64,000 nt of DNA from contig CAVRKK010000001.1 of assembly GCA_963722385.1 (NCBI GenBank), forward strand, positions 32,001 to 96,000, written 5' to 3'. Source of the DNA: an uncultured bacterium (GTDB taxonomy: Bacteria > Babelota > Babeliae > Babelales > Babelaceae). Positions within the stretch are counted from its first letter, which is position 1. The number at the start of each line of letters is the position of its first letter. Below are positions 1 to 64,000 of this stretch, piece by piece. Below the pieces are notes generated by a model. It ran no database searches. It had not been told where the DNA came from and worked only from the letters and a program-made list of their open reading frames with translations. The translations under genes and the position numbers were made by a program.

Positions 1-1076
1 AGCATTTTTAAAACACGTTCATCAAGCTGTTTTTCAGTAATCTTGCCGTCATGCAGCGCCGATTCTAGGTAATCAATTGCTTGGGGGATATCAAGTGAGC
101 AAATAAAGATATCGTTGCCAGCAACAAAAGCCTGGAGCTCAAGCTCGCCAATTGCTATGTCATTTAACGCACCCATGCATAGCGCGTCGGTGATAACGAG
201 CCCTTTAAATGCCAACTCTTCTTTGAGCAGTTGCGTAATAATAGGGTAAGAAATCGTTGAGACAGCATGAGGGTCGAGAGAAGGAATTTTTAAGTGCCCT
301 GGCATAATGGCGTCAACGTGCTCATCAATAACCGCTTTAAAGGGAACAAGCTCAATTTCATGCAAGCGTTTTTTGTCATGATTGATGACGGGAAGCGAAA
401 AATGGGAATCAATATCCGTATCTCCATGTCCAGGGAAGTGCTTTGCACAGGCGATAACGCCGGCATCTTGTAGACCCTTCATGAAAAGCGTCCCCAAGTG
501 CGCAACCCGTTGTGGGTTTTCGCCAAATGAGCGCGTTCCTATAATGGGGTTGAGGGGGTTGTTGTTGATGTCAACCACGGGTGCTAAATTGACATGTACA
601 CCGATTGCCTTACATTGCCTACCTATCTCTGTGCCGAGCTCGAAGATCAACGATTCGTTTTGAATTGCGCCTAACGCAATGTTGCGAGGAAACCTGACCG
701 CGCCATCTAAGCGCATATCGAGTCCCCATTCAAAGTCTTCTAAAACTAGTAATGGGTGCCTACTAAGGGCTTGGTATTTGTTGCTCAAGAGCATTTGGTT
801 TGGTATGTCATTTCTACCCAAATAAAGAATGCCACCGACGTGATAATCCTTGATGAGGCTTTCAATATAAGCCGGCTCAATTGAGGGAAATCTCATGCCG
901 CCAAGTAAAGCGAGAAATTCTTTCTTCGCGATCGTTACCATAAAGAGCTGGCCAATTTTTTCGCGCACGCTCATGTGTTGCAACGTTTGATGTGCCCAAG
1001 ATTCTTGGATTTTCTGAGAAAAAAGAACGGAGGGAATCAAAAAGCTTGCTAATATCAGTAGTCTGGTATTCATCAT
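1..1076 (-). CDS. nagZ: Glycoside hydrolase family 3, beta-N-acetylhexosaminidase (3' end runs off window)
   Basis: Manual translation from ATG at 1076: signal peptide, then NLAPVVDINNNPLNPIIGTRSFG, AKHFPGHGDTDIDSH and GLVITDALCMGA, the GH3/NagZ motifs. Not in the ORF track because the stop is outside the window. Confidence 0.9.
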   Translation of the reverse strand, partial: MMNTRLLILASFLIPSVLFSQKIQESWAHQTLQHMSVREKIGQLFMVTIAKKEFLALLGGMRFPSIEPAYIESLIKDYHVGGILYLGRNDIPNQMLLSNKYQALSRHPLLVLEDFEWGLDMRLDGAVRFPRNIALGAIQNESLIFELGTEIGRQCKAIGVHVNLAPVVDINNNPLNPIIGTRSFGENPQRVAHLGTLFMKGLQDAGVIACAKHFPGHGDTDIDSHFSLPVINHDKKRLHEIELVPFKAVIDEHVDAIMPGHLKIPSLDPHAVSTISYPIITQLLKEELAFKGLVITDALCMGALNDIAIGELELQAFVAGNDIFICSLDIPQAIDYLESALHDGKITEKQLDERVLKM

Positions 1077-1254
1077 GCTCTCCTTTTTTAGATGATATTT
1101 CAAGGTATCATAGAAAAAGCATCATGCATAGCGGCTCTCTTTTAAAAGTCAAAATTTTTGCTTATTAGAGTTGACTGCTGCCTTAGATGTGCACTTACGG
1201 TCGCTGCCGCTAATTTTGCCATAATTATAGGTTTGAAGAAGTAATAGATTATCT

Positions 1255-1296
1255 AAACAAAGAAGCCGCTGTACTATAACGGCGGCTTCTTTGTTT
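1255..1296. terminator. Intrinsic terminator-like hairpin
   Basis: 15-bp perfect inverted repeat aaacaaagaagccgc...gcggcttctttgttt just after the stop of 1302..1796. Confidence 0.75.
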
Positions 1297-1301
1297 TATT
1301 C

Positions 1302-1796
1302 TTAAAGCTCGGTCTTGAGCTTTTTCATCTCACTATAAGCTGCTTCAGCTTCCTTGATTTCTTGATTAAGTTTTTCAAAATTTTCCCAGGCTTCTAATGT
1401 TCTTTGAGCATTTCTTTCTACCCGCGACGTGATAGCTTGTGGTCCGAGAACGCTTGATAGATCGCTCAATTCGCGCAAGCGCTGTTTGCCGCTCATTGCG
1501 TTAATGCGAAGAATATGCGCATGCTTTACGGCAAGTTGGGGCCGAGTAGTTCCATGTATTCTGATTCTGTCTTCTATGATGGCAATCTGCTTATTAACTA
1601 ATTCGTCAAGCTTGTTTTCTTGCTCTTTGTAAGCTGAATAAGCATCGGTAATTTGGTGCTCCAGCATGTATATCTTGAGCCTAAGGCGATCTAAAGGGGA
1701 AAGTGTCTCTGATTGGTAGATTAGCTTCTTCTCTATGGTGTGCAGGTAAGAACTACATGCCAATAGTGATATGATGAGAAAAAAGTAGGATTTCAT
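1302..1796 (-). CDS. Secreted coiled-coil hypothetical protein ending in KTEL
   Basis: Signal peptide MKSYFFLIISLLACSSYLHT, AGGAG RBS upstream, helical E/K-rich body. Confidence 0.75.
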   Translation of the reverse strand: MKSYFFLIISLLACSSYLHTIEKKLIYQSETLSPLDRLRLKIYMLEHQITDAYSAYKEQENKLDELVNKQIAIIEDRIRIHGTTRPQLAVKHAHILRINAMSGKQRLRELSDLSSVLGPQAITSRVERNAQRTLEAWENFEKLNQEIKEAEAAYSEMKKLKTEL

Positions 1797-1965
1797 GATG
1801 TCTCCTTTTGGTTACATTCAGCTTCGATTAAACTTTATTTCATTATCTATTATATAATTTCTTGTAATAAAATATCAATCGTTGTGTCGAGAAAAACCTG
1901 GTTGCCTTGCCAACAGGCCTCGATTTGTAGTAGATTTAAGCCATCAGTGTTTTCGGGAGTTTGCA

Positions 1966-2763
1966 ATGCGCATAAGTGAAATTATTGCTTGTTTAATTTT
2001 GGTATCTTTTACCAGCATGTTTCCTTTTAAAATCGACCGCGTTATTTTGGCCGCCGATGCCAATCCTTTCTACTTAGATTTTTGGCCCTATGCGGCACGT
2101 GCTTGGAAGCAATTAATTGGCGTAACACCGACGCTCGCGCTCGTTGCTGATGAGTCAGTGCAGGTAGACGAATCGCTCGGTGAGGTAATTCGATTTCGAC
2201 CAATCAAGGGAATGCCAGCTGGTTTACAAGCGCAAGTCATCAGGCTTTTGTTGCCTGTCTTGTTTCCGCATGATATTTGTATTTTATCCGATATAGACCA
2301 ATTGCCACTAAAAAAGTCATATTTTCACGAGCCGATTGCCTCGATACCGCCTGATAAATTTGTTATCTATAATGATGATGCCTATCGTGGTGCCGAGCAG
2401 CGATTTCCTATTTGTTATTGCGTCGCAAAAGGCACGACCTTTCGCGACCTGTTTCACGTTAGCACGATTCAAGGGATCCGACGCTTGATGGGCGAATGGT
2501 ACCGGTTCGGCTGGGGCTTTCACACCGATGAGCTGGTGCTGTATCGTTCTCTTATGGACTGGAAAGAAGCCGCCAGTCGCCTGGTCAAGTTGGGCGATGG
2601 TTTGGGGCCATCGGATAAGCGTCGAATAAATCGGGCCTTTTGGCACTACGATCCCGCGCTCCTTAAAAAAGGCTATTATGTCGACGCCCACTTACTGCGT
2701 CCCTATAAGCGCTACAAAAAGGAGCTTGATGCCTTGGCCCAACTAGCTGGTGTGAGAAGCTGA
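1966..2763 (+). CDS. Exported putative GT-A-fold glycosyltransferase-like protein
   Basis: ATG at 1966 after GGAG; signal-like N-terminus; DxD motif in ILSDIDQLPL; late TDELVL and DAH motifs. Confidence 0.55.
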   Translation: MRISEIIACLILVSFTSMFPFKIDRVILAADANPFYLDFWPYAARAWKQLIGVTPTLALVADESVQVDESLGEVIRFRPIKGMPAGLQAQVIRLLLPVLFPHDICILSDIDQLPLKKSYFHEPIASIPPDKFVIYNDDAYRGAEQRFPICYCVAKGTTFRDLFHVSTIQGIRRLMGEWYRFGWGFHTDELVLYRSLMDWKEAASRLVKLGDGLGPSDKRRINRAFWHYDPALLKKGYYVDAHLLRPYKRYKKELDALAQLAGVRS

Positions 2764-2789
2764 CGTTGTGTCTTCGCAAGATAAGGTAG

Positions 2790-3170
2790 TTAACATATTT
2801 TATTTTTGACGATGTCGAGTATTTCTTCGGCACATCTAATGCTGTATTCTGCAACTGAAGTATCAGGAATTAAAAGGTGGGAATCAGGATAGCGCGTTCC
2901 TTGGATATAGGGGTTAAGATCGGTTGCATGTTGAAAAAATTTTGAAAAATCCGAATCGATGGCTATACACTGCTTTACTAAGTTAGCCAAATCGTGGATT
3001 TTTCCGGGGTCAATATTATGAAAAAACAAAAATGCTTTAAGTGCTTTCTCCGCGCATTGTTGCGTTAGAAATAACGTATGAGGAATGAGAATTTCCGGCG
3101 GTGTTAATAATTTTTTGGCTGCTACTAAATCAGTTTCTGCAACAGCGACCCATTCTTCATGCTTTTGCAT
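2790..3170 (-). CDS. HEPN domain protein (partner of the upstream nucleotidyltransferase)
   Basis: Starts MQKHEEW; FLTQQCAEKALKA, KIHDL and TRYP motifs; overlaps the MNT gene. Confidence 0.85.
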   Translation of the reverse strand: MQKHEEWVAVAETDLVAAKKLLTPPEILIPHTLFLTQQCAEKALKAFLFFHNIDPGKIHDLANLVKQCIAIDSDFSKFFQHATDLNPYIQGTRYPDSHLLIPDTSVAEYSIRCAEEILDIVKNKIC

Positions 3171-3486
3171 AAATTTGTTTGCCCTTGTGCTTAACCTTAT
3201 AAGGTATAGTAAAAATGGCTTGAGAGTCTTGTTCAAATTCTTCTGCCGTAAGAAGAAGAATATCTTTAGGTATATCAAGTAGTGCAAGAGCCCGGTGTCC
3301 AGCTACTAGATCAGCATAGCGATTATCTGTTTTTTCAACCACGATTAGAAAGTCTAAGTCACTGTATTCGTCAGGGTTTCCCCAGGCGTAAGAACCAAAA
3401 AGATATATAGCGACAGGATTATAGAGTTTAATGAGCTTATCGCGGGCTTCATTTACAATTCTTTCAATAGATTGCTGATTACGCAT
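3157..3486 (-). CDS. Minimal nucleotidyltransferase (MNT)
   Basis: YLFGSYAWG...SDLDFLIV Pol-beta-like motif. Confidence 0.9.
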   Translation of the reverse strand: MRNQQSIERIVNEARDKLIKLYNPVAIYLFGSYAWGNPDEYSDLDFLIVVEKTDNRYADLVAGHRALALLDIPKDILLLTAEEFEQDSQAIFTIPYKVKHKGKQIYAKA

Positions 3487-3666
3487 AGGACCTCATTTTA
3501 CCATTTATACTTTGAGCATAGCATACTACCTGGCCAATATGAATATTTGCTGGGTTTTCTGAAGAATTCCTTGTTGTAGGTGTTGCTTGAAAATTTCGCC
3601 TCCTAACCGTTTACAAAACGTCTGGAGAGTATATACTAGTATATAAGTTAAAAAACGTATTGTGAC

Positions 3667-3743
3667 GGTGAGTGTAGCTCAGTTGGCAGAGCATCAGATT
3701 GTGGTTCTGGGGGTCGTGGGTTCAAATCCCACCACTCACCCCA
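3667..3743 (+). tRNA. tRNA-His(GTG) with G-1 and encoded CCA
   Basis: Acceptor stem GTGAGTG/CACTCAC, extra 5' G, GTG anticodon, GGTTCAAATCC T-loop. Confidence 0.95.
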
Positions 3744-3763
3744 AAAGATGCTATTTTTTGCCC

Positions 3764-3792
3764 TTGCACAAGGGCGCAAAAAAACGTAAACT
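3764..3792 (+). promoter_or_regulatory. Putative sigma70 promoter for tRNA-Pro/rodA, overlapping a hairpin
   Basis: TTGCAC-17bp-TAAACT; overlaps the inverted repeat gcccttg-ca-caagggc flanked by T and A runs. Confidence 0.5.
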
Positions 3793-3804
3793 TAGAGAAA
3801 TAAT

Positions 3805-3880
3805 CGGGGCGTGGCGCAATTGGTAGCGCACTCGCTTTGGGAGCGAGGGGTTGTCAGTTCGAGTCTGGCCGCCCCGACCA
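3805..3880 (+). tRNA. tRNA-Pro(TGG)
   Basis: CGGGGCG/CGCCCCG acceptor stem, TGG anticodon, GTTCGAGT T-loop, encoded CCA. Confidence 0.95.
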
Positions 3881-3885
3881 TTTTT

Positions 3886-4983
3886 ATGATTGATCTACGA
3901 TATGTACGCTCATGCGACTGGATTAGCGTACTCCTCACCATCCTTCTCTCGCTCGTTGGCATCTTAATGGTGTTAAGCGCGACGTATCGTCCTGAAGTGG
4001 CGTTTTCTATTTTCTTTAAAAAGCAGCTTTTTGGCATTATTTCAGGGCTTATTATTTATAGTATCTGTTGCCTGATCGATTATCGTACCTTTGAGCGATG
4101 GGGCTACTTTTTATATTTTGCGGTTATTGCGCTTTTAATTGTTACCATGATTAAAGGTAGCTGGGGGATGGGCGGGCAGCGCTGGATCAATCTTGGTATT
4201 ACTAAGTTTCAACCTTCTGAATGCGCAAAGCTCTTTTTTGCGCCCTTTCTTTCATATTATTTAGCTACCGAAAAGTCATATCCTTATACCTTTCGTACTT
4301 TTGCGCCGGTCTTGGCTCTCTTGGGGGTGAGCGTACTGCTTATACGCAATCAGCCAGATCTGGGGACCGCGCTTGTTCTTCTTTTTTCAGGTCTCATATT
4401 ATTATGGCTTGCTGGCATAGGCAAAAGGTTCTTTTTTGTGTGTGCTTTTGTTGGCCTCATTATGGCACCGGTGGGATGGAAGATTTTGAGGCCTTATCAG
4501 CGCCAGCGGATTGCCGTTTTTTTGGGAGGTGGTGACCTTTCGCAGGAGCGCTACCAAATCGAGCAATCTAAGATCGCTATAGGCTCAGGCGGTATTCGCG
4601 GTAAAGGATTTTTAAAGGGAACGCAGAATAAGCTTCATTTCTTGCCAGCGGGCAGGACCGACTTTATCTTTTCTGTGTTATGTGAGGAATGGGGATTTAT
4701 AGGGGCATTTTTGGTATTATTGCTGTATGCGCTCCTTTTTTATCGACTTTTGGTGCTAACGGCTGCTATCAAAAATTTTTATACTCAGATCCTTGCGGTG
4801 GGGCTCATAACGCCTTTGATGCTTTCGGCTCTCATCAATATAGGCATGGTAACTGGCTTACTACCTGTTGTTGGTATTCCTTTGCCTTTTATGACGTATG
4901 GCGTAACTCATCTTTGGATGGAATATGCGAGCCTTGGCTTTATTCAAAGCATTATGATGAGGCGCTTTCTTATGCTCCGATGA
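3886..4983 (+). CDS. rodA: Rod shape-determining SEDS protein RodA
   Basis: QRWINLG..FQPSE.AK, QPDLGTA, YQIEQSKIAIGSGG, TDFIFS and GIPLPFMTYG motifs; true start lies after the tRNA. Confidence 0.9.
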   Translation: MIDLRYVRSCDWISVLLTILLSLVGILMVLSATYRPEVAFSIFFKKQLFGIISGLIIYSICCLIDYRTFERWGYFLYFAVIALLIVTMIKGSWGMGGQRWINLGITKFQPSECAKLFFAPFLSYYLATEKSYPYTFRTFAPVLALLGVSVLLIRNQPDLGTALVLLFSGLILLWLAGIGKRFFFVCAFVGLIMAPVGWKILRPYQRQRIAVFLGGGDLSQERYQIEQSKIAIGSGGIRGKGFLKGTQNKLHFLPAGRTDFIFSVLCEEWGFIGAFLVLLLYALLFYRLLVLTAAIKNFYTQILAVGLITPLMLSALINIGMVTGLLPVVGIPLPFMTYGVTHLWMEYASLGFIQSIMMRRFLMLR

Positions 4984-5053
4984 GGTATAGAATTCGTGAG
5001 GGAGTAAAATTATGGTAAACTTTTTGATAATATTTTATTGATAGTGCGGATTT

Positions 5054-6091
5054 ATGAGTACAAAAGCACCCATGCAGCAGCCAATTTCATTGCTTGCCCT
5101 TGCTGAAGCTGCCGACGATCGTTCGCCCGACTTTCAGCCAAAGAGCTTTGACGACTATCTTGGGCAAAAGGAGCTTAAGCATAAGTTGTCGATCTATACC
5201 CAAGCCGCTGCGATGCGGGGCGAAGCGCTTGATCATCTTTTGTTATTTGGACCTCCAGGGCTTGGTAAGACGACGCTTGCCCAAATCATGGGCCATGTTA
5301 TGGAGGTTGCTGTCAAGATTTGTAGCGGGCCCATGGTGGAGCGGACAGGTGATTTGGTCGCTCTCTTAACCAGTTTGCAAGAACGTGATATTCTTTTTAT
5401 TGATGAGATTCACCGTATTCCTATAGCTGTCGAAGAAGTTCTGTATAGTGCTATGGAGCATTATAAAGTTGATGTTATTATCGGTCAGGGCGCTGGCGCA
5501 CAGTCGATCACGGTTCCTCTCAATCCTTTTACGCTCGTGGGTGCTACGACAAAGCCGGCGCTGCTTTCGGCGCCTTTGCGCACGCGTTTTGGCATTACCG
5601 AGCGGCTTGATTTTTATAAGGATGAGGAATTACAGGCAATTGTTGAGCAAAATGGGCACTTTCTTGGTATTGCTATTGTGCCGGAAGCAGCGCTTATGAT
5701 TGCCCAGTGCTCACGAGGGACGCCGCGCATTGCCAAGAAGATATTGAGGAGAGTGCGTGATTTCGCCCAAGTAAACCAGGCCGCGGTGGTCGATATGGCG
5801 TTGGTTGAAAGCGCTTTAGCGCTGCTTGGTATTGATAGCCAAGGGCTTACGGTGCTTGATCATACCTTGCTACGGACGATCATAGATTTTTTTGGTGGTG
5901 GTCCCGTTGGCTTAGAGACGATTGCTTCAATGGTGGGTGAAGATAGCTCGACGCTTGAGGAGGTGTATGAGCCCTACCTTTTGCGTAAGGGGTATTTGGA
6001 AAGGACGCCGCGGGGGCGTCAAGTCCCAGCCAAGACGCTTGTTGAGCTTAAAAAGCAGTATTATGGGCAAAAAAATATTTTCAAGGAATAA
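5054..6091 (+). CDS. ruvB: Holliday junction branch migration helicase RuvB
   Basis: GPPGLGKTTLA, FIDEIHR, SRGTPRIA, GGPVGL and ERTPRGR motifs. Confidence 0.97.
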   Translation: MSTKAPMQQPISLLALAEAADDRSPDFQPKSFDDYLGQKELKHKLSIYTQAAAMRGEALDHLLLFGPPGLGKTTLAQIMGHVMEVAVKICSGPMVERTGDLVALLTSLQERDILFIDEIHRIPIAVEEVLYSAMEHYKVDVIIGQGAGAQSITVPLNPFTLVGATTKPALLSAPLRTRFGITERLDFYKDEELQAIVEQNGHFLGIAIVPEAALMIAQCSRGTPRIAKKILRRVRDFAQVNQAAVVDMALVESALALLGIDSQGLTVLDHTLLRTIIDFFGGGPVGLETIASMVGEDSSTLEEVYEPYLLRKGYLERTPRGRQVPAKTLVELKKQYYGQKNIFKE

Positions 6092-6096
6092 ACGAC

Positions 6097-6813
6097 ATGG
6101 CCGGACATTCTAAATGGAAGTCGATTAAGCATAAAAAGGCTATTGCTGATGCAAAAAAGTCAAAAGGTTTCAGCAAGATTATTAAAGAAATAACGGTTGC
6201 CGCACGCACGGGAGGCGGAGATCCCTCGGGCAACGCGCGCCTCCGCTTTTTATTAGATAAGGCTAAAGAGATCAATATGCCGGCTGAAAATGCGGCGCGT
6301 GCCGTAAAAAAAGGAACCGGCGAATTACCTGGTGTACAGTATGAAGCGTATACGTATGAGGGGTATGGTCCGGGCGGTATTGCGGTGATTGCTGAGGTTT
6401 TGACTGATAACAAAAATAAGGCTATCGCTGAATTACGCCACGTTTTTGCGCGCAAAGGTGGCAGCCTTGGTGAGACCGGTACGGTGCAGTGGATGTTTGA
6501 GCGGCTCGGGGTTATCCATGCACGGGATGGCCACATGAGTGAAGATCAACTCCTGGAGCGACTTCTCGACTACGATATCAGAGATATATCGCAAGAAGAG
6601 GGAAGCCTTATTATTAGCTGCAGCCCAAAGGCGCTCGATGCGGTCAAGCAGGCACTTGTCTCGTTGGGGCTTAAGGTGGATGAGGCGGAGCTTGAGCTTG
6701 TTGCAAAGGATACTATAAAATTGGGAGGCGATGATGAAGCCAAGGCTATCGAGTTTTTAGAGGCGCTTGAAGAGCTTGATGATGTACAGCATGTCTATTC
6801 AAATCTGGATTAG
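6097..6813 (+). CDS. yebC: YebC/PmpR family protein
   Basis: MAGHSKW, YEGYGPGG and DDVQHVYSN motifs. Confidence 0.96.
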   Translation: MAGHSKWKSIKHKKAIADAKKSKGFSKIIKEITVAARTGGGDPSGNARLRFLLDKAKEINMPAENAARAVKKGTGELPGVQYEAYTYEGYGPGGIAVIAEVLTDNKNKAIAELRHVFARKGGSLGETGTVQWMFERLGVIHARDGHMSEDQLLERLLDYDIRDISQEEGSLIISCSPKALDAVKQALVSLGLKVDEAELELVAKDTIKLGGDDEAKAIEFLEALEELDDVQHVYSNLD

Positions 6814-6852
6814 GCCTTGGTTGCTTCGTACTTTTAAAACAAAGAGAAAAAT

Positions 6853-7749
6853 ATGTTAGTTAGCATGACAGGCTTTAGTAGTAAAACGATGATGGTTGGG
6901 CGGTCGATGGGTGCGCCGTTTGAGATAACGCTTATGCTCAAGTCGCTTAATGCGCGTTTTTTTGAAGCCACCTGCAGAATCCCCCACGCGTTGACGCATT
7001 TGGAAACGGAAATTATAAAGCGCCTTAAAGCAAAGCTCGTTCGTGGGACAGTCTACGCGACCTTGCAGGTGAGTAATCCGAATTCTCTTAAGGCAAAGCT
7101 TGTGCCTGCCTTTAATATTGTTGAAGGTTATATTGATGCTCTTAATGCGATTCAGCAGCGTTTTGCTATTACCGGCTCGCTGACGGTATCTGATTTAGTA
7201 GGCCTGCCCCACGTCTGGGAATTTGGTGAGCTTTCTGTTGGTCAAGAAGTTACCAATGAAATACTTGCTTGTGTCGACAATTTGGCTGATGAGCTGCTTA
7301 CGTGCCGTATTGCCGAAGGCGCACAGCTCGAAAAGGACATTCTTTGCCGGTTGCACATTATAACCGACATTCTGGCATTGCTTGAGGAAAAGGTTGCCAT
7401 CGCTCTGCAGGAGCGTAAAGATGGCATGTATGTTCAGATAGCAGCTTTGTTTCAAGAGTTGCCGAGCGAATTGCGCGATCATCAGCTCCAGCTTATGCAA
7501 ATGCAGCTAGCCAAGAACGAGCTCAACGAGGAAGTTGTCAGGTTTGCTGCCCACCTTGCCAATATGAAAGAGTTTATTAATACTCCCATACTTGAAAAAG
7601 GCAAGCGGCTTGATTTTATCACGCAGGAGTTATTTAGGGAGGCCAATACGATTGGCTCTAAAGCAAGTAATGCAGAGATCGGCAATCTCGCCATAAGTAT
7701 TAAGGTGGAGCTCGAAAAAATTCGCGAGCAGGTTCAAAACGTTCTTTAG
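6853..7749 (+). CDS. yicC: YicC/YloC family endoribonuclease
   Basis: SMTGF start; GKRLDFITQELFREANTIGSK...EKIREQVQN end. Confidence 0.93.
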   Translation: MLVSMTGFSSKTMMVGRSMGAPFEITLMLKSLNARFFEATCRIPHALTHLETEIIKRLKAKLVRGTVYATLQVSNPNSLKAKLVPAFNIVEGYIDALNAIQQRFAITGSLTVSDLVGLPHVWEFGELSVGQEVTNEILACVDNLADELLTCRIAEGAQLEKDILCRLHIITDILALLEEKVAIALQERKDGMYVQIAALFQELPSELRDHQLQLMQMQLAKNELNEEVVRFAAHLANMKEFINTPILEKGKRLDFITQELFREANTIGSKASNAEIGNLAISIKVELEKIREQVQNVL

Positions 7750-7881
7750 GTGGGTTAAAGCCCTCTTTTTTATATTAATAGAACAAAATTTTTAAACAAG
7801 ATACAAATAGACAAAACAAGGTTTTTAAGGCAAGCTAAAATTAGCTATATGATTTGTTGCCTATAAAAGAGGGAGGACTCT

Positions 7882-9072
7882 ATGCGCTTCTTATATGTTC
7901 TCGCTGGTTACTTTTTTATCATGGCGGGTATTGCTCAAGGCGTCGCAATGACGGTAGCGGCCCTTGAAAAGAACTTTTCTGATGGCCGTAAGCAAAAGGT
8001 ATATTTGATAGGGCATCGCCATCTGCGACCAGATAATTTGCCAGCAAACTTGCTTCACGAGGATGCGGCGTTGTTGGTAAAGGAGCAGACTGCTGTTATT
8101 ACCGAGTTCTTCGAGTTGATCAAAAAAGAAGCAACAGCATGCTTGCTTTTGGAAGCTACCCCGCTCGCTGACGAAGCCAAGCTCAATGAAATTCGCCTCC
8201 CCTCATTTTATGGCAAGTGTTTTTTCGAGGTTAACCCTGCTTGGTGTGAAAGAAATGTTGCCTCTTATATTGAGAACGAGATTTTTAGGCAAAGAGAAAT
8301 AAATAGCGTTCTCTATCTTGGGCAGGAAACGGAGGGTAATGAAGGGGTGATCATTGCTGAACCGAAAATATTTTTGGACGCAGCCCTTGAAGCGCTTTTT
8401 ATGTTGTATGAGCTTAAGAGCTTTACGCATGATAATCATATTGAGCGTTATCAAGCGGTGCGTGCCTCAAGTTTTACGCAATGTTCGCCCAATAAACTAA
8501 TTAAGACCGCGTTGGACTCGATTGGCCACATGACGACGGTGGTAAAGAGCGTTTGCGCGAAGCTGATTGATCACGAAAATCTGCAAAAAGCGCACGACTT
8601 TCTTGATTACCTTTCCCAACAGAAAAAGCTCTGGTTGAGCTTTAAAAAAGCTGCGGCCAAGTATCCGTATAAGTCAGTTGCTGACTTGGTGCTGGGCGAT
8701 ATTTTTGAGCAAAAAGGGTATCTCGCCGAAGTTGACATGGAAGAGCTTGTTAGTCAGATGGATTCAGTAAACCTCTTGCCCACCATGGATTATGCTGCTC
8801 TTGACGTAATTTTGGGTGAGCAAGCACCTTCAGTCGTTATTGCTAACGTTGGCGCGCTTCATGTTATAGATCTTGTTTGGCATCTTACGCGCGAAGGCTA
8901 TAGCGTCAATTATGGGGCGCAATTACGCTGTGGTGGTACAGTCCCGCTCACGCTTGAGAACTATAAGCAATGTTACGAGCAAGGCTTAGTGCGCCATCTC
9001 AGTGTCGAAGAGCTCAGATTGTTTCTGCGTGAGGCTCGGTCAGCGGGTTCGCCAGCGCATGATGAACTGTAA
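7882..9072 (+). CDS. Secreted hypothetical protein ending in HDEL
   Basis: GGAGG RBS, signal peptide, 396-aa ORF; GHRH, LLLE and VGALH motifs are loosely reminiscent of the TraB/Tiki-like fold. Confidence 0.75.
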   Translation: MRFLYVLAGYFFIMAGIAQGVAMTVAALEKNFSDGRKQKVYLIGHRHLRPDNLPANLLHEDAALLVKEQTAVITEFFELIKKEATACLLLEATPLADEAKLNEIRLPSFYGKCFFEVNPAWCERNVASYIENEIFRQREINSVLYLGQETEGNEGVIIAEPKIFLDAALEALFMLYELKSFTHDNHIERYQAVRASSFTQCSPNKLIKTALDSIGHMTTVVKSVCAKLIDHENLQKAHDFLDYLSQQKKLWLSFKKAAAKYPYKSVADLVLGDIFEQKGYLAEVDMEELVSQMDSVNLLPTMDYAALDVILGEQAPSVVIANVGALHVIDLVWHLTREGYSVNYGAQLRCGGTVPLTLENYKQCYEQGLVRHLSVEELRLFLREARSAGSPAHDEL

Positions 9073-9084
9073 CCAAGGGCTTAT

Positions 9085-9717
9085 TTATAACGAACTAAAG
9101 AATCCGAGCTGTTCAAGGGCTTGCCGAAGCTCGAACACTGGTAAGCCGCGGATTGCACTATACGAGCCACATACCGTTTGTACAAACATTTGACCAAGCC
9201 CTTCAACGGCAAGTGATCCTGATGCACCGAGAGCTCCTGACATATCGAGATAGCGATCAATCCATTTTTCTGGGACATCGCACCACGTTTCGCCTGAGAC
9301 GGTTCTTTGCACACGAGCGATTGTCTCCCAGCGGTCATTGACAGCCAGCTTTTTATCTAAGCAAAAGCTTGTGGTAGTTTGTGAGGCTCCTTGTGCTTTA
9401 GCACGTAGGAGCTCTTTGGCCTGTTCGCGGTCTTGCGGTTTGCCGTAAATAGTGCCATCAGGGCTTTGCGTCAAGGTATCAGCCGCAAGCACGTAGCACA
9501 TGGTTTCTTCAGAGGCAGGGGGTGGTAGCTGGGCGTGAGATACCTTTAAGCGCGCTAATTCTTCTACGCGTTCTTCAAGGGTCGGTAAGGTATCGCACAC
9601 GCTCTCATCAATACCGTGCTCGACGGCAAGAAAAGGAATCCCGACTTCTTGTAAAATTTTTTGGCGGGAAAAAGAGGCGGAGGCGAGATAAAGTATTGGT
9701 ATTGTAGCAATTTCCAT
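9085..9717 (-). CDS. maf: Maf family nucleoside triphosphate pyrophosphatase
   Basis: LYLASASFSRQKIL, LAADT, YGKP and GSYSAIRGLP motifs. Confidence 0.9.
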   Translation of the reverse strand: MEIATIPILYLASASFSRQKILQEVGIPFLAVEHGIDESVCDTLPTLEERVEELARLKVSHAQLPPPASEETMCYVLAADTLTQSPDGTIYGKPQDREQAKELLRAKAQGASQTTTSFCLDKKLAVNDRWETIARVQRTVSGETWCDVPEKWIDRYLDMSGALGASGSLAVEGLGQMFVQTVCGSYSAIRGLPVFELRQALEQLGFFSSL

Positions 9718-10661
9718 TAGTATTCTTCTTCTTCAAGATCGCTTTCTTGGCAGCTAAGGCTATCCTTTTTATTATCAATTTTATTATCAATAATAGGAGC
9801 TTTCTGGTTCTTTAGGCAGTCTGATATCAAGCTTTCAGCTCTTTCATTTTGATACATATGAGCCAATAATAAGGGCGTCTGGTTTGCTCTATTGCAAAGC
9901 TCGAGCGGGGCACCGTTTTCTAACAGAAGTTCGATAATACTAATATCTGCATCTTGCAGAATAGCCCAATGTAAAGGGGTATTGCGGTCTTTGTTAAAGT
10001 GCCATACCAGGTTCCGGTTTGTTCCCAGAATTTGCTTAACGAGATTTTGTATTTCTTCGATCATGCGAGTATATGCTTCGTTATCAATCGTTTCAGTATC
10101 CGGTTTTTTGGGAGCAGGCGATCTTGAGGCACTTGTCATGGCTATAAAATGGAAAAGAAACAAAAACATTGTTTCTTGATCGGCTAATTCAAGAGCGGTT
10201 TTACCTGCTTGATCACGGTCTTGTAGTGAAGCGCCATGAATTAATAAAATTTCTGTGATAATATTACTTGCTTGGGTTTTGATAGCCCAGTGCAATGGCG
10301 TGTCGCCCTCGCTATTTTCAGCAGCAATAAGAGCTGGCGAATGGGCGAGCAAATTTTCTACCGCCTCATCTTCATTCATGAATATTGCATTAAAAAAGAG
10401 CGTTATGAGCTCAGCGTGGTCGCTCTCTTCACAGACTTTTTTGGGTGGTCGCGGCTGGAAGTTATCATTTTGCTCAGTACTGGTTTCATTAAATAGCAGT
10501 TGTTTGCGAGCCCTTTTGTATGGGGTGGGGTATGTTTTGTAGGCTATCGCGTCTAGGTCGCTAAGATCAACCTTCTCGCTTTCGCTGTGTTCCATCCCAG
10601 CGAGATAAGTTGCCATGCTCATTGCTAATATGGACCATTTATAGCCTGTTTTTCGTAACAT
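9717..10661 (-). CDS. Secreted ankyrin-repeat protein
   Basis: GDTPLHWAI, GKTALELA, NTPLHWAI and QTPLLLA repeats; signal peptide; acidic tail. Confidence 0.9.
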   Translation of the reverse strand: MLRKTGYKWSILAMSMATYLAGMEHSESEKVDLSDLDAIAYKTYPTPYKRARKQLLFNETSTEQNDNFQPRPPKKVCEESDHAELITLFFNAIFMNEDEAVENLLAHSPALIAAENSEGDTPLHWAIKTQASNIITEILLIHGASLQDRDQAGKTALELADQETMFLFLFHFIAMTSASRSPAPKKPDTETIDNEAYTRMIEEIQNLVKQILGTNRNLVWHFNKDRNTPLHWAILQDADISIIELLLENGAPLELCNRANQTPLLLAHMYQNERAESLISDCLKNQKAPIIDNKIDNKKDSLSCQESDLEEEEY

Positions 10662-10841
10662 ATCGCCCCTTTTTGAAAAATGATACAGGGGAAGATCATA
10701 CTGCGATTTTTGAGCACTTGCAACTTTTCTTTTTAATTCTCATAAAAATATTTTTTATACAATTACTTTATATTAGCAATATATTGATATCAAAAAGTGA
10801 GGTTACAGGAGTGCTCTATAACCTCATCAATTTCAGAGAAA

Positions 10842-11507
10842 TTAGTCTTCTTTTTCAGGAGCGAGGTTTTGCCATAAGCGCGTAATGTCTTCGTCGCTTG
10901 TTACAGCCTCTAGGCAGGTTTTAAGATGCGCAATTAACTCATTATCCAAACTTATATCGTGGTTAGGAAGATCTTTTAAAGTGTCCTTGATTATATTAAG
11001 GAGATTTTGGAGACCTTCATTGGTTAAGTGTTCAATATTATAGTCAATAATTTGATCTGTAACCGTGCTTGCCATGCAAGCTACTGGTATTAGCAAAAGC
11101 TGTCCTATTGACGCGGCGAACCCGGCAAATAGAATACCTCCACAGTATGTGGAACATTCAGCGTTAGCTTCACGTGGCCACCAAGCATTGAGCATTCCAC
11201 AATACCAATGGGTAACTTCTGCCAAAAATTTAAGAGCTTCACGCACTTCCTTACCTGCTCCATTGGTTCTTAAAAGTTGAGCAACAAGATGTGCTGCCTT
11301 TACCGTATCAACTTTAAAAAATGGACTCTTACGTTCTTTAATCGTAGCACCCAAAGCTTGCTTCAGGTCGGCCAAAATTATCCACGCTGGAGCTCCCTCT
11401 TGAGCATTTGAAACATGTGTTGTTCGCGGGTCGTCCATTGTGTGCAGGCGAGAGCTGCCAAAATAGCCAGACATAACAAGCGCAAGTGATAAAAGTACTT
11501 TAAGCAT
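10842..11507 (-). CDS. Secreted hypothetical protein with a central hydrophobic segment
   Basis: ATG at 11507 after AAAGGAG; signal peptide followed by MDDP. Confidence 0.7.
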   Translation of the reverse strand: MLKVLLSLALVMSGYFGSSRLHTMDDPRTTHVSNAQEGAPAWIILADLKQALGATIKERKSPFFKVDTVKAAHLVAQLLRTNGAGKEVREALKFLAEVTHWYCGMLNAWWPREANAECSTYCGGILFAGFAASIGQLLLIPVACMASTVTDQIIDYNIEHLTNEGLQNLLNIIKDTLKDLPNHDISLDNELIAHLKTCLEAVTSDEDITRLWQNLAPEKED

Positions 11508-11630
11508 GATTGCTCCTTTTGGTAAAATATAAATCACTTTAAGTTAAGCACTTTTCTCTAAAAAATCAATTTTAAAATGAAGAGTAAGTTGAGTTAAAAA
11601 CCATTTTTTTTACCCTGTATCCAAAGGAAT

Positions 11631-11829
11631 GGCCTATGCGGCCAGCAGAAGGGTGCTAGCGTGACCTACGCTAATCGCCTTCTTTCGAAGGCTGCTCCGG
11701 ACAAAACATGCGTTACTTCGCATGTTTTGTCTTTCACCCCACACCACGGTTCCTTGGTCCCTCCAAACGGCCCCAACTCGGTCGCTTCGCATCCTAGATG
11801 CTCGAGCTTCCTCAAACAGGGAGGCCTCA
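11631..11829. repeat. GC-rich multi-hairpin dispersed repeat, copy A
   Basis: Several perfect hairpins, e.g. gacaaaacatgcg-ttactt-cgcatgttttgtc; shares ordered blocks with 26081..26223. Confidence 0.65.
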
Positions 11830-12089
11830 GCCGACTCCGCCATAGTGGCATCTAACAATCGACCTGATGTAATGAAGCTACGACGGCCGGATCAGAGTTG
11901 TTTATTAAAATGGAGATTTTTAACCTTATTTTGTTAATTTCACAATTCGCTCAATGAAAGATTGGTCCATAAATTGCTGATTGTTGAGCTGGATGGTTCG
12001 AGTTATATGAGAAAGATTTAGGTGTTCCCTTGTGTTATAATATATATCTTATAGTTTTAGATGGGTAAAAATCTGATAACAAAAAAGAG

Positions 12090-13319
12090 ATGATGAAAAT
12101 AGGTTCGATTAAAGATCCAAGGGTTGTCCGTGCTCGACAATTAACGACTTCGCAAGGTCGCCGCGCAGCTCAGCAATTTTTGTTAGAGGGCAAGGAACAA
12201 TTGAGCTGGGGATTAGAAGCGCGACTGAGCATTGAAGGTGTCTTTATTTATGAAAGGGCCCAAGAGGATGTTTTGATAAAAGATTTGGAGCGCCTTAAGA
12301 TTCCGTACAATGTTGTATCAGAGGGCATATTGAAAAAGATTACAGATACTTCTTATTTGGTGCCTATTGTTGGTGTCGCCAAAAACCCTGACATTGCCGA
12401 TGTGCACAAAGATTTTGTTATAGTATTAGACAATCTTATAGACCAGGGCAATATTGGGACCATTGTGCGCTCTGCTCATGCATTTGGCATAGATATGCTT
12501 ATAAGCACGCGTGAGAATGCTGATTTTTTTTATAAAAAGATTATTGATGCATCACGTGGTACGATTTTTAGGACACATCTCAAAAAATTTGATACTCCGG
12601 GCGATACGATACGTTACTTAAAAAATGAAGGCTATTTTGTTATTGCGACGAGTCCCCACGCACATCAGCTGCAATCTATGGTAAACTTGGCAGCTAAGCC
12701 TGTTGCATTAGTGCTTGGCAATGAAACTAATGGTTGCTCGCAGGAATTTATTCAACATGCCGATCTCTTAGTGCAAATACCCATGAAGTCAGATGTCGAG
12801 TCGCTTAATGTAGCTGTTGCGGCCGGCATCAGTATATATGAACTCAAGATAAAATTGGTTATAGCAATGCTTATTCAAAAAATTTATAAAAATCTTGGTC
12901 GTCAGTTTGGCGTTACCGTTAAGTTGATCCAGCAAGCCTTTGACGTGGAGTTAAAGAAGGTTACCAGTTTGTCTGCTCTGCAGGTGATTTTGCTTATGAT
13001 AGCAAAATGTGATCGTTTTATGTCGATTGATCAAGTAATGAAAGATATTGGGGAACATGGCGAGGGATTAGGTAATTTTCTTGCTCCATTGCGGGCAAAT
13101 GAGTATATAAATGATATAACCCAAGATGGCGTGTCTGGTATAGTATTAACGAAGCGTGGGGAAGAGCTTATAGCAAAACTGTGGCCTGTCGTTGAGGCAA
13201 CTGAAGAAAGAATATTAGATAATTTTTCGCCTCAAGACAGAGCCCAGCTTATCAAGTATATTACTCAAATTCATGATAATTGTTATAAAATAATAGCGGA
13301 TAATGCGAGTCACGCGTAG
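12090..13319 (+). CDS. TrmH/SpoU-family RNA 2'-O-methyltransferase fused to a MarR-like winged-helix domain
   Basis: DQGNIGTIVRSA, LVLGNETNG and IPM...ESLNVAVAAGI SPOUT motifs; C-terminal ~150 aa with LSALQ..IL, LTKRG and FSPQDRAQL MarR-like features. Confidence 0.85.
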   Translation: MMKIGSIKDPRVVRARQLTTSQGRRAAQQFLLEGKEQLSWGLEARLSIEGVFIYERAQEDVLIKDLERLKIPYNVVSEGILKKITDTSYLVPIVGVAKNPDIADVHKDFVIVLDNLIDQGNIGTIVRSAHAFGIDMLISTRENADFFYKKIIDASRGTIFRTHLKKFDTPGDTIRYLKNEGYFVIATSPHAHQLQSMVNLAAKPVALVLGNETNGCSQEFIQHADLLVQIPMKSDVESLNVAVAAGISIYELKIKLVIAMLIQKIYKNLGRQFGVTVKLIQQAFDVELKKVTSLSALQVILLMIAKCDRFMSIDQVMKDIGEHGEGLGNFLAPLRANEYINDITQDGVSGIVLTKRGEELIAKLWPVVEATEERILDNFSPQDRAQLIKYITQIHDNCYKIIADNASHA

Positions 13320-13331
13320 TAATAATTTTTT

Positions 13332-14537
13332 TTAAATGATAACAAATGCCGCGCAAACTGGACGCTCATGTCTTTCTTTTTCTTTTTGAGTAATGAGTTT
13401 TTCATGGCTGGTTGTGCCACAGGGGCTATTCATAATTTTTCTTTGTACATAGAGTGTGCTGCATCCTCCGCCGCCCATGTTGAGTGCGTATGTGCATCCT
13501 TGCTCGAGCATAAAATCTGCAAGCTGTGGTAATGCTAGGCCGCTACTATAGCCGGGCTGTCGTCCATCTACCACGACAAAAAGCCATTTGCCATCTGGCA
13601 AAATACCGACAGCTGAGCGTGGATGATCTTCGAAAATGAGCCATTTGCGCTCAGTTGCGTGCGAAAAATCAGCTCCGATTTCATCAGCGCAATGAGTAAT
13701 AGGCTTGTCCAGCTGAAAATCTTCCTCGAAATCATGCAGACAACTATTGTTACGTATAAGCAGGCCAGCGCCGCTCGCCGTAAAATCCATAGACGATATA
13801 TTAATATCCTGTTTGTTTTGTTTTAGTGTGATGCTGTGCTGGTAACTCACGTGCATCCCTTTCTTGAGTCGGCGCTCCAGAGGGCAGTCTTTACCGATCG
13901 AATACACAAAGCCTTTTTGCGGTATATGCGCGTTTCCTTTATCTACCAAAACATCAATAATGCGATTACGGGAAACAACAACTTCGTAGCCACGATTTCG
14001 TGTGCGCGTCGAGGAGCCAAAAGCAGGCGTATAAATGACAGCTTCAGCATCATCGCGTGGTTGATTAACTCTATCAACGTGGTAAGTATGGCCTCCAATT
14101 GATAATGTATGATGAGAATGTAGTGGGCCGTATAATGGCTTAGTCTCATTTTCTTTCCAACAAATCGCTGATCGCGAAATACCCGGATCAGCAAAGAGCT
14201 TATGTCGAATCTTCAAGAAATCGACGGCATTACCATTAAATGTGCCACCACGCCGATAATTATTGCAATTCATGCCTGCAATGCCACCGATGCGATCAAC
14301 AATGGAAGAAACAGGTTCGCGTGAACAACCGTCGCCCAGGGCATGCTCTAAGATAATACGTCTTTTGGCAGGATCTATCGTAAGCATGTAAATAACATGC
14401 AAGGTAGGATTACTCCGTATAATCGTTGTTAAGGTGAGGCCTGGAGCAATCTCTCGCGAGTATTTCGTACAATGGAGCCCATATGAGCAAAAAAATAGGC
14501 CAATTAAGATTTTAGCTATAACGAAATTTTTGAACAT
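13332..14537 (-). CDS. Exported phosphodiester glycosidase (NAGPA/DUF2233) family protein
   Basis: HPRSAVG, VVVDGRQPGYSSG and ALNMGGGGCSTL (canonical NLDGGGS is varied). Confidence 0.85.
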   Translation of the reverse strand: MFKNFVIAKILIGLFFCSYGLHCTKYSREIAPGLTLTTIIRSNPTLHVIYMLTIDPAKRRIILEHALGDGCSREPVSSIVDRIGGIAGMNCNNYRRGGTFNGNAVDFLKIRHKLFADPGISRSAICWKENETKPLYGPLHSHHTLSIGGHTYHVDRVNQPRDDAEAVIYTPAFGSSTRTRNRGYEVVVSRNRIIDVLVDKGNAHIPQKGFVYSIGKDCPLERRLKKGMHVSYQHSITLKQNKQDINISSMDFTASGAGLLIRNNSCLHDFEEDFQLDKPITHCADEIGADFSHATERKWLIFEDHPRSAVGILPDGKWLFVVVDGRQPGYSSGLALPQLADFMLEQGCTYALNMGGGGCSTLYVQRKIMNSPCGTTSHEKLITQKEKERHERPVCAAFVII

Positions 14538-14659
14538 GTTGCTATCGATACTTTAGCTAACAATTTTGGTAATATGGGAGCACCTAGATAATGTTAACAA
14601 ACCCGAGCGAAAAGTTAATAAGGTTTTAAATATCGGTCAATGTTGGTTGCGCTGCAATC

Positions 14660-15862
14660 CTAAAACCACGTTGCAGCTTTTTTATCGAGCCGAGTTATAA
14701 GGTTTCCCACTGATTGCCAGCTGACTATGTTCCCTCGGCTTCTCGATTGATTTTCGCTACCGCCATATATGACGTAGCTGTTAACGGGATTAGCCTCTGC
14801 AAGTTCATTCCATGCTTCAAGACTCTTAAAAAATTCGTAGGAAAGCGTTTCTGAGGCTTTGATTTCTATAGGAAATAGCTGGGTTTCGAGAGAAACTAAG
14901 CAGTCTACTTCTATCCTGCCATTTTTATCACGCCAAAAGTAAAGCGGAGGCCGTCTTCCGGTGTTATAAAATTGTTTTGCCAAGTCACTTATTATGAAAT
15001 TTTCAAAGAGGCTGCCTTTAAAAGGGTTGAGCGCAAGGGTCTTTGAGGAGGTGATCCCCAATAGATTGCAGACAATACCAGTATCGTAGAAATACAGCTT
15101 AGGGGTTCTTGTGAGCCTTTTGTTGAAATTATTATAATAAGGCTGCAGGAGAAAAACAATATAACTCGCTTCAAGTATTGAAAGCCACTTATGTGCGGTG
15201 GGGCTGCTGATACCACAATAAGCAGCTAAATCAGTGAGATTAAGCTGTTGGCCAACTCGGCCGGCACATAAGCCTAAAAATTTCTGAAATGTCCGCAAGT
15301 CGCCGACATTGACTAAGTTGCGAACGTCTCGTTCGATATAGGTATGAATATAAGCAGCATAGAGATCTGCTGGGGCGATTTTTTCTGCATAGAGTCGAGG
15401 ATAGCTTCCTTGAACGATGTAATCATTCACGTTGTCATGGAGAAGTTTGTTTTCTTTTAATTCGTTAATAGAAAGGGCAAGCAGCGTAAGGATCCCCACT
15501 CTTCCGGCTAATGATTGGCTTATAGCTTGGTTCATAAGGAAATTGTGAGAACCGGTTAGCACAAAGTAGCCCGCTCTTTTTTGCTGATCAACTTCAAGCT
15601 GGAGGTAGTGCAAAAGCTGGGGGACGTATTGGAATTCGTCTAAGATGACGCCATGCTTGTTTTCAGCCTCTTTCAAAAATTGCTTAGGGTCGGTAGCGGC
15701 GAACTCCCTAATGGCAGGATCTTCGAAAGAAAAAAATTGGTGCTTTTTAAAATTTGTTTGTGCAAAGGTAGTTTTTCCTGATTGGCGAGGGCCCAAAATT
15801 GCTATGACAGGAAATTTTTTAAATCGAGCGAGCGTTTTTCTGATATCTCTCGTAAATAACAT
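14660..15862 (-). CDS. AAA+ ATPase with DUF4143 domain
   Basis: GPRQSGKTT, ILDEFQ, LTGS, SLAGR, PKLYFYDTG and EVD..IEIK motifs. Confidence 0.92.
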   Translation of the reverse strand: MLFTRDIRKTLARFKKFPVIAILGPRQSGKTTFAQTNFKKHQFFSFEDPAIREFAATDPKQFLKEAENKHGVILDEFQYVPQLLHYLQLEVDQQKRAGYFVLTGSHNFLMNQAISQSLAGRVGILTLLALSINELKENKLLHDNVNDYIVQGSYPRLYAEKIAPADLYAAYIHTYIERDVRNLVNVGDLRTFQKFLGLCAGRVGQQLNLTDLAAYCGISSPTAHKWLSILEASYIVFLLQPYYNNFNKRLTRTPKLYFYDTGIVCNLLGITSSKTLALNPFKGSLFENFIISDLAKQFYNTGRRPPLYFWRDKNGRIEVDCLVSLETQLFPIEIKASETLSYEFFKSLEAWNELAEANPVNSYVIYGGSENQSRSRGNIVSWQSVGNLITRLDKKAATWF

Positions 15863-15869
15863 ATGTTCC

Positions 15870-15906
15870 TTGTGCTACTTTAAAGTTAGATTTTAAAGTA
15901 GCACAA
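15870..15906. promoter_or_regulatory. Operator-like inverted repeat upstream of the AAA/DUF4143 gene
   Basis: 15-bp perfect arms ttgtgctactttaaa/tttaaagtagcacaa with a 7-bp spacer, next to the start codon. Confidence 0.6.
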
Positions 15907-16644
15907 CTTCCAGGGGAAGAGCAAGGTTTTTCTCTTTTAAGCGTATGCTCACGCTAAGGTTCCAAATTTGCGACTTTTCAGACAGGCTCTTAGTTCGCCC
16001 TCAGTAATTAATAATTATTCTCGGCTTGTTTTTCTTAAAGTTATGGGAAGCAACATGTTTTTTAAGGTAGGAGATTGAGGATTTATAAGTTTTTGGTTAG
16101 GTGAGTCGGTAACTGTTGCGTTTTCATTTTCAGTTTGAATTTTAACAGAAAGCTCAGGAGAAGCTTGTGGGGAGGTTATAACCTTGACCGTCAGCAAGGG
16201 TTGAGACTAGTAAGTAAAAACAAAGTAAAAGTCTCATAAAAACTCCTCTGTTAAAGCGCTACGTACTCGTGAGCAATCTTATAAAAAAGTTGAGTTTCGT
16301 CAACTCTTTTAAGTTTTTAAATCACCACAGCAAAAATGGCATATCAATTTAGGTTTTGAAATTTTCGCCCTTTTTTTGTTCTTGTTTAATCGGCGTTTTC
16401 AGAATCCGAACGAGATGAATTTAAATAAAGTTTTTACGAGAGATGATTGAGCTCATAGTTCATCTTTGTATTGTTTAACCTGGTTGATTCTTGATAGAAA
16501 TCTAAGGATTTTGCCAGCCAGCTTCTACCTCGCCTGGAGGAGCGTAGCTCTCTATAAAATTTATAGCTGAAAGTGCCCTTGCTTGCGCCGGCAAGCTTTG
16601 ATAAGCTGGGAGTGCTTCAAAAAGATAGTAATGGGGTGCATTTG

Positions 16645-17217
16645 ATGAACGATTGTCTGCCTTGCAAAAGCAACGAACTTTCTGGTCTAAAAATCGCGAT
16701 TTTAGCAACCAATGGCGTTGAAGAATCTGAGTTGACAGAGCCTCGAAAAGCTTTTGATGATGTTGGAGCAAAAACGTATCTTGTTTCACCATCGTACCCT
16801 AATTTGCGTGCCTGGCACACCGGCCAGTGGGGCCAATTATATAACGTTGATGTTGCTCTCAATACTGCAGATTCTCATAACTTTAATGCGCTTGTTTTAC
16901 CCGGCGGCGTGATGAATCCCGACTCTTTGCGTATGGATCCTCTTGCTGTCGCCTTTGTTAAACAATTTTTTAAAGCTGGCAAACCAATTGCTTCAATTTG
17001 TCATGGTCCCTGGCTTCTTGTTGAGGCAGATATTATTAAGGGGAAAAAGCTGACCTCATGGCCTTCGCTTAAAACAGATATACGAAATGCGGGAGGTCTC
17101 TGGCTTGATGAAGAAGTTGTTATTGATGATGGCATAATAACCTCACGTAAACCAAGCGATATTCCGGCTTTTGCTAAAGCAGCTATTCAGATATTTAGGC
17201 ACCTTAAGAAAGCTTGA
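16645..17217 (+). CDS. pfpI: DJ-1/PfpI family glutamine amidotransferase-like protein
   Basis: GVEESEL, LVLPGG, ASICHGPW and ITSRKP motifs. Confidence 0.92.
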   Translation: MNDCLPCKSNELSGLKIAILATNGVEESELTEPRKAFDDVGAKTYLVSPSYPNLRAWHTGQWGQLYNVDVALNTADSHNFNALVLPGGVMNPDSLRMDPLAVAFVKQFFKAGKPIASICHGPWLLVEADIIKGKKLTSWPSLKTDIRNAGGLWLDEEVVIDDGIITSRKPSDIPAFAKAAIQIFRHLKKA

Positions 17218-17223
17218 GCACGA

Positions 17224-17862
17224 ATGACCAAAAAATTATTTTGGCAAGATCCCTACCAAACGCAGCTCGATACTTGTATTACCAGTGTTGACGGTAATAA
17301 AGTCACTGTTGCGGAAACAATCTTTTATGCGTTCTCTGGCGCACAAGAAAGCGATGCCGGGACGATCGGTTATAAGCGTGTTATTGAGGCAAGAAAAGAG
17401 GGTAAAGAAATTATTTATGCTCTCGAAACTAATCATGGTCTGGGGCTGGGTGATCAGGTAACGATGTGTATCGATTGGGAGCGGCGCTATCGGCTTATGC
17501 GCTTGCATTTTGCAGCAGAGCTTGTTCTCGAGTTGATTGGCAGGCACTTAAAGAGCATCGAGAAAATCGGTGCTCATATTGCACAGGATAAGGCGCGCAT
17601 TGATTTTAAATGGCCAAGTAATATTTCCCAGATTTTTCCGCACGTCAAATCTGAAGCACAAAATATTATCAATGCTGATCATCGCATAATAAGCGCTTTT
17701 AGTGACGAAGAAAACCAACGGCGTTATTGGGAAATAGAAGGATTCGCTCGCGTTTCCTGTGGAGGCACCCATCCCAAGCGAACCGCCGAGATTGGTGAAA
17801 TTTCCCTCAAGCATGACAATAGAGGCAAAGGACAAGAGAGAGTTATTATCTCCTTGTCGTAA
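17224..17862 (+). CDS. alaX: Alanyl-tRNA editing protein (AlaX-type)
   Basis: TIFYAFSGAQESDAG, MRLHFAAE and CGGTH motifs. Confidence 0.88.
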   Translation: MTKKLFWQDPYQTQLDTCITSVDGNKVTVAETIFYAFSGAQESDAGTIGYKRVIEARKEGKEIIYALETNHGLGLGDQVTMCIDWERRYRLMRLHFAAELVLELIGRHLKSIEKIGAHIAQDKARIDFKWPSNISQIFPHVKSEAQNIINADHRIISAFSDEENQRRYWEIEGFARVSCGGTHPKRTAEIGEISLKHDNRGKGQERVIISLS

Positions 17863-17912
17863 TTATCCTCTGATCGTATATAAAACAGTGTTATTTTTGG
17901 TGACATTTTTCA

Positions 17913-17987
17913 AAATATATACGCTGCATATCTGCAGCGTATATATTTGAGTTGCCTTACAAAAACATTAATAATGCAGCGTATATA
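17913..17987. repeat. 16-bp-arm hairpin plus a third copy of the arm; likely terminator between convergent genes
   Basis: aaatatatacgctgca-tatc-tgcagcgtatatattt; tgcagcgtatata recurs at 17975..17987. Confidence 0.6.
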
Positions 17988-18006
17988 ACTGAATTACTCT
18001 TCCGTA

Positions 18007-18252
18007 CTAGGGAGAATGTTTTTTGAACGCTTCCTCCGTAGCAGTGACAATGTTTTTTGGGATGAGCGGTTGGCATTTACGATGTAAAGCCCATTCTTCG
18101 ATTACGCAGTAACCCTTGGAGCCGAGTAGCAAATAGGCCCCGCCCAAATTCTTGCAGAACATTGCTGCAGGGTTGGGCATACCGATTTGTGGCGATACTG
18201 TTGCTGATATAACTAATGCAATTAATGGTACAAGTGCTAATACCTTCTTCAT
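18007..18252 (-). CDS. DUF333-like small secreted protein
   Basis: Signal peptide; IGMPNPAAMFC..LGG..GYC..EEWAL motif. Confidence 0.75.
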   Translation of the reverse strand: MKKVLALVPLIALVISATVSPQIGMPNPAAMFCKNLGGAYLLLGSKGYCVIEEWALHRKCQPLIPKNIVTATEEAFKKHSP

Positions 18253-18668
18253 GGTATTCTCCTCAAGTAAACGGATTTAAAAATGACTGATAGATTTTAT
18301 ATTTTTCCTTGCCTTTTCGCCTTATAACTCTTATATTATTTCAGTTATAACATATTTATACAAGAAATATCAACAAATTTGCGGACAAGAGAATAAAAAA
18401 GGTTTTATTCTTCCCCGTGTTCAGCACCAAACCAGGGGTAATTTTAAGAACTTTGTTAAAATTTGTTTGGTTTTCACCATTTTTTAAAAAGCTCTGGGGT
18501 AAATAAGCTCTGAAATCACCATGGATATTTAAATATTCCCTTTATCCCATCAAGCAAGATCGTTAAAGCCCAGGAAGCGAACACTGGCAAAGGTGTAGAA
18601 GTGGGTAAGATGACTAATGGGAGTGATAAATTATTGAGTTCTTGTCAAAAATATTGCTATTTTGATAA

Positions 18669-19073
18669 ATGCATATTCGAAGCAGAAAGCGCCGGCTTTT
18701 AAGCCGGCCGTGCTTTACTCGTTACGTATACTCAGCGGGCTATCAACGTTGGAAACGAATTACCGAATCCCAGTGGCTTCATGAAAAAATTAGTGATGAA
18801 TCTGAAAAAGCGCGGAAGCTTGCTGAGGCAGTCCGTGAAATAAGCAATAATCTTCCATCTGAATATGTTACAACACGGCTATTTTACCATTACAATCTCT
18901 TGCGTGAGCTGCGTAAGGAGAAGCCGGCTGATTTGCCTGAACATATCGATAGCGTCTGGTTAGAGAATGAAATAAAGTCATCGCTTGCTCAAACGAGGTT
19001 TGCCAAATTTGTCAAAGATCGATCCGCTTGGCTGGATCGCCGATTATATCCGCTGGTATCGGAAATAGCTTAA
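18669..19073 (+). pseudogene. Hypothetical ORF, probably the 3' part of a frameshifted gene
   Basis: No clear RBS; another open frame upstream (~18520-18700) suggests a disrupted longer gene. Confidence 0.35.
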
Positions 19074-19157
19074 ATTTTAGAAAAAACGACTTGCTTTCGC
19101 TTTTAAAAAAATGCTATTATAAGATAATAATATTTTAATTAACCAATATAGGCCTAA

Positions 19158-20576
19158 ATGATTGCAATATTGTTTTCATACATGATAGCTGCTTTATTGA
19201 GCTTCGTTATTTTTGCTGAAGAAAATACTCAGCCCTGCTTACCAGAATTTACTATGGTTACGCTCTCCACGCCCAATCGTGCGGGCTTTGCTGATATGGT
19301 TGAGAAAAATCAGCGAGTGTATGCTCGGCGTCACGGCTATGGCTACGTGAAGTTTGATCGTTCGTTAGATCCTTCTCGTCCTGAAGAGTGGAGCAAAATT
19401 AAGGCTTTACTGGAAGTGCTCAATGACACTAATCCCTGCTGGCTTCTATGGATAGATGACGATATTATAATCACCGACCCTCAAAAGCCTTTGACCTATT
19501 TTACTGATAAATATGGCCATGGCAAAGATCTCATTATTGCGCGCGACGCTGAGTATCAGCGGGGGGTTCCCTTTAACAATGGTATCTTTCTGCTGCGTAA
19601 TAGTCCTTGGAGCAGAGAATTTCTTAAAAATGTTTGGCAAGAGGGACCTAAAAGATCTTATCTGGTACGAGGCAAATCTCTTTTGGAGCAGCAGACGATG
19701 ACCGACCTTATCAATGAGAATGCGTTGGATGCTGCCAAATCTATCATTATTAATCAACGAGAGATAAACTCTTTTTTACGCTCGCCCTTTCAATACCCTA
19801 ACGATCCACCGGAATCTAAATGGCAACCCGGCGACTTCGCGGCCCATGTTACCGGTATGGCTCTTGAGCAACGCCGTGACATCATCAAGGAACTGTTAAC
19901 AGATTCGTATCGAGTGCCGGCCACTATGGTGGCTGAAGAAAGAAATCTTCAGAATAAGTTAAAAAAGCAGGAAGCAGAGAAATTAGTACAAGAACATATT
20001 TTAAAAACGGGCACTGATAAATTGACCGCTGATGCCTTAAGAGATGCTGCTTTGCAGGGTGATCCCGTTGCTCAACTTGAGGCGGCGGTTCTTTCTTTAC
20101 GTGAAGGTGATGAGGAAGGTGCAAAATTTTACCTTAATCTTGCTCGCCTCCATGGCGTTGGGCAAGCAGGAAAAGTTTTAGACCATTTACCCCAGGTACC
20201 CAATCTGCGACCGCTCAGATCCCAGGAAGACGAATGCTCGCTTAAGCTTGCTGCTGACGCGGGTGATCCGAAAGCTATGCTTGATATAGGCCTCATATAT
20301 TCGCGATCCAATAACAAAGAGAAAGAAGCGCGCTCTTATCTTAATCGCGCGAGTGAAAATGGTGTTATGGTAGCTACCGCAATCTTAAAAAATAGTGATA
20401 AGCAAGAACACCTGCTCAAGTTTGCGGCTGATACTGGTGATGCAAACGCTCAGTACCAACTCGGCTGGTTTTATCTAACGCGCGCTCGAAATAGCGAAGC
20501 AGAGCACTATTTTAGCTTGGCTCTGCATAATGGTGTTGAGCTTGCAGAAATTATGCTCGGGATCGCCAAAAATTGA
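19158..20576 (+). CDS. Secreted GT34 (GMA12/MNN10-like) glycosyltransferase fused to Sel1-like repeats
   Basis: YARRHGY, WSKI, WLLWIDDD, FNNGIFLLRNS.WS.EFL, EQ and WQPGDFAAH motifs; C-terminal AA..GD..A..LG repeats. Confidence 0.85.
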   Translation: MIAILFSYMIAALLSFVIFAEENTQPCLPEFTMVTLSTPNRAGFADMVEKNQRVYARRHGYGYVKFDRSLDPSRPEEWSKIKALLEVLNDTNPCWLLWIDDDIIITDPQKPLTYFTDKYGHGKDLIIARDAEYQRGVPFNNGIFLLRNSPWSREFLKNVWQEGPKRSYLVRGKSLLEQQTMTDLINENALDAAKSIIINQREINSFLRSPFQYPNDPPESKWQPGDFAAHVTGMALEQRRDIIKELLTDSYRVPATMVAEERNLQNKLKKQEAEKLVQEHILKTGTDKLTADALRDAALQGDPVAQLEAAVLSLREGDEEGAKFYLNLARLHGVGQAGKVLDHLPQVPNLRPLRSQEDECSLKLAADAGDPKAMLDIGLIYSRSNNKEKEARSYLNRASENGVMVATAILKNSDKQEHLLKFAADTGDANAQYQLGWFYLTRARNSEAEHYFSLALHNGVELAEIMLGIAKN

Positions 20577-20604
20577 TATGAGCCGTAGCTATATAAATGC
20601 GTAT

Positions 20605-20877
20605 CTATAGTGTTAGCACATCCGTATCGCCATATCGGCCAGGCCAAAAGTATCCTCTATCTGGGTAGCCGAAATCATCAACTTCGAATGGCTCACAGGA
20701 CTTTTTTGCGTTTCCCTTGATATCGTAAATTGTTCTGCACCAACCAATTTGGCCGTTCCACCGCATACAATATTGGCCTTCTTTTTTGCAAAGAATAGGT
20801 GCTTGAGGACAATATTTTTCGGCAGAAGCTTGTGCCATTATGCTTAATAGAACAAACAACAGATACTTTTTCTTCAT
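20605..20877 (-). CDS. Small secreted Cys-rich protein
   Basis: MKKKYLLFVLLSIMAQASA signal; 5 Cys. Confidence 0.65.
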   Translation of the reverse strand: MKKKYLLFVLLSIMAQASAEKYCPQAPILCKKEGQYCMRWNGQIGWCRTIYDIKGNAKKSCEPFEVDDFGYPDRGYFWPGRYGDTDVLTL

Positions 20878-20912
20878 AGCCTTTCCCCCTTTATTGCTAC
20901 GATCTTTTTTCC

Positions 20913-21149
20913 TCAATCAATTTTGGGCCCTGTGCCGTGCTCACAAACAAAGCATTTACTGTCCAAAGAGTTATATACTTGGCGACAAAATCCCCACGTT
21001 CTGCCATCCTTCATGAGGCAGGGGTCGCGCTCCTTGCAATCAGTAGATTTTGGTGGCGGCGTAATTATTTCGCACGTACCCTCACGTGCCCAGCACGCAT
21101 TCATGGTTAGGAGTGAGAGAGCCATAAATATTTTCAGTTTCTTTATCAT
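20913..21149 (-). CDS. Small secreted Cys-rich protein
   Basis: GAGG RBS; signal peptide; 6 Cys in the mature part. Confidence 0.65.
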   Translation of the reverse strand: MIKKLKIFMALSLLTMNACWAREGTCEIITPPPKSTDCKERDPCLMKDGRTWGFCRQVYNSLDSKCFVCEHGTGPKID

Positions 21150-21312
21150 AATTTCCTCGGTTGCCAATAAGCCGATTACAATTACATATTAGAAATATTA
21201 TATATGAAAAAGCAAGGCTTTTTTAAGAATTTGGTTAATCTTGTATAAATTAGCATAGATCTCCTCTGCTATCTTTGATAAACTAACACTATACCTTTTT
21301 CTTGTAAGAATT

Positions 21313-24300
21313 ATGTCTCAACATTTTACGCATCTGCATGTGCACACCGATTATTCTTTGTTGGATGGCGCTATAGCGCTTGAGAAGCTTGTTGCCTTTG
21401 GCCAGCATAACAAGTGTCAAGCGCTTGCTATCACTGATCATGGCAATATTTTTGGTGCAGTTAAATTTTTTCAGCTATGCAAGAAGGCCGGCATAAAGCC
21501 GGTTTTGGGTATGGAGGCATATCTTACTGAAGATGTACGCGTTAAAGATGTTACCAATAAGTATTATCACATAATTATTATCGTTGAGAATGCGCAAGGC
21601 TATAAGAATCTTTGCAAGCTTCTCTCATTTGCGTATTCTGATGGCTTTTACTTTAAGCCGCGCATTGATTATAAAATGCTCGAAGCTCATTCTGAGGGGC
21701 TTATTGTCACGTCAGCCTGTTTGGGAGGTCATATTCCCACCTTGCTCATGCAAGAGCAGTATAATCAGGCAGAGCAATGGATTGATTGGTATATGCGGGT
21801 GTTTGGTCCTGAGCGCTTTTACCTCGAAGTACAGCCTGAGGATCAAAAAGACCAAAAACTTTTGAATGACCAGTTATGGCAGTTGAGCGCAACAAAGGGC
21901 ATTCAGGTGGTGGCGACAGGTGACTGCCATTACGTTTCTGCTGATGATCGGGAAGCGCATGAGGTAATGCTGGCTATACAAACGCATCATAAGGTGAGCG
22001 ACCCTGACCGCTTTACGTTTGGTGATTGTCGGGTTCATTTACGTTCAGCGCAAGAGATGCTCGAGGTTTTTAAGGACCACCCCGAAGCCGTTTGGGCATC
22101 AGGTGTTATCGCCGACCGGTGTAATTTTACTTTCGAGACGGGCAAGCTTTTCTTCCCTCAGTTTGAGATCCCGCCAGCTTATACACAAGACAGCTATTTT
22201 AAGCAGTTGTGCGTTCAGGGGTTGCAGTCGTTGATCGATACTCAGCGCCTTGAAAAGAGCAAAGAGGAAGTATACTGGGAGCGTTTGTACCTCGAGGTAG
22301 ATCTGATCATAACGATGGGCTTTGTGGGCTATTTTTTGGTGGTAAGTGATTTTATTCAATGGGCTCGTGTACAGCAGATACCTGTCGGCCCGGGGCGCGG
22401 GTCAGCAGCTGGATCGCTTGTTGCATGGGCCTTGCAAATTACCGATATTGATCCCTTGCGGTACAATTTACTTTTTGAGCGCTTTTTAAATCCTGAGCGC
22501 GTAAGCATGCCTGATATCGATATCGATTTTTGCATTGAGGGTCGTGATCGCGTTATTAACTATGTGCGCCAGCGTTATGGTCATGATAAGGTATGTCAAA
22601 TTATTACCTTTGGTACCATGATGGCTAAGGGCGTTATCAAAGATGTTGCTCGCGCGCTCGGGTTCCCTTTTGAGGATTCCAATGCGCTGACTGATCTGAT
22701 TCCTGACCAGCTTAAAATTACGCTTAAAGAGGCATTGGAGGCTGAACCGCGCCTGAAGAAGCTTATTGAGAGCAATCCGCAAGTTGCCAAGCTTTTTGAT
22801 TTGGCATTCCGTCTTGAGGGCCTAACGCGCCATGCGTCCAAGCATGCTGCAGGCATCGTGATATCGCCAGAGCCTATTTCTGAGGTGCTTCCTGTCTACG
22901 TGCCTCCTAAAACTACTGATCTGGTAACTCAATATGCTATGACGGAGCTTGAAAGTCTGGGCTTTCTCAAGATGGATTTTTTGGGGCTCAAGAACTTAAC
23001 GCTTATCCAACGAGCGTGCGCGCTTATTGAAAAGAATCATAATAAGTTGCTTGATATTCCCTGCTTACCGTTAGAAAATCCTAAGACCTTTGCTCTTTTG
23101 TGCCGCGGCGATACATCAGGCGTATTCCAGTTGGAATCTGATGGTATTAAAGATGTTTTGCGTCGTTTGCAGCCGGAAGTATTTGAGGACATCATTGCCG
23201 TGAACGCTCTTTATCGGCCCGGACCACTTGGCTCTGGTATGGTGGATGATTTTATTGAGCGTAAGCATGGGCGCCAAAAAATAGCGTATATTTTCCCTGA
23301 GCTTGAGCCTGTTCTTAAAGAAACGTACGGCGTTATTGTCTATCAGGAGCAGGTAATGAAGATCGCTTCGGTTATTGCTGGCTACAGCTTGGGCGAAGCT
23401 GATATTTTGCGGCGTGCTATGGGCAAGAAGAAGCCTGAGGAGATGGCAAAGCAAAAAACAATCTTTGTCACGCGCGCGCAGGAGGGCTCATTCGATAAGG
23501 CAAAAGCAGAGCAGCTTTTCGAACTCATGGCCTATTTTGCTGGCTATGGGTTTAACAAGTCCCACTCAGCGGCTTATGCGCTTATTGCGTACCAGACGGC
23601 CTATCTTAAGGCGAATTATCCTGCCGAGTTTATGGCATGCTTAATATCGCTTGAGGCATCGGATGCTGAAAAGATGGCTTTTTATCTTTCCGAGGCGAAG
23701 ACCTCTGGTATTACTATTTTACCGCCCGATATCAATATGTCGCTGATGGACTTTGATGCGGTTCAAAATACCGGTGAGGCGTTATCGGTACGTTTCGGTT
23801 TAAAAGGTATAAAAAATGTTGGCCAGGCGGCGCTTGAAGAAATATTTCTCCAGCGCGAAAAAGGTGGTCCTTTTATCGACATGCTCGATCTTTGTACGCG
23901 TATTGATCTTCGAGTATGCAATAAGCGTGTTTTGGAGAGCCTTATCTGTTCGGGGGCATGCGATGTCTTGCCAGGCAACCGCGCCCAAAAATGTGAGGAG
24001 CTTGGCAAAATTATTGACCGTGCTTTTGAAAAAAAGAGGGCGGCCGAGACGGGCCAGCTTGGTCTTTTCCACGTTGCTTCTTCAGGAGCCGAGAATTTGC
24101 CTGAGCACTATTCTTTTATTCCGCTTGCCGAGTGGCCGGAGCGCGTTAAACTTGAGAAAGAGAAAGAAGTTGTCGGTATATTTATTACGGCGCATCCTCT
24201 TGATAGTTATGCCCAGATGCTCACCTGGCTTAATGTGGTAACGGTGCAGAAACTTGCTGAGCAAGGGTCGTCTACGCAGAATGTGCTTGTGGTCGGCTTT

Positions 24301-24786
24301 ATTAAGTCATCACGGACGATTACGACAAAGAAGGGCGATACGATGGCTTTTATGCAGCTTGAAGATAAATCGGCAACAGCCGAAATCGTTATTTTCCCCA
24401 AGCTTTATGAAAAAGTATCATCGTGGTTGAAAGAGCATATGACATTTGTTATTGATGGTGTGCCTGATAGCGTCAGTAAAGATCTGGTAAAAATTAAGGC
24501 GCAAAGTATTATTCCCTTGGATCTTCTGGTCAAAGATGGCCTAGGCGTAGAGGGGCTCACGCTAACCCTGCCTGCGATGTTCAGCGAGGAGCTTTTGTCG
24601 TGTATCAAGCAAAGCTTTACCGCCGGGCCGACCAAGCTGAGCTTTGTGGTACACGAAAATGGCAAGCGCCTGCGCATCGCATCAAAAGAGAGAATTGCTT
24701 ATTCGGCTACCGTTTGTTCCTCTTTGGCACAGCACGGCATTGCTATCGCCCTTGATGTAAAGAGCGATTTGACGAGAGTTTCTTGA
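21313..24786 (+). CDS. dnaE: DNA polymerase III alpha subunit
   Basis: HLHVHTDYSLLDG PHP domain, GRGSAAGS, PDIDIDF, YGFNKSH and OB-fold. Confidence 0.98.
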   Translation: MSQHFTHLHVHTDYSLLDGAIALEKLVAFGQHNKCQALAITDHGNIFGAVKFFQLCKKAGIKPVLGMEAYLTEDVRVKDVTNKYYHIIIIVENAQGYKNLCKLLSFAYSDGFYFKPRIDYKMLEAHSEGLIVTSACLGGHIPTLLMQEQYNQAEQWIDWYMRVFGPERFYLEVQPEDQKDQKLLNDQLWQLSATKGIQVVATGDCHYVSADDREAHEVMLAIQTHHKVSDPDRFTFGDCRVHLRSAQEMLEVFKDHPEAVWASGVIADRCNFTFETGKLFFPQFEIPPAYTQDSYFKQLCVQGLQSLIDTQRLEKSKEEVYWERLYLEVDLIITMGFVGYFLVVSDFIQWARVQQIPVGPGRGSAAGSLVAWALQITDIDPLRYNLLFERFLNPERVSMPDIDIDFCIEGRDRVINYVRQRYGHDKVCQIITFGTMMAKGVIKDVARALGFPFEDSNALTDLIPDQLKITLKEALEAEPRLKKLIESNPQVAKLFDLAFRLEGLTRHASKHAAGIVISPEPISEVLPVYVPPKTTDLVTQYAMTELESLGFLKMDFLGLKNLTLIQRACALIEKNHNKLLDIPCLPLENPKTFALLCRGDTSGVFQLESDGIKDVLRRLQPEVFEDIIAVNALYRPGPLGSGMVDDFIERKHGRQKIAYIFPELEPVLKETYGVIVYQEQVMKIASVIAGYSLGEADILRRAMGKKKPEEMAKQKTIFVTRAQEGSFDKAKAEQLFELMAYFAGYGFNKSHSAAYALIAYQTAYLKANYPAEFMACLISLEASDAEKMAFYLSEAKTSGITILPPDINMSLMDFDAVQNTGEALSVRFGLKGIKNVGQAALEEIFLQREKGGPFIDMLDLCTRIDLRVCNKRVLESLICSGACDVLPGNRAQKCEELGKIIDRAFEKKRAAETGQLGLFHVASSGAENLPEHYSFIPLAEWPERVKLEKEKEVVGIFITAHPLDSYAQMLTWLNVVTVQKLAEQGSSTQNVLVVGFIKSSRTITTKKGDTMAFMQLEDKSATAEIVIFPKLYEKVSSWLKEHMTFVIDGVPDSVSKDLVKIKAQSIIPLDLLVKDGLGVEGLTLTLPAMFSEELLSCIKQSFTAGPTKLSFVVHENGKRLRIASKERIAYSATVCSSLAQHGIAIALDVKSDLTRVS

Positions 24787-24917
24787 GGCGGCTTATTCGA
24801 TTCTTTTATTTATTCACCAGCTTTCTATATTGCATGGTACGCTGAAATACACCATTGCGTTTATAGGTAAGGTAATCTTGAACATACGGTAAACTTTATA
24901 TCATTTATTTCAAGATT

Positions 24918-25240
24918 TTGTCTTTTATGCTTGTTGCTAGCCAAGGGCATGTAGATTTTGTGAATTACATCATTGGCCTCGATCGTGCCGACAATCTCAA
25001 TCTTAATATGACCTATGCCTATAATCACATAAATTTTCTTCTTAATAACCAAGAATTACAGCATGCAAGCAATACCTATGCCACTATCTATGCTTTACTT
25101 GAGAACTATTATTTTTTCGACATACCAAGAGCGCGTTGAGCAGTCACCTACCGAGTCAACATTATAAATGCTCGGTGCAGGCTTCGAGCTACCCCCATAT
25201 CTTACTACTCGGTTATCGGTTTTATTGTGCAGTATCTAGG
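24918..25240 (+). pseudogene. Degraded C-terminal fragment related to the 50534/52236 ankyrin-like family
   Basis: LVASQGHVDFVNY...INFLLNNQ...YATIYALLENY aligns by eye with IAATQLHIDIVQY...ISNLLRDQ...YLHIQSLLWDY; an ELPP..IGFI remnant follows. Confidence 0.5.
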
Positions 25241-25405
25241 CTTGCATTGCTCCCCTAGCGCTCACCTGGGATATATGAAGTGATCGTGTTATTCAGTTTT
25301 TGCCAAGCACTTGTCAGCTAGAACTCACACAAAATTATTGAAACCCGCAATTATTTTGTATTAAGCTATAAAATGTAATTATAAAATAATTAAAAAGGGG
25401 TTTCT

Positions 25406-25756
25406 ATGAAGCATTGTCTGTTATTGGTTAAAATCTTGGGTGCGTTATGTCTTTATGTGTCCGTTTTCACTTTATCGGCGGCGCCCGCAAAGCCTACGTT
25501 TGGCGACTGGGTAAAAAGTTGGGTGGCCTGGTTTAAAGGTGAATCTAAAGAATTTGCTGAGAAAAAATTGAGCAAGGAAAAGCAAGAGTATTACGGTTAC
25601 GCCGGTCCCGTCAAACATCCGACAGAAGTTGAATATTATGGATATTATGAGAGTAAAAAAGGCAAGAAGCCGGAGCTTTTTGGTTTTTACGGTTATTACG
25701 AAACCAAGCCAGGCGCCAAGCCCCATGAATACTATGAATATTATAAAGGCAAATAG
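25406..25756 (+). CDS. Secreted Tyr/Lys/Glu-rich low-complexity protein
   Basis: Signal peptide; repeated EYYGY-type motifs. Confidence 0.7.
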   Translation: MKHCLLLVKILGALCLYVSVFTLSAAPAKPTFGDWVKSWVAWFKGESKEFAEKKLSKEKQEYYGYAGPVKHPTEVEYYGYYESKKGKKPELFGFYGYYETKPGAKPHEYYEYYKGK

Positions 25757-25777
25757 ATTTTGTATTGAAGGTTATTT

Positions 25778-25999
25778 ATGAAGCAATACTTATTAGTTTT
25801 AATGTTCGCGCTTATTTTTAGCCAGGGGTGTGTTGCTATGCACGTGCATGGACCTCGAGTACATAAAGTATGTGACTCACATAATTTAGGGGAACCGTGC
25901 GAACTTTCGCCTACTAAAACTGGTCGCTGTAAACCTTTAACGGTAGAAACAGTGAGAGGCGAGCGAGCGGTTGTTGCGGGGTGCGTACTTTCTAAGTGA
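25778..25999 (+). CDS. Small secreted Cys-rich protein
   Basis: Signal peptide; C..GEPC..TGRC..C pattern. Confidence 0.65.
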   Translation: MKQYLLVLMFALIFSQGCVAMHVHGPRVHKVCDSHNLGEPCELSPTKTGRCKPLTVETVRGERAVVAGCVLSK

Positions 26000-26080
26000 G
26001 AGGAACTTGTTTGCTTTATGGAACAGTTGTCGATCTTTCGCAGGATGCATATTATTAAGCTGTGAGCATTATTTAAAAAA

Positions 26081-26223
26081 GGCCTGCGCGGCCAGCGGCA
26101 AGCGAGGTTCTCGCAAACCCCCTTGCAACTCGTGCGCCAGGGTTCCCCTGGACCCAATCCAAGCGGCCCTACTCATGCACCTTGCATTCCGAAAGAATGC
26201 GCCGGGCTACTCGGAGGGCCTCA
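26081..26223. repeat. GC-rich multi-hairpin dispersed repeat, copy B
   Basis: Shares ggcctNNgcggccagc, ggttcc..tgg.ccc..tccaa.cggccc and terminal ggcctca with 11631..11829. Confidence 0.65.
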
Positions 26224-26266
26224 TCAGTCTTTTATTTATTAAAGATTTTGGCAAAAAAGATTACCG

Positions 26267-26830
26267 CTATATCTCGCTATTTAGCCTACAACCTATTTTT
26301 GTATAATGGGAAAGCTCTTCCAAGCATTGATCTATTTCTTGCTGATTTTTAAGAACGTAAATTTTTTTGGTATTCTTGTAAGCGTTTAATAATTCGTAGA
26401 TTTTGGGACGGTAATTAGCCTTAAAATCCCATGCCCACTTTAGAAATTTTATAAATGCCCAATTAATTCTTTCGGGGCATTTATGAGCACCGGTGGGCCG
26501 TTCTTGTCCGTAATATTTAATGGCTCGTTTGGTAATCCGCAACAAGCAAGTAAAACGCGGGATGTCCAAAAAAATGATGACATCGGCCCTTTGAATGCGG
26601 TAATCAAGAAGCCGCAGATTCATGCCATCGGTAATCCATTCTTCTTGGTCGCATAGCTCGTTATGAATTTTCTTATACTCTTCGGGGTCTGGTTGCGTCC
26701 AATTGGGTTTCCAGAAATATTTGTCTAAGTGATAAACGGGCAACCTGAGAATCTGAGATAACTTTTGTGCTAATGTTGATTTGCCAGAGCCCGCATTACC
26801 AATAATGGCTATTCTTTTTATATTGTTCAT
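26267..26830 (-). CDS. P-loop kinase, FlaR/topology modulation protein family
   Basis: RIAIIGNAGSGKSTLA, HLD..FWKPNW, WITDG and CPERINW motifs. Confidence 0.85.
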   Translation of the reverse strand: MNNIKRIAIIGNAGSGKSTLAQKLSQILRLPVYHLDKYFWKPNWTQPDPEEYKKIHNELCDQEEWITDGMNLRLLDYRIQRADVIIFLDIPRFTCLLRITKRAIKYYGQERPTGAHKCPERINWAFIKFLKWAWDFKANYRPKIYELLNAYKNTKKIYVLKNQQEIDQCLEELSHYTKIGCRLNSEI

Positions 26831-26957
26831 GACTCTTAAACCGCGATATAGAATAATTTTATAATAACCATGTTAGACAGATTGTCAAACCTGCCATTTT
26901 TTCTCTTGACTGCTTTTGACCCAAGTCGTTATGTTGAATAAAAAGTGATGGGCTGAC

Positions 26958-27956
26958 ATGGTAAAGCGGAAATCAGCAGTTGCGCAAGGAACCCGTATAT
27001 CTGAGCTTTTGAGAAGATGGGGACATGCAGTATCTCTTGGTCTCTATAATCCTGATTGCCTATTTTTTGAAGTGCCAGGTATTGAGGGGGTAATCGGGTA
27101 TCGTCTCATAGCTCGATGTGCTGTTGTATATGGTAATCCTGTCTGCCAACCTTATGACATGGGGCGGTTGATGAAGGCATTCGATGATTACTGCAGGGCG
27201 CGGGGTTATCGCGTTGTATATGTTGCTGCTTCTGCGGCTTGCCTGAGCTGGCCCCATACTCAAAGTCACTATGGGATCCTTGAGATTGGCACCGAAATAA
27301 TTCTTGATCCTGCTGACTGCCCCAGACATGCTACGGGCAGGCGTGCCAGTGTTCTACGCAATAAGTATAATCAGTCATTGCGGGCAGGTCTCACGGTTGC
27401 CGAATATTGTGGCGGTGATGGTTTACTCGAAGAGGCGCTTGAACAGTTAGGTAAAACGTGGCAGCAAAATAGGCCTCGGCGCCAGCTCTACCTGTATCCT
27501 CTTGACCTATTTTTAGACCGTGCAAATAAGCGCTGGTTTTATGTAACTCATAAAGACCATTTGGTTGCTGCGCTGATGCTGAACAGGCTTGATTGTTATG
27601 ACGGATGGGTGATTAATATGTTGATGCTTACGCCGATGGCTCCCGCCACGACGTCTGAATTTTTGGTTATGTCGGTGCTCGATATATTAGCCGAGGAAGG
27701 GTGTCGCTTTTTTTCTATTGGGTCGTTACCCGGCTCTCCCTTACGTGCCGTAAAAGGATTCTCGCCGCGTTATCTCAGCAGTGTTAATCTTTTTTACGAA
27801 AGAATGCATCAATGGTTTTCGCTCCATGACCGCCAACGTTATTGGCAAAAATTTCAACCGCGCCAAGAGCCATCATTTCTTCTATTAAATAGGCGTTATT
27901 TTGGCGTGCGCGAGATGATAGCTCTTTTGCGAACATTTAGTATGCGCTTATTTTAA
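26958..27956 (+). CDS. Stand-alone MprF C-terminal-like (DUF2156) aminoacyltransferase domain protein
   Basis: VVYGNPVC, IGTEIILD, LRNKYNQ..RAG, AP..TSEFL and YWQKFQP motifs; no flippase TM domain. Confidence 0.75.
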   Translation: MVKRKSAVAQGTRISELLRRWGHAVSLGLYNPDCLFFEVPGIEGVIGYRLIARCAVVYGNPVCQPYDMGRLMKAFDDYCRARGYRVVYVAASAACLSWPHTQSHYGILEIGTEIILDPADCPRHATGRRASVLRNKYNQSLRAGLTVAEYCGGDGLLEEALEQLGKTWQQNRPRRQLYLYPLDLFLDRANKRWFYVTHKDHLVAALMLNRLDCYDGWVINMLMLTPMAPATTSEFLVMSVLDILAEEGCRFFSIGSLPGSPLRAVKGFSPRYLSSVNLFYERMHQWFSLHDRQRYWQKFQPRQEPSFLLLNRRYFGVREMIALLRTFSMRLF

Positions 27957-28013
27957 GCACCGGGGGAAAAGAGACTCTCTTGAGATCTGCTAGGGTTTAG
28001 ACCTCTGGCAAAG

Positions 28014-29276
28014 CTATTGAAGTGATTTATCATGTGGCTGCTCATATGCCTGTTGGTATAAAAATGGTATATTTTGAAAACTGAGGCGAATTGCGCCCTC
28101 CTGGTTTTGAGCTGTCCTTTGGTCGTTTGAGAGCAGGCCGGCAATAGATCCATAACCATTTTGACGAGCATAATCAAGTGGAGTGAAACCAAGAGTGTCG
28201 CGAATTTGGGGATTGGTTAGCGGATGGCTGAGTAAGGCTGCTACCATACCAACATTGTTGCGTAAAGTAGCGAGATGGAGCGCGGTATAGCCGGCTGTAT
28301 TCTGAACATTGGTGTTAATTCGATAGTCCCATAAAAGCAACCAAGTTAATTCAAGGTTATTCATGGTTGCTAAACGGTGCAAAGCAGTAGTTCCGCGATG
28401 GTCTTGAGCATTGGGATCTGTTTGATGGTCATTAAGCAGTATTTTTACCTTTTGAATATCATTGTTTAATACAGCGAAGTGTAGGGGTAAAAGCATGCTT
28501 TTTATAAAATATTCATGCTCTAATTGGGAAATTTTATCGTCGATTGGATCTTTGGTTAAATCTATAATGGGCGGTTGTTGTACGCCTGAGTCTTCTGTGC
28601 CGATATGCTCTAATGCTTCTGCAACGCTAGCAGTCTGGCAAAGTTCCAGCGGTCTGGGCGATAGGTTGTTCAAATTCTGGCTGCCGGGTGCTTTTCTCGG
28701 GCGAAATGACTTGGCACCGAGGCGGTAGAGCTGTCTAACGGCATCTCTGTTGTTAGCATCAGATGCAATCGCTAAAGGAGACATTTGGTCATTATTTAAG
28801 CTATTGAGAGCACTAATTGTTGTTCCTGAAATCAGCTTTTGTACGCTCAATATTTTTATGACCCCTGCTCGGTTATGTGGTGCCGCTAGATGAAGGGGGG
28901 TATTGCCATAGTTATCCCTTGCTAGAAGCATTTTTACGTGTTTATCATTGTTGTGCAAAAAGCGCTCAATGAGCTCAGCATTACCCTCTATTGCCAAATA
29001 ATGAAGTAACGTACGGCCCTGAATATCTCTTTGTTCCTGAAAATTATACCCGAGCGATAGCAACGTCGTTAAATAAGGGATGCCTTCACGGATAATGTCA
29101 TGAGCCAATTCTTCGAACAAAAAAATTTGGCTAGGTTCTTGTTCGGTATCATCTAATATTTCAATTATGTTATTCTGATCAGGGTTCCAAGAATCGGGTT
29201 TTTCCATGCCCAACAAATATGAGGGGAAGGAGCAAAAAAAGAGGGTGAGGCCGAAGTAATAGGTACCGAATTTCAT
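28014..29276 (-). CDS. Secreted ankyrin-repeat protein
   Basis: GRTLLHY, GNTPLHLAA, GTTALH, GYTALHLA and GFTPLDYA repeats; signal peptide followed by MEKP. Confidence 0.92.
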   Translation of the reverse strand: MKFGTYYFGLTLFFCSFPSYLLGMEKPDSWNPDQNNIIEILDDTEQEPSQIFLFEELAHDIIREGIPYLTTLLSLGYNFQEQRDIQGRTLLHYLAIEGNAELIERFLHNNDKHVKMLLARDNYGNTPLHLAAPHNRAGVIKILSVQKLISGTTISALNSLNNDQMSPLAIASDANNRDAVRQLYRLGAKSFRPRKAPGSQNLNNLSPRPLELCQTASVAEALEHIGTEDSGVQQPPIIDLTKDPIDDKISQLEHEYFIKSMLLPLHFAVLNNDIQKVKILLNDHQTDPNAQDHRGTTALHRLATMNNLELTWLLLWDYRINTNVQNTAGYTALHLATLRNNVGMVAALLSHPLTNPQIRDTLGFTPLDYARQNGYGSIAGLLSNDQRTAQNQEGAIRLSFQNIPFLYQQAYEQPHDKSLQ

Positions 29277-29513
29277 AAGCTTTTTTAAATCTAAAAATTA
29301 TTTACAGTCTTTATTAATTATAGTTAAAAATGATTATAAGTCAACAAATATGGTACTTATCTATAATACTTATAGTAATTTTGAAAAGACGGGGTCAGCT
29401 TTGATTATAGGGTTATTATTCGCTTGCATGCTGATTTTGTAAGCAGGTTGCGAATTGGCCTAGGGGATTCATTCAGGAAGTAGCTTTATCCTAAGAGTCT
29501 ATATAAATAACCC

Positions 29514-29542
29514 TTGACACAAAAGTAATACTTGTATTACTT
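29514..29542 (+). promoter_or_regulatory. -35 box and palindromic operator of the AbrB/MazE antitoxin gene
   Basis: TTGACA at 29514; palindrome aagtaatac-tt-gtattactt at 29523..29542. Confidence 0.6.
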
Positions 29543-29578
29543 GATTACTATAAAGCTATCATATACAAGTTGTTGTCG

Positions 29579-29806
29579 ATGAGAAATTCTAAATTAACTT
29601 CGAAATGTCAAGCAATTATCCTAAGGAAAAAGCTACAATTTAAACCAGGTGATGCAATTTCATTTTATGTAGGGTCGAATGGTTCGATTATTATAAAAAA
29701 AGCTATGTATTTTGATAATGCTTATGCTCGAGCATTAAATGGTTTGTTAAGTGAATGGGAATCAGAAGAGGATGAACTAGCTTATGAAGATTTACAAATC
29801 ATATAA
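29579..29806 (+). CDS. AbrB/MazE/SpoVT antitoxin
   Basis: SKLTSKCQ..I..LRKKL..KPGD.I.F motif; acidic tail LSEWESEEDELAYEDL. Confidence 0.8.
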   Translation: MRNSKLTSKCQAIILRKKLQFKPGDAISFYVGSNGSIIIKKAMYFDNAYARALNGLLSEWESEEDELAYEDLQII

Positions 29807-29873
29807 AGCTTACGACGTTATTCTCACACCTTTTCCCTTTACCGATAGCGAGCTTGCATTTCAGCCCGGATAG
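29784..29873 (+). pseudogene. Truncated PemK/MazF toxin
   Basis: Overlapping 29-aa ORF MKIYKSYKAYDVILTPFPFTDS... matches a PemK N-terminus and then stops. Confidence 0.7.
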
Positions 29874-29935
29874 TCCTTGCTATTTTTTCACGAATATAGT
29901 AATTCTAGAACAAGCACTTAAAAAAGGAGAGAGAA

Positions 29936-30745
29936 ATGGCTATAATCAATAAAGTTGTATTTGCTTGCTTAATGGCTTGTTCATCATTTGTGGTTTTTCA
30001 AGCCAGAGCGATTGGCGGAACCACAGCAGCAGCGGCAATAGGAGCTGCTGGCGCTGCCTTAGAAATTTCCTTGGCAAATAATTTTCGGCCGGTAATAGGG
30101 CTTGCACATGGGCTCGGGCTCAGCAACACCGAAGCTCAAGTAGCTATAGCCTTATTTACGCCATTGCTTGCTCTCGAGGCCTATGGCAATAAATCTCTAT
30201 TCTGGGCTAAATGGGCAGCGGTTATTATTGCGGTCTCTAAGATTGTTGAGCGACAGATGAGCGCGACGCGTGGTCATATCGATCACCGGCATGTCGGCTT
30301 TATGACAGCGCTCATTGCGATAGCAGTGTACACTTTGGTGCAAAACGGCGTGAAGATCTCGGAGCAAGCGATATCTGATTTTATCGCCATGTTTTTTACG
30401 GTATTTGGCTCGCTCAAATTAATGAATTTAAAAGATTTTGCGGACCCTTTTAGCCATTACGACATTGTTGCTTCAGCCATTGTAATTCTTGCCTATGTCT
30501 ATCCCTTTATTGAGTTTGGCGTGGGCGCAGCATACTTGAGTGATCTTTGGGTCAAAACGACAAAATACGTTACGCTGGGCCTTTCTATCGAGGGTGTATT
30601 AAGTGCTCTTCGTAAATTAATAGGCGAAAGAGGCCATGGACGGGGGCATGTGCATAAAATTCTTGGTATGCCAATAGTGCCGCTTTCTGTTATTGAGACA
30701 GCGCTTATGACTGCCATGGCTTGGATTGGATGGCGCTCTGCCTGA
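29936..30745 (+). CDS. Membrane protein with a C-terminal MauE/DoxX-like domain
   Basis: FF.VFGSLKLMNLKDFAD.F..YDIVA...YVYPFIE...G motif; multiple TM segments. Confidence 0.7.
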   Translation: MAIINKVVFACLMACSSFVVFQARAIGGTTAAAAIGAAGAALEISLANNFRPVIGLAHGLGLSNTEAQVAIALFTPLLALEAYGNKSLFWAKWAAVIIAVSKIVERQMSATRGHIDHRHVGFMTALIAIAVYTLVQNGVKISEQAISDFIAMFFTVFGSLKLMNLKDFADPFSHYDIVASAIVILAYVYPFIEFGVGAAYLSDLWVKTTKYVTLGLSIEGVLSALRKLIGERGHGRGHVHKILGMPIVPLSVIETALMTAMAWIGWRSA

Positions 30746-30755
30746 TTCAGCCCTT

Positions 30756-31953
30756 TCAAGTTTTATGAGATTTGGGTTGAGTTATTACGTCGACAAGGTT
30801 GCCCGACGCTTCCCAGCCGATTAAATGGCCTTGCTTTCTTGTTTGTGTTTCGCTATCTCCATAGACGACAAAGCTATCGAGGGGATTTGCGCCTGTTAAA
30901 TCATGCCAGTAGGTAAGTCCCTTAAAAAATCTGGTGTAATCGTCATGCCTGATTTAATTTCTACGGGGTACTGGGTTGTGCCTTCATCAACGATACAGTC
31001 AATCTCATGTGCGCCTCCTTGATCGCGCCAAAAGTAAAGAGGAGGCCGTATGCCTTTATTAACGTATTGTTTGTATAGGTCAGAAATAATGAGCGATTCG
31101 AACAATGCTTCTCTGAATGGCGATAACGCCAGCGTATCAGGTGAGGTTAGTCTGAGAAGAGAACATGCAAGCCCTGTATCAAAGAAGTAAAGTTTTGGTG
31201 TCTTAACAAGCCGTTTATTAAAATTTTTGAAGTATGGCTGGAGGAGAAAAATAATATAACTTGCTTGAAGAATCGACAACCAATGTCGCATAGTTGGAAA
31301 AGATACGCCTGCTTCAGTAGCGAGGGCATCGATGTTAAGTAATTGTCCAACTCTTCCTGCACACAATTGAATAAAGCGCTGAAATGTTGATAAATTTCCT
31401 ACATTGATTAAGTGCCGTATGTCGTGCTCGATATACGATTGTATATAAGAAGGATAAAGATTTTCTGGTGCAAGATCCTCATCGTAGAGACGCGGATATC
31501 CTCCCTTAATAATGACGTCATTAATCTGGGTACTTAAAAGCTTGTTTTCGTTTAGTTCGTTGAGTGATAAGGGAAGCAAGTTAAGAATCCCAACCCTGCC
31601 AGCAAGCGATTCGGTGATTGCTTTATTAACGAGAAAGTTTTGAGAACCCGTCAAAACGAAGTATCCGGGTCTTTTTTTAACATCTACCGTTAATTTGATG
31701 TAAGTAGCGAGTTTTGGCGCGTATTGAAACTCATCGAGGATGATTCCATACTCATTTTCATATGTTTGTAAAAAATGCTCAGGGTCTTCGAGCGCAAAAG
31801 ATCTGACTGCTTCGTTATCAAGGGACAGAAATTTGTGATGGGAAAGGTTGACCTAACAAGGGTTGTTTTTCCTGCCTGTCTTGGACCCAGAAGAGCGATA
31901 ATGGGGAATTTGGCGTAGCGTAGCAGGGTTTTTGAGAGATCTCTTTTGAACAT
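30756..31953 (-). pseudogene. AAA+/DUF4143 ATPase with two frameshifts
   Basis: Paralog of 14660..15862; restoring one base at ~31840 and one at ~30925 gives a full-length ORF. Confidence 0.85.
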
Positions 31954-31982
31954 TGCCAGTTTTTTTTTGTTATTTCTAAGTT

Positions 31983-32036
31983 AAACTTAGGATCTACAGA
32001 CAAAATAGCCTTTTTTATCTTGTAGATCCTAAGTTT
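31983..32036. promoter_or_regulatory. Inverted repeat upstream of the second AAA/DUF4143 copy (operator or terminator)
   Basis: 16-bp perfect arms aaacttaggatctaca/tgtagatcctaagttt. Confidence 0.55.
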
Positions 32037-32097
32037 TGTATAGTCTAGCATAATCAAAGAGATATTGAAATGGCGGCAGCAAACGCCTTAGGCTCGT

Positions 32098-33693
32098 TCA
32101 GGAGCTCTTGCAGATATGTCCCATTCCGGTGTTTTCATGATCGAGGTCCAGAGCTTGCTTTTCACTATGACAAGAATATGGTATCGAGGATTCTGGTGCT
32201 CGGGGTGCTTCATGGAGCTCCTGCTGCCTAAAGCAGACTGATGGGTCTTCGTAAGAAGCAAAATATTTACAGAGCACTTTATCTTCAAGGTAGTTCATGA
32301 GGCTGAGCTTTATTGTTCTGAAGCCCGGGTCGATATCAGCATCAACGAGTGTGTTAATTGCGTCCTGATCTGCTTGCGTAAAATCTGCTTCACTGAGGGC
32401 AAGCGCGGCTTCTTGATGTGGCTGGAGGAGTGCAGGGTAAAGTGTTTGCCAGACAACCTTTCGTTTATACTCTTTGTCATAGGATGAAAACGGCACTATT
32501 TGCAGGCGGTTTATGAGTGCTGCATCGGTCAATTGGTTATTTCCCGTCATGATAATACCAATGTGTGAAATATCTAGCGAAATATCTAAAAAGGGGCTGT
32601 AAAACAAGCGTGTTTCAGGCTCCAACAAAGTAAGAAGAAAAGAAAGAAGATCTGCTTTTTGTGGATTCAGCAGTATACGATCAGCATCATCGATGAGCAG
32701 GATCATGTTTTTATTTTTTTCACCGCTTGGATGTGATTGAGCTATGGTATTAAGAAAGAGCCCTGGCTGTTCAGGTGAGCCGACAAATTGCTCGATCGTA
32801 AGGTCACCCAGCGAAATGGTTGCACATGGAACGCCAAGTGCTTGAGCGATAAGCTGTGCTGCTCGTGTTTTCCCCACTCCAGGAGACCCATGAAAATAAG
32901 CGACCATTTTACGTACCGATTCTTGGTTGCATGCTGCTACGTGACGAATACAGAACCTTTTGAGTTCTCGTGTTGTTGTTGGATTATAACCCTGAAGAAG
33001 CTTGTTTATTTTCTGGCTATCGTAAGAGATCTTTTTTACCTCGCGGGGAAGATTTAAAAGAAGCTTGATGGCTTGCTTCCTTTCCTTGAGAGCGATGCTT
33101 TCGTACTGATAAAGGTAGATCTCAAGGAAGTTTTTTTCTAGGACAACTTGCCATTCTAATGGTAGCTCAGGCTTAATGCGTACGTAGTCTATTTCCAACA
33201 ACGAGGTTTCGCTTTGAGTCGAGGGAGATAGATAGAGCTCTTTAATCGCTTTTGCGCAATCTTTGATTTTAAAAAAAATAGTATGTGCGCCTTCCGCAAT
33301 TAATCCCGCGATAGTTATTCCTGAAGCAAGTGCCGTTACGGTCGGTATTTTCTTAAGGCGTTTGCGGAGCGCATAAGCAGTAATTATGGGGATGAGCACC
33401 GCAGGTGTTGTCCAAAGGGCATTGCTGGCCATCATGCGGTAATGAGCAGCTAAGCGCTTTTGGTGAAAAAGTGATTCGAGCATATCTTGTTGAGCTTCAG
33501 GAGGAGCATTTTGAAATTCTTCAGTCTCAATCAGATCTGTTTGATCGTAGAGAGTTCTTCCAGCATACCTGTAAAGATACGAAAGGTCTTTTGATTCAGA
33601 ATCATCATCTGGCAAGTTTGTTCGAAATGCGTCAATATTGCAGGTGAATAAGAAGCTAACTAGAGCAAAAATGATGGTGATATTAATTTTCAT
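32098..33693 (-). CDS. Lon-like AAA+ ATPase without a protease domain, with signal peptide and TM segments
   Basis: GSPGVGKT, ILLIDDAD, F..PFLDISLDIS.I..IMTGN and LINRLQIV.F..Y..E.K motifs. Confidence 0.8.
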   Translation of the reverse strand: MKINITIIFALVSFLFTCNIDAFRTNLPDDDSESKDLSYLYRYAGRTLYDQTDLIETEEFQNAPPEAQQDMLESLFHQKRLAAHYRMMASNALWTTPAVLIPIITAYALRKRLKKIPTVTALASGITIAGLIAEGAHTIFFKIKDCAKAIKELYLSPSTQSETSLLEIDYVRIKPELPLEWQVVLEKNFLEIYLYQYESIALKERKQAIKLLLNLPREVKKISYDSQKINKLLQGYNPTTTRELKRFCIRHVAACNQESVRKMVAYFHGSPGVGKTRAAQLIAQALGVPCATISLGDLTIEQFVGSPEQPGLFLNTIAQSHPSGEKNKNMILLIDDADRILLNPQKADLLSFLLTLLEPETRLFYSPFLDISLDISHIGIIMTGNNQLTDAALINRLQIVPFSSYDKEYKRKVVWQTLYPALLQPHQEAALALSEADFTQADQDAINTLVDADIDPGFRTIKLSLMNYLEDKVLCKYFASYEDPSVCFRQQELHEAPRAPESSIPYSCHSEKQALDLDHENTGMGHICKSS

Positions 33694-33804
33694 GCTGATC
33701 TCAAAAAGTGCCGATATTAAGGTATTTTAACTCAAATTTTAGCAAAATGAAAAATATAAGCAATTATGATGATCGCGAGTGAGATCTGATTAACTATCAA
33801 AAAT

Positions 33805-33830
33805 AGGGACATGAGTTAATTCATGTCCCT
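33805..33830. terminator. Terminator-like hairpin
   Basis: agggacatga-gttaat-tcatgtccct after the stop of 33852..34370. Confidence 0.7.
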
Positions 33831-33851
33831 TTATAAACGAGAAATTTAAAT

Positions 33852-34370
33852 TTATGCAGGCCTTGTTTTTATTGCATAATGTAAGGCTACCGCAATAATT
33901 CCTGTTATTACCGCTAAGCCCCCAAGCAGGATTTGCTTTTGATAACGTACGTTATTCTGTAATTTCTCTATATTCATAGCTTTAGCTGCTACTTCAGCAA
34001 GCTTGCCTTCTAGCTTTCTGCCTTCTTTTACATATAAGATCATTTGATTGATAAAATCATCTCCCTTAAGTTTGAGGACATCATCTATTTCTTGTTCAGA
34101 TAAACCTAAGCCTGACTTATCAGCTGTATTTGCTAGCTCCTTTTGGGCTATCATGCTTTCTCTCATATCAGCTTCCAATTGGGCCTCATTCTTGACAAGT
34201 GCCGTAGCAGCTTCCGCTAAGTCCTTGAGCTTGCCTGCTTCAAGGAGCTCTTTTTGTTCGCTTTCAGATAAAGCGCTACCGCGAGATACTTGTGCCTGTA
34301 AAGAATGTGTGAAAGCAAAAGATGCAATAACAAATAATGATAATATAGTCATTTTTTTAAACATAACCAT
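33852..34370 (-). CDS. Exported helical protein with a C-terminal TM anchor
   Basis: Signal peptide; ILLGGLAVITGIIAVALHYAIK tail. Confidence 0.7.
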   Translation of the reverse strand: MVMFKKMTILSLFVIASFAFTHSLQAQVSRGSALSESEQKELLEAGKLKDLAEAATALVKNEAQLEADMRESMIAQKELANTADKSGLGLSEQEIDDVLKLKGDDFINQMILYVKEGRKLEGKLAEVAAKAMNIEKLQNNVRYQKQILLGGLAVITGIIAVALHYAIKTRPA

Positions 34371-34616
34371 CCCTTTTTGAAAAAATATTTAATATTAATA
34401 ATCTATCAATTTTTAATATAATAAATTTATAAAAGATATGTCAATTGTTTTTTGATCATGCATTTTCGTGTGAGTTGCAGGGCGATTATCTCTCGAGCTA
34501 GCCCAAGGTAGATGAGCGGGTGGCGGGCGTAAAAGATTTAGTAGGCGGTATCACCTTTCTTTTGATACAAATGAGCCAATATATTGAATTCTTCAGGAGG
34601 CCTTGGTTCAAAAAAT

Positions 34617-34733
34617 TTACATTACCATGCAGCGTTTTTGCCGTGGTTGTGAGCCGTTTTTTAGAAGCCATTGAGCAAGGGCATTTTTTTTGTTTTCGGT
34701 TGCCAAATCTATCGGACGTTTTTTACTAATTCT
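34617..34733 (-). pseudogene. Ankyrin C-terminal remnant ending in a CaaX box
   Basis: Open frame RISKKRPIDLATENKKNALAQWLLKNGSQPRQKRCMVM-stop with no start codon. Confidence 0.6.
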
Positions 34734-34959
34734 TCAGTTGATTGCGCCCGAATTAGCCTTATAACGTTAGCAATAGTACTTTCTGGTTGCTCCCAATTCT
34801 CCTTTATCAAGCAAATCAGCAATTTTTTTCTTGATGATTTTTACCTTTAAATCTCCGAGTTGGTGAATTGATAGGTCAAAGTTCTTTTTATAAAAGTCAG
34901 TCGCATCTCTTGCGGCAATTGTTATTTCGTTATCACCAAATTCTCCAAAAAAAAGTAGC

Positions 34960-36251
34960 TGAGAATTTATATGCTTTTATGATCTTGTCCCTCAACATAT
35001 CGCACACATCGGCGGCCTCTTCCCTCGTGGGAACTATACGAACAATTTTCCAATTCGGATGTCGAGCCTCTGGCTCGGGCTTTAAATGTGGTCAAGAAAT
35101 CTTTACGGATTCACATTCTCTCCAGCTGCCCAATCATCAAAATCGCAAAAATCGCAGGGATATGTTTTTCCACAAAGCTCGGCGCAGCAAGGCTCTCCAT
35201 ATTTTCTTGGTAGTTATCTAATAGCTTCGAGCGTATTTTATCCAATTCGTCTTTAGCCTGCTCTCTTGTGGGATAAGTCCCCACAATGACCCAGTTTGGG
35301 CATTTATCGCTTTCGGCATAAAGTGCATGTTTTAAATTTTGGGCGAGTGTGTCTTTTAAGGGTCCTACTGTCTTTCTTATTATCTTTGTGGGAAGTTGTT
35401 GGTTGTTGCTCAGTTCGCGGAATCTCAAACGATGTTGGCCCCGTGCCAGGCTTCTCGCCGCAGCTAGGGGATGGCCTTGGCTGCTCAGTATATGCTTTCT
35501 CGCCGCAGCTCGTTGAAGTTTCTGCTTGTTCTTGCTTTTCTCCGCAGCCTGTTGAGGAGGGCCGTTGATGCCATTCAAAATCGTAGAAAGAAGAGTAAAA
35601 TTCAGGAGGCAAGTTTGGCTTTCCCCTAATGCTCTCATATGCCTTGTAGATCCCAAACCCTATGAGGCCGGCTATCCCTATTCCGACATTCCACGCTGGT
35701 GTTGCCCCTGAACCGCCTCCCCAAAAGTAGGTCAGCTTCAACGAAGCTTTGGGCGCAAAGTTATGTACGAGAACGGCATGCCTGCCAGCAAAGAAGTTAG
35801 TATTGCCGTAAAGCTTAATCCGATAACAAAATTTCCTCATTTCGGCAAATCCGGACCCACCGCATTGTATCAGTTTTGGTGTGTCTCCTATGCAACTGAG
35901 CAGCACATCCTCGGGCGAAAGATCTTGTGCCTCAATCCACTCATTCTTGTTTGCGACAAAGAACTTCTGCTCGGGGCCGCATTCGATTTCCTCATCGCCC
36001 ACCTGCACCACGACAATTCCGATGAGTTCTTTTTCTCTTTCGACAAGCGTGCTTACGGTAACACCTTCATCGCCAAAAGAATCTACGATCTCATGATAAT
36101 CATTGTGACGTAAGACAAGATCCTCGATTTTAACGAAGCCATAGTCAGCGGTTTTAACGAGCGTGCCGCGGGCCAAGCCGTCGCCCTTTTCATCGCCAGC
36201 TATTAATGGCATGAAGAAGGCTAAGATAAACAAAAGTCTAAAATTCTTCAT
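34960..36251 (-). pseudogene. Secreted Hint-domain (polymorphic toxin-like) protein with a frameshifted C-terminal region
   Basis: Signal peptide; GLARGTLVKT..G...IEDL to NFFAG..AVLVHN Hint domain (35760..36179); CGEK repeats; C-terminus continues in other frames; 3' limit approximate. Confidence 0.75.
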
Positions 36252-36301
36252 TGAGTGTTTTTTCCCTTTACTGGTCATTTAAGTGAGTACATAGTTACGC
36301 C

Positions 36302-36655
36302 TCAAGCAGCTCTTTCTTTTTTGTAAAGAAGTTGTATGGCTTCGCCGATGAGCGCAGACTTATCAGCCTTTCTATTGCTCTGAAGGCGCTTAATATAGAT
36401 GTCGAGCAGGGCTTGATTTTCTTGCTCGGTCAAATAGTATGTCGCCTTTATTTTGCTTGTAGGCTCATTATTTTCTTGCTTTTTACCAAGCCGCTTTTTC
36501 TCTTTGCTGGCAGGCTGGCTTACTGGTATATTGGCATCCTGTTTTACCATCTCGCCACTTGACTGGCTTGCTGGCACGCTGTCTTTTGGTTGTTCATAGT
36601 CTTGGAAAGAAAGCTTTTTCTTTAAGCTGTTGCCAGCTTCATATATATTGCTCAT
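36302..36655 (-). CDS. Putative ParA-partner (ParG-like ribbon-helix-helix) protein
   Basis: Flexible N-terminus; KIKATYYLT...KSALIGEAIQLL; lies downstream of a parA remnant. Confidence 0.6.
   Translation of the reverse strand: MSNIYEAGNSLKKKLSFQDYEQPKDSVPASQSSGEMVKQDANIPVSQPASKEKKRLGKKQENNEPTSKIKATYYLTEQENQALLDIYIKRLQSNRKADKSALIGEAIQLLYKKERAA
36507..36586 (+). repeat. Ten in-phase degenerate 8-bp units (core CTGG/CTGT)
   Basis: ctggcagg ctggctta ctggtata ttggcatc ctgtttta ccatctcg ccacttga ctggcttg ctggcacg ctgtcttt. Confidence 0.6.
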
Positions 36656-37116
36656 CTCTTATCCCCTTTAGGAAAGTTTCTCTCTAATGTTTTGATCATA
36701 AGATCGTAGTATGTTGGTATCTGTTGGGCAATTTCGTCGGCGCTTATCTCATCATATTCGTGAGAAGTGTTATTTCTTGCTTCAGTCATTTTAAAAAATT
36801 GTTTGGTTTCCTCTTCATTGATCAGCCTTTGTTGAAAGCATTCCTGAAAGACCTTGCGTGATTTTGCTGAGTCTTCTAACGAATGATTAGCTTTAAGATA
36901 TGTCTTCCAAAACTTCCATGTTAGGTCATAGCAAATTTCAAAGCGTTGAATAAGCGCGTCTCGATAAATTAGATGTTTTGGTTCTTCGCTAGAGTTCTGC
37001 TCTTGATTCAAGTTGTACGGGGATATCTTTGCAATATTATCATAAGCCTTGATCACATTTTTAAGACGATTATAGGCTTTGATCAAAGTATTGTAGCGTA
37101 ACTCTAGCCCTTCCAT
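36652..37116 (-). CDS. HEPN (HI0074-like nucleotidyltransferase substrate-binding) protein
   Basis: RDALIQRFE..YDL.WK motif and Rx4H motif RNNTSHEY. Confidence 0.88.
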   Translation of the reverse strand: MEGLELRYNTLIKAYNRLKNVIKAYDNIAKISPYNLNQEQNSSEEPKHLIYRDALIQRFEICYDLTWKFWKTYLKANHSLEDSAKSRKVFQECFQQRLINEEETKQFFKMTEARNNTSHEYDEISADEIAQQIPTYYDLMIKTLERNFPKGDKR

Positions 37117-37388
37117 ACAATTCCCTCATTTAAGATGAGAGCTTTCATCTGCTCCGATACTGCACGAAGATCAACAAGATCTATTTTTTGAGGAATATAA
37201 AGAGCCTCAAGTACATTCTTCGCCTTGGCTAATTCGAATATGGATAATCTATTGCCCGCATCAACCGCTATATCAATATCTGATGTCGGCGTGAAATCTT
37301 TTCCGGCCCGTGAGCCAAAAAGATAGATTTTGACATGGGGGAAAAGCGCAGATAGAAGACTAATAATTTCGTCTTTTTCCTTGATCAT
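37104..37388 (-). CDS. Minimal nucleotidyltransferase (MNT) antitoxin
   Basis: YLFGSRA...SDIDIAV and KIDLVD motifs. Confidence 0.9.
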   Translation of the reverse strand: MIKEKDEIISLLSALFPHVKIYLFGSRAGKDFTPTSDIDIAVDAGNRLSIFELAKAKNVLEALYIPQKIDLVDLRAVSEQMKALILNEGIVWKG

Positions 37389-37410
37389 AGGAGCCCGTCC
37401 TTCTTCGTAT

Positions 37411-37465
37411 TGATATGCCAGCATAATAGCATGACAGTATACCTGTTTACTGGTATGCTGTAAAC
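37411..37465. repeat. Inverted array of 8-bp units (possible parS site or operator)
   Basis: Minus strand ctgtcatg ctattatg ctggcata; plus strand cctgttta ctggtatg ctgtaaac. Confidence 0.5.
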
Positions 37466-37517
37466 TCTTTATTCGTTTGGTTGATTGATGCGCAAAAAGC
37501 TTGGCTTTTCCTGCTAA

Positions 37518-38175
37518 TTACTTCATGTGCGAGATTGAGGTAAGCCTCTGCGCCTTTGCATTTTGGGTCAAAATCAAGGATTGATTTGCCCTGGGATTGG
37601 CCTCATTGAGCTTTATATTTTGCGGTATGGTGGTGCTAAATACTTTTTCTTGGAATGCGTCATGAACTGCTGCCAGGATTTCCCTCGCGAGCTTTGCACG
37701 GGTATCATAGAAGTTAATCAGAAGCCCCAGAATGGCTACGTAATGATCGATTAAAGGACCCATTGTTCTATTGATGAAATTCACTGTATCGATAAAAGTA
37801 TTAACTCCCTCAAGCGAAAAGTGGCCAAGCTGTATTGGTATTATTATTTCTTTTGCAGTAGTAAATACATTCATGGGCAGAGTACCGAACGTGGGCGCGC
37901 AGTCAAAAATAACAACGTCGTAGCCCTTTAATCCCTTAAGCTTATTTCTGAGTCTAAATTCTTTTGTTGGCATTATGGGATAGTTTTATCTCGGCGACAG
38001 CTAGCGAGAGATCGCTCACGCTTTCTTCACATAAAAGCTCTGCGATTGTTTGCTTGTTTTTTGTTGGTATGTTTAATCCTAGTTTCGTGTGTCCTTGCGC
38101 ATCAGTATCAACCAGAAGTACTCTGGCGCCCAAACAAACAAGCGCTGCGCCAAGATTTATTGTCGTGGTTGCTTT
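37518..38175 (-). pseudogene. parA: ParA/Soj ATPase remnant
   Basis: TTTINLGAAL..LG.RVLLVDTDAQG, YDVVIFDCAP and IPQNIKLNEA motifs; Walker A missing; frameshifts. Confidence 0.8.
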
Positions 38176-38209
38176 TTTTTATAGAAATATTATAATTGAC
38201 AATAATTAA

Positions 38210-38956
38210 ATGGGGAGCATGATGAACAACGGCCATATATCTGCCGGCATAGACGACGCTACCAAGTGCCCTTGCATAGGGAGCATTTTTGTTGCTGGTG
38301 TTGCTGCTAATGAAGAGACTATTCAAGAATGGAAAAAGCTCGGGGTCAAGGATAGTAAGCTTGTCACGCGCAAAAAAAGAGAGAGTTTAGCTGAGATTAT
38401 TAAAGGGACTGCTACTTCATATCATATTGACCAAATAACTCCATCCATGATTGATGATAAAAGCTTTAACCTCAACGAATGGGAAATGCTCGTTGTTTTT
38501 AAGATAATCAGTGCACTGAGCAAGAGCTCGCCCGCTCCTATTTATATCGACAACTGGGAGACTTCTCAAAAAGGCTTTTATGAGCGATATACATTTTTAA
38601 TGAGCGGCGAAATGAAACTTCCCGTGGCTGAAAAAAATATCAAATTATCGAGAAAATTGCTTGCCAGTGCTCCTATCATAGCTGAGCATTATGCAGATGA
38701 AAATTATACGGTCGTAGGGGCAGCTTCGATATTGGCAAAAACATCGTCAGATGCTCAATATGAACAGTATAAGAAAGAATATGGTGATTTTGGCAGTGGG
38801 AGCCCAGCTGATCCCAAAACCCGCCTTTTTGTGTGGCAGCATCGCCACAATCCGCCGCCTATTGTTCGCACAAGCTGGCAGACTTATAAAATGTTATCTC
38901 TCTTGTCACGCATCGAAGATGATCCGCTTTACGCGCGGACAAAAGGGTGCTCATAA
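38210..38956 (+). CDS. rnhB: Divergent archaeal/eukaryote-type ribonuclease HII
   Basis: AGIDDA, LGVKDSK, VGAASILAK, YGDFGSG.P.DPKT and IVR.SW.T motifs. Confidence 0.8.
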   Translation: MGSMMNNGHISAGIDDATKCPCIGSIFVAGVAANEETIQEWKKLGVKDSKLVTRKKRESLAEIIKGTATSYHIDQITPSMIDDKSFNLNEWEMLVVFKIISALSKSSPAPIYIDNWETSQKGFYERYTFLMSGEMKLPVAEKNIKLSRKLLASAPIIAEHYADENYTVVGAASILAKTSSDAQYEQYKKEYGDFGSGSPADPKTRLFVWQHRHNPPPIVRTSWQTYKMLSLLSRIEDDPLYARTKGCS

Positions 38957-39237
38957 GGGCTTCAGGCGAGAGAGTGCTTAAAATGTGGGGTAGCGTTTGC
39001 TCGATTCATGGAGTTCGTTTCTAAGAAAATTTTGCTAGTTTTATTTTTTATTATATTGACTTCTGGTAATTAGATAAATTATATTAGTATTAAACAATGT
39101 AATTTATTTAAAGATGGTTGGTATATGACAATGTTGCAATTGCGCTTGCCTAATTTTAGAGCATCAAGAAATATTGACAGTTTGTTTATGGATTGATAAT
39201 ATTATTTATAAAAAAGCAAAAGTTAGAAAGGAATTAT

Positions 39238-40272
39238 ATGAAACAATTAAATTATGTACTTTATGCTCTTATGTATATAGGTGCCTTAATAATGTTGGTG
39301 CCGGCGAAAGCGGCAATCGATTGCGGCAGCAAGCCAAAGGTCACGCTTAAAAATTCTTTGGCGGAGATAGACAAGGCCTATCGGGAATTCATACTTACCT
39401 GTCACCCCGATAAGCGCCCTCACGTGGAGAGTAAAAGAGCGCAAGCTGAATATATAAGTGGCGTCGAAGCTTATGATTCGTTAAAAAGCATGAAGAAAGA
39501 AGAAGAGACCGGGTTTAAGGGTACCAAGCCAGAGGCTAAACCGGAACATAAGCCGAAACCTAAAGACAAAGACAAGGAAGAAGAAAAAAAGAAAACCTGG
39601 GAAAAATTTAAGAATATACTCAACGAGAAAGCGCTTTTTGATGCGATTAGCGAGGGCGATCTAGAGAAAGTGACTTCTTTGCTTGAGTCTGGAGTTTCAC
39701 CAGATACGATCTACGCCAGTCAACCAATGCTTGCAGTTGCTATTAGAAAGAAACAGCTGCTTATAATAAAGCTCTTGCTCAAACATGGTGCTGACGTTAA
39801 CATAGAAGACTTAGGCGTTCCGATGTTAATTAGAGCTATCGACTCAAATAGCCCAATTATAGTTAAGCTTCTGCTTGAGAAGGGCGCCGATGCAAATGCT
39901 CAATATATCATTAAGCCCGCCTTAACTCTTGCAATTGATAAAGGCAACCTTGATATCGTGAGGCTGTTGCTTGAGCATGGAGCTAACCCTAATGAAAAGT
40001 ACCTCTATACAACGGCCCCCCTCCATACAGCGGCTAAAAATAACAATATAGATCTCGCTTCTTTATTGCTTAAGCATGGTGCTGAGGTAGATATAACAGA
40101 TAATTTAGGGAAAACACCCCTCATGTATGCGGCTACAAATAATAACGAACAGATGATAAAGCTCTTGATAGCTCATGGAGCAGATGTATGTCTCAAGGAC
40201 TTCATGAACCAAAGAGCTTATAATCTGAGCTCTTTGCCGAAACTAAAGAAATTGCTTGTTTGCTTGAGATAG
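39238..40272 (+). CDS. Secreted J-domain plus ankyrin-repeat protein
   Basis: Signal peptide; EIDKAYREFILTCHPDK with intact HPD; about six LL.HGA-type ankyrin repeats. Confidence 0.88.
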   Translation: MKQLNYVLYALMYIGALIMLVPAKAAIDCGSKPKVTLKNSLAEIDKAYREFILTCHPDKRPHVESKRAQAEYISGVEAYDSLKSMKKEEETGFKGTKPEAKPEHKPKPKDKDKEEEKKKTWEKFKNILNEKALFDAISEGDLEKVTSLLESGVSPDTIYASQPMLAVAIRKKQLLIIKLLLKHGADVNIEDLGVPMLIRAIDSNSPIIVKLLLEKGADANAQYIIKPALTLAIDKGNLDIVRLLLEHGANPNEKYLYTTAPLHTAAKNNNIDLASLLLKHGAEVDITDNLGKTPLMYAATNNNEQMIKLLIAHGADVCLKDFMNQRAYNLSSLPKLKKLLVCLR

Positions 40273-40297
40273 CACGAGATACGACACGTAGTAGTCT

Positions 40298-40330
40298 AGC
40301 AAGAAGAGCCTGCAACAGGCTCTTCTTGCT
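40298..40330. terminator. Bidirectional terminator-like hairpin
   Basis: agcaagaagagcctg-caa-caggctcttcttgct between convergent genes. Confidence 0.8.
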
Positions 40331-41389
40331 TTATTTATTTTGGGGTACGTTGTGTGGTGTAAGGTCAGCAAGTTGCTCGGGTTGGTTAATAGGTATGACG
40401 ATCGGTGCTTGTGCATCGAGATTCATTTTCGTTAAGTCGACCATACGTATAACGTAGTTGTCATATGTGCGCATATAATAGCGTTTATTGTGTAAGTCAC
40501 TTGCGCTGGTCCACTGGGTATAGTCATAGTCTGACTTAGCCAGGGCTGTACTGTTCATGCGTGTAGATCTATCTTCTTGAGAAGCAGCTATGATGCCGAT
40601 TGGTATATCAAAAAGATTCAATACGTGAAAAGCAGCTCTCCGAGCAGCATCAGAATTCTTTATGTTAATAAGTGCTTGGCTAAAAAGAGCGGCGCGTACA
40701 AACCGTGATGGCGGGGTAAAGTCTCCTGGCAGGCCAAGCATTTCCGATCCTTGGCCGAGTGGCGTCAAGGTGAGTGGCCCAAGTTTTACCGATGGCGTGC
40801 TGAGTGCTGAAAGGTTGCTGTAGTTGCGCAGATTGGTTATGTGCCAGTCAAAGGTTGGCGCATTGGTGATCGTCCCAAGAGGATTATCGTAGAGAGATAG
40901 CTTTCCTTTTACGTATTCTATAACCAGGCTTTTTCTATGTGTATCATGTACTATCGCGTGGAGTGGTGGGGCAAAGCCCCATTGGTCAAGAATTGCTTTG
41001 CAGACCGTGATTTTGGGTAGCGCCTGCTTGACCTCATCGATATTGGCAAAGTTGGTGAGCAGCCATGTCATGAGTTGCCATGATGCAATTGTGCTATTGT
41101 TAGCGTGCTCCTCTTGGTATTCGGCGTAATCGGGAAAGTAAAAGAGTCCCCCAGCGAGCCCAACTTCGTTGATCCCATCGAGTATTTCAGTCATATTAAG
41201 GCCATTGGCGCCAACAACGGCATAGCGCGATTTCCAGTGTAATCCCGGCTTGGAAGATACGGTTATACCAGTAAAATCATGCAGGCGAGGTATCATAATG
41301 ATATTTGATTGCAAGTCTCTGCCGAATTCTAACGTACGGGCGTATAGAGGTGACCCATCTTCCGCGTCGATGCGAATACCCGTGCACAT
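40331..41389 (-). CDS. Choloylglycine hydrolase/penicillin V acylase family Ntn hydrolase
   Basis: N-terminal MCTG, ARTLEF, DGINE.GL, ITNAP.F and GLPGDFTPPSRFVR motifs. Confidence 0.93.
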   Translation of the reverse strand: MCTGIRIDAEDGSPLYARTLEFGRDLQSNIIMIPRLHDFTGITVSSKPGLHWKSRYAVVGANGLNMTEILDGINEVGLAGGLFYFPDYAEYQEEHANNSTIASWQLMTWLLTNFANIDEVKQALPKITVCKAILDQWGFAPPLHAIVHDTHRKSLVIEYVKGKLSLYDNPLGTITNAPTFDWHITNLRNYSNLSALSTPSVKLGPLTLTPLGQGSEMLGLPGDFTPPSRFVRAALFSQALINIKNSDAARRAAFHVLNLFDIPIGIIAASQEDRSTRMNSTALAKSDYDYTQWTSASDLHNKRYYMRTYDNYVIRMVDLTKMNLDAQAPIVIPINQPEQLADLTPHNVPQNK

Positions 41390-41580
41390 TGGTTCGTCCT
41401 TTATTGCTTAAATGCTGTGCTCTTTATGCGTAGCATAGAGCTCGGTTGGATGACAAGAATTTTTTAGCGCAAATAATAGGCCTATGTTTGCCGAGCCCTG
41501 TTTATGGTTACGGTATACTTGGCCCATCACAACATGGTATACTATAGATATTGATGGTAGCCAATTTTAAGCGAGAAATC

Positions 41581-43101
41581 ATGATAAATATAACATTAAG
41601 CAATCGAGCCGTATACGAAGAAAAAGTTCAAGGCTTTGTCGTCTTTTGCGAGCAAGACAGTGTGGTAACGCATCCTGCTGTTATTGAGCTTGAGCGCTTT
41701 TATAAACCGCTTAAGGCATTGATTGGTGCTCGCGGTTTTACGGGTAAGCAGGGTAAATCGCTTGTTGTTGCGGGCGACGATGCAGGCCAGCCCGTATATC
41801 TTATGATGTATGGCTTGGGCAATTTCTCTGCTTTAGCGCCTGAGGACCAGATTGAGCAGTATCGGCGGGCATTGGGACTCATGGTACGCTCGGTTGAACA
41901 GCTTAAAATTTCTCGTCTTGCAGTCGGCTTTCCCGATCCTGCGCTTTTTGGTGTGACCGCCTATACGCTTGCCCAAGAGACGATGTCCACCTGCCAAATG
42001 GCCAATTTTCATTTCAATCGGTTCATGACCGATGCGCAGCACCAAATTGACGCTCAAATTGAGCTCGTGCTTTGTGTTCCTGATTATATTGCGGATGAAA
42101 GTCGCATGGGTTGTCAAAGCGGCCAATATATTGGTTACGCGGTCAATCAGGCACGCGACTGGTGCGACTTGCCCGGTAATGTAATAACGCCAACAACATT
42201 TGCCCAGCGGTGTGAGCAAATAGCAGAGACGCACGGGCTTAAGATTACCGTATTTAACAAAGAAGATATTATTGAGAAAAACATGGGGGGCATTTACGCG
42301 GTGGCCAAGGGCTCTGCTGAAGAACCCCGATTAGTAATTATGGAGTACCAATCGGGACACCCTAATGCGCCGACTGTTGCCTTGGTAGGTAAAGGAATCA
42401 CCTTTGATTCAGGGGGCTTAAGCCTCAAGCCTGCGGTGAGCATGGAGACGATGAAAGACGATATGGCTGGCGCGGTGGTTGTTATTTCTGCTCTTGAGGC
42501 GCTTGCCCATCTTAAACCTCATATTAATGTTATTGCTGCTGCACCCCTGGCTGAAAATATGCCAAGTGGGACAGCAACGAGACCAGGTGATATCATTACT
42601 TTTTATAATGGTATGACCGCTGAAGTGAAAAATACTGACGCCGAGGGGCGCCTTGTTTTAGCTGATGCGCTTTCGTACCTGGTTGCCCATTACAAGCTAG
42701 ACTGTATTATTGATTTTGCGACGCTCACTGGTTCATGCGCTGCTGCCCTCGGGCCCTTTTACGCAGGCATGATGACCAAGGATGATGCTCTTGCTCAGCA
42801 GCTTATTGCTTCTTCGCAGCGCTCAGGCGATCGAATTTGGCGCTTGCCGTTCCACGACGATTACAAGGTGGCAATACAGTCATCAGTAGCCGATCTTTGC
42901 AATATAGGCCAGGACAAGTATCGAGCTGGTGCTATCACCGCGGGCTTTTTCTTGTCCAATTTTGTCGGTACGGTACCGTGGGCCCACTTTGATATTGCCG
43001 GTACCGCCTTCAATGTGCCAGACATGAGCTATTTGCGTTCAGGTGCCACGGGCTTTGGCGTGCGGCTTTGCGTTGATTTAGCCAGGAATTGGCCTGTTTA
43101 A
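41581..43101 (+). CDS. pepA: Leucyl aminopeptidase (M17)
   Basis: VGKGITFDSGG, MKDDMAG, NTDAEGRLVLAD and ATLTG motifs. Confidence 0.95.
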   Translation: MINITLSNRAVYEEKVQGFVVFCEQDSVVTHPAVIELERFYKPLKALIGARGFTGKQGKSLVVAGDDAGQPVYLMMYGLGNFSALAPEDQIEQYRRALGLMVRSVEQLKISRLAVGFPDPALFGVTAYTLAQETMSTCQMANFHFNRFMTDAQHQIDAQIELVLCVPDYIADESRMGCQSGQYIGYAVNQARDWCDLPGNVITPTTFAQRCEQIAETHGLKITVFNKEDIIEKNMGGIYAVAKGSAEEPRLVIMEYQSGHPNAPTVALVGKGITFDSGGLSLKPAVSMETMKDDMAGAVVVISALEALAHLKPHINVIAAAPLAENMPSGTATRPGDIITFYNGMTAEVKNTDAEGRLVLADALSYLVAHYKLDCIIDFATLTGSCAAALGPFYAGMMTKDDALAQQLIASSQRSGDRIWRLPFHDDYKVAIQSSVADLCNIGQDKYRAGAITAGFFLSNFVGTVPWAHFDIAGTAFNVPDMSYLRSGATGFGVRLCVDLARNWPV

Positions 43102-44217
43102 GGGTGTATCGGTTGGATCAGCTTGCACGCAGTTCATGATAATCCCCAGCATCCACATGTCGCAAATCAGGGCTGATCGGCCGTAGCTAATAAAGGGCAA
43201 GCCGATGCCTTTGGTTGGAAGTAAACTTGTAGCGACAGCAATATTTACTGCTGCTTGGATACTAATGAGCAGCACGAAGCCCAGGACGACATAGGCAGAA
43301 AACTGGTCTTTGAGCTGGTGAGTAAGCTTGAGCCCATAGTATAAAAAAAGTATATAAAGCATGATCAATAAGCACGAACCGATAAAGCCTGTTTCTTCAG
43401 CGATAATTGAGAAAATAAAATCAGTATGTTGCATGGGCAGGTAGAAATATTTTTGCTTTGAATTGGCGATGCCGACGCCGCCTAAGCCTCCCGAGCCTAT
43501 CGCAATGAGCGACTGTATAATCTGGAAGCCCGAGCCTTGCGGGTCTTTCCAAGGGTTAAGGAACACCAATATGCGCTTAAACCGGTAGGGCTTGAAATAG
43601 ATGAGCATGGCAGTGATTGGTATGAGCGGAACAATGGTAGCGATAAGATGCTTGGTATTGATTCTTGCCAAAAAAAAGAGCAGAAATGCCATTGAGCACG
43701 TTGTTACCATTTGGCCAAAGTCAGGCTGTTTGAGCAGAACGGCGGCGACCGCTGTTAATATGCATAAAAAGGGTAAGTAGCTATACCAAAATGAGTTAAG
43801 CGAGTAATGCTTTTTGGTTAAAATGTAAGCCAGGTACAGTATAAGTGATATTTTGAGCAGGTCGCTTGGCTGGAAAGTAAATTTCAGTATTGAGATCCAG
43901 CGCCGTGAGCCATGGATAGAGATTCCCAGTCCTGGTATGAGTGTCAGGGCGGTCACGAGCAATGAGCCGACAAAAATAAGGGGCGCGGTTTTTTTGATGA
44001 GCGCGAGAGGAATCAGTCGTATAATAATCATTCCGGCTAGGCCAAGTACAAATCCGGTCAGTTGCTTAAAAACGAAATAGTGCGGTGAGCCATAGCGATC
44101 AAGTGCGTAAATTGAGCTTGATGAGTAGACAAAAATAAAGCCCACGATGAAAAGAATTGCGCTTATGACAAGTAAGCCAATTAGAGGTCTTGTGGTAGAT
44201 CGTTGAAGTTGGTACAT
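43078..44217 (-). CDS. ftsW: Cell division SEDS protein FtsW
   Basis: FVYSSS, RRWI..FQPSD, QPDFG, HTDFIFS and PTKGIGLPFISYG motifs; downstream of murD. Confidence 0.92.
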   Translation of the reverse strand: MYQLQRSTTRPLIGLLVISAILFIVGFIFVYSSSSIYALDRYGSPHYFVFKQLTGFVLGLAGMIIIRLIPLALIKKTAPLIFVGSLLVTALTLIPGLGISIHGSRRWISILKFTFQPSDLLKISLILYLAYILTKKHYSLNSFWYSYLPFLCILTAVAAVLLKQPDFGQMVTTCSMAFLLFFLARINTKHLIATIVPLIPITAMLIYFKPYRFKRILVFLNPWKDPQGSGFQIIQSLIAIGSGGLGGVGIANSKQKYFYLPMQHTDFIFSIIAEETGFIGSCLLIMLYILFLYYGLKLTHQLKDQFSAYVVLGFVLLISIQAAVNIAVATSLLPTKGIGLPFISYGRSALICDMWMLGIIMNCVQADPTDTPLNRPIPG

Positions 44218-44333
44218 GGCCAGCTCGCTGTTTTTTGTTTGTTCAACGTACTAAGTTTTGTTTTATAATAGCAAGTGATTCAGGCTATCTTGATAATTAA
44301 TTTATAGCACTTCTTATTGCTGCGTAGTAAAGA

Positions 44334-45683
44334 TTAGCGGTGCTCTTCGGTTATAGAACGTAGGTGTTGTCGAACTAACTCTTGGAATACCTGTCCGCGG
44401 TGGGAATATGAGGTAAATAGATCATAGCTTGCTCCTGATGGCGAGAGTAAGATCTGGTCGCCTTTTTGAGCATCTTGTACTGCTTGAGAAAATGCCGATT
44501 CAAGCGTCGTGTGGGGACTTGCGGGAATACCGACGTGATCGCAGAAGGAGGCGAGTTGATGTGCCTCAACGCCAAAGCAGTGCACGCTCTTTACCTTATG
44601 AGCAAGTGCTTGGACAAGGGGTTGGCGATTGATGCCTTTGCTGATGCCACCAAGTAACAAAATGATAGGCCGTTGTGCTAACTGATTGACGGCGGCGAGC
44701 GTTGATTCAGGTACGGTGGATTTTGAATCATCGTAAAAGTCGATCTGATGAGCTTTCCCTACATGCTGCAGTCGATGGTCTGGTAATTGGGTGTTAATCT
44801 GGCGTAAAGAAGACAACGGCCTGCCCAGCGTGTCCAGCGTGGCAACTACCGTCAGCCAATTAAGAGCAAACGAAATGGGCGGCATGTCGGTCTTGGAAGC
44901 GAGCGGAACGCAAGAGCCTTGGTGTTCCTTAATGACTACTGAACGGTCATAATAGTATAACGTATCGAATGTGGTAAAATAGGTCGGCTTATCAAGAGAG
45001 AACGTGGAGAGAGGCCGATCGCTTCCTAGCTCTAACCGTATCTGTTCAGCGCATTCGGCATTGACGAGCGCTCGTTGGTGATCTTTTTGATAGCGGAGTA
45101 GGTTGCATTTGACTTTTATGTATTTTTCAGTGCTTTCATGTCGATCAAGGTGGTTTGGGTAGAGATTGGTGATAACCGCTAAATCTGGTGCGAACTGGTT
45201 AGAAAGCTCAAGCTGAAAGCTCGAGAGCTCAGCCACGAGCCACTGGGCATCGGTCGATACAATATCAAGCAAGCCGACACCAATATTGCCAGCGGTTGCT
45301 ATCTTAAGGCCTGATGCCAAGAGCGCTTGCGATATCAAGTGGGTGACTGAGGTTTTTCCCAGGCTGCCGGTAATAGCTATGCTTGGCAATGATACGAGCG
45401 AACTAAAAAAATCGAGTTCACCAAGCCACTTATGAGCATGCTGAGCGTAAGGCCGCAGGTCGATTCCCGCGCTTGGAATAATCGTGTCATATGTGGAAAA
45501 AAAGAGATCTTTCTGATCTTCGGAATAAAAACAAGTGTTGTGCTGATTGAGAAATGTTTGTTCAGCTGGGTTTGGTGTGCGTTTGTCCATGCACCCGAGC
45601 TCATAACCTTGACTATAAAGGTATCTGATGGCGGATTTGCCGACGATACCCAATCCCCAAACACCTATCTTGTTTAGCCGCAC
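44334..45683 (-). CDS. murD: UDP-N-acetylmuramoyl-L-alanine--D-glutamate ligase
   Basis: GLGIVG, AITGSLGKTS, ELSSFQL, NHLDRH, DDSKST and LLSP.GAS.D..SY..RG motifs. Confidence 0.95.
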   Translation of the reverse strand: MRLNKIGVWGLGIVGKSAIRYLYSQGYELGCMDKRTPNPAEQTFLNQHNTCFYSEDQKDLFFSTYDTIIPSAGIDLRPYAQHAHKWLGELDFFSSLVSLPSIAITGSLGKTSVTHLISQALLASGLKIATAGNIGVGLLDIVSTDAQWLVAELSSFQLELSNQFAPDLAVITNLYPNHLDRHESTEKYIKVKCNLLRYQKDHQRALVNAECAEQIRLELGSDRPLSTFSLDKPTYFTTFDTLYYYDRSVVIKEHQGSCVPLASKTDMPPISFALNWLTVVATLDTLGRPLSSLRQINTQLPDHRLQHVGKAHQIDFYDDSKSTVPESTLAAVNQLAQRPIILLLGGISKGINRQPLVQALAHKVKSVHCFGVEAHQLASFCDHVGIPASPHTTLESAFSQAVQDAQKGDQILLSPSGASYDLFTSYSHRGQVFQELVRQHLRSITEEHR

Positions 45684-45696
45684 CTATGTTTCCTTA

Positions 45697-46724
45697 TCAC
45701 ATAAGCAGGCAATGGCTTTTTTTTGCTCCATGGTCTTTCAAGAGTTTTTGAATTTTAACGAGACGCTCAATTTTTTCTTTAGAAAGTTTCTTGGCGGGGC
45801 TATTGAGCTTTTTTTCTAAATACGCTAGCGGTGTTCCTCTTTCGCTAGGCCGATTGACGTCAGAGCCGTAACGAATTAACAATTCGACTAACGTATCATC
45901 GCCCTCTGCAATAGCTTTTTCCATTAATGTTAAACCTTTAGTGGTCGGGGCATCTGGTTGAGCACCATTTTGTAAAAGCAATTCGACCATTTCATAATTA
46001 ATAATTATTTCGCACTCGTCATAGCACCTTCTAACAATGTCTACTTTTGCGAGGACTATCTCTATTTTGTGACATTTGCTTATTAAGTACATTACCATTT
46101 CTCTATCGGCATTTGAGCCTCTTGCAGCGTTCGCCAGGCATTGTGGTGTGACTTCTACGTTATACTCTTCAACTATTACCTTTACCATGGCAATATGGCC
46201 AGCTAAAAGAGCAGAACTAAGACAATTATCAAGAGCAGAACCAAAACGATCATCTAAATCACTTACTATTGCTCCATGCTTAGTAAGTTCCCTCAATATT
46301 TCTATATTGCCTCTTTTTCCTACTAGCCGGATATCATGCCGGCTTACTTGAGCACCAAGCGCAAGAAGCTTACGCACCATTTTGAGGTACCTCCCTTTAT
46401 TGCCATTTCCAAAAGAGATGTTTTTTCTTCTTTATTGGTGTCGACATAGACGTGCAACATTTGTGACCCGCCGATATAGAGCTTTTTTTGAAGTATATTT
46501 ATATTGAAAGTTTTATCGACGGTATATCCGCTATTCATAAGCTCTTCGATCTGTTGATCAACCGTTATTTCTTCTAAAGTAGGAACTTGAACTTGTGGAG
46601 AAGTCCGGTGGGCCCACGGATTTTCCATAGCTATTGTCAGATTACTTATGCTAAGCAAGCTCAGCAAGCTGCCGATGTGGCACCACAGCTGACTTTTTTT
46701 ATGAAAAAATTGATTGGTAGCCAT
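45697..46724 (-). pseudogene. Secreted ankyrin-repeat protein with C-terminal CaaX (CLLM), split by one frameshift near 46385
   Basis: ORFs 46344..46724 and 45697..46380 join as LLEMAIKGG(Y)LKMVRKLLALGA if one base is added. Confidence 0.75.
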
Positions 46725-47001
46725 GTTTTTTCCTCATAATCGTGCAATGCCTTAAGTGCTTTCAATTTATCACGAAAGGCATTTCCTGACAAACGCTCTT
46801 AGGGCGCAGTTAACAGGCGAGCAGATACGATTAATCAATTCAAGTGCAAAAGAGCGTTGTGTCGCTCATGCTAAAGAAATAAAAGAACAAGCATGCAGTT
46901 CAGCCACACGAAGCTTTATTTTTGTGGCTATTTTACGAGCATTAGTTTATTCTCAGGCCAATGGTATTCCGTCGACTTTCATCACTAAACGATAGGTCAT
47001 T

Positions 47002-47673
47002 ATGTTCAAAAGGATCATTGGTGGCGTATTATTCTGCGCAATGTTTGTAAGTTGTATAATGTTGCCTGATAATGCTCGATGCGCAGCAAGCCTTGCTGGA
47101 TCATTGGCCAACGGAGATGGTGGCATATTGCTCAGAATGCTCAAGCAGGCGTGTTCTCGCGATTGGAAGGAGTGCATTCCGCTCCTTGATCCAACATCAT
47201 CTGTTAACGATATTATGGCAATGCATGGAATTAATGAATACGTAGCGATACAATGTGGGGAGCTTTCGTGCATTTCGTCCAACATTTTCAGGACATTGGG
47301 CAAGCCTTTTCTCTGGGGTTGTGATAAAGAGGGCAAGCCATTTATTGCTGTTATCTATGACGTGTATACGCTTGGTGGGTCGGTTGTTGCCAGAGGCGTG
47401 ATTCAGACATTCGTTCAAGCGCAAGCGGATAAACCGGGCATATGGATATCTCGGGCTCATCGTGGACGCGAGAAATTTATTCGGCATATGCACGCTCTCT
47501 GTGATGATGCAGCGCAGGAAGAAGAGGTTAATTTTAATGAGTTTCAAACACTGGCCAAGCTTATGCTTGATGGCGAAGTTGTTGTCAAGCATCAAAAAAC
47601 TGGCTTTGTGAAGCTTGCTTTTGTTTCTTTGTGGAATGATATACGTCTATTTAATGCGAGTTATAAGTCTTAA
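47002..47673 (+). CDS. Secreted hypothetical protein
   Basis: Signal peptide; 223-aa ORF. Confidence 0.65.
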   Translation: MFKRIIGGVLFCAMFVSCIMLPDNARCAASLAGSLANGDGGILLRMLKQACSRDWKECIPLLDPTSSVNDIMAMHGINEYVAIQCGELSCISSNIFRTLGKPFLWGCDKEGKPFIAVIYDVYTLGGSVVARGVIQTFVQAQADKPGIWISRAHRGREKFIRHMHALCDDAAQEEEVNFNEFQTLAKLMLDGEVVVKHQKTGFVKLAFVSLWNDIRLFNASYKS

Positions 47674-48226
47674 GCTTGCTGCTTTTCGTGAGCAGCGGTT
47701 CAGCCCAAGAAACCAAAGTAGTACTGCAAAGCTCAACCTTTAGGTTCGGGTAGATCACAAAAAGTATGCCAATAACTATATGACATAATTGCTCGCCGCA
47801 CGAGTCGGATAACAAAGCTGTCAGATTAATAACTGTTTGCCTGTGAAATCAAAGAAGGTTAGAGCAGTGCTAGAAAGACGCTGCTCTACACGTAATTGTT
47901 TATTGGTGGTGAGTTTTTGATCCATGGAGCGGATTGAGCAGGAGGGACAAGGGCAGGGCAATCACATCAGGTGAAAGGCGTTGTAGCTGTGTAGCGCGTT
48001 GGTTAAGATTGAAGTCGAGAGCATGCGACTTTCCTGATGAGCTTATACTGGTTATAGCAGTAAGCAGGTCATGTAATGTCTCCTTCTCTTGTTCAGAAAG
48101 ATGAGGAAGACATCAACATTGCCGACAAGTGCAGCGCGGGCAAGGCCCTGCAGGAAGGCTAACAATCAAAACACTTGTGTAATTTTGCAATTTAATCTAA
48201 TATTTACACAAACTAGGGGAGGAGTT

Positions 48227-48568
48227 ATGTTTACTCGAGATCTATCGGCAAAGTTAAAATACTTTTCTTCTAAGTTGCCTGTGGTAGCTATTTTAGGGCC
48301 GCGGCAATCAGGAAAGACAACTTTAGCTCAAATGACGTTTCCGGATCATCATTATATTAGTCTTGAAGATATCGATCAGCGTCTTTTTGCTACGAGTGAT
48401 CCACGGCGATTCTTGAGAGAAAATGAAAATGAACACGGTCTTATTCTTGATGAAATTCAGCATGCACCGGACTTGCTCTCTTACATTACACCTCAAGAAA
48501 TTTGCGCACATCAAGATTCGTTAACGGGGCAATGCGTAAAGGCTTATATAGCAGCCAATCAGCCTTAA
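48227..48568 (+). pseudogene. 5' fragment of an AAA+/DUF4143 ATPase
   Basis: MFTRDLS..GPRQSGKTT..ILDEIQHAPDLLSYI, after which homology ends. Confidence 0.85.
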
Positions 48569-48810
48569 CAACTATATACGCTGAACTCATAAAAGTCAGA
48601 GTGCTTACAGGGCTTGCTAGAGTATAAAAATCTTTTTCATAGAGTTTCTTGACTAAAAACTTCATATCTGAAATTTAATATAATTATCATTAAAAAAAGC
48701 AAGGGTTTTGTCCTCATAGGCAATGCTGCTTGCCAAAAAAGAGCTTGTAAAATGAATACTCATAGAGTCATACTTTAAAAGTGCTTTGATACAAAAGAAA
48801 AGGCTTGAAC

Positions 48811-50328
48811 ATGAAAATAAGGCTTTATCAAATTATTGCTCTTATGGTATGGTCATTAACGCATTTTAGAGCTGAAGCGCTTACGATGACACTCGAAAAT
48901 GGCGCTCCTGTTGGTGATAACGAAAATTCTCAGACGGCAGGTCCTGGGGGCCCTATCTTATTGCAAGATGTTCATCTTTTGCAAAAGTTTCAGAAATTCG
49001 ATAGAGAAAGAATACCTGAGCGTGTTGTTCACGCTCGCGGCATTGGGGCTTTTGGTGAGTTTGTCTCCGCAGGGAATGCTTCGGATATAACAAGTGCAAG
49101 TCTTTTTGCTCGTGCTGGCAAAGTTACATCTGTTTTTGTTCGTTTTTCTGTTGTTACGCATCCAAAAGCTTCACCTGAGACATTGCGTGACCCACGTGGA
49201 TTTGCTACAAAATTTTATACTGATCAAGGTAACTGGAACCTCGTTTGTAATAACTTGCCTGTCTTTTTTGTTCGAGACCCTTTAAAATTTCCCGACGTTG
49301 TACACGCATTTAAGCCGTCTCCTGTTACTAATGTACAAGACCCTAATCGTATCTTTGACCTTCTAAGTTATTACCCAGAGAGTACCTTTATGATGACGCT
49401 TGTATTCTCAGATCTTGGTATACCAGCATCATATCGCAGGATGGATGGGCATAGCGTCAATGCATACAAATTTGTCACTGCAAAAGGCAAAGTTTGTTAC
49501 GTCAAGTTTCACTGGAAAAGTTGCCAAGGAATAAAAAACCTTACGAGTGAGCAAGCACAAGAAGTACAAGGCAAAGATTTTAATAATCTTACTAATGATC
49601 TGTACGCTGCTATCAAGAGCCATGAATACCCACAATGGGACCTGTATGTTCAGGTACTGGATCCTGCAGACTTTGACAAGTTTACTTTTGACCCTCTTGA
49701 TGCTACCAAAATATGGCCCGGTATTCCCGAGCGCAAGCTAGGAACGATGACGCTAAACCGGATACCCCATAATTTTTTTCAAACAACGGAACAGTCGGCA
49801 TTTCCCGTTTCTGATCTTGTGCCGGGTATAGAACCATCAGAGGATAAAATTTTGCAAGCGCGCTTATTTTCTATGCAAGACTCTCAATTTCATCGCTTAG
49901 GTGCCAACTTTCACCAGATTCCTATTAACCGTCCGCATGTGCGAGTACTTAATTATGACCAAGATGGGCAAGGGGACCAAAGTAAGCGGCAGAACGAAGT
50001 TAATTATGAGCCATCAGTAAGTATGTGTACCTATAAACCAAATGCACGCTATCGCGCTGTTGAAACACCTCGGGGCACAAGGATTGCTAAAGCTAACGAT
50101 TTCGAGCAGGCAGGCATGTTTTACCGTTCATTAGATAAGGCAGGACAAGACCGCCTTATTGCAAACTTGGGTGGAGCACTGAAGGAGGTTAAAAATAATA
50201 ACGTAAAGCAAACTATTTTGAGCTATTGTTATAAAGCAGATGCTGATTATGGGTCTCGCCTTACTTTGCTGGTGGGTGGAGATAGTGCTGATATTAAAAA
50301 TCGTGCAAGTAAGCTTTCATCAGAATGA
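48811..50328 (+). CDS. Exported small-subunit monofunctional catalase (proximal Tyr position reads Met)
   Basis: FDRERIPERVVHARG, VRFS, RDPRGFATKFYT and PSEDKILQARLFSMQD motifs; signal peptide. Confidence 0.9.
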   Translation: MKIRLYQIIALMVWSLTHFRAEALTMTLENGAPVGDNENSQTAGPGGPILLQDVHLLQKFQKFDRERIPERVVHARGIGAFGEFVSAGNASDITSASLFARAGKVTSVFVRFSVVTHPKASPETLRDPRGFATKFYTDQGNWNLVCNNLPVFFVRDPLKFPDVVHAFKPSPVTNVQDPNRIFDLLSYYPESTFMMTLVFSDLGIPASYRRMDGHSVNAYKFVTAKGKVCYVKFHWKSCQGIKNLTSEQAQEVQGKDFNNLTNDLYAAIKSHEYPQWDLYVQVLDPADFDKFTFDPLDATKIWPGIPERKLGTMTLNRIPHNFFQTTEQSAFPVSDLVPGIEPSEDKILQARLFSMQDSQFHRLGANFHQIPINRPHVRVLNYDQDGQGDQSKRQNEVNYEPSVSMCTYKPNARYRAVETPRGTRIAKANDFEQAGMFYRSLDKAGQDRLIANLGGALKEVKNNNVKQTILSYCYKADADYGSRLTLLVGGDSADIKNRASKLSSE

Positions 50329-50533
50329 GCTAAAGAAGGATGCCTTTCTTGGTATTCTTCTGAGCAGTAATATATTTAATTACTCCGCTCTCCTAAAATA
50401 CCGTCTTATTGCCACCAAGGAATCTCTCCTTCATAAATTTCTTCGAAGGCTAGCGCATTTTAGATTTCTTTTATCTGATCTCACTGATATACTGATGATA
50501 AAATATGATATAATTTAATTTTTGGTGAAGATT

Positions 50534-52093
50534 ATGAAGTTTTTTGTGTTTACTTGTGTTTTGTCTGTGCTATTAGGCTGTTCTTGTTTTTCATGGACCA
50601 TGACCGACATACCAGGGAAGGAGAAAGAAAAAGAGCATGAGCATGAGTCCTCCGAAGAAAGCAAGCAGAAACCTGCTTGGAGCAAAGAGGTCCAATCTCA
50701 ACTCTTTCATGCTTTGATCAGTGATAATGTTCTCGATCGGATTAAAGAAGATATTCGCAACAACGGTGAAGACCCGTTCTCCACGCTTCTTGCGGTCTTA
50801 GAAAAAACCAAAGTTGATTTAGAAGCAGCGCGAGAAGCGTTAGAAAATGGGGCCAATCCAAGCTCATGGGAAAAACTTAATTTCGGGCTATTTGCAGAAG
50901 ACGACATCTTACCAGAACCTCTTTGGATAGCAAGCGAAATAGGAAATAAGGATCTCGCTCAACTCCTCCTTACGTATGGTGCCAATCCTAATGCTCCCTC
51001 CGCAATGAGTCTTGAACCACTTTCAAATTCTATAAGCCAGGGTTTTTTTGACTTCGCACAACTCCTGCTTGGAAGCGGTGCACATACCATACCAAGCCAA
51101 GCATTTGAAGCCTTATCCATTTTCTCCCCAAGACAGACTCGACCAAAACTCGACTTTTTCAAATTATTGGTAACTTACGGTCTTAACCTAAATAACAGTG
51201 ATGCTATAGAGATCCTTTCAAGCTCTTTAAGTGATGGTATTTCCACCAGAAATTCGCTTCTTCGCGGGGAACAAAATCCCGAGACCATAAATTGGCTCCG
51301 AAATTATTTAAACCCCTCTCAAATCGCCCATCTTACCAGAGAAAAAAGCAATGAAGAAAAGGCTCAAATTTCAAATGAGCATTCACAGCAAATATCTTTG
51401 GCCATATCGCTTATTCTGTTTGGGGCTTATAGAAATAGTCGATTAAATCCTAGTTTCCGTGAACTTGCTAAGAACATAGGGCTACCTGAATCATCGCCCT
51501 TTTATCTGATACCTCTAGGCCAGATCGAACCAGTAATGAGGCGCCTTGAAGAACTAACTTCAGCGGAGCCTTTGGCTGAACAAAGATCAAAGGAAACAAT
51601 CAGCTACTTCACGGAAGTATTTACACTTGCAGCTGCTTACAGCATTGAACCTATTATCGAATTTATCATCAAAAACAACGCATATTCTGCAGAAACAATC
51701 ATCTTAGCTTTTAATACAGCCACAGCTATCGGCGACTTGCCCATTCTTAAAATTTTGAGATTTTACATTCCTCATGATGCGTTGTGGCAACTTATCAATA
51801 ATAATTTGCAGATCGCTGCTACTCAGTTACATATAGATATTGTTCAGTATTTTCTTCTGCTTGCCAATGAGCTTGGCAAACGAATTGATATAATATCGGT
51901 AAATAACTTCATCAGCAATCTCCTTCGTGATCAATTACTCGAGCCCAATATAAGAAGTATTTATCTACATATTCAATCGCTTTTATGGGATTACGTTCTC
52001 AATCAAACCCGAAGACAAAGTTACTTAGGCCAAATAATGCCCGAAACCCTTCATCACATTCGTAGTTTTGTGGTACATGGTCAAAAACCTTAG
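50534..52093 (+). CDS. Secreted ankyrin-like protein with an F-box-like C-terminus (paralog 1)
   Basis: PLWIASEIGNKDLAQLLLTYGANPN; C-terminal YLGQIMPETLHHIRSFV. Confidence 0.8.
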   Translation: MKFFVFTCVLSVLLGCSCFSWTMTDIPGKEKEKEHEHESSEESKQKPAWSKEVQSQLFHALISDNVLDRIKEDIRNNGEDPFSTLLAVLEKTKVDLEAAREALENGANPSSWEKLNFGLFAEDDILPEPLWIASEIGNKDLAQLLLTYGANPNAPSAMSLEPLSNSISQGFFDFAQLLLGSGAHTIPSQAFEALSIFSPRQTRPKLDFFKLLVTYGLNLNNSDAIEILSSSLSDGISTRNSLLRGEQNPETINWLRNYLNPSQIAHLTREKSNEEKAQISNEHSQQISLAISLILFGAYRNSRLNPSFRELAKNIGLPESSPFYLIPLGQIEPVMRRLEELTSAEPLAEQRSKETISYFTEVFTLAAAYSIEPIIEFIIKNNAYSAETIILAFNTATAIGDLPILKILRFYIPHDALWQLINNNLQIAATQLHIDIVQYFLLLANELGKRIDIISVNNFISNLLRDQLLEPNIRSIYLHIQSLLWDYVLNQTRRQSYLGQIMPETLHHIRSFVVHGQKP

Positions 52094-52235
52094 CGAGGCT
52101 GAGGACTGATTCATTTTTCTCTTATTGAGGTTATTAAGTGCTCATTTTCGCCAGAATTTACCTCATCCTTGACTTAACTTGACTTAAATCGAAGATTTGC
52201 ATATTATAAATACTATAATTTAATTTTTAGAACTC

Positions 52236-53708
52236 ATGAAGAATATTAATTTAAATTGCATCATGCTTGCTTTGCTCGGGTGTTCCGTTTTCACCTGGAC
52301 TATGGATAATGGATCGATCGAAGAAAAAGAGCACGAGAATGAAACATCTGCTCCGGAATCGCCGTCTGAGGAAAGCAAACTAAAGCCAGCAGGGAACAAA
52401 GAAGCCCAAATTCAGCTTTTTCACGCCTTGGTCAGTGACGATACATCGAAAGAGCTTAAAGAAATTCTTCTCAACGACAGCTCATTCTCCCATAGTCTGG
52501 CAAGATTTGCCGATATCTTATTGCAACACAATCATATTGACTTAGAGGCGACCCTCATCGCCTTAAAAAACCGCGCGGATCCGAACGATTGGGAAGAATC
52601 AGACGTTAGGCCTTATATGCCTAGTCCATTATGGATGGCAACTGAATCAGGAAATCACAAGCTCGCTCAACTCTTACTTGCTTACGGAGCTGATCCCAAC
52701 AGAGGGTCTTTGCTCTATGGATCCCCACTTAGAACAGCTATGACTCATGGATATATTGAAATTATTGAATTGCTTCTCGAATCTGGCGCAGACATTAAAA
52801 TCGAGCGCGTACTTAGCCAATTAATGTCATCTAAAGGCCTTGTCTTTCTCCGATTATTCGTAAATTATGGCCTGAACCTTAATAATCATGAAATCGTGAA
52901 AGAAGTTTCGTCTTGTTTAGAAAGCTATCTTTGCTTTCCTTATACTTCACTTTTCGCACATCATAGCCAAATTACTCAAGAAAGTTTAAAACAGCGAAAG
53001 CAAGTAGAGAAAATATTCATATCATTTATCTTTTCTGGTGCTTACAAAGATGAAGTATTACATCCTATTTTTCGTAAAATCGCCGAAAAAATAGGGATGC
53101 GAGAATCCTCATTTCTTTATCAAATCCCTTTAGGTATGACTGAGCCTGTATTAAAACGTCTGCAAAAATTAATTTCAACCGACCCAACATCACAAGAAAT
53201 TTCTAGACTTGTTAATAATGCTTTTGCTCTTGCAGCTGCGTATGACCTTGAACAAATCATTAAATTCCTTATCGACCATAACGCGGTCTCTGAAAATGCC
53301 TTAATCGAAGCTTTTAACGCTGCTACCACTATCGGTAACCTGTCGATATTAAAAACACTTAGACCACTTATTTCTAATACGCTTTTATTGAAACTCACCA
53401 AAAAATATTTGCGAATTGCTGCAGTTCAGCTCCATAGCGATATCGTTCAGTATTTTCTTAAGCTTACTAACGAGATATCCGACAAACCATTCGATATAAT
53501 CCCTGTAAATAAATTCCTAACAAACTTACTGCGTAATAAATATCTAGACCCCAATAAAAAAACCATTTACCTATACATACAATCTCTTCTATGGAATTAT
53601 TTTCTTAATTATAACCCAACTCAACGTTACTTTGGTCAGCTAATGCCGGAATTACGGTATAATATCGGCAGATTTATAGTAAGCGGCCAGAAACCCTTAA
53701 GTCAATGA
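52236..53708 (+). CDS. Secreted ankyrin-like protein with an F-box-like C-terminus (paralog 2)
   Basis: Colinear with paralog 1; C-terminal YFGQLMPELRYNIGRFI. Confidence 0.8.
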   Translation: MKNINLNCIMLALLGCSVFTWTMDNGSIEEKEHENETSAPESPSEESKLKPAGNKEAQIQLFHALVSDDTSKELKEILLNDSSFSHSLARFADILLQHNHIDLEATLIALKNRADPNDWEESDVRPYMPSPLWMATESGNHKLAQLLLAYGADPNRGSLLYGSPLRTAMTHGYIEIIELLLESGADIKIERVLSQLMSSKGLVFLRLFVNYGLNLNNHEIVKEVSSCLESYLCFPYTSLFAHHSQITQESLKQRKQVEKIFISFIFSGAYKDEVLHPIFRKIAEKIGMRESSFLYQIPLGMTEPVLKRLQKLISTDPTSQEISRLVNNAFALAAAYDLEQIIKFLIDHNAVSENALIEAFNAATTIGNLSILKTLRPLISNTLLLKLTKKYLRIAAVQLHSDIVQYFLKLTNEISDKPFDIIPVNKFLTNLLRNKYLDPNKKTIYLYIQSLLWNYFLNYNPTQRYFGQLMPELRYNIGRFIVSGQKPLSQ

Positions 53709-53923
53709 TCCACGACTAAAATCGTTAGCTTCCTTGCTCCTTTTCTCGTGAAATTAACAAGTTAAAGAAAAAAGTAGGCTGGTTCCAGAATTTACGAGAA
53801 TGGAGACCAGCCATACCCAACTCTGTAAACAGCCTGCAGAAGCTGCTGTACTAGTTTCTGTACGTGCATTTTCTGTGGTCGTTCAGATAGACAGTATTTC
53901 AAATGAAAATAGATAGATATCTA

Positions 53924-55165
53924 CTAATTAATTAGCTTAGCATGTTCTCCTAATGCACGATTAGAAAAGTATTTTTTGAGGAAGAATCCGCCGGCTGCAA
54001 TTGCTCCGACCCCAAGAAGGGCAGCCGTACCACCACCAGCACTGATTCCTATAATACAAGAACTACCACAGGGCTCATCGCCATCAGAACTATTTTGTGA
54101 TCCTAATGTTGCTATAGTTATGCTATTTGAGCTTGCATTTGCAGTAGCAAGGCATGTGTTATTTGGCGAAAACGCTACGGATCGAGGATTTGAAGAACCG
54201 GGTGGTTGAGCGTAGGAAGTTGCATTGCTTAAGATTTTTTCAGAGGGAGATGACGCGGTGGTTATCGTGAATAGCGTTATATTATTTGAATCAACATTAA
54301 CGGTTGCAAGGCAGGTACCTGTTGGCGAAAACGCAATTGAATTTGGAGAATTAGAGCCTGAAGGTAGAATATAAGAAGTGCCGTGATCTAGTATCCCATC
54401 GGTTACGGTAAAGAGCGTTACATCATTTGAACTATTAGCAGTAGCAAGCAGAGTGCCGTCTGGCGAGAATGCTAATGCTACCGGCCAACTAGAAGTAAAA
54501 GGCAACCGATATGAAGTTCTATTGCTCAATGCTCCTTCTGTACCTACACTAAATACTATCACATCATTAGCATTGCCATTAGAAATGGCTAGGCAAAGAC
54601 CATCTGGTGAGAATGCTATTGAATTAGGGCCTCCGGAAGGTACAGCATATGATGTTCCCGCATTTAATGTGCCATCTTGATTGACCGTAAATATAGTCAC
54701 ATCATTTGAGCCACCATTAGCAGTAGCAAGATATTTATTATTTGGTGAAAATGCTACCGCGTACGGACGATAGGACTGCGATGGCAAAGCATACGATATG
54801 CCTGGGTTTAATGTACCACTTGGATTCACCGTAAATATAGTTACTTCAAGTGTATCGTTATTCGTGGTAGCGAGATACTTACCATTGGGCGAAAACACGA
54901 CTGAGGTGGGGTGACTAGAACCTGAAGGCAAAGGATACGTAATGCCTGCATTTAATACCCCGTTGATGATCGTAGATATGGTCACATTAGCTGAGTTCTC
55001 ATTAGCGGTAGCAAGGTGTGAGCCATCTGGTGAAAATGCTATTGAACAGGGCCATTGAGCGTTAGCATGTAAAGGGTAAGCACTCAATGACGATAATACA
55101 CAATCCCTAGATTCTGCAGCGCTCGCAAATGCGAGCATCAGGTTTAAAAAAATAAGCGCTTTCAT
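53924..55165 (-). CDS. Exported 7-bladed beta-propeller (lactonase-like) protein with a C-terminal TM anchor
   Basis: Seven P.SIAFSP.G..LATAN..SN.VTIF repeats; TM segment followed by a basic tail. Confidence 0.85.
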   Translation of the reverse strand: MKALIFLNLMLAFASAAESRDCVLSSLSAYPLHANAQWPCSIAFSPDGSHLATANENSANVTISTIINGVLNAGITYPLPSGSSHPTSVVFSPNGKYLATTNNDTLEVTIFTVNPSGTLNPGISYALPSQSYRPYAVAFSPNNKYLATANGGSNDVTIFTVNQDGTLNAGTSYAVPSGGPNSIAFSPDGLCLAISNGNANDVIVFSVGTEGALSNRTSYRLPFTSSWPVALAFSPDGTLLATANSSNDVTLFTVTDGILDHGTSYILPSGSNSPNSIAFSPTGTCLATVNVDSNNITLFTITTASSPSEKILSNATSYAQPPGSSNPRSVAFSPNNTCLATANASSNSITIATLGSQNSSDGDEPCGSSCIIGISAGGGTAALLGVGAIAAGGFFLKKYFSNRALGEHAKLIN

Positions 55166-55449
55166 TAGGCAGATCCTTTGTAAACAAAATCAATTACCAA
55201 TAATTTTTATAGCTACGCGGGTAGACGCGCCAACTATAGCACAGGAGAGCAGCAAAAGCAAAATGTTGGGATTTTGAAATATGGCTAAAAAAATTTTTCG
55301 TTCCATTATTGCAACTCGAGAAAATGATGCAGGCATTGCAAAAAAGCGCTTCCATCATTTCCCGAATTCAAAGAGGCAAGAGATTTTATTGAAAAAACAA
55401 ACCAATAGCAAAAATATTGATCATGAGAAACCAATCTTGTAAATCGCAG

Positions 55450-55474
55450 TTCTGCAGACACCGTCTGCAGTTTT
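55450..55474. repeat. Palindrome duplicated inside the DUF1016 gene
   Basis: ttctgcagacaccgtctgcagtttt versus ttctgcagacagtgtctgcagtttt at 56207..56231. Confidence 0.7.
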
Positions 55475-55495
55475 AGTCAAGTGCTCCTGATCGGC

Positions 55496-56518
55496 TTATC
55501 GCTCAATTTGCCCAATAAGCTTTTCAATCTGGTCTACACTAGGCAATTGGTCCTTGAGCTCTTTTGGAAGCTTTTTAACGGTAGCATATGAAGCAACACC
55601 GATTGGTTTATGCGACTCCTTAAGGGTGTACTCAACCGTGGTCTTTTGTTTAGATTTGCACAAGATAATTCCTATCGAAGGATTTTCGCCAGCAATCTTA
55701 ACTTCATGATCCAAGCCTGCTAAATAAAACTGCATCTTGCCCACGTACTCAGGAATAAATTCGTCTTGCTTAAGCTCTATAGCGACCAAAGATTTCAAAT
55801 GGCGATGATACAGTAATATATCTATAAAATATTCTTTATCATCAATCTCAAGCCTATATTGCCTACCTATGTAAGCAAATATGCCGCCCATTTCTCTTAA
55901 AAATTGATCTATATTGGCGGTGAGGGCATTTTCAAGCTGGCGCTCGCTGTAGTCGTTGCCGAGCTCGAGAAAATCAAACATATACTCGTCTTTGACCACC
56001 ACCCTGGCCTTATCTTTAATATTTACTGGCAAGGTAGTATCAAAATTGTTTTGACCAAGAAGAGTCTTTTCGTAAGTCTGATTCTCAATATTACTAAGAA
56101 GAATACGATAGCTCCATGAATGCTTACGGGCCATTCTGACGTAAAATTCACGCTCGCTATCGTCATTGCACTTTCCAAGTATCGCCACATTATGGGACCA
56201 ACTAATTTCTGCAGACAGTGTCTGCAGTTTTTCTTTGTCATGATAATTTGTGTAAAAGTCTCTCATATACCAGAGATTCCTGACTGAGAATCCTTTTATG
56301 CCCGGAAATGTGCCTTGCAAATCTTTGGCAAGGTTCTCAATGACAGCGTCGCCCCATTTTTCTCTTTTTTGTTTTTCTGCGATCAGTCTTCCGATATCCC
56401 AATATAATAATACAAGTGCTCGGTTTACCGCTTTTAACGCTGCTGACTGAGCGGCGTTTATGCGACCTTTAACTTCGTTTAAAAATTCGGCATATTGCTT
56501 TGTTTCTATAATTTCCAT
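55496..56518 (-). CDS. DUF1016/YhcG PD-(D/E)XK nuclease family protein
   Basis: VN..LVLLYWDIG, GFS.RNL.YMR.FY, KDEY.FDFL, FIDILLYH and AIELK motifs. Confidence 0.93.
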   Translation of the reverse strand: MEIIETKQYAEFLNEVKGRINAAQSAALKAVNRALVLLYWDIGRLIAEKQKREKWGDAVIENLAKDLQGTFPGIKGFSVRNLWYMRDFYTNYHDKEKLQTLSAEISWSHNVAILGKCNDDSEREFYVRMARKHSWSYRILLSNIENQTYEKTLLGQNNFDTTLPVNIKDKARVVVKDEYMFDFLELGNDYSERQLENALTANIDQFLREMGGIFAYIGRQYRLEIDDKEYFIDILLYHRHLKSLVAIELKQDEFIPEYVGKMQFYLAGLDHEVKIAGENPSIGIILCKSKQKTTVEYTLKESHKPIGVASYATVKKLPKELKDQLPSVDQIEKLIGQIER

Positions 56519-57066
56519 AGCCAATCACTGCCTTGGTATAGTCGTTCGTATCACCGTTGCCCGCAACAACTATAGCATTTTGCTATCTATTTGACACGGC
56601 TCTGCGTATAAGCACGGGGACCTTTATGCTTTATGGCAAAATCGTCATGATCCCGCGAAATTCAATTTTTTCTAGATGCAAGCAAATCATTTAACGTCGG
56701 AGCGGAATAAAATCCATCCAAAATCGGAGCTCTTCAACAACTGCTTGCTTATAAAGCATAAGAAATTTTACTTTGAAGATTGTTATGAGCTTTTCTCTGT
56801 CAGGAGAATGCGAAAGTGCCGCACCCTCGTAGTCTGCAGGGGTACGGCACAATTATAAGCAATAGGCAGCATGTTGAGCGCCAGCAAAAACTCATGGGTT
56901 AGGCTATGACAGGTTACGGTACTGCGTATCGCGATGTTGCCATGGGGTGGCGCCTACCCTGAGTCGTATTTTTTTCGTTGGCCGTCAATACCATCTACTA
57001 GTAGGCGAAAAGGATTACTACATAGATCTGCATGGAATTTACGAAGTTAAAGGAACAGCCGGAGTA

Positions 57067-58557
57067 TGTCAAGGCAAGGTAATTAGTTCCGGTTTTAAGC
57101 AAAGTGATTAGTTCCTCTTTTTTGTTGAGGGCCTGATCGCGGCCAGCGCGCTTCACCCTACTCTCCCAAACGAATTGAGCGAGTGGGAGCTGGCAATAAA
57201 CCAGCGGCCCAAAGTTGGCTATTTTTATGCGGTTTGCGTGGTTTATAGAGCTTAGGTTTTTGTTTCATCGCCTTCTTGGGCAAGCGATTTTTTATCTCTG
57301 AGAAATTTATATTTATATTCCTAATCGACAAGTTAATGCCACCATTTAAATCAGTATTCACCACGATTTTATCCTTTGGCTTTATAACAGTTTGCTGCTG
57401 TGTTTCAAGCTGAAAAATACGTTTGTTATAAGATAAAATACGTTTGTTATAAGATATTGTATAATCGTTATCCACAATTCGTTCTTCTTTAATACAAAAG
57501 ATAGTTTCCAAGTTGTAATATCTGGCGGGTTTATGAGCATCTCCTTCCCTCAGGGGAGATATGGCGAATCTTTGATTATGTTGGGCGATGAAATTATTTT
57601 CATGAAGAAACTTATTAGCCGCTTCAATAGAACATATCCCAGCCAAACGCATTTCTTTAACTAAGCGATCTTGTAACGTACCATGGGCTCGTTCAACACG
57701 CCCTTTTGCTTGAGGGCTGTGTGCATGAATGACTTCGATTGACAGCTCTTTTACCGCTCTTTCCCATTGCGTCTTTTTATCACCTTCTTCATTATTGAGA
57801 TTAACGCTAAAAACACCTCCAAAATCAACATAAAACGAATGTGGCCTACCATACAAACTGACATAATTTTTTGTCGCGCGCATAACATTGGCATGTGACT
57901 CGCTTTTAACGAATTCAAGCCATAATAGCTTGCTTGTCGCATTATCTATAAAGACAAGTAAGGTGCAACGTCCTGCGCGGCCCTCAAACCAATCATGTGG
58001 CGAGCCATCCAGTTGCACCATAAGGCCAGTCATTGCCCTGCGTTCTCGACGTTTACGCTGTTTTATCCTCATTGGCTTTGCCTGCCACAAGCCCGCTTCA
58101 ATCATCGCTTGGCGCAATGTTTCTTTGCTGATTTCTATACCCTTGAGCTCTTTGAGCTTTTCTGATGCAAACTTTGGTCCAAACCCTTGCCATTCAGAAC
58201 TTAGTAACTCGATTACTAAAACTTTTTCCTTTTCATCCCATCGCTTATTGCTTGTTATACCTCTATTTCGGTGAACCAATCCAACCACTCCCTCCTTCTG
58301 GTACCTCTTGAACTTCTTTCTTATCCATCTTTCTGTTACGCCAAGACGCAATGACGCTTCAACCTGGGTTATTTTCTTGCTTTTCAGCTTGTCAAATATT
58401 ATTAGCTGTTCTCTTTCTTTTCTGCTCATGATAACATGTTCCATGTAGGTTCCGCGTTTTAGGGCATTTTTAAATTCGTTTTCAAAAATTTAGAATACCT
58501 TAAAACCGGAACTTTTTATTTTGCTCTATTATCGGAACTTATCACTTTGCCCTAACA
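57067..58557 (-). mobile_element. Complete IS1202-family (ISNCY) insertion sequence, 1491 bp, with a 17-bp target duplication
   Basis: TIRs TGTCAAGGCAAGGTAATTAGTTCCG and TGTTAGGGCAAAGTGATAAGTTCCG; direct repeat aaggaacagccggagta at 57050..57066 and 58559..58575. Confidence 0.9.
57158..58444 (-). CDS. IS1202/ISNCY DDE transposase
   Basis: N-terminal HTH; VQLDGSPHDWFE, FIDNATS, FYVD and AKGRVER..GTLQDRL motifs. Confidence 0.93.
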   Translation of the reverse strand: MEHVIMSRKEREQLIIFDKLKSKKITQVEASLRLGVTERWIRKKFKRYQKEGVVGLVHRNRGITSNKRWDEKEKVLVIELLSSEWQGFGPKFASEKLKELKGIEISKETLRQAMIEAGLWQAKPMRIKQRKRRERRAMTGLMVQLDGSPHDWFEGRAGRCTLLVFIDNATSKLLWLEFVKSESHANVMRATKNYVSLYGRPHSFYVDFGGVFSVNLNNEEGDKKTQWERAVKELSIEVIHAHSPQAKGRVERAHGTLQDRLVKEMRLAGICSIEAANKFLHENNFIAQHNQRFAISPLREGDAHKPARYYNLETIFCIKEERIVDNDYTISYNKRILSYNKRIFQLETQQQTVIKPKDKIVVNTDLNGGINLSIRNININFSEIKNRLPKKAMKQKPKLYKPRKPHKNSQLWAAGLLPAPTRSIRLGE

Positions 58558-58575
58558 CAAGGAACAGCCGGAGTA

Positions 58576-58604
58576 TTGACATAAAGGAAACTATATTTTA
58601 TACT
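58576..58604 (+). promoter_or_regulatory. Near-consensus sigma70 promoter
   Basis: TTGACA-17bp-TATACT directly after the IS target duplication. Confidence 0.7.
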
Positions 58605-58667
58605 ATCTCAATTTTCATCAAAACAAGGAAGTAAAAGGTATATCTTATTAATAAAAAGGAAATTGTT

Positions 58668-59159
58668 GTGAAAAGTTTAGCTCTATCTGTCTTTGTTATT
58701 TCTCTTCTTATAAGCTTAGAATTACAGGCTACTAATTGCACAGGAATATCATATGCTGCATTACCAAACTGTGGTAGAACTAGTTCTTACCTTTCCAATT
58801 CAATAGCATTTTCACCAGATGGTTTATGCCTTGCTATTGGTACCGATAATGGGTTGGGTGCAGGATGTGTAGCGATATTTCAAGTAGCAGCAAACGGTAC
58901 CTTATTAGGCGGAACATCGTATGGCTCTGGTACTAGCCCTATCTCAATAGCATTTTCACCGGGTGGGTCTTATCTTGCTACCGCTAATAAGGGTTCAAGT
59001 GATGTAACGGTGTTTATTGCTTCTAATTGCTTACCCATAGGAACAAGTACAACCACCGGTACGGGTACCGGCACAAGTACAAGTGGTACTTATACAGGCA
59101 CCAGCGCAGGTACCAATGCTGCAAACTCTTTACCATGTTTTATTACTTCTTTGTTTTAA
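58668..59159 (+). CDS. Short exported two-blade paralog of the 53924..55165 propeller with a Thr/Gly-rich tail
   Basis: SIAFSPDGLCLAI and SIAFSPGGSYLATANKGSSDVTVF repeats. Confidence 0.7.
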   Translation: MKSLALSVFVISLLISLELQATNCTGISYAALPNCGRTSSYLSNSIAFSPDGLCLAIGTDNGLGAGCVAIFQVAANGTLLGGTSYGSGTSPISIAFSPGGSYLATANKGSSDVTVFIASNCLPIGTSTTTGTGTGTSTSGTYTGTSAGTNAANSLPCFITSLF

Positions 59160-59306
59160 CTAAAGGGTACCTAAATGGCCCAAACAGGTAAAAGGTAAAA
59201 AACCTGATTTGATTTGACATACCTATTGATTTATCATCTGTAATTCAGTCATTTGGTGATATCTACGTTAGCTTAAGAAGTTCTGCACAGAGGCAAGCTT
59301 GCCAAG

Positions 59307-59343
59307 AGTAAAACCTCCTTTCAAAAATGAAGGAGGTTTTACT
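59307..59343. terminator. Terminator-like hairpin
   Basis: agtaaaacctcctt...aaggaggttttact. Confidence 0.7.
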
Positions 59344-59609
59344 TTATTTTACCTCGAATGTACACATCACAATGTTTTTTTGAAAGTATAAAGCATTCTG
59401 CTTCCAATAAAGAGGCTGCCTCCACTCCCTATGGCCGGTCAAGCCATGCGCCTATGTATATTAAAAGCCTCGAGAACGGCAGGAGGTGCGTGATTTTCTT
59501 GCCAAATATGACAAAGAAATGCATGAAACGTGCTGAATTTTGGTTTATGGGTAATTTCGGTTACACTAGAAGTTAACTGCTTTAATAATTACTTAAGAAA
59601 GGCTCCGCC

Positions 59610-62480
59610 ATGGCAGACGAGGAACGCACAGTAAGTTTTAAAGAAACCTTAAATCTTCCGCGCACCGATTTTCCTATTCGGCCTCAACCTGCTATTGACG
59701 ATCCTGCTATGATTATTCGCTGGCATGACGATGAGCTTTACGAGAAATCGTTTCATGCGCATGGGGGCGCCAAGAAATATGTTTTGCATGTTGGACCTCC
59801 TTATGCTAATGGTCATATTCATTTAGGTCATGCGTATGACTGGATTTTAAAAGACATTCTTACCAAAGCGTATCGTATGGCTGGGTACCATGTCCCGGTC
59901 AAGCCTGGTTGGGATTGTCATGGCTTACCTATTGAAATCAAGGTTGCGAAAGAAAATCCCGATCTCTCTGCGCTCGAGCTTAAGAAAGCGTGCCGTGCCT
60001 ATGCACAGCACTGGGTCGAGGTCCAAAGTCAGGAGTTTCAGCGGTTAGGCATTCTTATGGACTGGGCACATCCCTATCTTACTATGTCCCCGCATTATGA
60101 GGCCAAAACGGTACAGGCCTTTGGTCGCCTGCTTGAGCAGGGCTTTATTGAGCGAAAAAATAAAACGGTTCCCTGGTGTTTTGTCGATCAGACCGTCTTA
60201 GCTGCTGCCGAAATCGAGTATAAAGATCGCAAGGACCCTTCTGTTTATGCTCTGTTTCCTCTTGATCCTGCCTGGGTGAGCACTTACGTCCCCGGCATGC
60301 ACGAAGCCGTATCGCTTATTGTTTGGACGACAACGCCGTGGACCTTGCCACTTAATCGCGCAGTATTGCTCAAAGCTGGGGCGCAGTATGTCTTAGCCCG
60401 TTTGAAAGGCCAGCTTGCTATTGTTGGCTATGAAGCATTGCCACGGGTTGCCAAGCTTATTGATGCCGAGCCTGAGGTAATACAAGTGTTTCCTGCTGAG
60501 TTGCTTGCCTCTGCCCGTGTTTATCACCCGCTCAGTGATTATACCGTGCCGGTGATTTTTGACGAGTCGGTGGATTTGGCTGAGGGGACAGCCTGTGTAC
60601 ATATAGCTCCTGGCTGTGGGCAGCTTGATTATGAGCTCGGGGTTAAGCATGGGCTTGAGATTTACTCGCCCATAAGCCTTGTTGGAACGTATACCGAGGG
60701 AATTGTGCCCGCAGAGTTGCAAGGAAAATCTGTTACTGAGGGCCAGGGCTGGGTCATAGCCGAGCTTGCTCGCGCCGGCCGCTTATTTTATAAGGGAACT
60801 ATCACCCATAGCTATCCGCATTGTTGGCGGTGCCACAATGGTCTTATTTTTCGGGCGACCAGGCAGTGGTTCTTTAATTTGGCGCATAAAAGTGTTAAGC
60901 AGCGTGCTGTTGACGCTACCGATACTATCAGCTTTTTGCCGCCGCAGGGGAGAAATTTTTTACGAGCAACCTTAGAAAGCCGTTGGGAGTGGTGCCTTTC
61001 GCGTCAGCGTACATGGGGTACACCGATTCCAGCTCTTATGTGTGCTACCTGTGATTATGTTTATTGCACACCGGAATTTGTTGATCGTGTTGCGCAGTCT
61101 ATTGCCGTTGAGGGAGTTGAGTACTGGGAACGTGTGCCGGTTAGTGAGTTATTGCTTGATCATCCGATAACCTGCCCGCATTGCGAGACATCCCATTTTG
61201 TCAAAGAGAAGGACATTCTTGATGTCTGGTTTGACGCGGGAGTTAGCCATTATGTAATGCTCTATAACAATCCTGAGCTTAGTTTTCCTGCGGATATCTA
61301 CCTTGAAGGTATTGACCAGCACCGGGGCTGGTTTCAAAGCGCATTGTTGACCGGGCTGGTGCTTGAGGGTCAGGCTCCTATGAAGGCGATCATGACCCAT
61401 GGATTTACGGTTGACGAGAAAGGGCAAAAAATGTCCAAGTCGCTTGGCAATGTCGTGGCACCAATGGACGTTATGGCGCAATTGGGTACTGATGGTTTAC
61501 GACTTTGGGTCGCCAGTGTTGGGCATGAGGGCGATGCCGTTATCTCGGATGTTTTGTTGAAAAATGTGGGTGAGGTGTTGCGTAAGATTCGTAATACCGC
61601 GCGCTTTCTCTTGTCGAATTTATATGATTTTACTTTTGATCAAGATCACGTTGCCGTAGACAAGCTTGTTGTGATTGACCGAGCTATTTTGGCCTATGCT
61701 GCTCTTTTAAACCAGTCGGTTATTGGGCATTATAAAGCGGGTAATTTTACTGCTGTTTTTCATGGGTTGGCTGATTTTGTCACGGTTTACTTAAGCTCCT
61801 GGTATCTTGATGTTATTAAAGACCGTCTTTACGTTGAAAAGGCTGACGGTTACCTGCGTCGGTCAGCTCAAACGGCGTGTTGGTATTTATTAGACATGTT
61901 AACGAGGCTTATGGCCCCCATTATGTCATTTACTGCTGAGCAGTTAAGCGACCAGTATCAGAAAGACAAGAGCAAATCGGTTCACTTACAGCTTTTTGCT
62001 GAGCTTCCTGAAGTTCCTGTCGATGTATCGCTTGGAGGCAGCGTTGCTGCTACGCGCGAGATGCTTGGCCGCGCTGCGGAAGGCAGTGGATTTATAGCGA
62101 TGTGGGAGCTATTACGTGAACTGCGCTCTTGGGTGCTTAAGGCGATTGAAATTGAGCGCGAAAAGGGGTTGATCAAGCATTCCTTGGAGGCGCGGGTAAC
62201 CTTATTCGCAAGTCCTGCTATGAAAGGCTCTGTGGCATTTGGCGATTTTCTTAAGCTTTTGGCAACGCATGAGCAGTCGGTCGAGGACTTTTTTAAAGAG
62301 TTCTTAATAGTTTCGCAGGTTGTTTTTGCTAGCCAGCAAGATGATTTGCCAGAAAGCGGCTACAAGGGCTGGTATGTTCGTGTCGAGCATGCTCTTGGGG
62401 CTAAGTGTCCGCGATGCTGGAATTGGGATGTTGGCGAGCGTTCTCATCAGCTCTGTCGTCGCTGCTCATTGCTTGTATAA
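59610..62480 (+). CDS. ileS: Isoleucine--tRNA ligase (type 1)
   Basis: GPPYANGHIHLGH, WTTTPWTLP, KMSKSLGN and a C-terminal CPRC..C.RC zinc finger. Confidence 0.97.
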   Translation: MADEERTVSFKETLNLPRTDFPIRPQPAIDDPAMIIRWHDDELYEKSFHAHGGAKKYVLHVGPPYANGHIHLGHAYDWILKDILTKAYRMAGYHVPVKPGWDCHGLPIEIKVAKENPDLSALELKKACRAYAQHWVEVQSQEFQRLGILMDWAHPYLTMSPHYEAKTVQAFGRLLEQGFIERKNKTVPWCFVDQTVLAAAEIEYKDRKDPSVYALFPLDPAWVSTYVPGMHEAVSLIVWTTTPWTLPLNRAVLLKAGAQYVLARLKGQLAIVGYEALPRVAKLIDAEPEVIQVFPAELLASARVYHPLSDYTVPVIFDESVDLAEGTACVHIAPGCGQLDYELGVKHGLEIYSPISLVGTYTEGIVPAELQGKSVTEGQGWVIAELARAGRLFYKGTITHSYPHCWRCHNGLIFRATRQWFFNLAHKSVKQRAVDATDTISFLPPQGRNFLRATLESRWEWCLSRQRTWGTPIPALMCATCDYVYCTPEFVDRVAQSIAVEGVEYWERVPVSELLLDHPITCPHCETSHFVKEKDILDVWFDAGVSHYVMLYNNPELSFPADIYLEGIDQHRGWFQSALLTGLVLEGQAPMKAIMTHGFTVDEKGQKMSKSLGNVVAPMDVMAQLGTDGLRLWVASVGHEGDAVISDVLLKNVGEVLRKIRNTARFLLSNLYDFTFDQDHVAVDKLVVIDRAILAYAALLNQSVIGHYKAGNFTAVFHGLADFVTVYLSSWYLDVIKDRLYVEKADGYLRRSAQTACWYLLDMLTRLMAPIMSFTAEQLSDQYQKDKSKSVHLQLFAELPEVPVDVSLGGSVAATREMLGRAAEGSGFIAMWELLRELRSWVLKAIEIEREKGLIKHSLEARVTLFASPAMKGSVAFGDFLKLLATHEQSVEDFFKEFLIVSQVVFASQQDDLPESGYKGWYVRVEHALGAKCPRCWNWDVGERSHQLCRRCSLLV

Positions 62481-62486
62481 CTCTAT

Positions 62487-64000
62487 TTACTTGCCGGGAG
62501 GTGCGAGCTTGCTGAGCATCTCCTCGGTGGGTGTTTTTTTCTTCTTTTCGCCAATTTCTTCTTGAATTTTGCCAAAGGTCTCTGAAACCGCTTTGATGTT
62601 TTCGCTTACTTTTTTTAATGTTTGCCCGTCGGGAGTGGCAAGCTGTTTTTCCGTGTAAGCATCAAATGCTTTTTGTGCGAGCTCAATATTTTTCGCAAAG
62701 TCTTTGGTATTTTTCTCTAAGCTTTTCCAGAGGGTTTTATATTGCTTCTTCTGGCGGTCTTTAGCCTTTTGAAGGCTTTTCTCTACGTACGTTAACTTCT
62801 CGGTCAGATCATTAAGATGGGTTGACTCGGCAAAGCGGGTGACATCAGCTGTCAGTTCTTCAGCAGGTGTTGTGGCCTTTTGAAGGTTTTCAAAAAATGG
62901 CTTGTCAAAATGCTCATTAAACATAAAGAAGCGCTGGTCAAGGTCTAGAAGCTGCTGTGCGAGTGCGTCATAGCTTTCTTTTTTCTCTTCTTTTTTTTCT
63001 TTATCTTTCTCTTTGCCCGCTGCTTTGCCCTTTTCTTGTTCTTTCTTTTCTTTATCTTTCTCTTCTTTCTTTTCTTCTTCTTTTTCCTCTTCTTTCTTAC
63101 CTCCTGGCTTTCCGCCACCGACGCCGCCCGGTTTCCCCTTGCCGCCTGGCTTTTCTGTCTTTTTTTGTGGTGGTTTTTCTGGTGCGCGCTCGCCACTTGG
63201 CTTAAAGGATGGTCGTTCACCGCTTGGCAGCGATGGCCTTTCCCATGGTGACCCGAATGCCCCACGCGAGGGGCGTTCGGGTCGTATATGAATCGTTTTG
63301 CCGTATGGTTCAGCGGCTGCAAATGCCTTGTGCTCTTTAAGTCGCTCAGCTTGTTCTTTTTCCATTTGCTTTCTTAGCGCGAGCTCTTCAGGTTCATACT
63401 TTTTTATAAATTGTTCAAGGCCATTGAGTAATTGGTCTTGGTAGATCGCGTTGCCCAAGATTGACGTAATTGCTTGGCGTGCGCTTTCCAATGATTTTGT
63501 TGTTGCTTGTTGGGCTGTCTGTATAGCCTGTAGCTCTTGATTTACGATGGCGCGTGATTGTGGGTCTTTGATTCTTTCGTAAGCATCCTTAACGAAGTCC
63601 GCATTTATTTGCGCTTCTCGTAGGGCTTTTTCTATTTCAGCGGCACTCCATTGTGCTTGCATGAGGCGTTGGCGCAAGCCGGATATATCGAACCGTTGGC
63701 TGATTTCGGCATATGCCTCATCGATAGCTTCTTGTGTAGCGGACGGCATTAATCCAAGAATTTCATAAGGGTCCTCCCATTGCTGGGGCTTTTCTATAGG
63801 CATGCTTAGTATTGGCTCATATGTTTCTAAAGCCCTATTAAGCCTTTCGAGCGACCAGCGGAGCTTGTCATTTTCAGTTGCTGCAAGCCGTTGATAGTTC
63901 TCAGACGTATTAATCGTTAATAATGTATTGATGAGCTTATTGGTATCAGGTAGCCATGTTTTTAGCGGCACTTTTAGCCTTGCAAGGTCAAGACGCCGAA
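62487..64000 (-). CDS. Large hypothetical protein (start outside window) with an HPD-less J-like domain and K/E-rich linker
   Basis: Frame is open to the window edge; DPYEILGL..SAT..EI..AY...VKDAYERIKDP..R. Confidence 0.7.
   Translation of the reverse strand, partial: RRLDLARLKVPLKTWLPDTNKLINTLLTINTSENYQRLAATENDKLRWSLERLNRALETYEPILSMPIEKPQQWEDPYEILGLMPSATQEAIDEAYAEISQRFDISGLRQRLMQAQWSAAEIEKALREAQINADFVKDAYERIKDPQSRAIVNQELQAIQTAQQATTKSLESARQAITSILGNAIYQDQLLNGLEQFIKKYEPEELALRKQMEKEQAERLKEHKAFAAAEPYGKTIHIRPERPSRGAFGSPWERPSLPSGERPSFKPSGERAPEKPPQKKTEKPGGKGKPGGVGGGKPGGKKEEEKEEEKKEEKDKEKKEQEKGKAAGKEKDKEKKEEKKESYDALAQQLLDLDQRFFMFNEHFDKPFFENLQKATTPAEELTADVTRFAESTHLNDLTEKLTYVEKSLQKAKDRQKKQYKTLWKSLEKNTKDFAKNIELAQKAFDAYTEKQLATPDGQTLKKVSENIKAVSETFGKIQEEIGEKKKKTPTEEMLSKLAPPGK

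Follow-up and report, generated by a model that had tools for sequence, protein, structure and literature searches.

A methionine-glutamate junction behind Sec-type leaders of ankyrin-repeat and orphan proteins in Dependentiae

Introduction

In lipoprotein sorting, be it the +2 rule of Lol avoidance or the lipoprotein export signal of Bacteroidetes, the residues right after the processed N-terminus, a lipidated cysteine, set the final compartment of the protein. In eukaryotes with an ER, short N-terminal motifs of Sec-type secreted proteins part host-directed effectors from other proteins: The PEXEL motif of Plasmodium (RxLxE/Q/D) and the RxLR motif of oomycetes sit some 15-30 residues past the point of signal-peptide cleavage and depend on a second protease, and the processed N-terminus of PEXEL proteins, xE/Q/D, is acetylated. 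A lineage-specific preference for a single residue is found in the Bacteroidetes Q-rule, according to which, in the parts of its accounts drawn on here, Gln occupies position +1 of most substrates of the signal peptidase SPI, is cyclised to pyroglutamate and is thought to owe its effect to the chemical nature of the exposed N-terminus or to its stability (PMC5837995, PMC10653852).

Dependentiae are a widespread phylum of protist parasites. The sections of published accounts used here mention no type III or IV injection system recognised in these bacteria, yet as many as a hundred or more of their ankyrin proteins bear Sec leaders. In the excerpted descriptions of two members, 79 of 126 ankyrin proteins of a cultured bacterium have SignalP leaders and are proposed to reach the amoeba cytoplasm (PMC4378268), and leaders occur in 44% of the CDS of another (PMC6561590).

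The junction described here shares with the Q-rule a lineage-specific preference for one +1 residue after an SPI site that is visible in proteome statistics; however, the preferred residue is Met, with Glu behind it and, in many cases, Pro at +4, and it is carried by one cargo class (ankyrin, LRR and orphan proteins), whereas annotated exported enzymes lack it. We know of no partner enzyme that would correspond to glutaminyl cyclase. In contrast to PEXEL and RxLR, the motif abuts the SPI site, in a diderm bacterium, and its role in export is putative. The cultured Dependentiae have yielded the same protein class and the same notion of Sec-exported proteins acting in the host, but the available portions of PMC4378268 and PMC6561590 do not mention the residue after the leader, and "methionine" has no match in the main text of the former. 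We found no description of the rule in the literature, and it is apparently undescribed. The three residues are common to genera of very different base composition and largely confined to eukaryote-like and orphan proteins; the rule offers a sequence-only way of listing candidate effectors and would be the second case, after the Q-rule, of lineage-specific selection on an SPI-exposed residue.

Results

Junctions in the window

The window, that is, the whole stretch of 64,000 nucleotides analysed, belongs to the 1.6-Mb genome of a Dependentiae bacterium of the amoeba-parasite type (G000). A preliminary description had quoted nine N-termini from it, all of which we found (Table 1), and had noted that the junction Met is absent from the window's catalase, NAGPA, propeller and GT34 proteins and from a second ankyrin protein (39238-40272), which is correct. 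The pattern is not special to the window and is found genome-wide.

Table 1. Window genes with a junction Met, and one near-miss (coordinates within the window; a slash marks the junction)
Gene	Coordinates (strand)	Type	Length (aa)	Leader	Junction	Junction residue, codon	Before upstream ATG	Pfam	Remarks
10661	9717..10661 (-)	ankyrin-repeat	314	MLRKTGYKWSILAMSMATYLAG	..ATYLAG/MEHS	Met 23, 10593-10595	aaaaagggg	Ank_2 9.3e-16	junction ATG without SD
11507	10842..11507 (-)	orphan	221	..GYFGSSRLHT	/MDDP	Met 24, 11436-11438	aaaaggag	none	
29276	28014..29276 (-)	ankyrin-repeat	420	MKFGTYYFGLTLFFCSFPSYLLG	..SYLLG/MEKP	Met 24, 29205-29207	weak or no SD	Ank_2 4.4e-31	
46724	45697..46724 (-)	ankyrin		..LSISNLTIA	/MENP	Met 33, 46626-46628		first ORF none; second Ank_2 1e-10	frameshift-split, ORFs 46344-46724 and 45697-46380
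50534	50534..52093 (+)	ankyrin	519	MKFFVFTCVLSVLLGCSCFSWT	..CFSWT/MTDI	Met 23, 50600-50602	weak or no SD		LLGC lipobox-like motif upstream
52236	52236..53708 (+)	ankyrin	490	MKNINLNCIMLALLGCSVFTWT	..VFTWT/MDNG	Met 23, 52302-52304	weak or no SD		LLGC lipobox-like motif upstream
7882	7882..9072 (+)	orphan	396	..IMAGIAQGVA	/MTVAALEK		agagggagg		
25778	25778..25999 (+)	small Cys-rich ORF	73	MKQYLLVLMFALIFSQGCVA	..SQGCVA/MHVH				
1796	1302..1796 (-)	orphan	164	MKSYFFLIISLLACSSYLHT	..YLHT/IEKK	Ile, ATA		none	near-miss; LLAC lipobox-like motif upstream

Met-Glu across the genome

The genome encodes about 90 exported-looking proteins, two thirds of them ankyrin-repeat proteins, with Met-Glu, often Met-Glu-x-Pro, right behind a predicted SPI-type site. 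Among 1019 proteins Met-Glu occurs 86 times in residues 16-35, as opposed to 10-21 times (mean 16) in each later 20-residue bin, with a Poisson P of about 2e-34 that is inflated by paralogues. When redundancy is removed, Glu still stands at +2 in 59 and Pro at +4 in 37 of 111 windows; in this set position +2 holds 1.41 bits of information and +4 0.92 bits, compared with at most 0.41 bits elsewhere downstream. Conservation in these N-termini, which otherwise defy alignment, is limited to Met, Glu(+2) and Pro(+4), no column past +5 being conserved in the non-redundant windows. A hydrophobic leader followed by Met-Glu is found in 87 proteins, with a small residue at -1 in 82 and Pro at +4 in 47 of them, and in 71 of 406 leaders the first acidic residue downstream of the hydrophobic core is preceded by Met, versus 1.2% in protein bodies. 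We dropped a best-cleavage-site scorer that was blind to all but the upstream residues as too noisy (593 sites, often inside h-regions); ME was still its top dipeptide, with 34 occurrences versus 15 for the next.

Third codon positions carry about 0 bits, and the GAA/GAG ratio at +2 equals that of the genome. The uninformative third positions place the constraint on the protein and rule out a DNA- or RNA-level motif. No signal is common to the last 70 residues of 82 carriers, which fall into 52 clusters, and a C-terminal LPPEL segment has no F-box or PRANC match in Pfam, even with E up to 1.

Leaders and processing machinery

Cleavage sites, leaders and genes were called with home-made heuristics (-3/-1, h-region and length criteria) rather than a trained predictor. 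By these rules the leaders are built like Sec/SPI signal peptides, with well-supported upstream starts, and the junction fits the -3/-1 rule: Among 71 genome-wide hits, which include gene 11507 (as C1 43507), position -1 is A/G/S/T/C in 64 and position -3 is L/A/V/I/S/T in 61, the Met mostly has index 18-29, and positions -4 to -6 are often Pro or Gly. The genome has one intact LepB gene (C2:287492-288196; TIGR02227, 107.7 bits) and encodes a SecD/SecF domain protein. A second LepB paralogue as dedicated peptidase was considered and rejected, the motif-rich G001, G005 and G010 having one match each and the motif-poor G012 two. We also rejected a prepilin-type leader, since the hydrophobic stretch lies before the junction and polar residues follow it; G005 contains one pseudopilin-like false match. 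When the Q-rule was tested, the enriched +1 residue was Met, and Q was not dominant, with some G/Q junctions among ankyrin proteins.

In contrast to lipoprotein sorting, a lipobox-like motif upstream of the junction is found in only 8 of 128 carriers, 50534 and 52236 among them. In these two and in 1796 the motif lies 7-9 residues before the junction and LspA and Lgt are encoded, so that cleavage may precede the Cys instead. The earlier proposal that the window's sites follow signal-peptidase cleavage is upheld insofar as Met comes after a -3/-1-conforming site, with the exception that these three may be lipoprotein sites.

Proteins that carry the junction

Carriers of the rule are ankyrin, LRR, deubiquitinase-like and orphan proteins; the Pfam-annotated exported enzymes and envelope housekeeping proteins of our comparison set do not have it. 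Ankyrin proteins make up 57 of the 87 Met-Glu carriers, most others lacking a Pfam family, and a junction Met of any kind is present in 66 of 102 ankyrin proteins versus 62 of 622 other proteins with hydrophobic N-termini, which bears out the original observation that the pattern divides ankyrin and orphan proteins from exported enzymes. Of 29 non-ankyrin carriers, 19 belong to no family, and among the others are an LHH nuclease, a RickCE-like match and a WD40 protein. The comparison set comprises 106 proteins, defined as lacking the motif, of which 53 are Pfam-assigned and none of these is of ankyrin or LRR type: They are enzymes, propellers, chaperones and membrane proteins, including M16, sulfatase, catalase, Skp and solute-binding proteins. 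In relatives, 59 of 72 non-ankyrin carriers are without family, and three LRR proteins, a UCH deubiquitinase, three WD40 proteins and an AAA protein are among the carriers. A single housekeeping Omp85/BamA protein with a junction Met, in G021, counts against a class-specific host tag.

Recurrence in Dependentiae

Several families of Dependentiae share the rule: Samples from 18 genomes of four families show Met enriched at +1 in 12 cases, and the rule is seen at 27% to 43% G+C. The second residue is relaxed in G005 (E11, Q7, D4, S3 and others), where M[DQN] is enriched too. Between G000 and the same-genus G001, 20 reciprocal-best pairs have at least one junction Met, both partners carrying it in five by script and in two more by eye, and in some pairs with 38-51% identity only one partner has it; several pairs are not true leaders, and the orthologue test as a whole (G000 against samples of G001, G003, G004 and G008) is noisy, as the loose rule lets in cytoplasmic proteins and orthology among ankyrin proteins is hard to assign.

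Discussion

We suggest, with a probability of roughly 0.38, that the exposed Met-Glu N-terminus serves as an identity tag and fits its bearers for the host cell, not the periplasm. SPI would cut directly before the junction Met and the tagged proteins would exit the bacterium; in the host cytosol, Met before Glu would be retained because methionine aminopeptidase needs a small second residue, and the resulting N-terminus would not be an Arg/N-degron and would resemble the NatB-type end of a host-made protein. In 62 of 66 ankyrin junctions Met is followed by E (54), Q (4), D (3) or N (1), second residues that block Met removal and are non-hydrophobic. NatB substrates have Met-Asp, Met-Glu, Met-Asn or Met-Gln N-termini, and the enzyme acts mainly on nascent chains at the ribosome, in which the comparison differs. 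The NatB idea, which goes back to the preliminary description, agrees with these 62 junctions and is borne out only in part: In G000 Met-Glu alone is enriched, while Met-Asp, Met-Gln and Met-Asn are at background. Degron avoidance would equally permit Ala, Ser, Gly or Thr at +1, as is usual for SPI, and hence leaves the preference for Met, Glu and Pro unexplained; that the junction Met is not invariant between relatives likewise counts against a host tag. On a bolder and rather doubtful reading, a Dependentiae "M-rule", SPI would make a Met-Glu-x-Pro end by which effectors are addressed to the host, in a bacterial equivalent of PEXEL. If true, a linear host-targeting signal would for the first time be linked to the Sec pathway of a diderm bacterium, and sequence alone would suffice to read off the effector sets of a phylum that is almost uncultured.

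The division of carriers and non-carriers by class, which suits a host tag, would equally be expected if the free Met-Glu-x-Pro end were read in the periplasm, after Sec transport and cleavage, by an outer-membrane route (candidates are the two secretins or vesicle loading) that lets host cargo out while residents stay. A motif of three positions is more readily explained by recognition at a binding site than by degron avoidance alone, and post-leader N-terminal peptides direct outer-membrane export or surface sorting elsewhere, as do CsgA N22 and the sorting residues of lipoproteins. Two secretin genes are encoded; in the parts of the literature considered, type II secretion components are reported from all TM6 genomes (PMC4776705) and in a cultured relative effector molecules are proposed to travel in outer-membrane vesicles (PMC6561590). 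Against such a second export step speak the lack of any candidate receptor among our findings, the absence of a CsgG-type channel from the genome, a LepB copy number that does not track the motif and the relaxed second residue of some genera (G005). Nor, to our knowledge, does type II secretion read a linear N-terminal signal, and we regard this route as a tentative possibility. It is unlikely that the junction is merely inherited, that is, that a leaderless ankyrin gene once acquired a signal peptide in front of its start codon and Met-Glu was spread by expansion of ankyrin paralogues and their fragments without present function. Ankyrin repeats do place 50 of the 71 carriers in one BLAST cluster, some "orphans" derive from ankyrin genes as fragments or duplicates (e.g. 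46344-46724; C2_413378 versus C2_807238), and Met has been lost in some orthologue pairs. However, leaders and the next 20 residues have diverged past alignment and M, E(+2) and P(+4) still stand out, whereas a neutral Met would have decayed alongside its neighbours; Glu is the second residue in 7.7% of leaderless proteins, and most apparently leaderless "ME" ankyrin ORFs are fragments or mis-picked starts with a leader upstream. The non-ankyrin domains among carriers, here and in relatives, and the persistence of the rule over the G+C range and the four families given above also argue against descent alone.

Two further readings concern the start codon itself. If the junction ATG also initiated translation, as the preliminary description had offered as an alternative, the cell would also make a cytoplasmic copy that lacks the leader and equals the processed form. 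Met has a single codon, which makes its conservation indistinguishable from that of ATG, it sits exactly where a leaderless form would begin, and SD-independent initiation is conceivable. Yet an SD match of at least 4 bases precedes 3 of 87 junction ATGs, compared with 9.6% of deep internal ATGs and 75 of 87 annotated starts; the mean folding energy over 63 nt is -11.7 kcal/mol at junctions, like the -11.8 kcal/mol at codon 24 of leaders without junction Met and unlike the -6.2 kcal/mol at true starts; GTG or TTG occupies X of X-E-x-P in 0 of 56 cases, though 8% of genes start so; and a start codon leaves the conservation of Glu and Pro unexplained. These figures disfavour the alternative and make an internal start very improbable. 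Conversely, the upstream extension might be untranslated T-rich DNA that reads as hydrophobic, with the Met as true start, a suspicion fed by the home-made gene caller and leader rules and by the upstream starts of 29276, 50534 and 52236 (Table 1). This chance or artefact reading is close to refuted: The upstream starts have an SD in the 75 of 87 cases mentioned and lie in open mRNA, the leader stays in frame in both of the paralogues 50534 and 52236, a third-party gene call in a protein database (P0001) uses the same upstream Met for 29276, and the same pipeline yields zero in five related genomes (0/22, 0/22, 0/14, 0/11 and 0/21).

Some window genes are marginal or merit a remark. The leader of 10661 has a weak h-region, under the heuristic threshold, and 7882 is a doubtful member because hydrophobic residues follow its Met, which lies within a hydrophobic stretch (MTVAAL). 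The two frames of 46724 overlap at 46344-46380. Used as query, the 29276 protein retrieved for the most part generic ankyrin proteins from across the tree of life. The near-miss 1796, finally, has company: Three further I-E-x-P junctions occur genome-wide, with the codons ATA or ATC.

Met-Glu recurs behind the leaders of G000 proteins

The genome under study, G000, comprises 1.60 Mb in two contigs (C1 and C2) with ~43% G+C, the window covering C1:32001-96000; its assignment to the Dependentiae (TM6) fits its gene content, namely 102 ankyrin proteins and hydrophobic N-termini on ~39% of the genes; one database homologue bears the name Candidatus Dependentiae. All nine window N-termini that the preliminary description had quoted, eight with Met directly after a leader and 1796 with Ile, are present in the sequence, and its five ankyrin-type genes are ankyrin by Pfam, 46724 (genes are named by start position) only via its frameshifted second half. 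The cleavage sites that it had placed hold up less evenly: They are weaker for 1796, 50534 and 52236 (lipobox-like LLAC/LLGC upstream; Lgt and LspA are encoded in G000), for 7882, in which hydrophobic residues follow the Met, and for 10661 with its weak leader.

For a genome-wide count, 1341 genes were called by a hexamer model, covering ~83% of the genome, with starts picked by Shine–Dalgarno (SD) match and codon. Across 1019 proteins with a length of 140 aa or more, and with no signal-peptide rule applied, Met-Glu occurs 86 times within residues 16–35 and 10–21 times in each of five later 20-residue bins (Poisson P ~2e-34); Met-Asp (15), Met-Gln (17) and Met-Asn (11) stay at background level within residues 16–35. 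Of 406 leaders defined by a crude rule, 71 have Met in front of the first acidic residue past the hydrophobic core, the frequency of Met before D or E in protein bodies being 1.2%. A looser rule (hydrophobic stretch, then Met-Glu) yields 87 proteins; some five are false, including NusB, the membrane anchor of the signal peptidase I LepB and two HTH proteins.

Anatomy of the junction

Judged by its residues, the predicted cleavage junction is of the classical signal-peptidase I build: In the 71 hits, position −1 is mostly occupied by A (21), G (18), S (13), T (8), C (4) or P (4) and position −3 by L (19), A (15), V (8), I (7), S (7) or T (5), Tyr is common at −2, and the Met at +1 is residue 18–29 in nearly all cases. 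Gly at −1 and Leu at −3 are both commoner here than expected for Gram-negative sites. After removal of windows more than 50% identical (128 reduced to 111), information peaks at +2 (1.41 bits; E in 59/111) and +4 (0.92 bits; P in 37/111) and is at most 0.41 bits at all other positions from +3 to +25. Because third codon positions near the junction hold almost no information (0.04–0.21 bits) and the +2 codons GAA and GAG (37:25) are used in line with the genome ratio of 0.57, the constraint acts on the protein.

Within the first 40 mature residues of the G000 carriers, both acidic (0.18 vs 0.11) and basic residues (0.13 vs 0.10) are enriched, and K/R clusters such as PRKRAR and SKKRRH, which resemble nuclear localisation signals, are frequent after Met-Glu (C2_1196323, C2_1005117, C1_265102). 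A subgroup of leader-bearing ankyrin proteins (C2_1137592, C2_205145, C2_125021, C2_984914) has Gln after Gly at the junction in place of Met, for example ..ALG then QNL, ..CIG then QNG, ..AYG then QQL and ..ING then QSL.

The junction ATG as a start codon

The preliminary description had offered an internal start as an alternative, with the junction Met initiating a cytoplasmic isoform; SD matches, folding energy and codon choice at the junction ATGs all speak against it, and we regard it as very unlikely. SD matches of at least 4 bases precede 3 of 87 junction ATGs vs 75 of 87 annotated starts of the same genes, the rate before ATGs deep inside genes being 9.6%; within the window, 1796, 7882, 10661, 11507 and 46724 have good SD matches before their upstream ATGs and none at the junction ATGs. 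The mean folding energy over 63-nt windows is −6.2 kcal/mol at annotated starts and −11.7 kcal/mol at junction ATGs, compared with −11.8 kcal/mol at codon 24 of leaders without junction Met and −10.6 kcal/mol at deep ATGs. Moreover, among 56 junctions at which a small residue is followed by X-E-x-P, 45 have Met as X and 3 have Ile (ATA or ATC), and none has a residue encoded by GTG or TTG. That the pattern is an artefact has a negligible probability: The identical scripts found nothing in five related genomes, so the pipeline does not create the signal, and an independent gene call for 29276 starts at the identical upstream Met.

Distribution among relatives

The relatives were sampled at 100–400 kb with the same scripts, relating Met before the first acidic residue to the leaders having such a residue. 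Within the same family this ratio is 9/104 in G001 (same genus), 15/53 in G003, 9/25 in G004, 15/72 in G005, 5/31 in G006, 7/19 in G008 and 9/37 in G010, and low or zero in G012 (2/50), G002 (0/22), G007 (0/22) and G011 (0/14). Other families give 5/32 (G025), 3/31 (G021), 1/17 (G055), 2/53 (G016), 0/11 (G014) and 0/21 (G043). If the second residue is ignored, 12 of the 18 genomes, from families f1, f10, f11 and f14, have Met at 8–30% of their candidate +1 positions and the other six at 0–6%, against a background of 1.4–2.2% Met. The positive genomes span 27% to 43% G+C, and their commonest second residue is mostly Glu, with relaxation in G005 (E11, Q7, D4, S3 and others) and G055.

Between G000 and the G001 sample, one or both members of 20 reciprocal-best pairs have a junction Met; it is found in both members of 5 by script, and two more have Met-Glu in both by eye; some pairs are cytoplasmic false positives. 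Since several pairs at 38–51% identity have the Met in one member only, the rule is a strong preference and not invariant.

Cargo

Ankyrin proteins were identified with a custom HMM, with which Pfam at 1e-6 agreed for 13 of 14 checked. Junction Met is present in 66 of the 102, followed by Glu in 54; the remaining 36 comprise 18 with a hydrophobic N-terminus of another kind and 18 without any, many of the 36 being fragments or mis-picked starts with leader and Met-Glu just upstream. The loose junction rule is passed by 62 of 622 non-ankyrin proteins with hydrophobic N-termini (Fisher P 4e-40, inflated by paralogy).

No Pfam family was assigned to 19 of 29 non-ankyrin Met-Glu carriers of G000; the other ten are four false positives, a nucleotidyl transferase, an LHH nuclease, a WD40 propeller, a RickCE-like match (weak, 1.5e-4) and weak matches to GNAT and ankyrin. 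In the transferase, an enzyme type that is normally cytoplasmic, the leader and MEGE lie 58 residues ahead of the domain. The relatives contain 99 non-ankyrin carriers, of which 72 were annotated and 59 of these have no family; assigned are 3 LRR and 3 WD40/propeller proteins, a UCH deubiquitinase, an AAA protein, a collagen-repeat protein, a NUDIX protein, a GMC oxidoreductase, a PPDK_N protein and one Omp85/BamA.

For comparison, we took 106 leader-bearing proteins lacking the motif from matching G000 stretches. Pfam families are found in 53: ten WD40/lactonase and three DUF5122 propellers, enzymes (M16 and M23 peptidases, sulfatase, FGE, catalase, GT34, NAGPA, sulfotransferases, Fic), Skp/OmpH, solute-binding proteins and membrane proteins, plus a few false positives that are cytoplasmic. 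The split between ankyrin or orphan proteins and enzymes noticed in the window thus extends to the family annotation of both sets. G000 encodes a large leader-bearing family of WD40/lactonase-type β-propellers; as just 1 of 11 examined has a Met-Glu junction, eukaryote-like repeat proteins are not all under the rule.

What the exposed Met-Glu may do

The anatomy of the junction, its constraint at the protein level, its cargo class and its spread in the lineage are shown by the sequence data. G000 has a single LepB gene, and this LepB would cut at the junction, the carriers would leave the bacterium, and the new N-terminus would serve in the host. We tentatively favour a reading of the exposed Met-Glu N-terminus on the host side, with a probability of roughly 0.38. 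A Met whose next residue is Glu, Asp, Gln or Asn is kept, as methionine aminopeptidase cannot remove it; such an N-terminus presents no hydrophobic Met-degron and resembles the NatB type. In 62 of 66 ankyrin junctions, Met is followed by one of these four residues. However, under this reading it is not explained why Ala or Ser at +1 would not serve, and Pro at +4 is unaccounted for. Because these preferences are left unexplained, a signal for a second export step, read in the periplasm, comes close behind, unlikely as we hold it to be: G000 encodes two secretins, but CsgG is absent, and a search for a reader of the tag found none. An inherited, now idle junction is less probable still, as both the conservation at specific positions and the non-ankyrin carriers count against it.

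SignalP leaders have been described on 79 of 126 ankyrin proteins of a cultured member, with secretion into the amoeba cytoplasm proposed (PMC4378268), and leaders on 44% of CDS along with a Sec system and possible vesicles (PMC6561590). According to PMC4776705, every TM6 genome has components of type II secretion, with gspD present twice. The main text of PMC4378268 has zero matches to "methionine". The literature searched yielded no residue rule after the leader in Dependentiae; the published residue rule found there is the Q-rule of Bacteroidetes. The strong N-terminal rule on effector-like secreted proteins of Dependentiae is real and apparently undescribed so far, and its function is directly testable.

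Further features of carriers and other exported proteins

The leader and MENP part of the 46724 gene stands alone as a 126-aa "orphan", and other motif-bearing orphans may be fragments of ankyrin genes too. The window catalase and two thioredoxin-reductase/thioredoxin fusions suggest that G000 exports redox enzymes or anchors them in the membrane. At least 12 motif-bearing ankyrin proteins of G000, in two clusters of 6, end in a common L-P-P-E-L-x-x-x-I/L segment, which by its sequence looks like an F-box/PRANC-type element; Pfam gave no F-box/PRANC match to it even at E up to 1. Many ankyrin proteins of G003, G005 and G010 have an F-box-like L-P-x-E-[IL] segment 20–40 residues past the leader-Met-Glu junction, hence at the N-terminal and not the C-terminal end (e.g. 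L031-L040, L051-L060).

Coordinates of individual features in G000
Feature	Position	Strand	Remarks
Second partial signal peptidase I match	C1:295563-295883	(-)	internal stop; probably a pseudogene
Ankyrin gene split by frameshift near A-run	window 45697-46724	(-)	overlapping ORFs 46344-46724 and 45697-46380
Catalase	window 48811-50328	(+)	hydrophobic leader ..HFRAEA, then LTMT
Nucleotidyl transferase, mannose-1-phosphate guanylyltransferase type	C2:652928 (L095:101-1339)	(+)	413 aa; leader and MEGE
Thioredoxin-reductase/thioredoxin fusions	L088:11789-13225; L093:15135-16580		hydrophobic N-termini
L-P-P-E-L C-terminal segment, examples	window 52236-53708; C2_1009269; C2_1005117; C2_897396; C1_265102		last 60 aa in window 52236-53708
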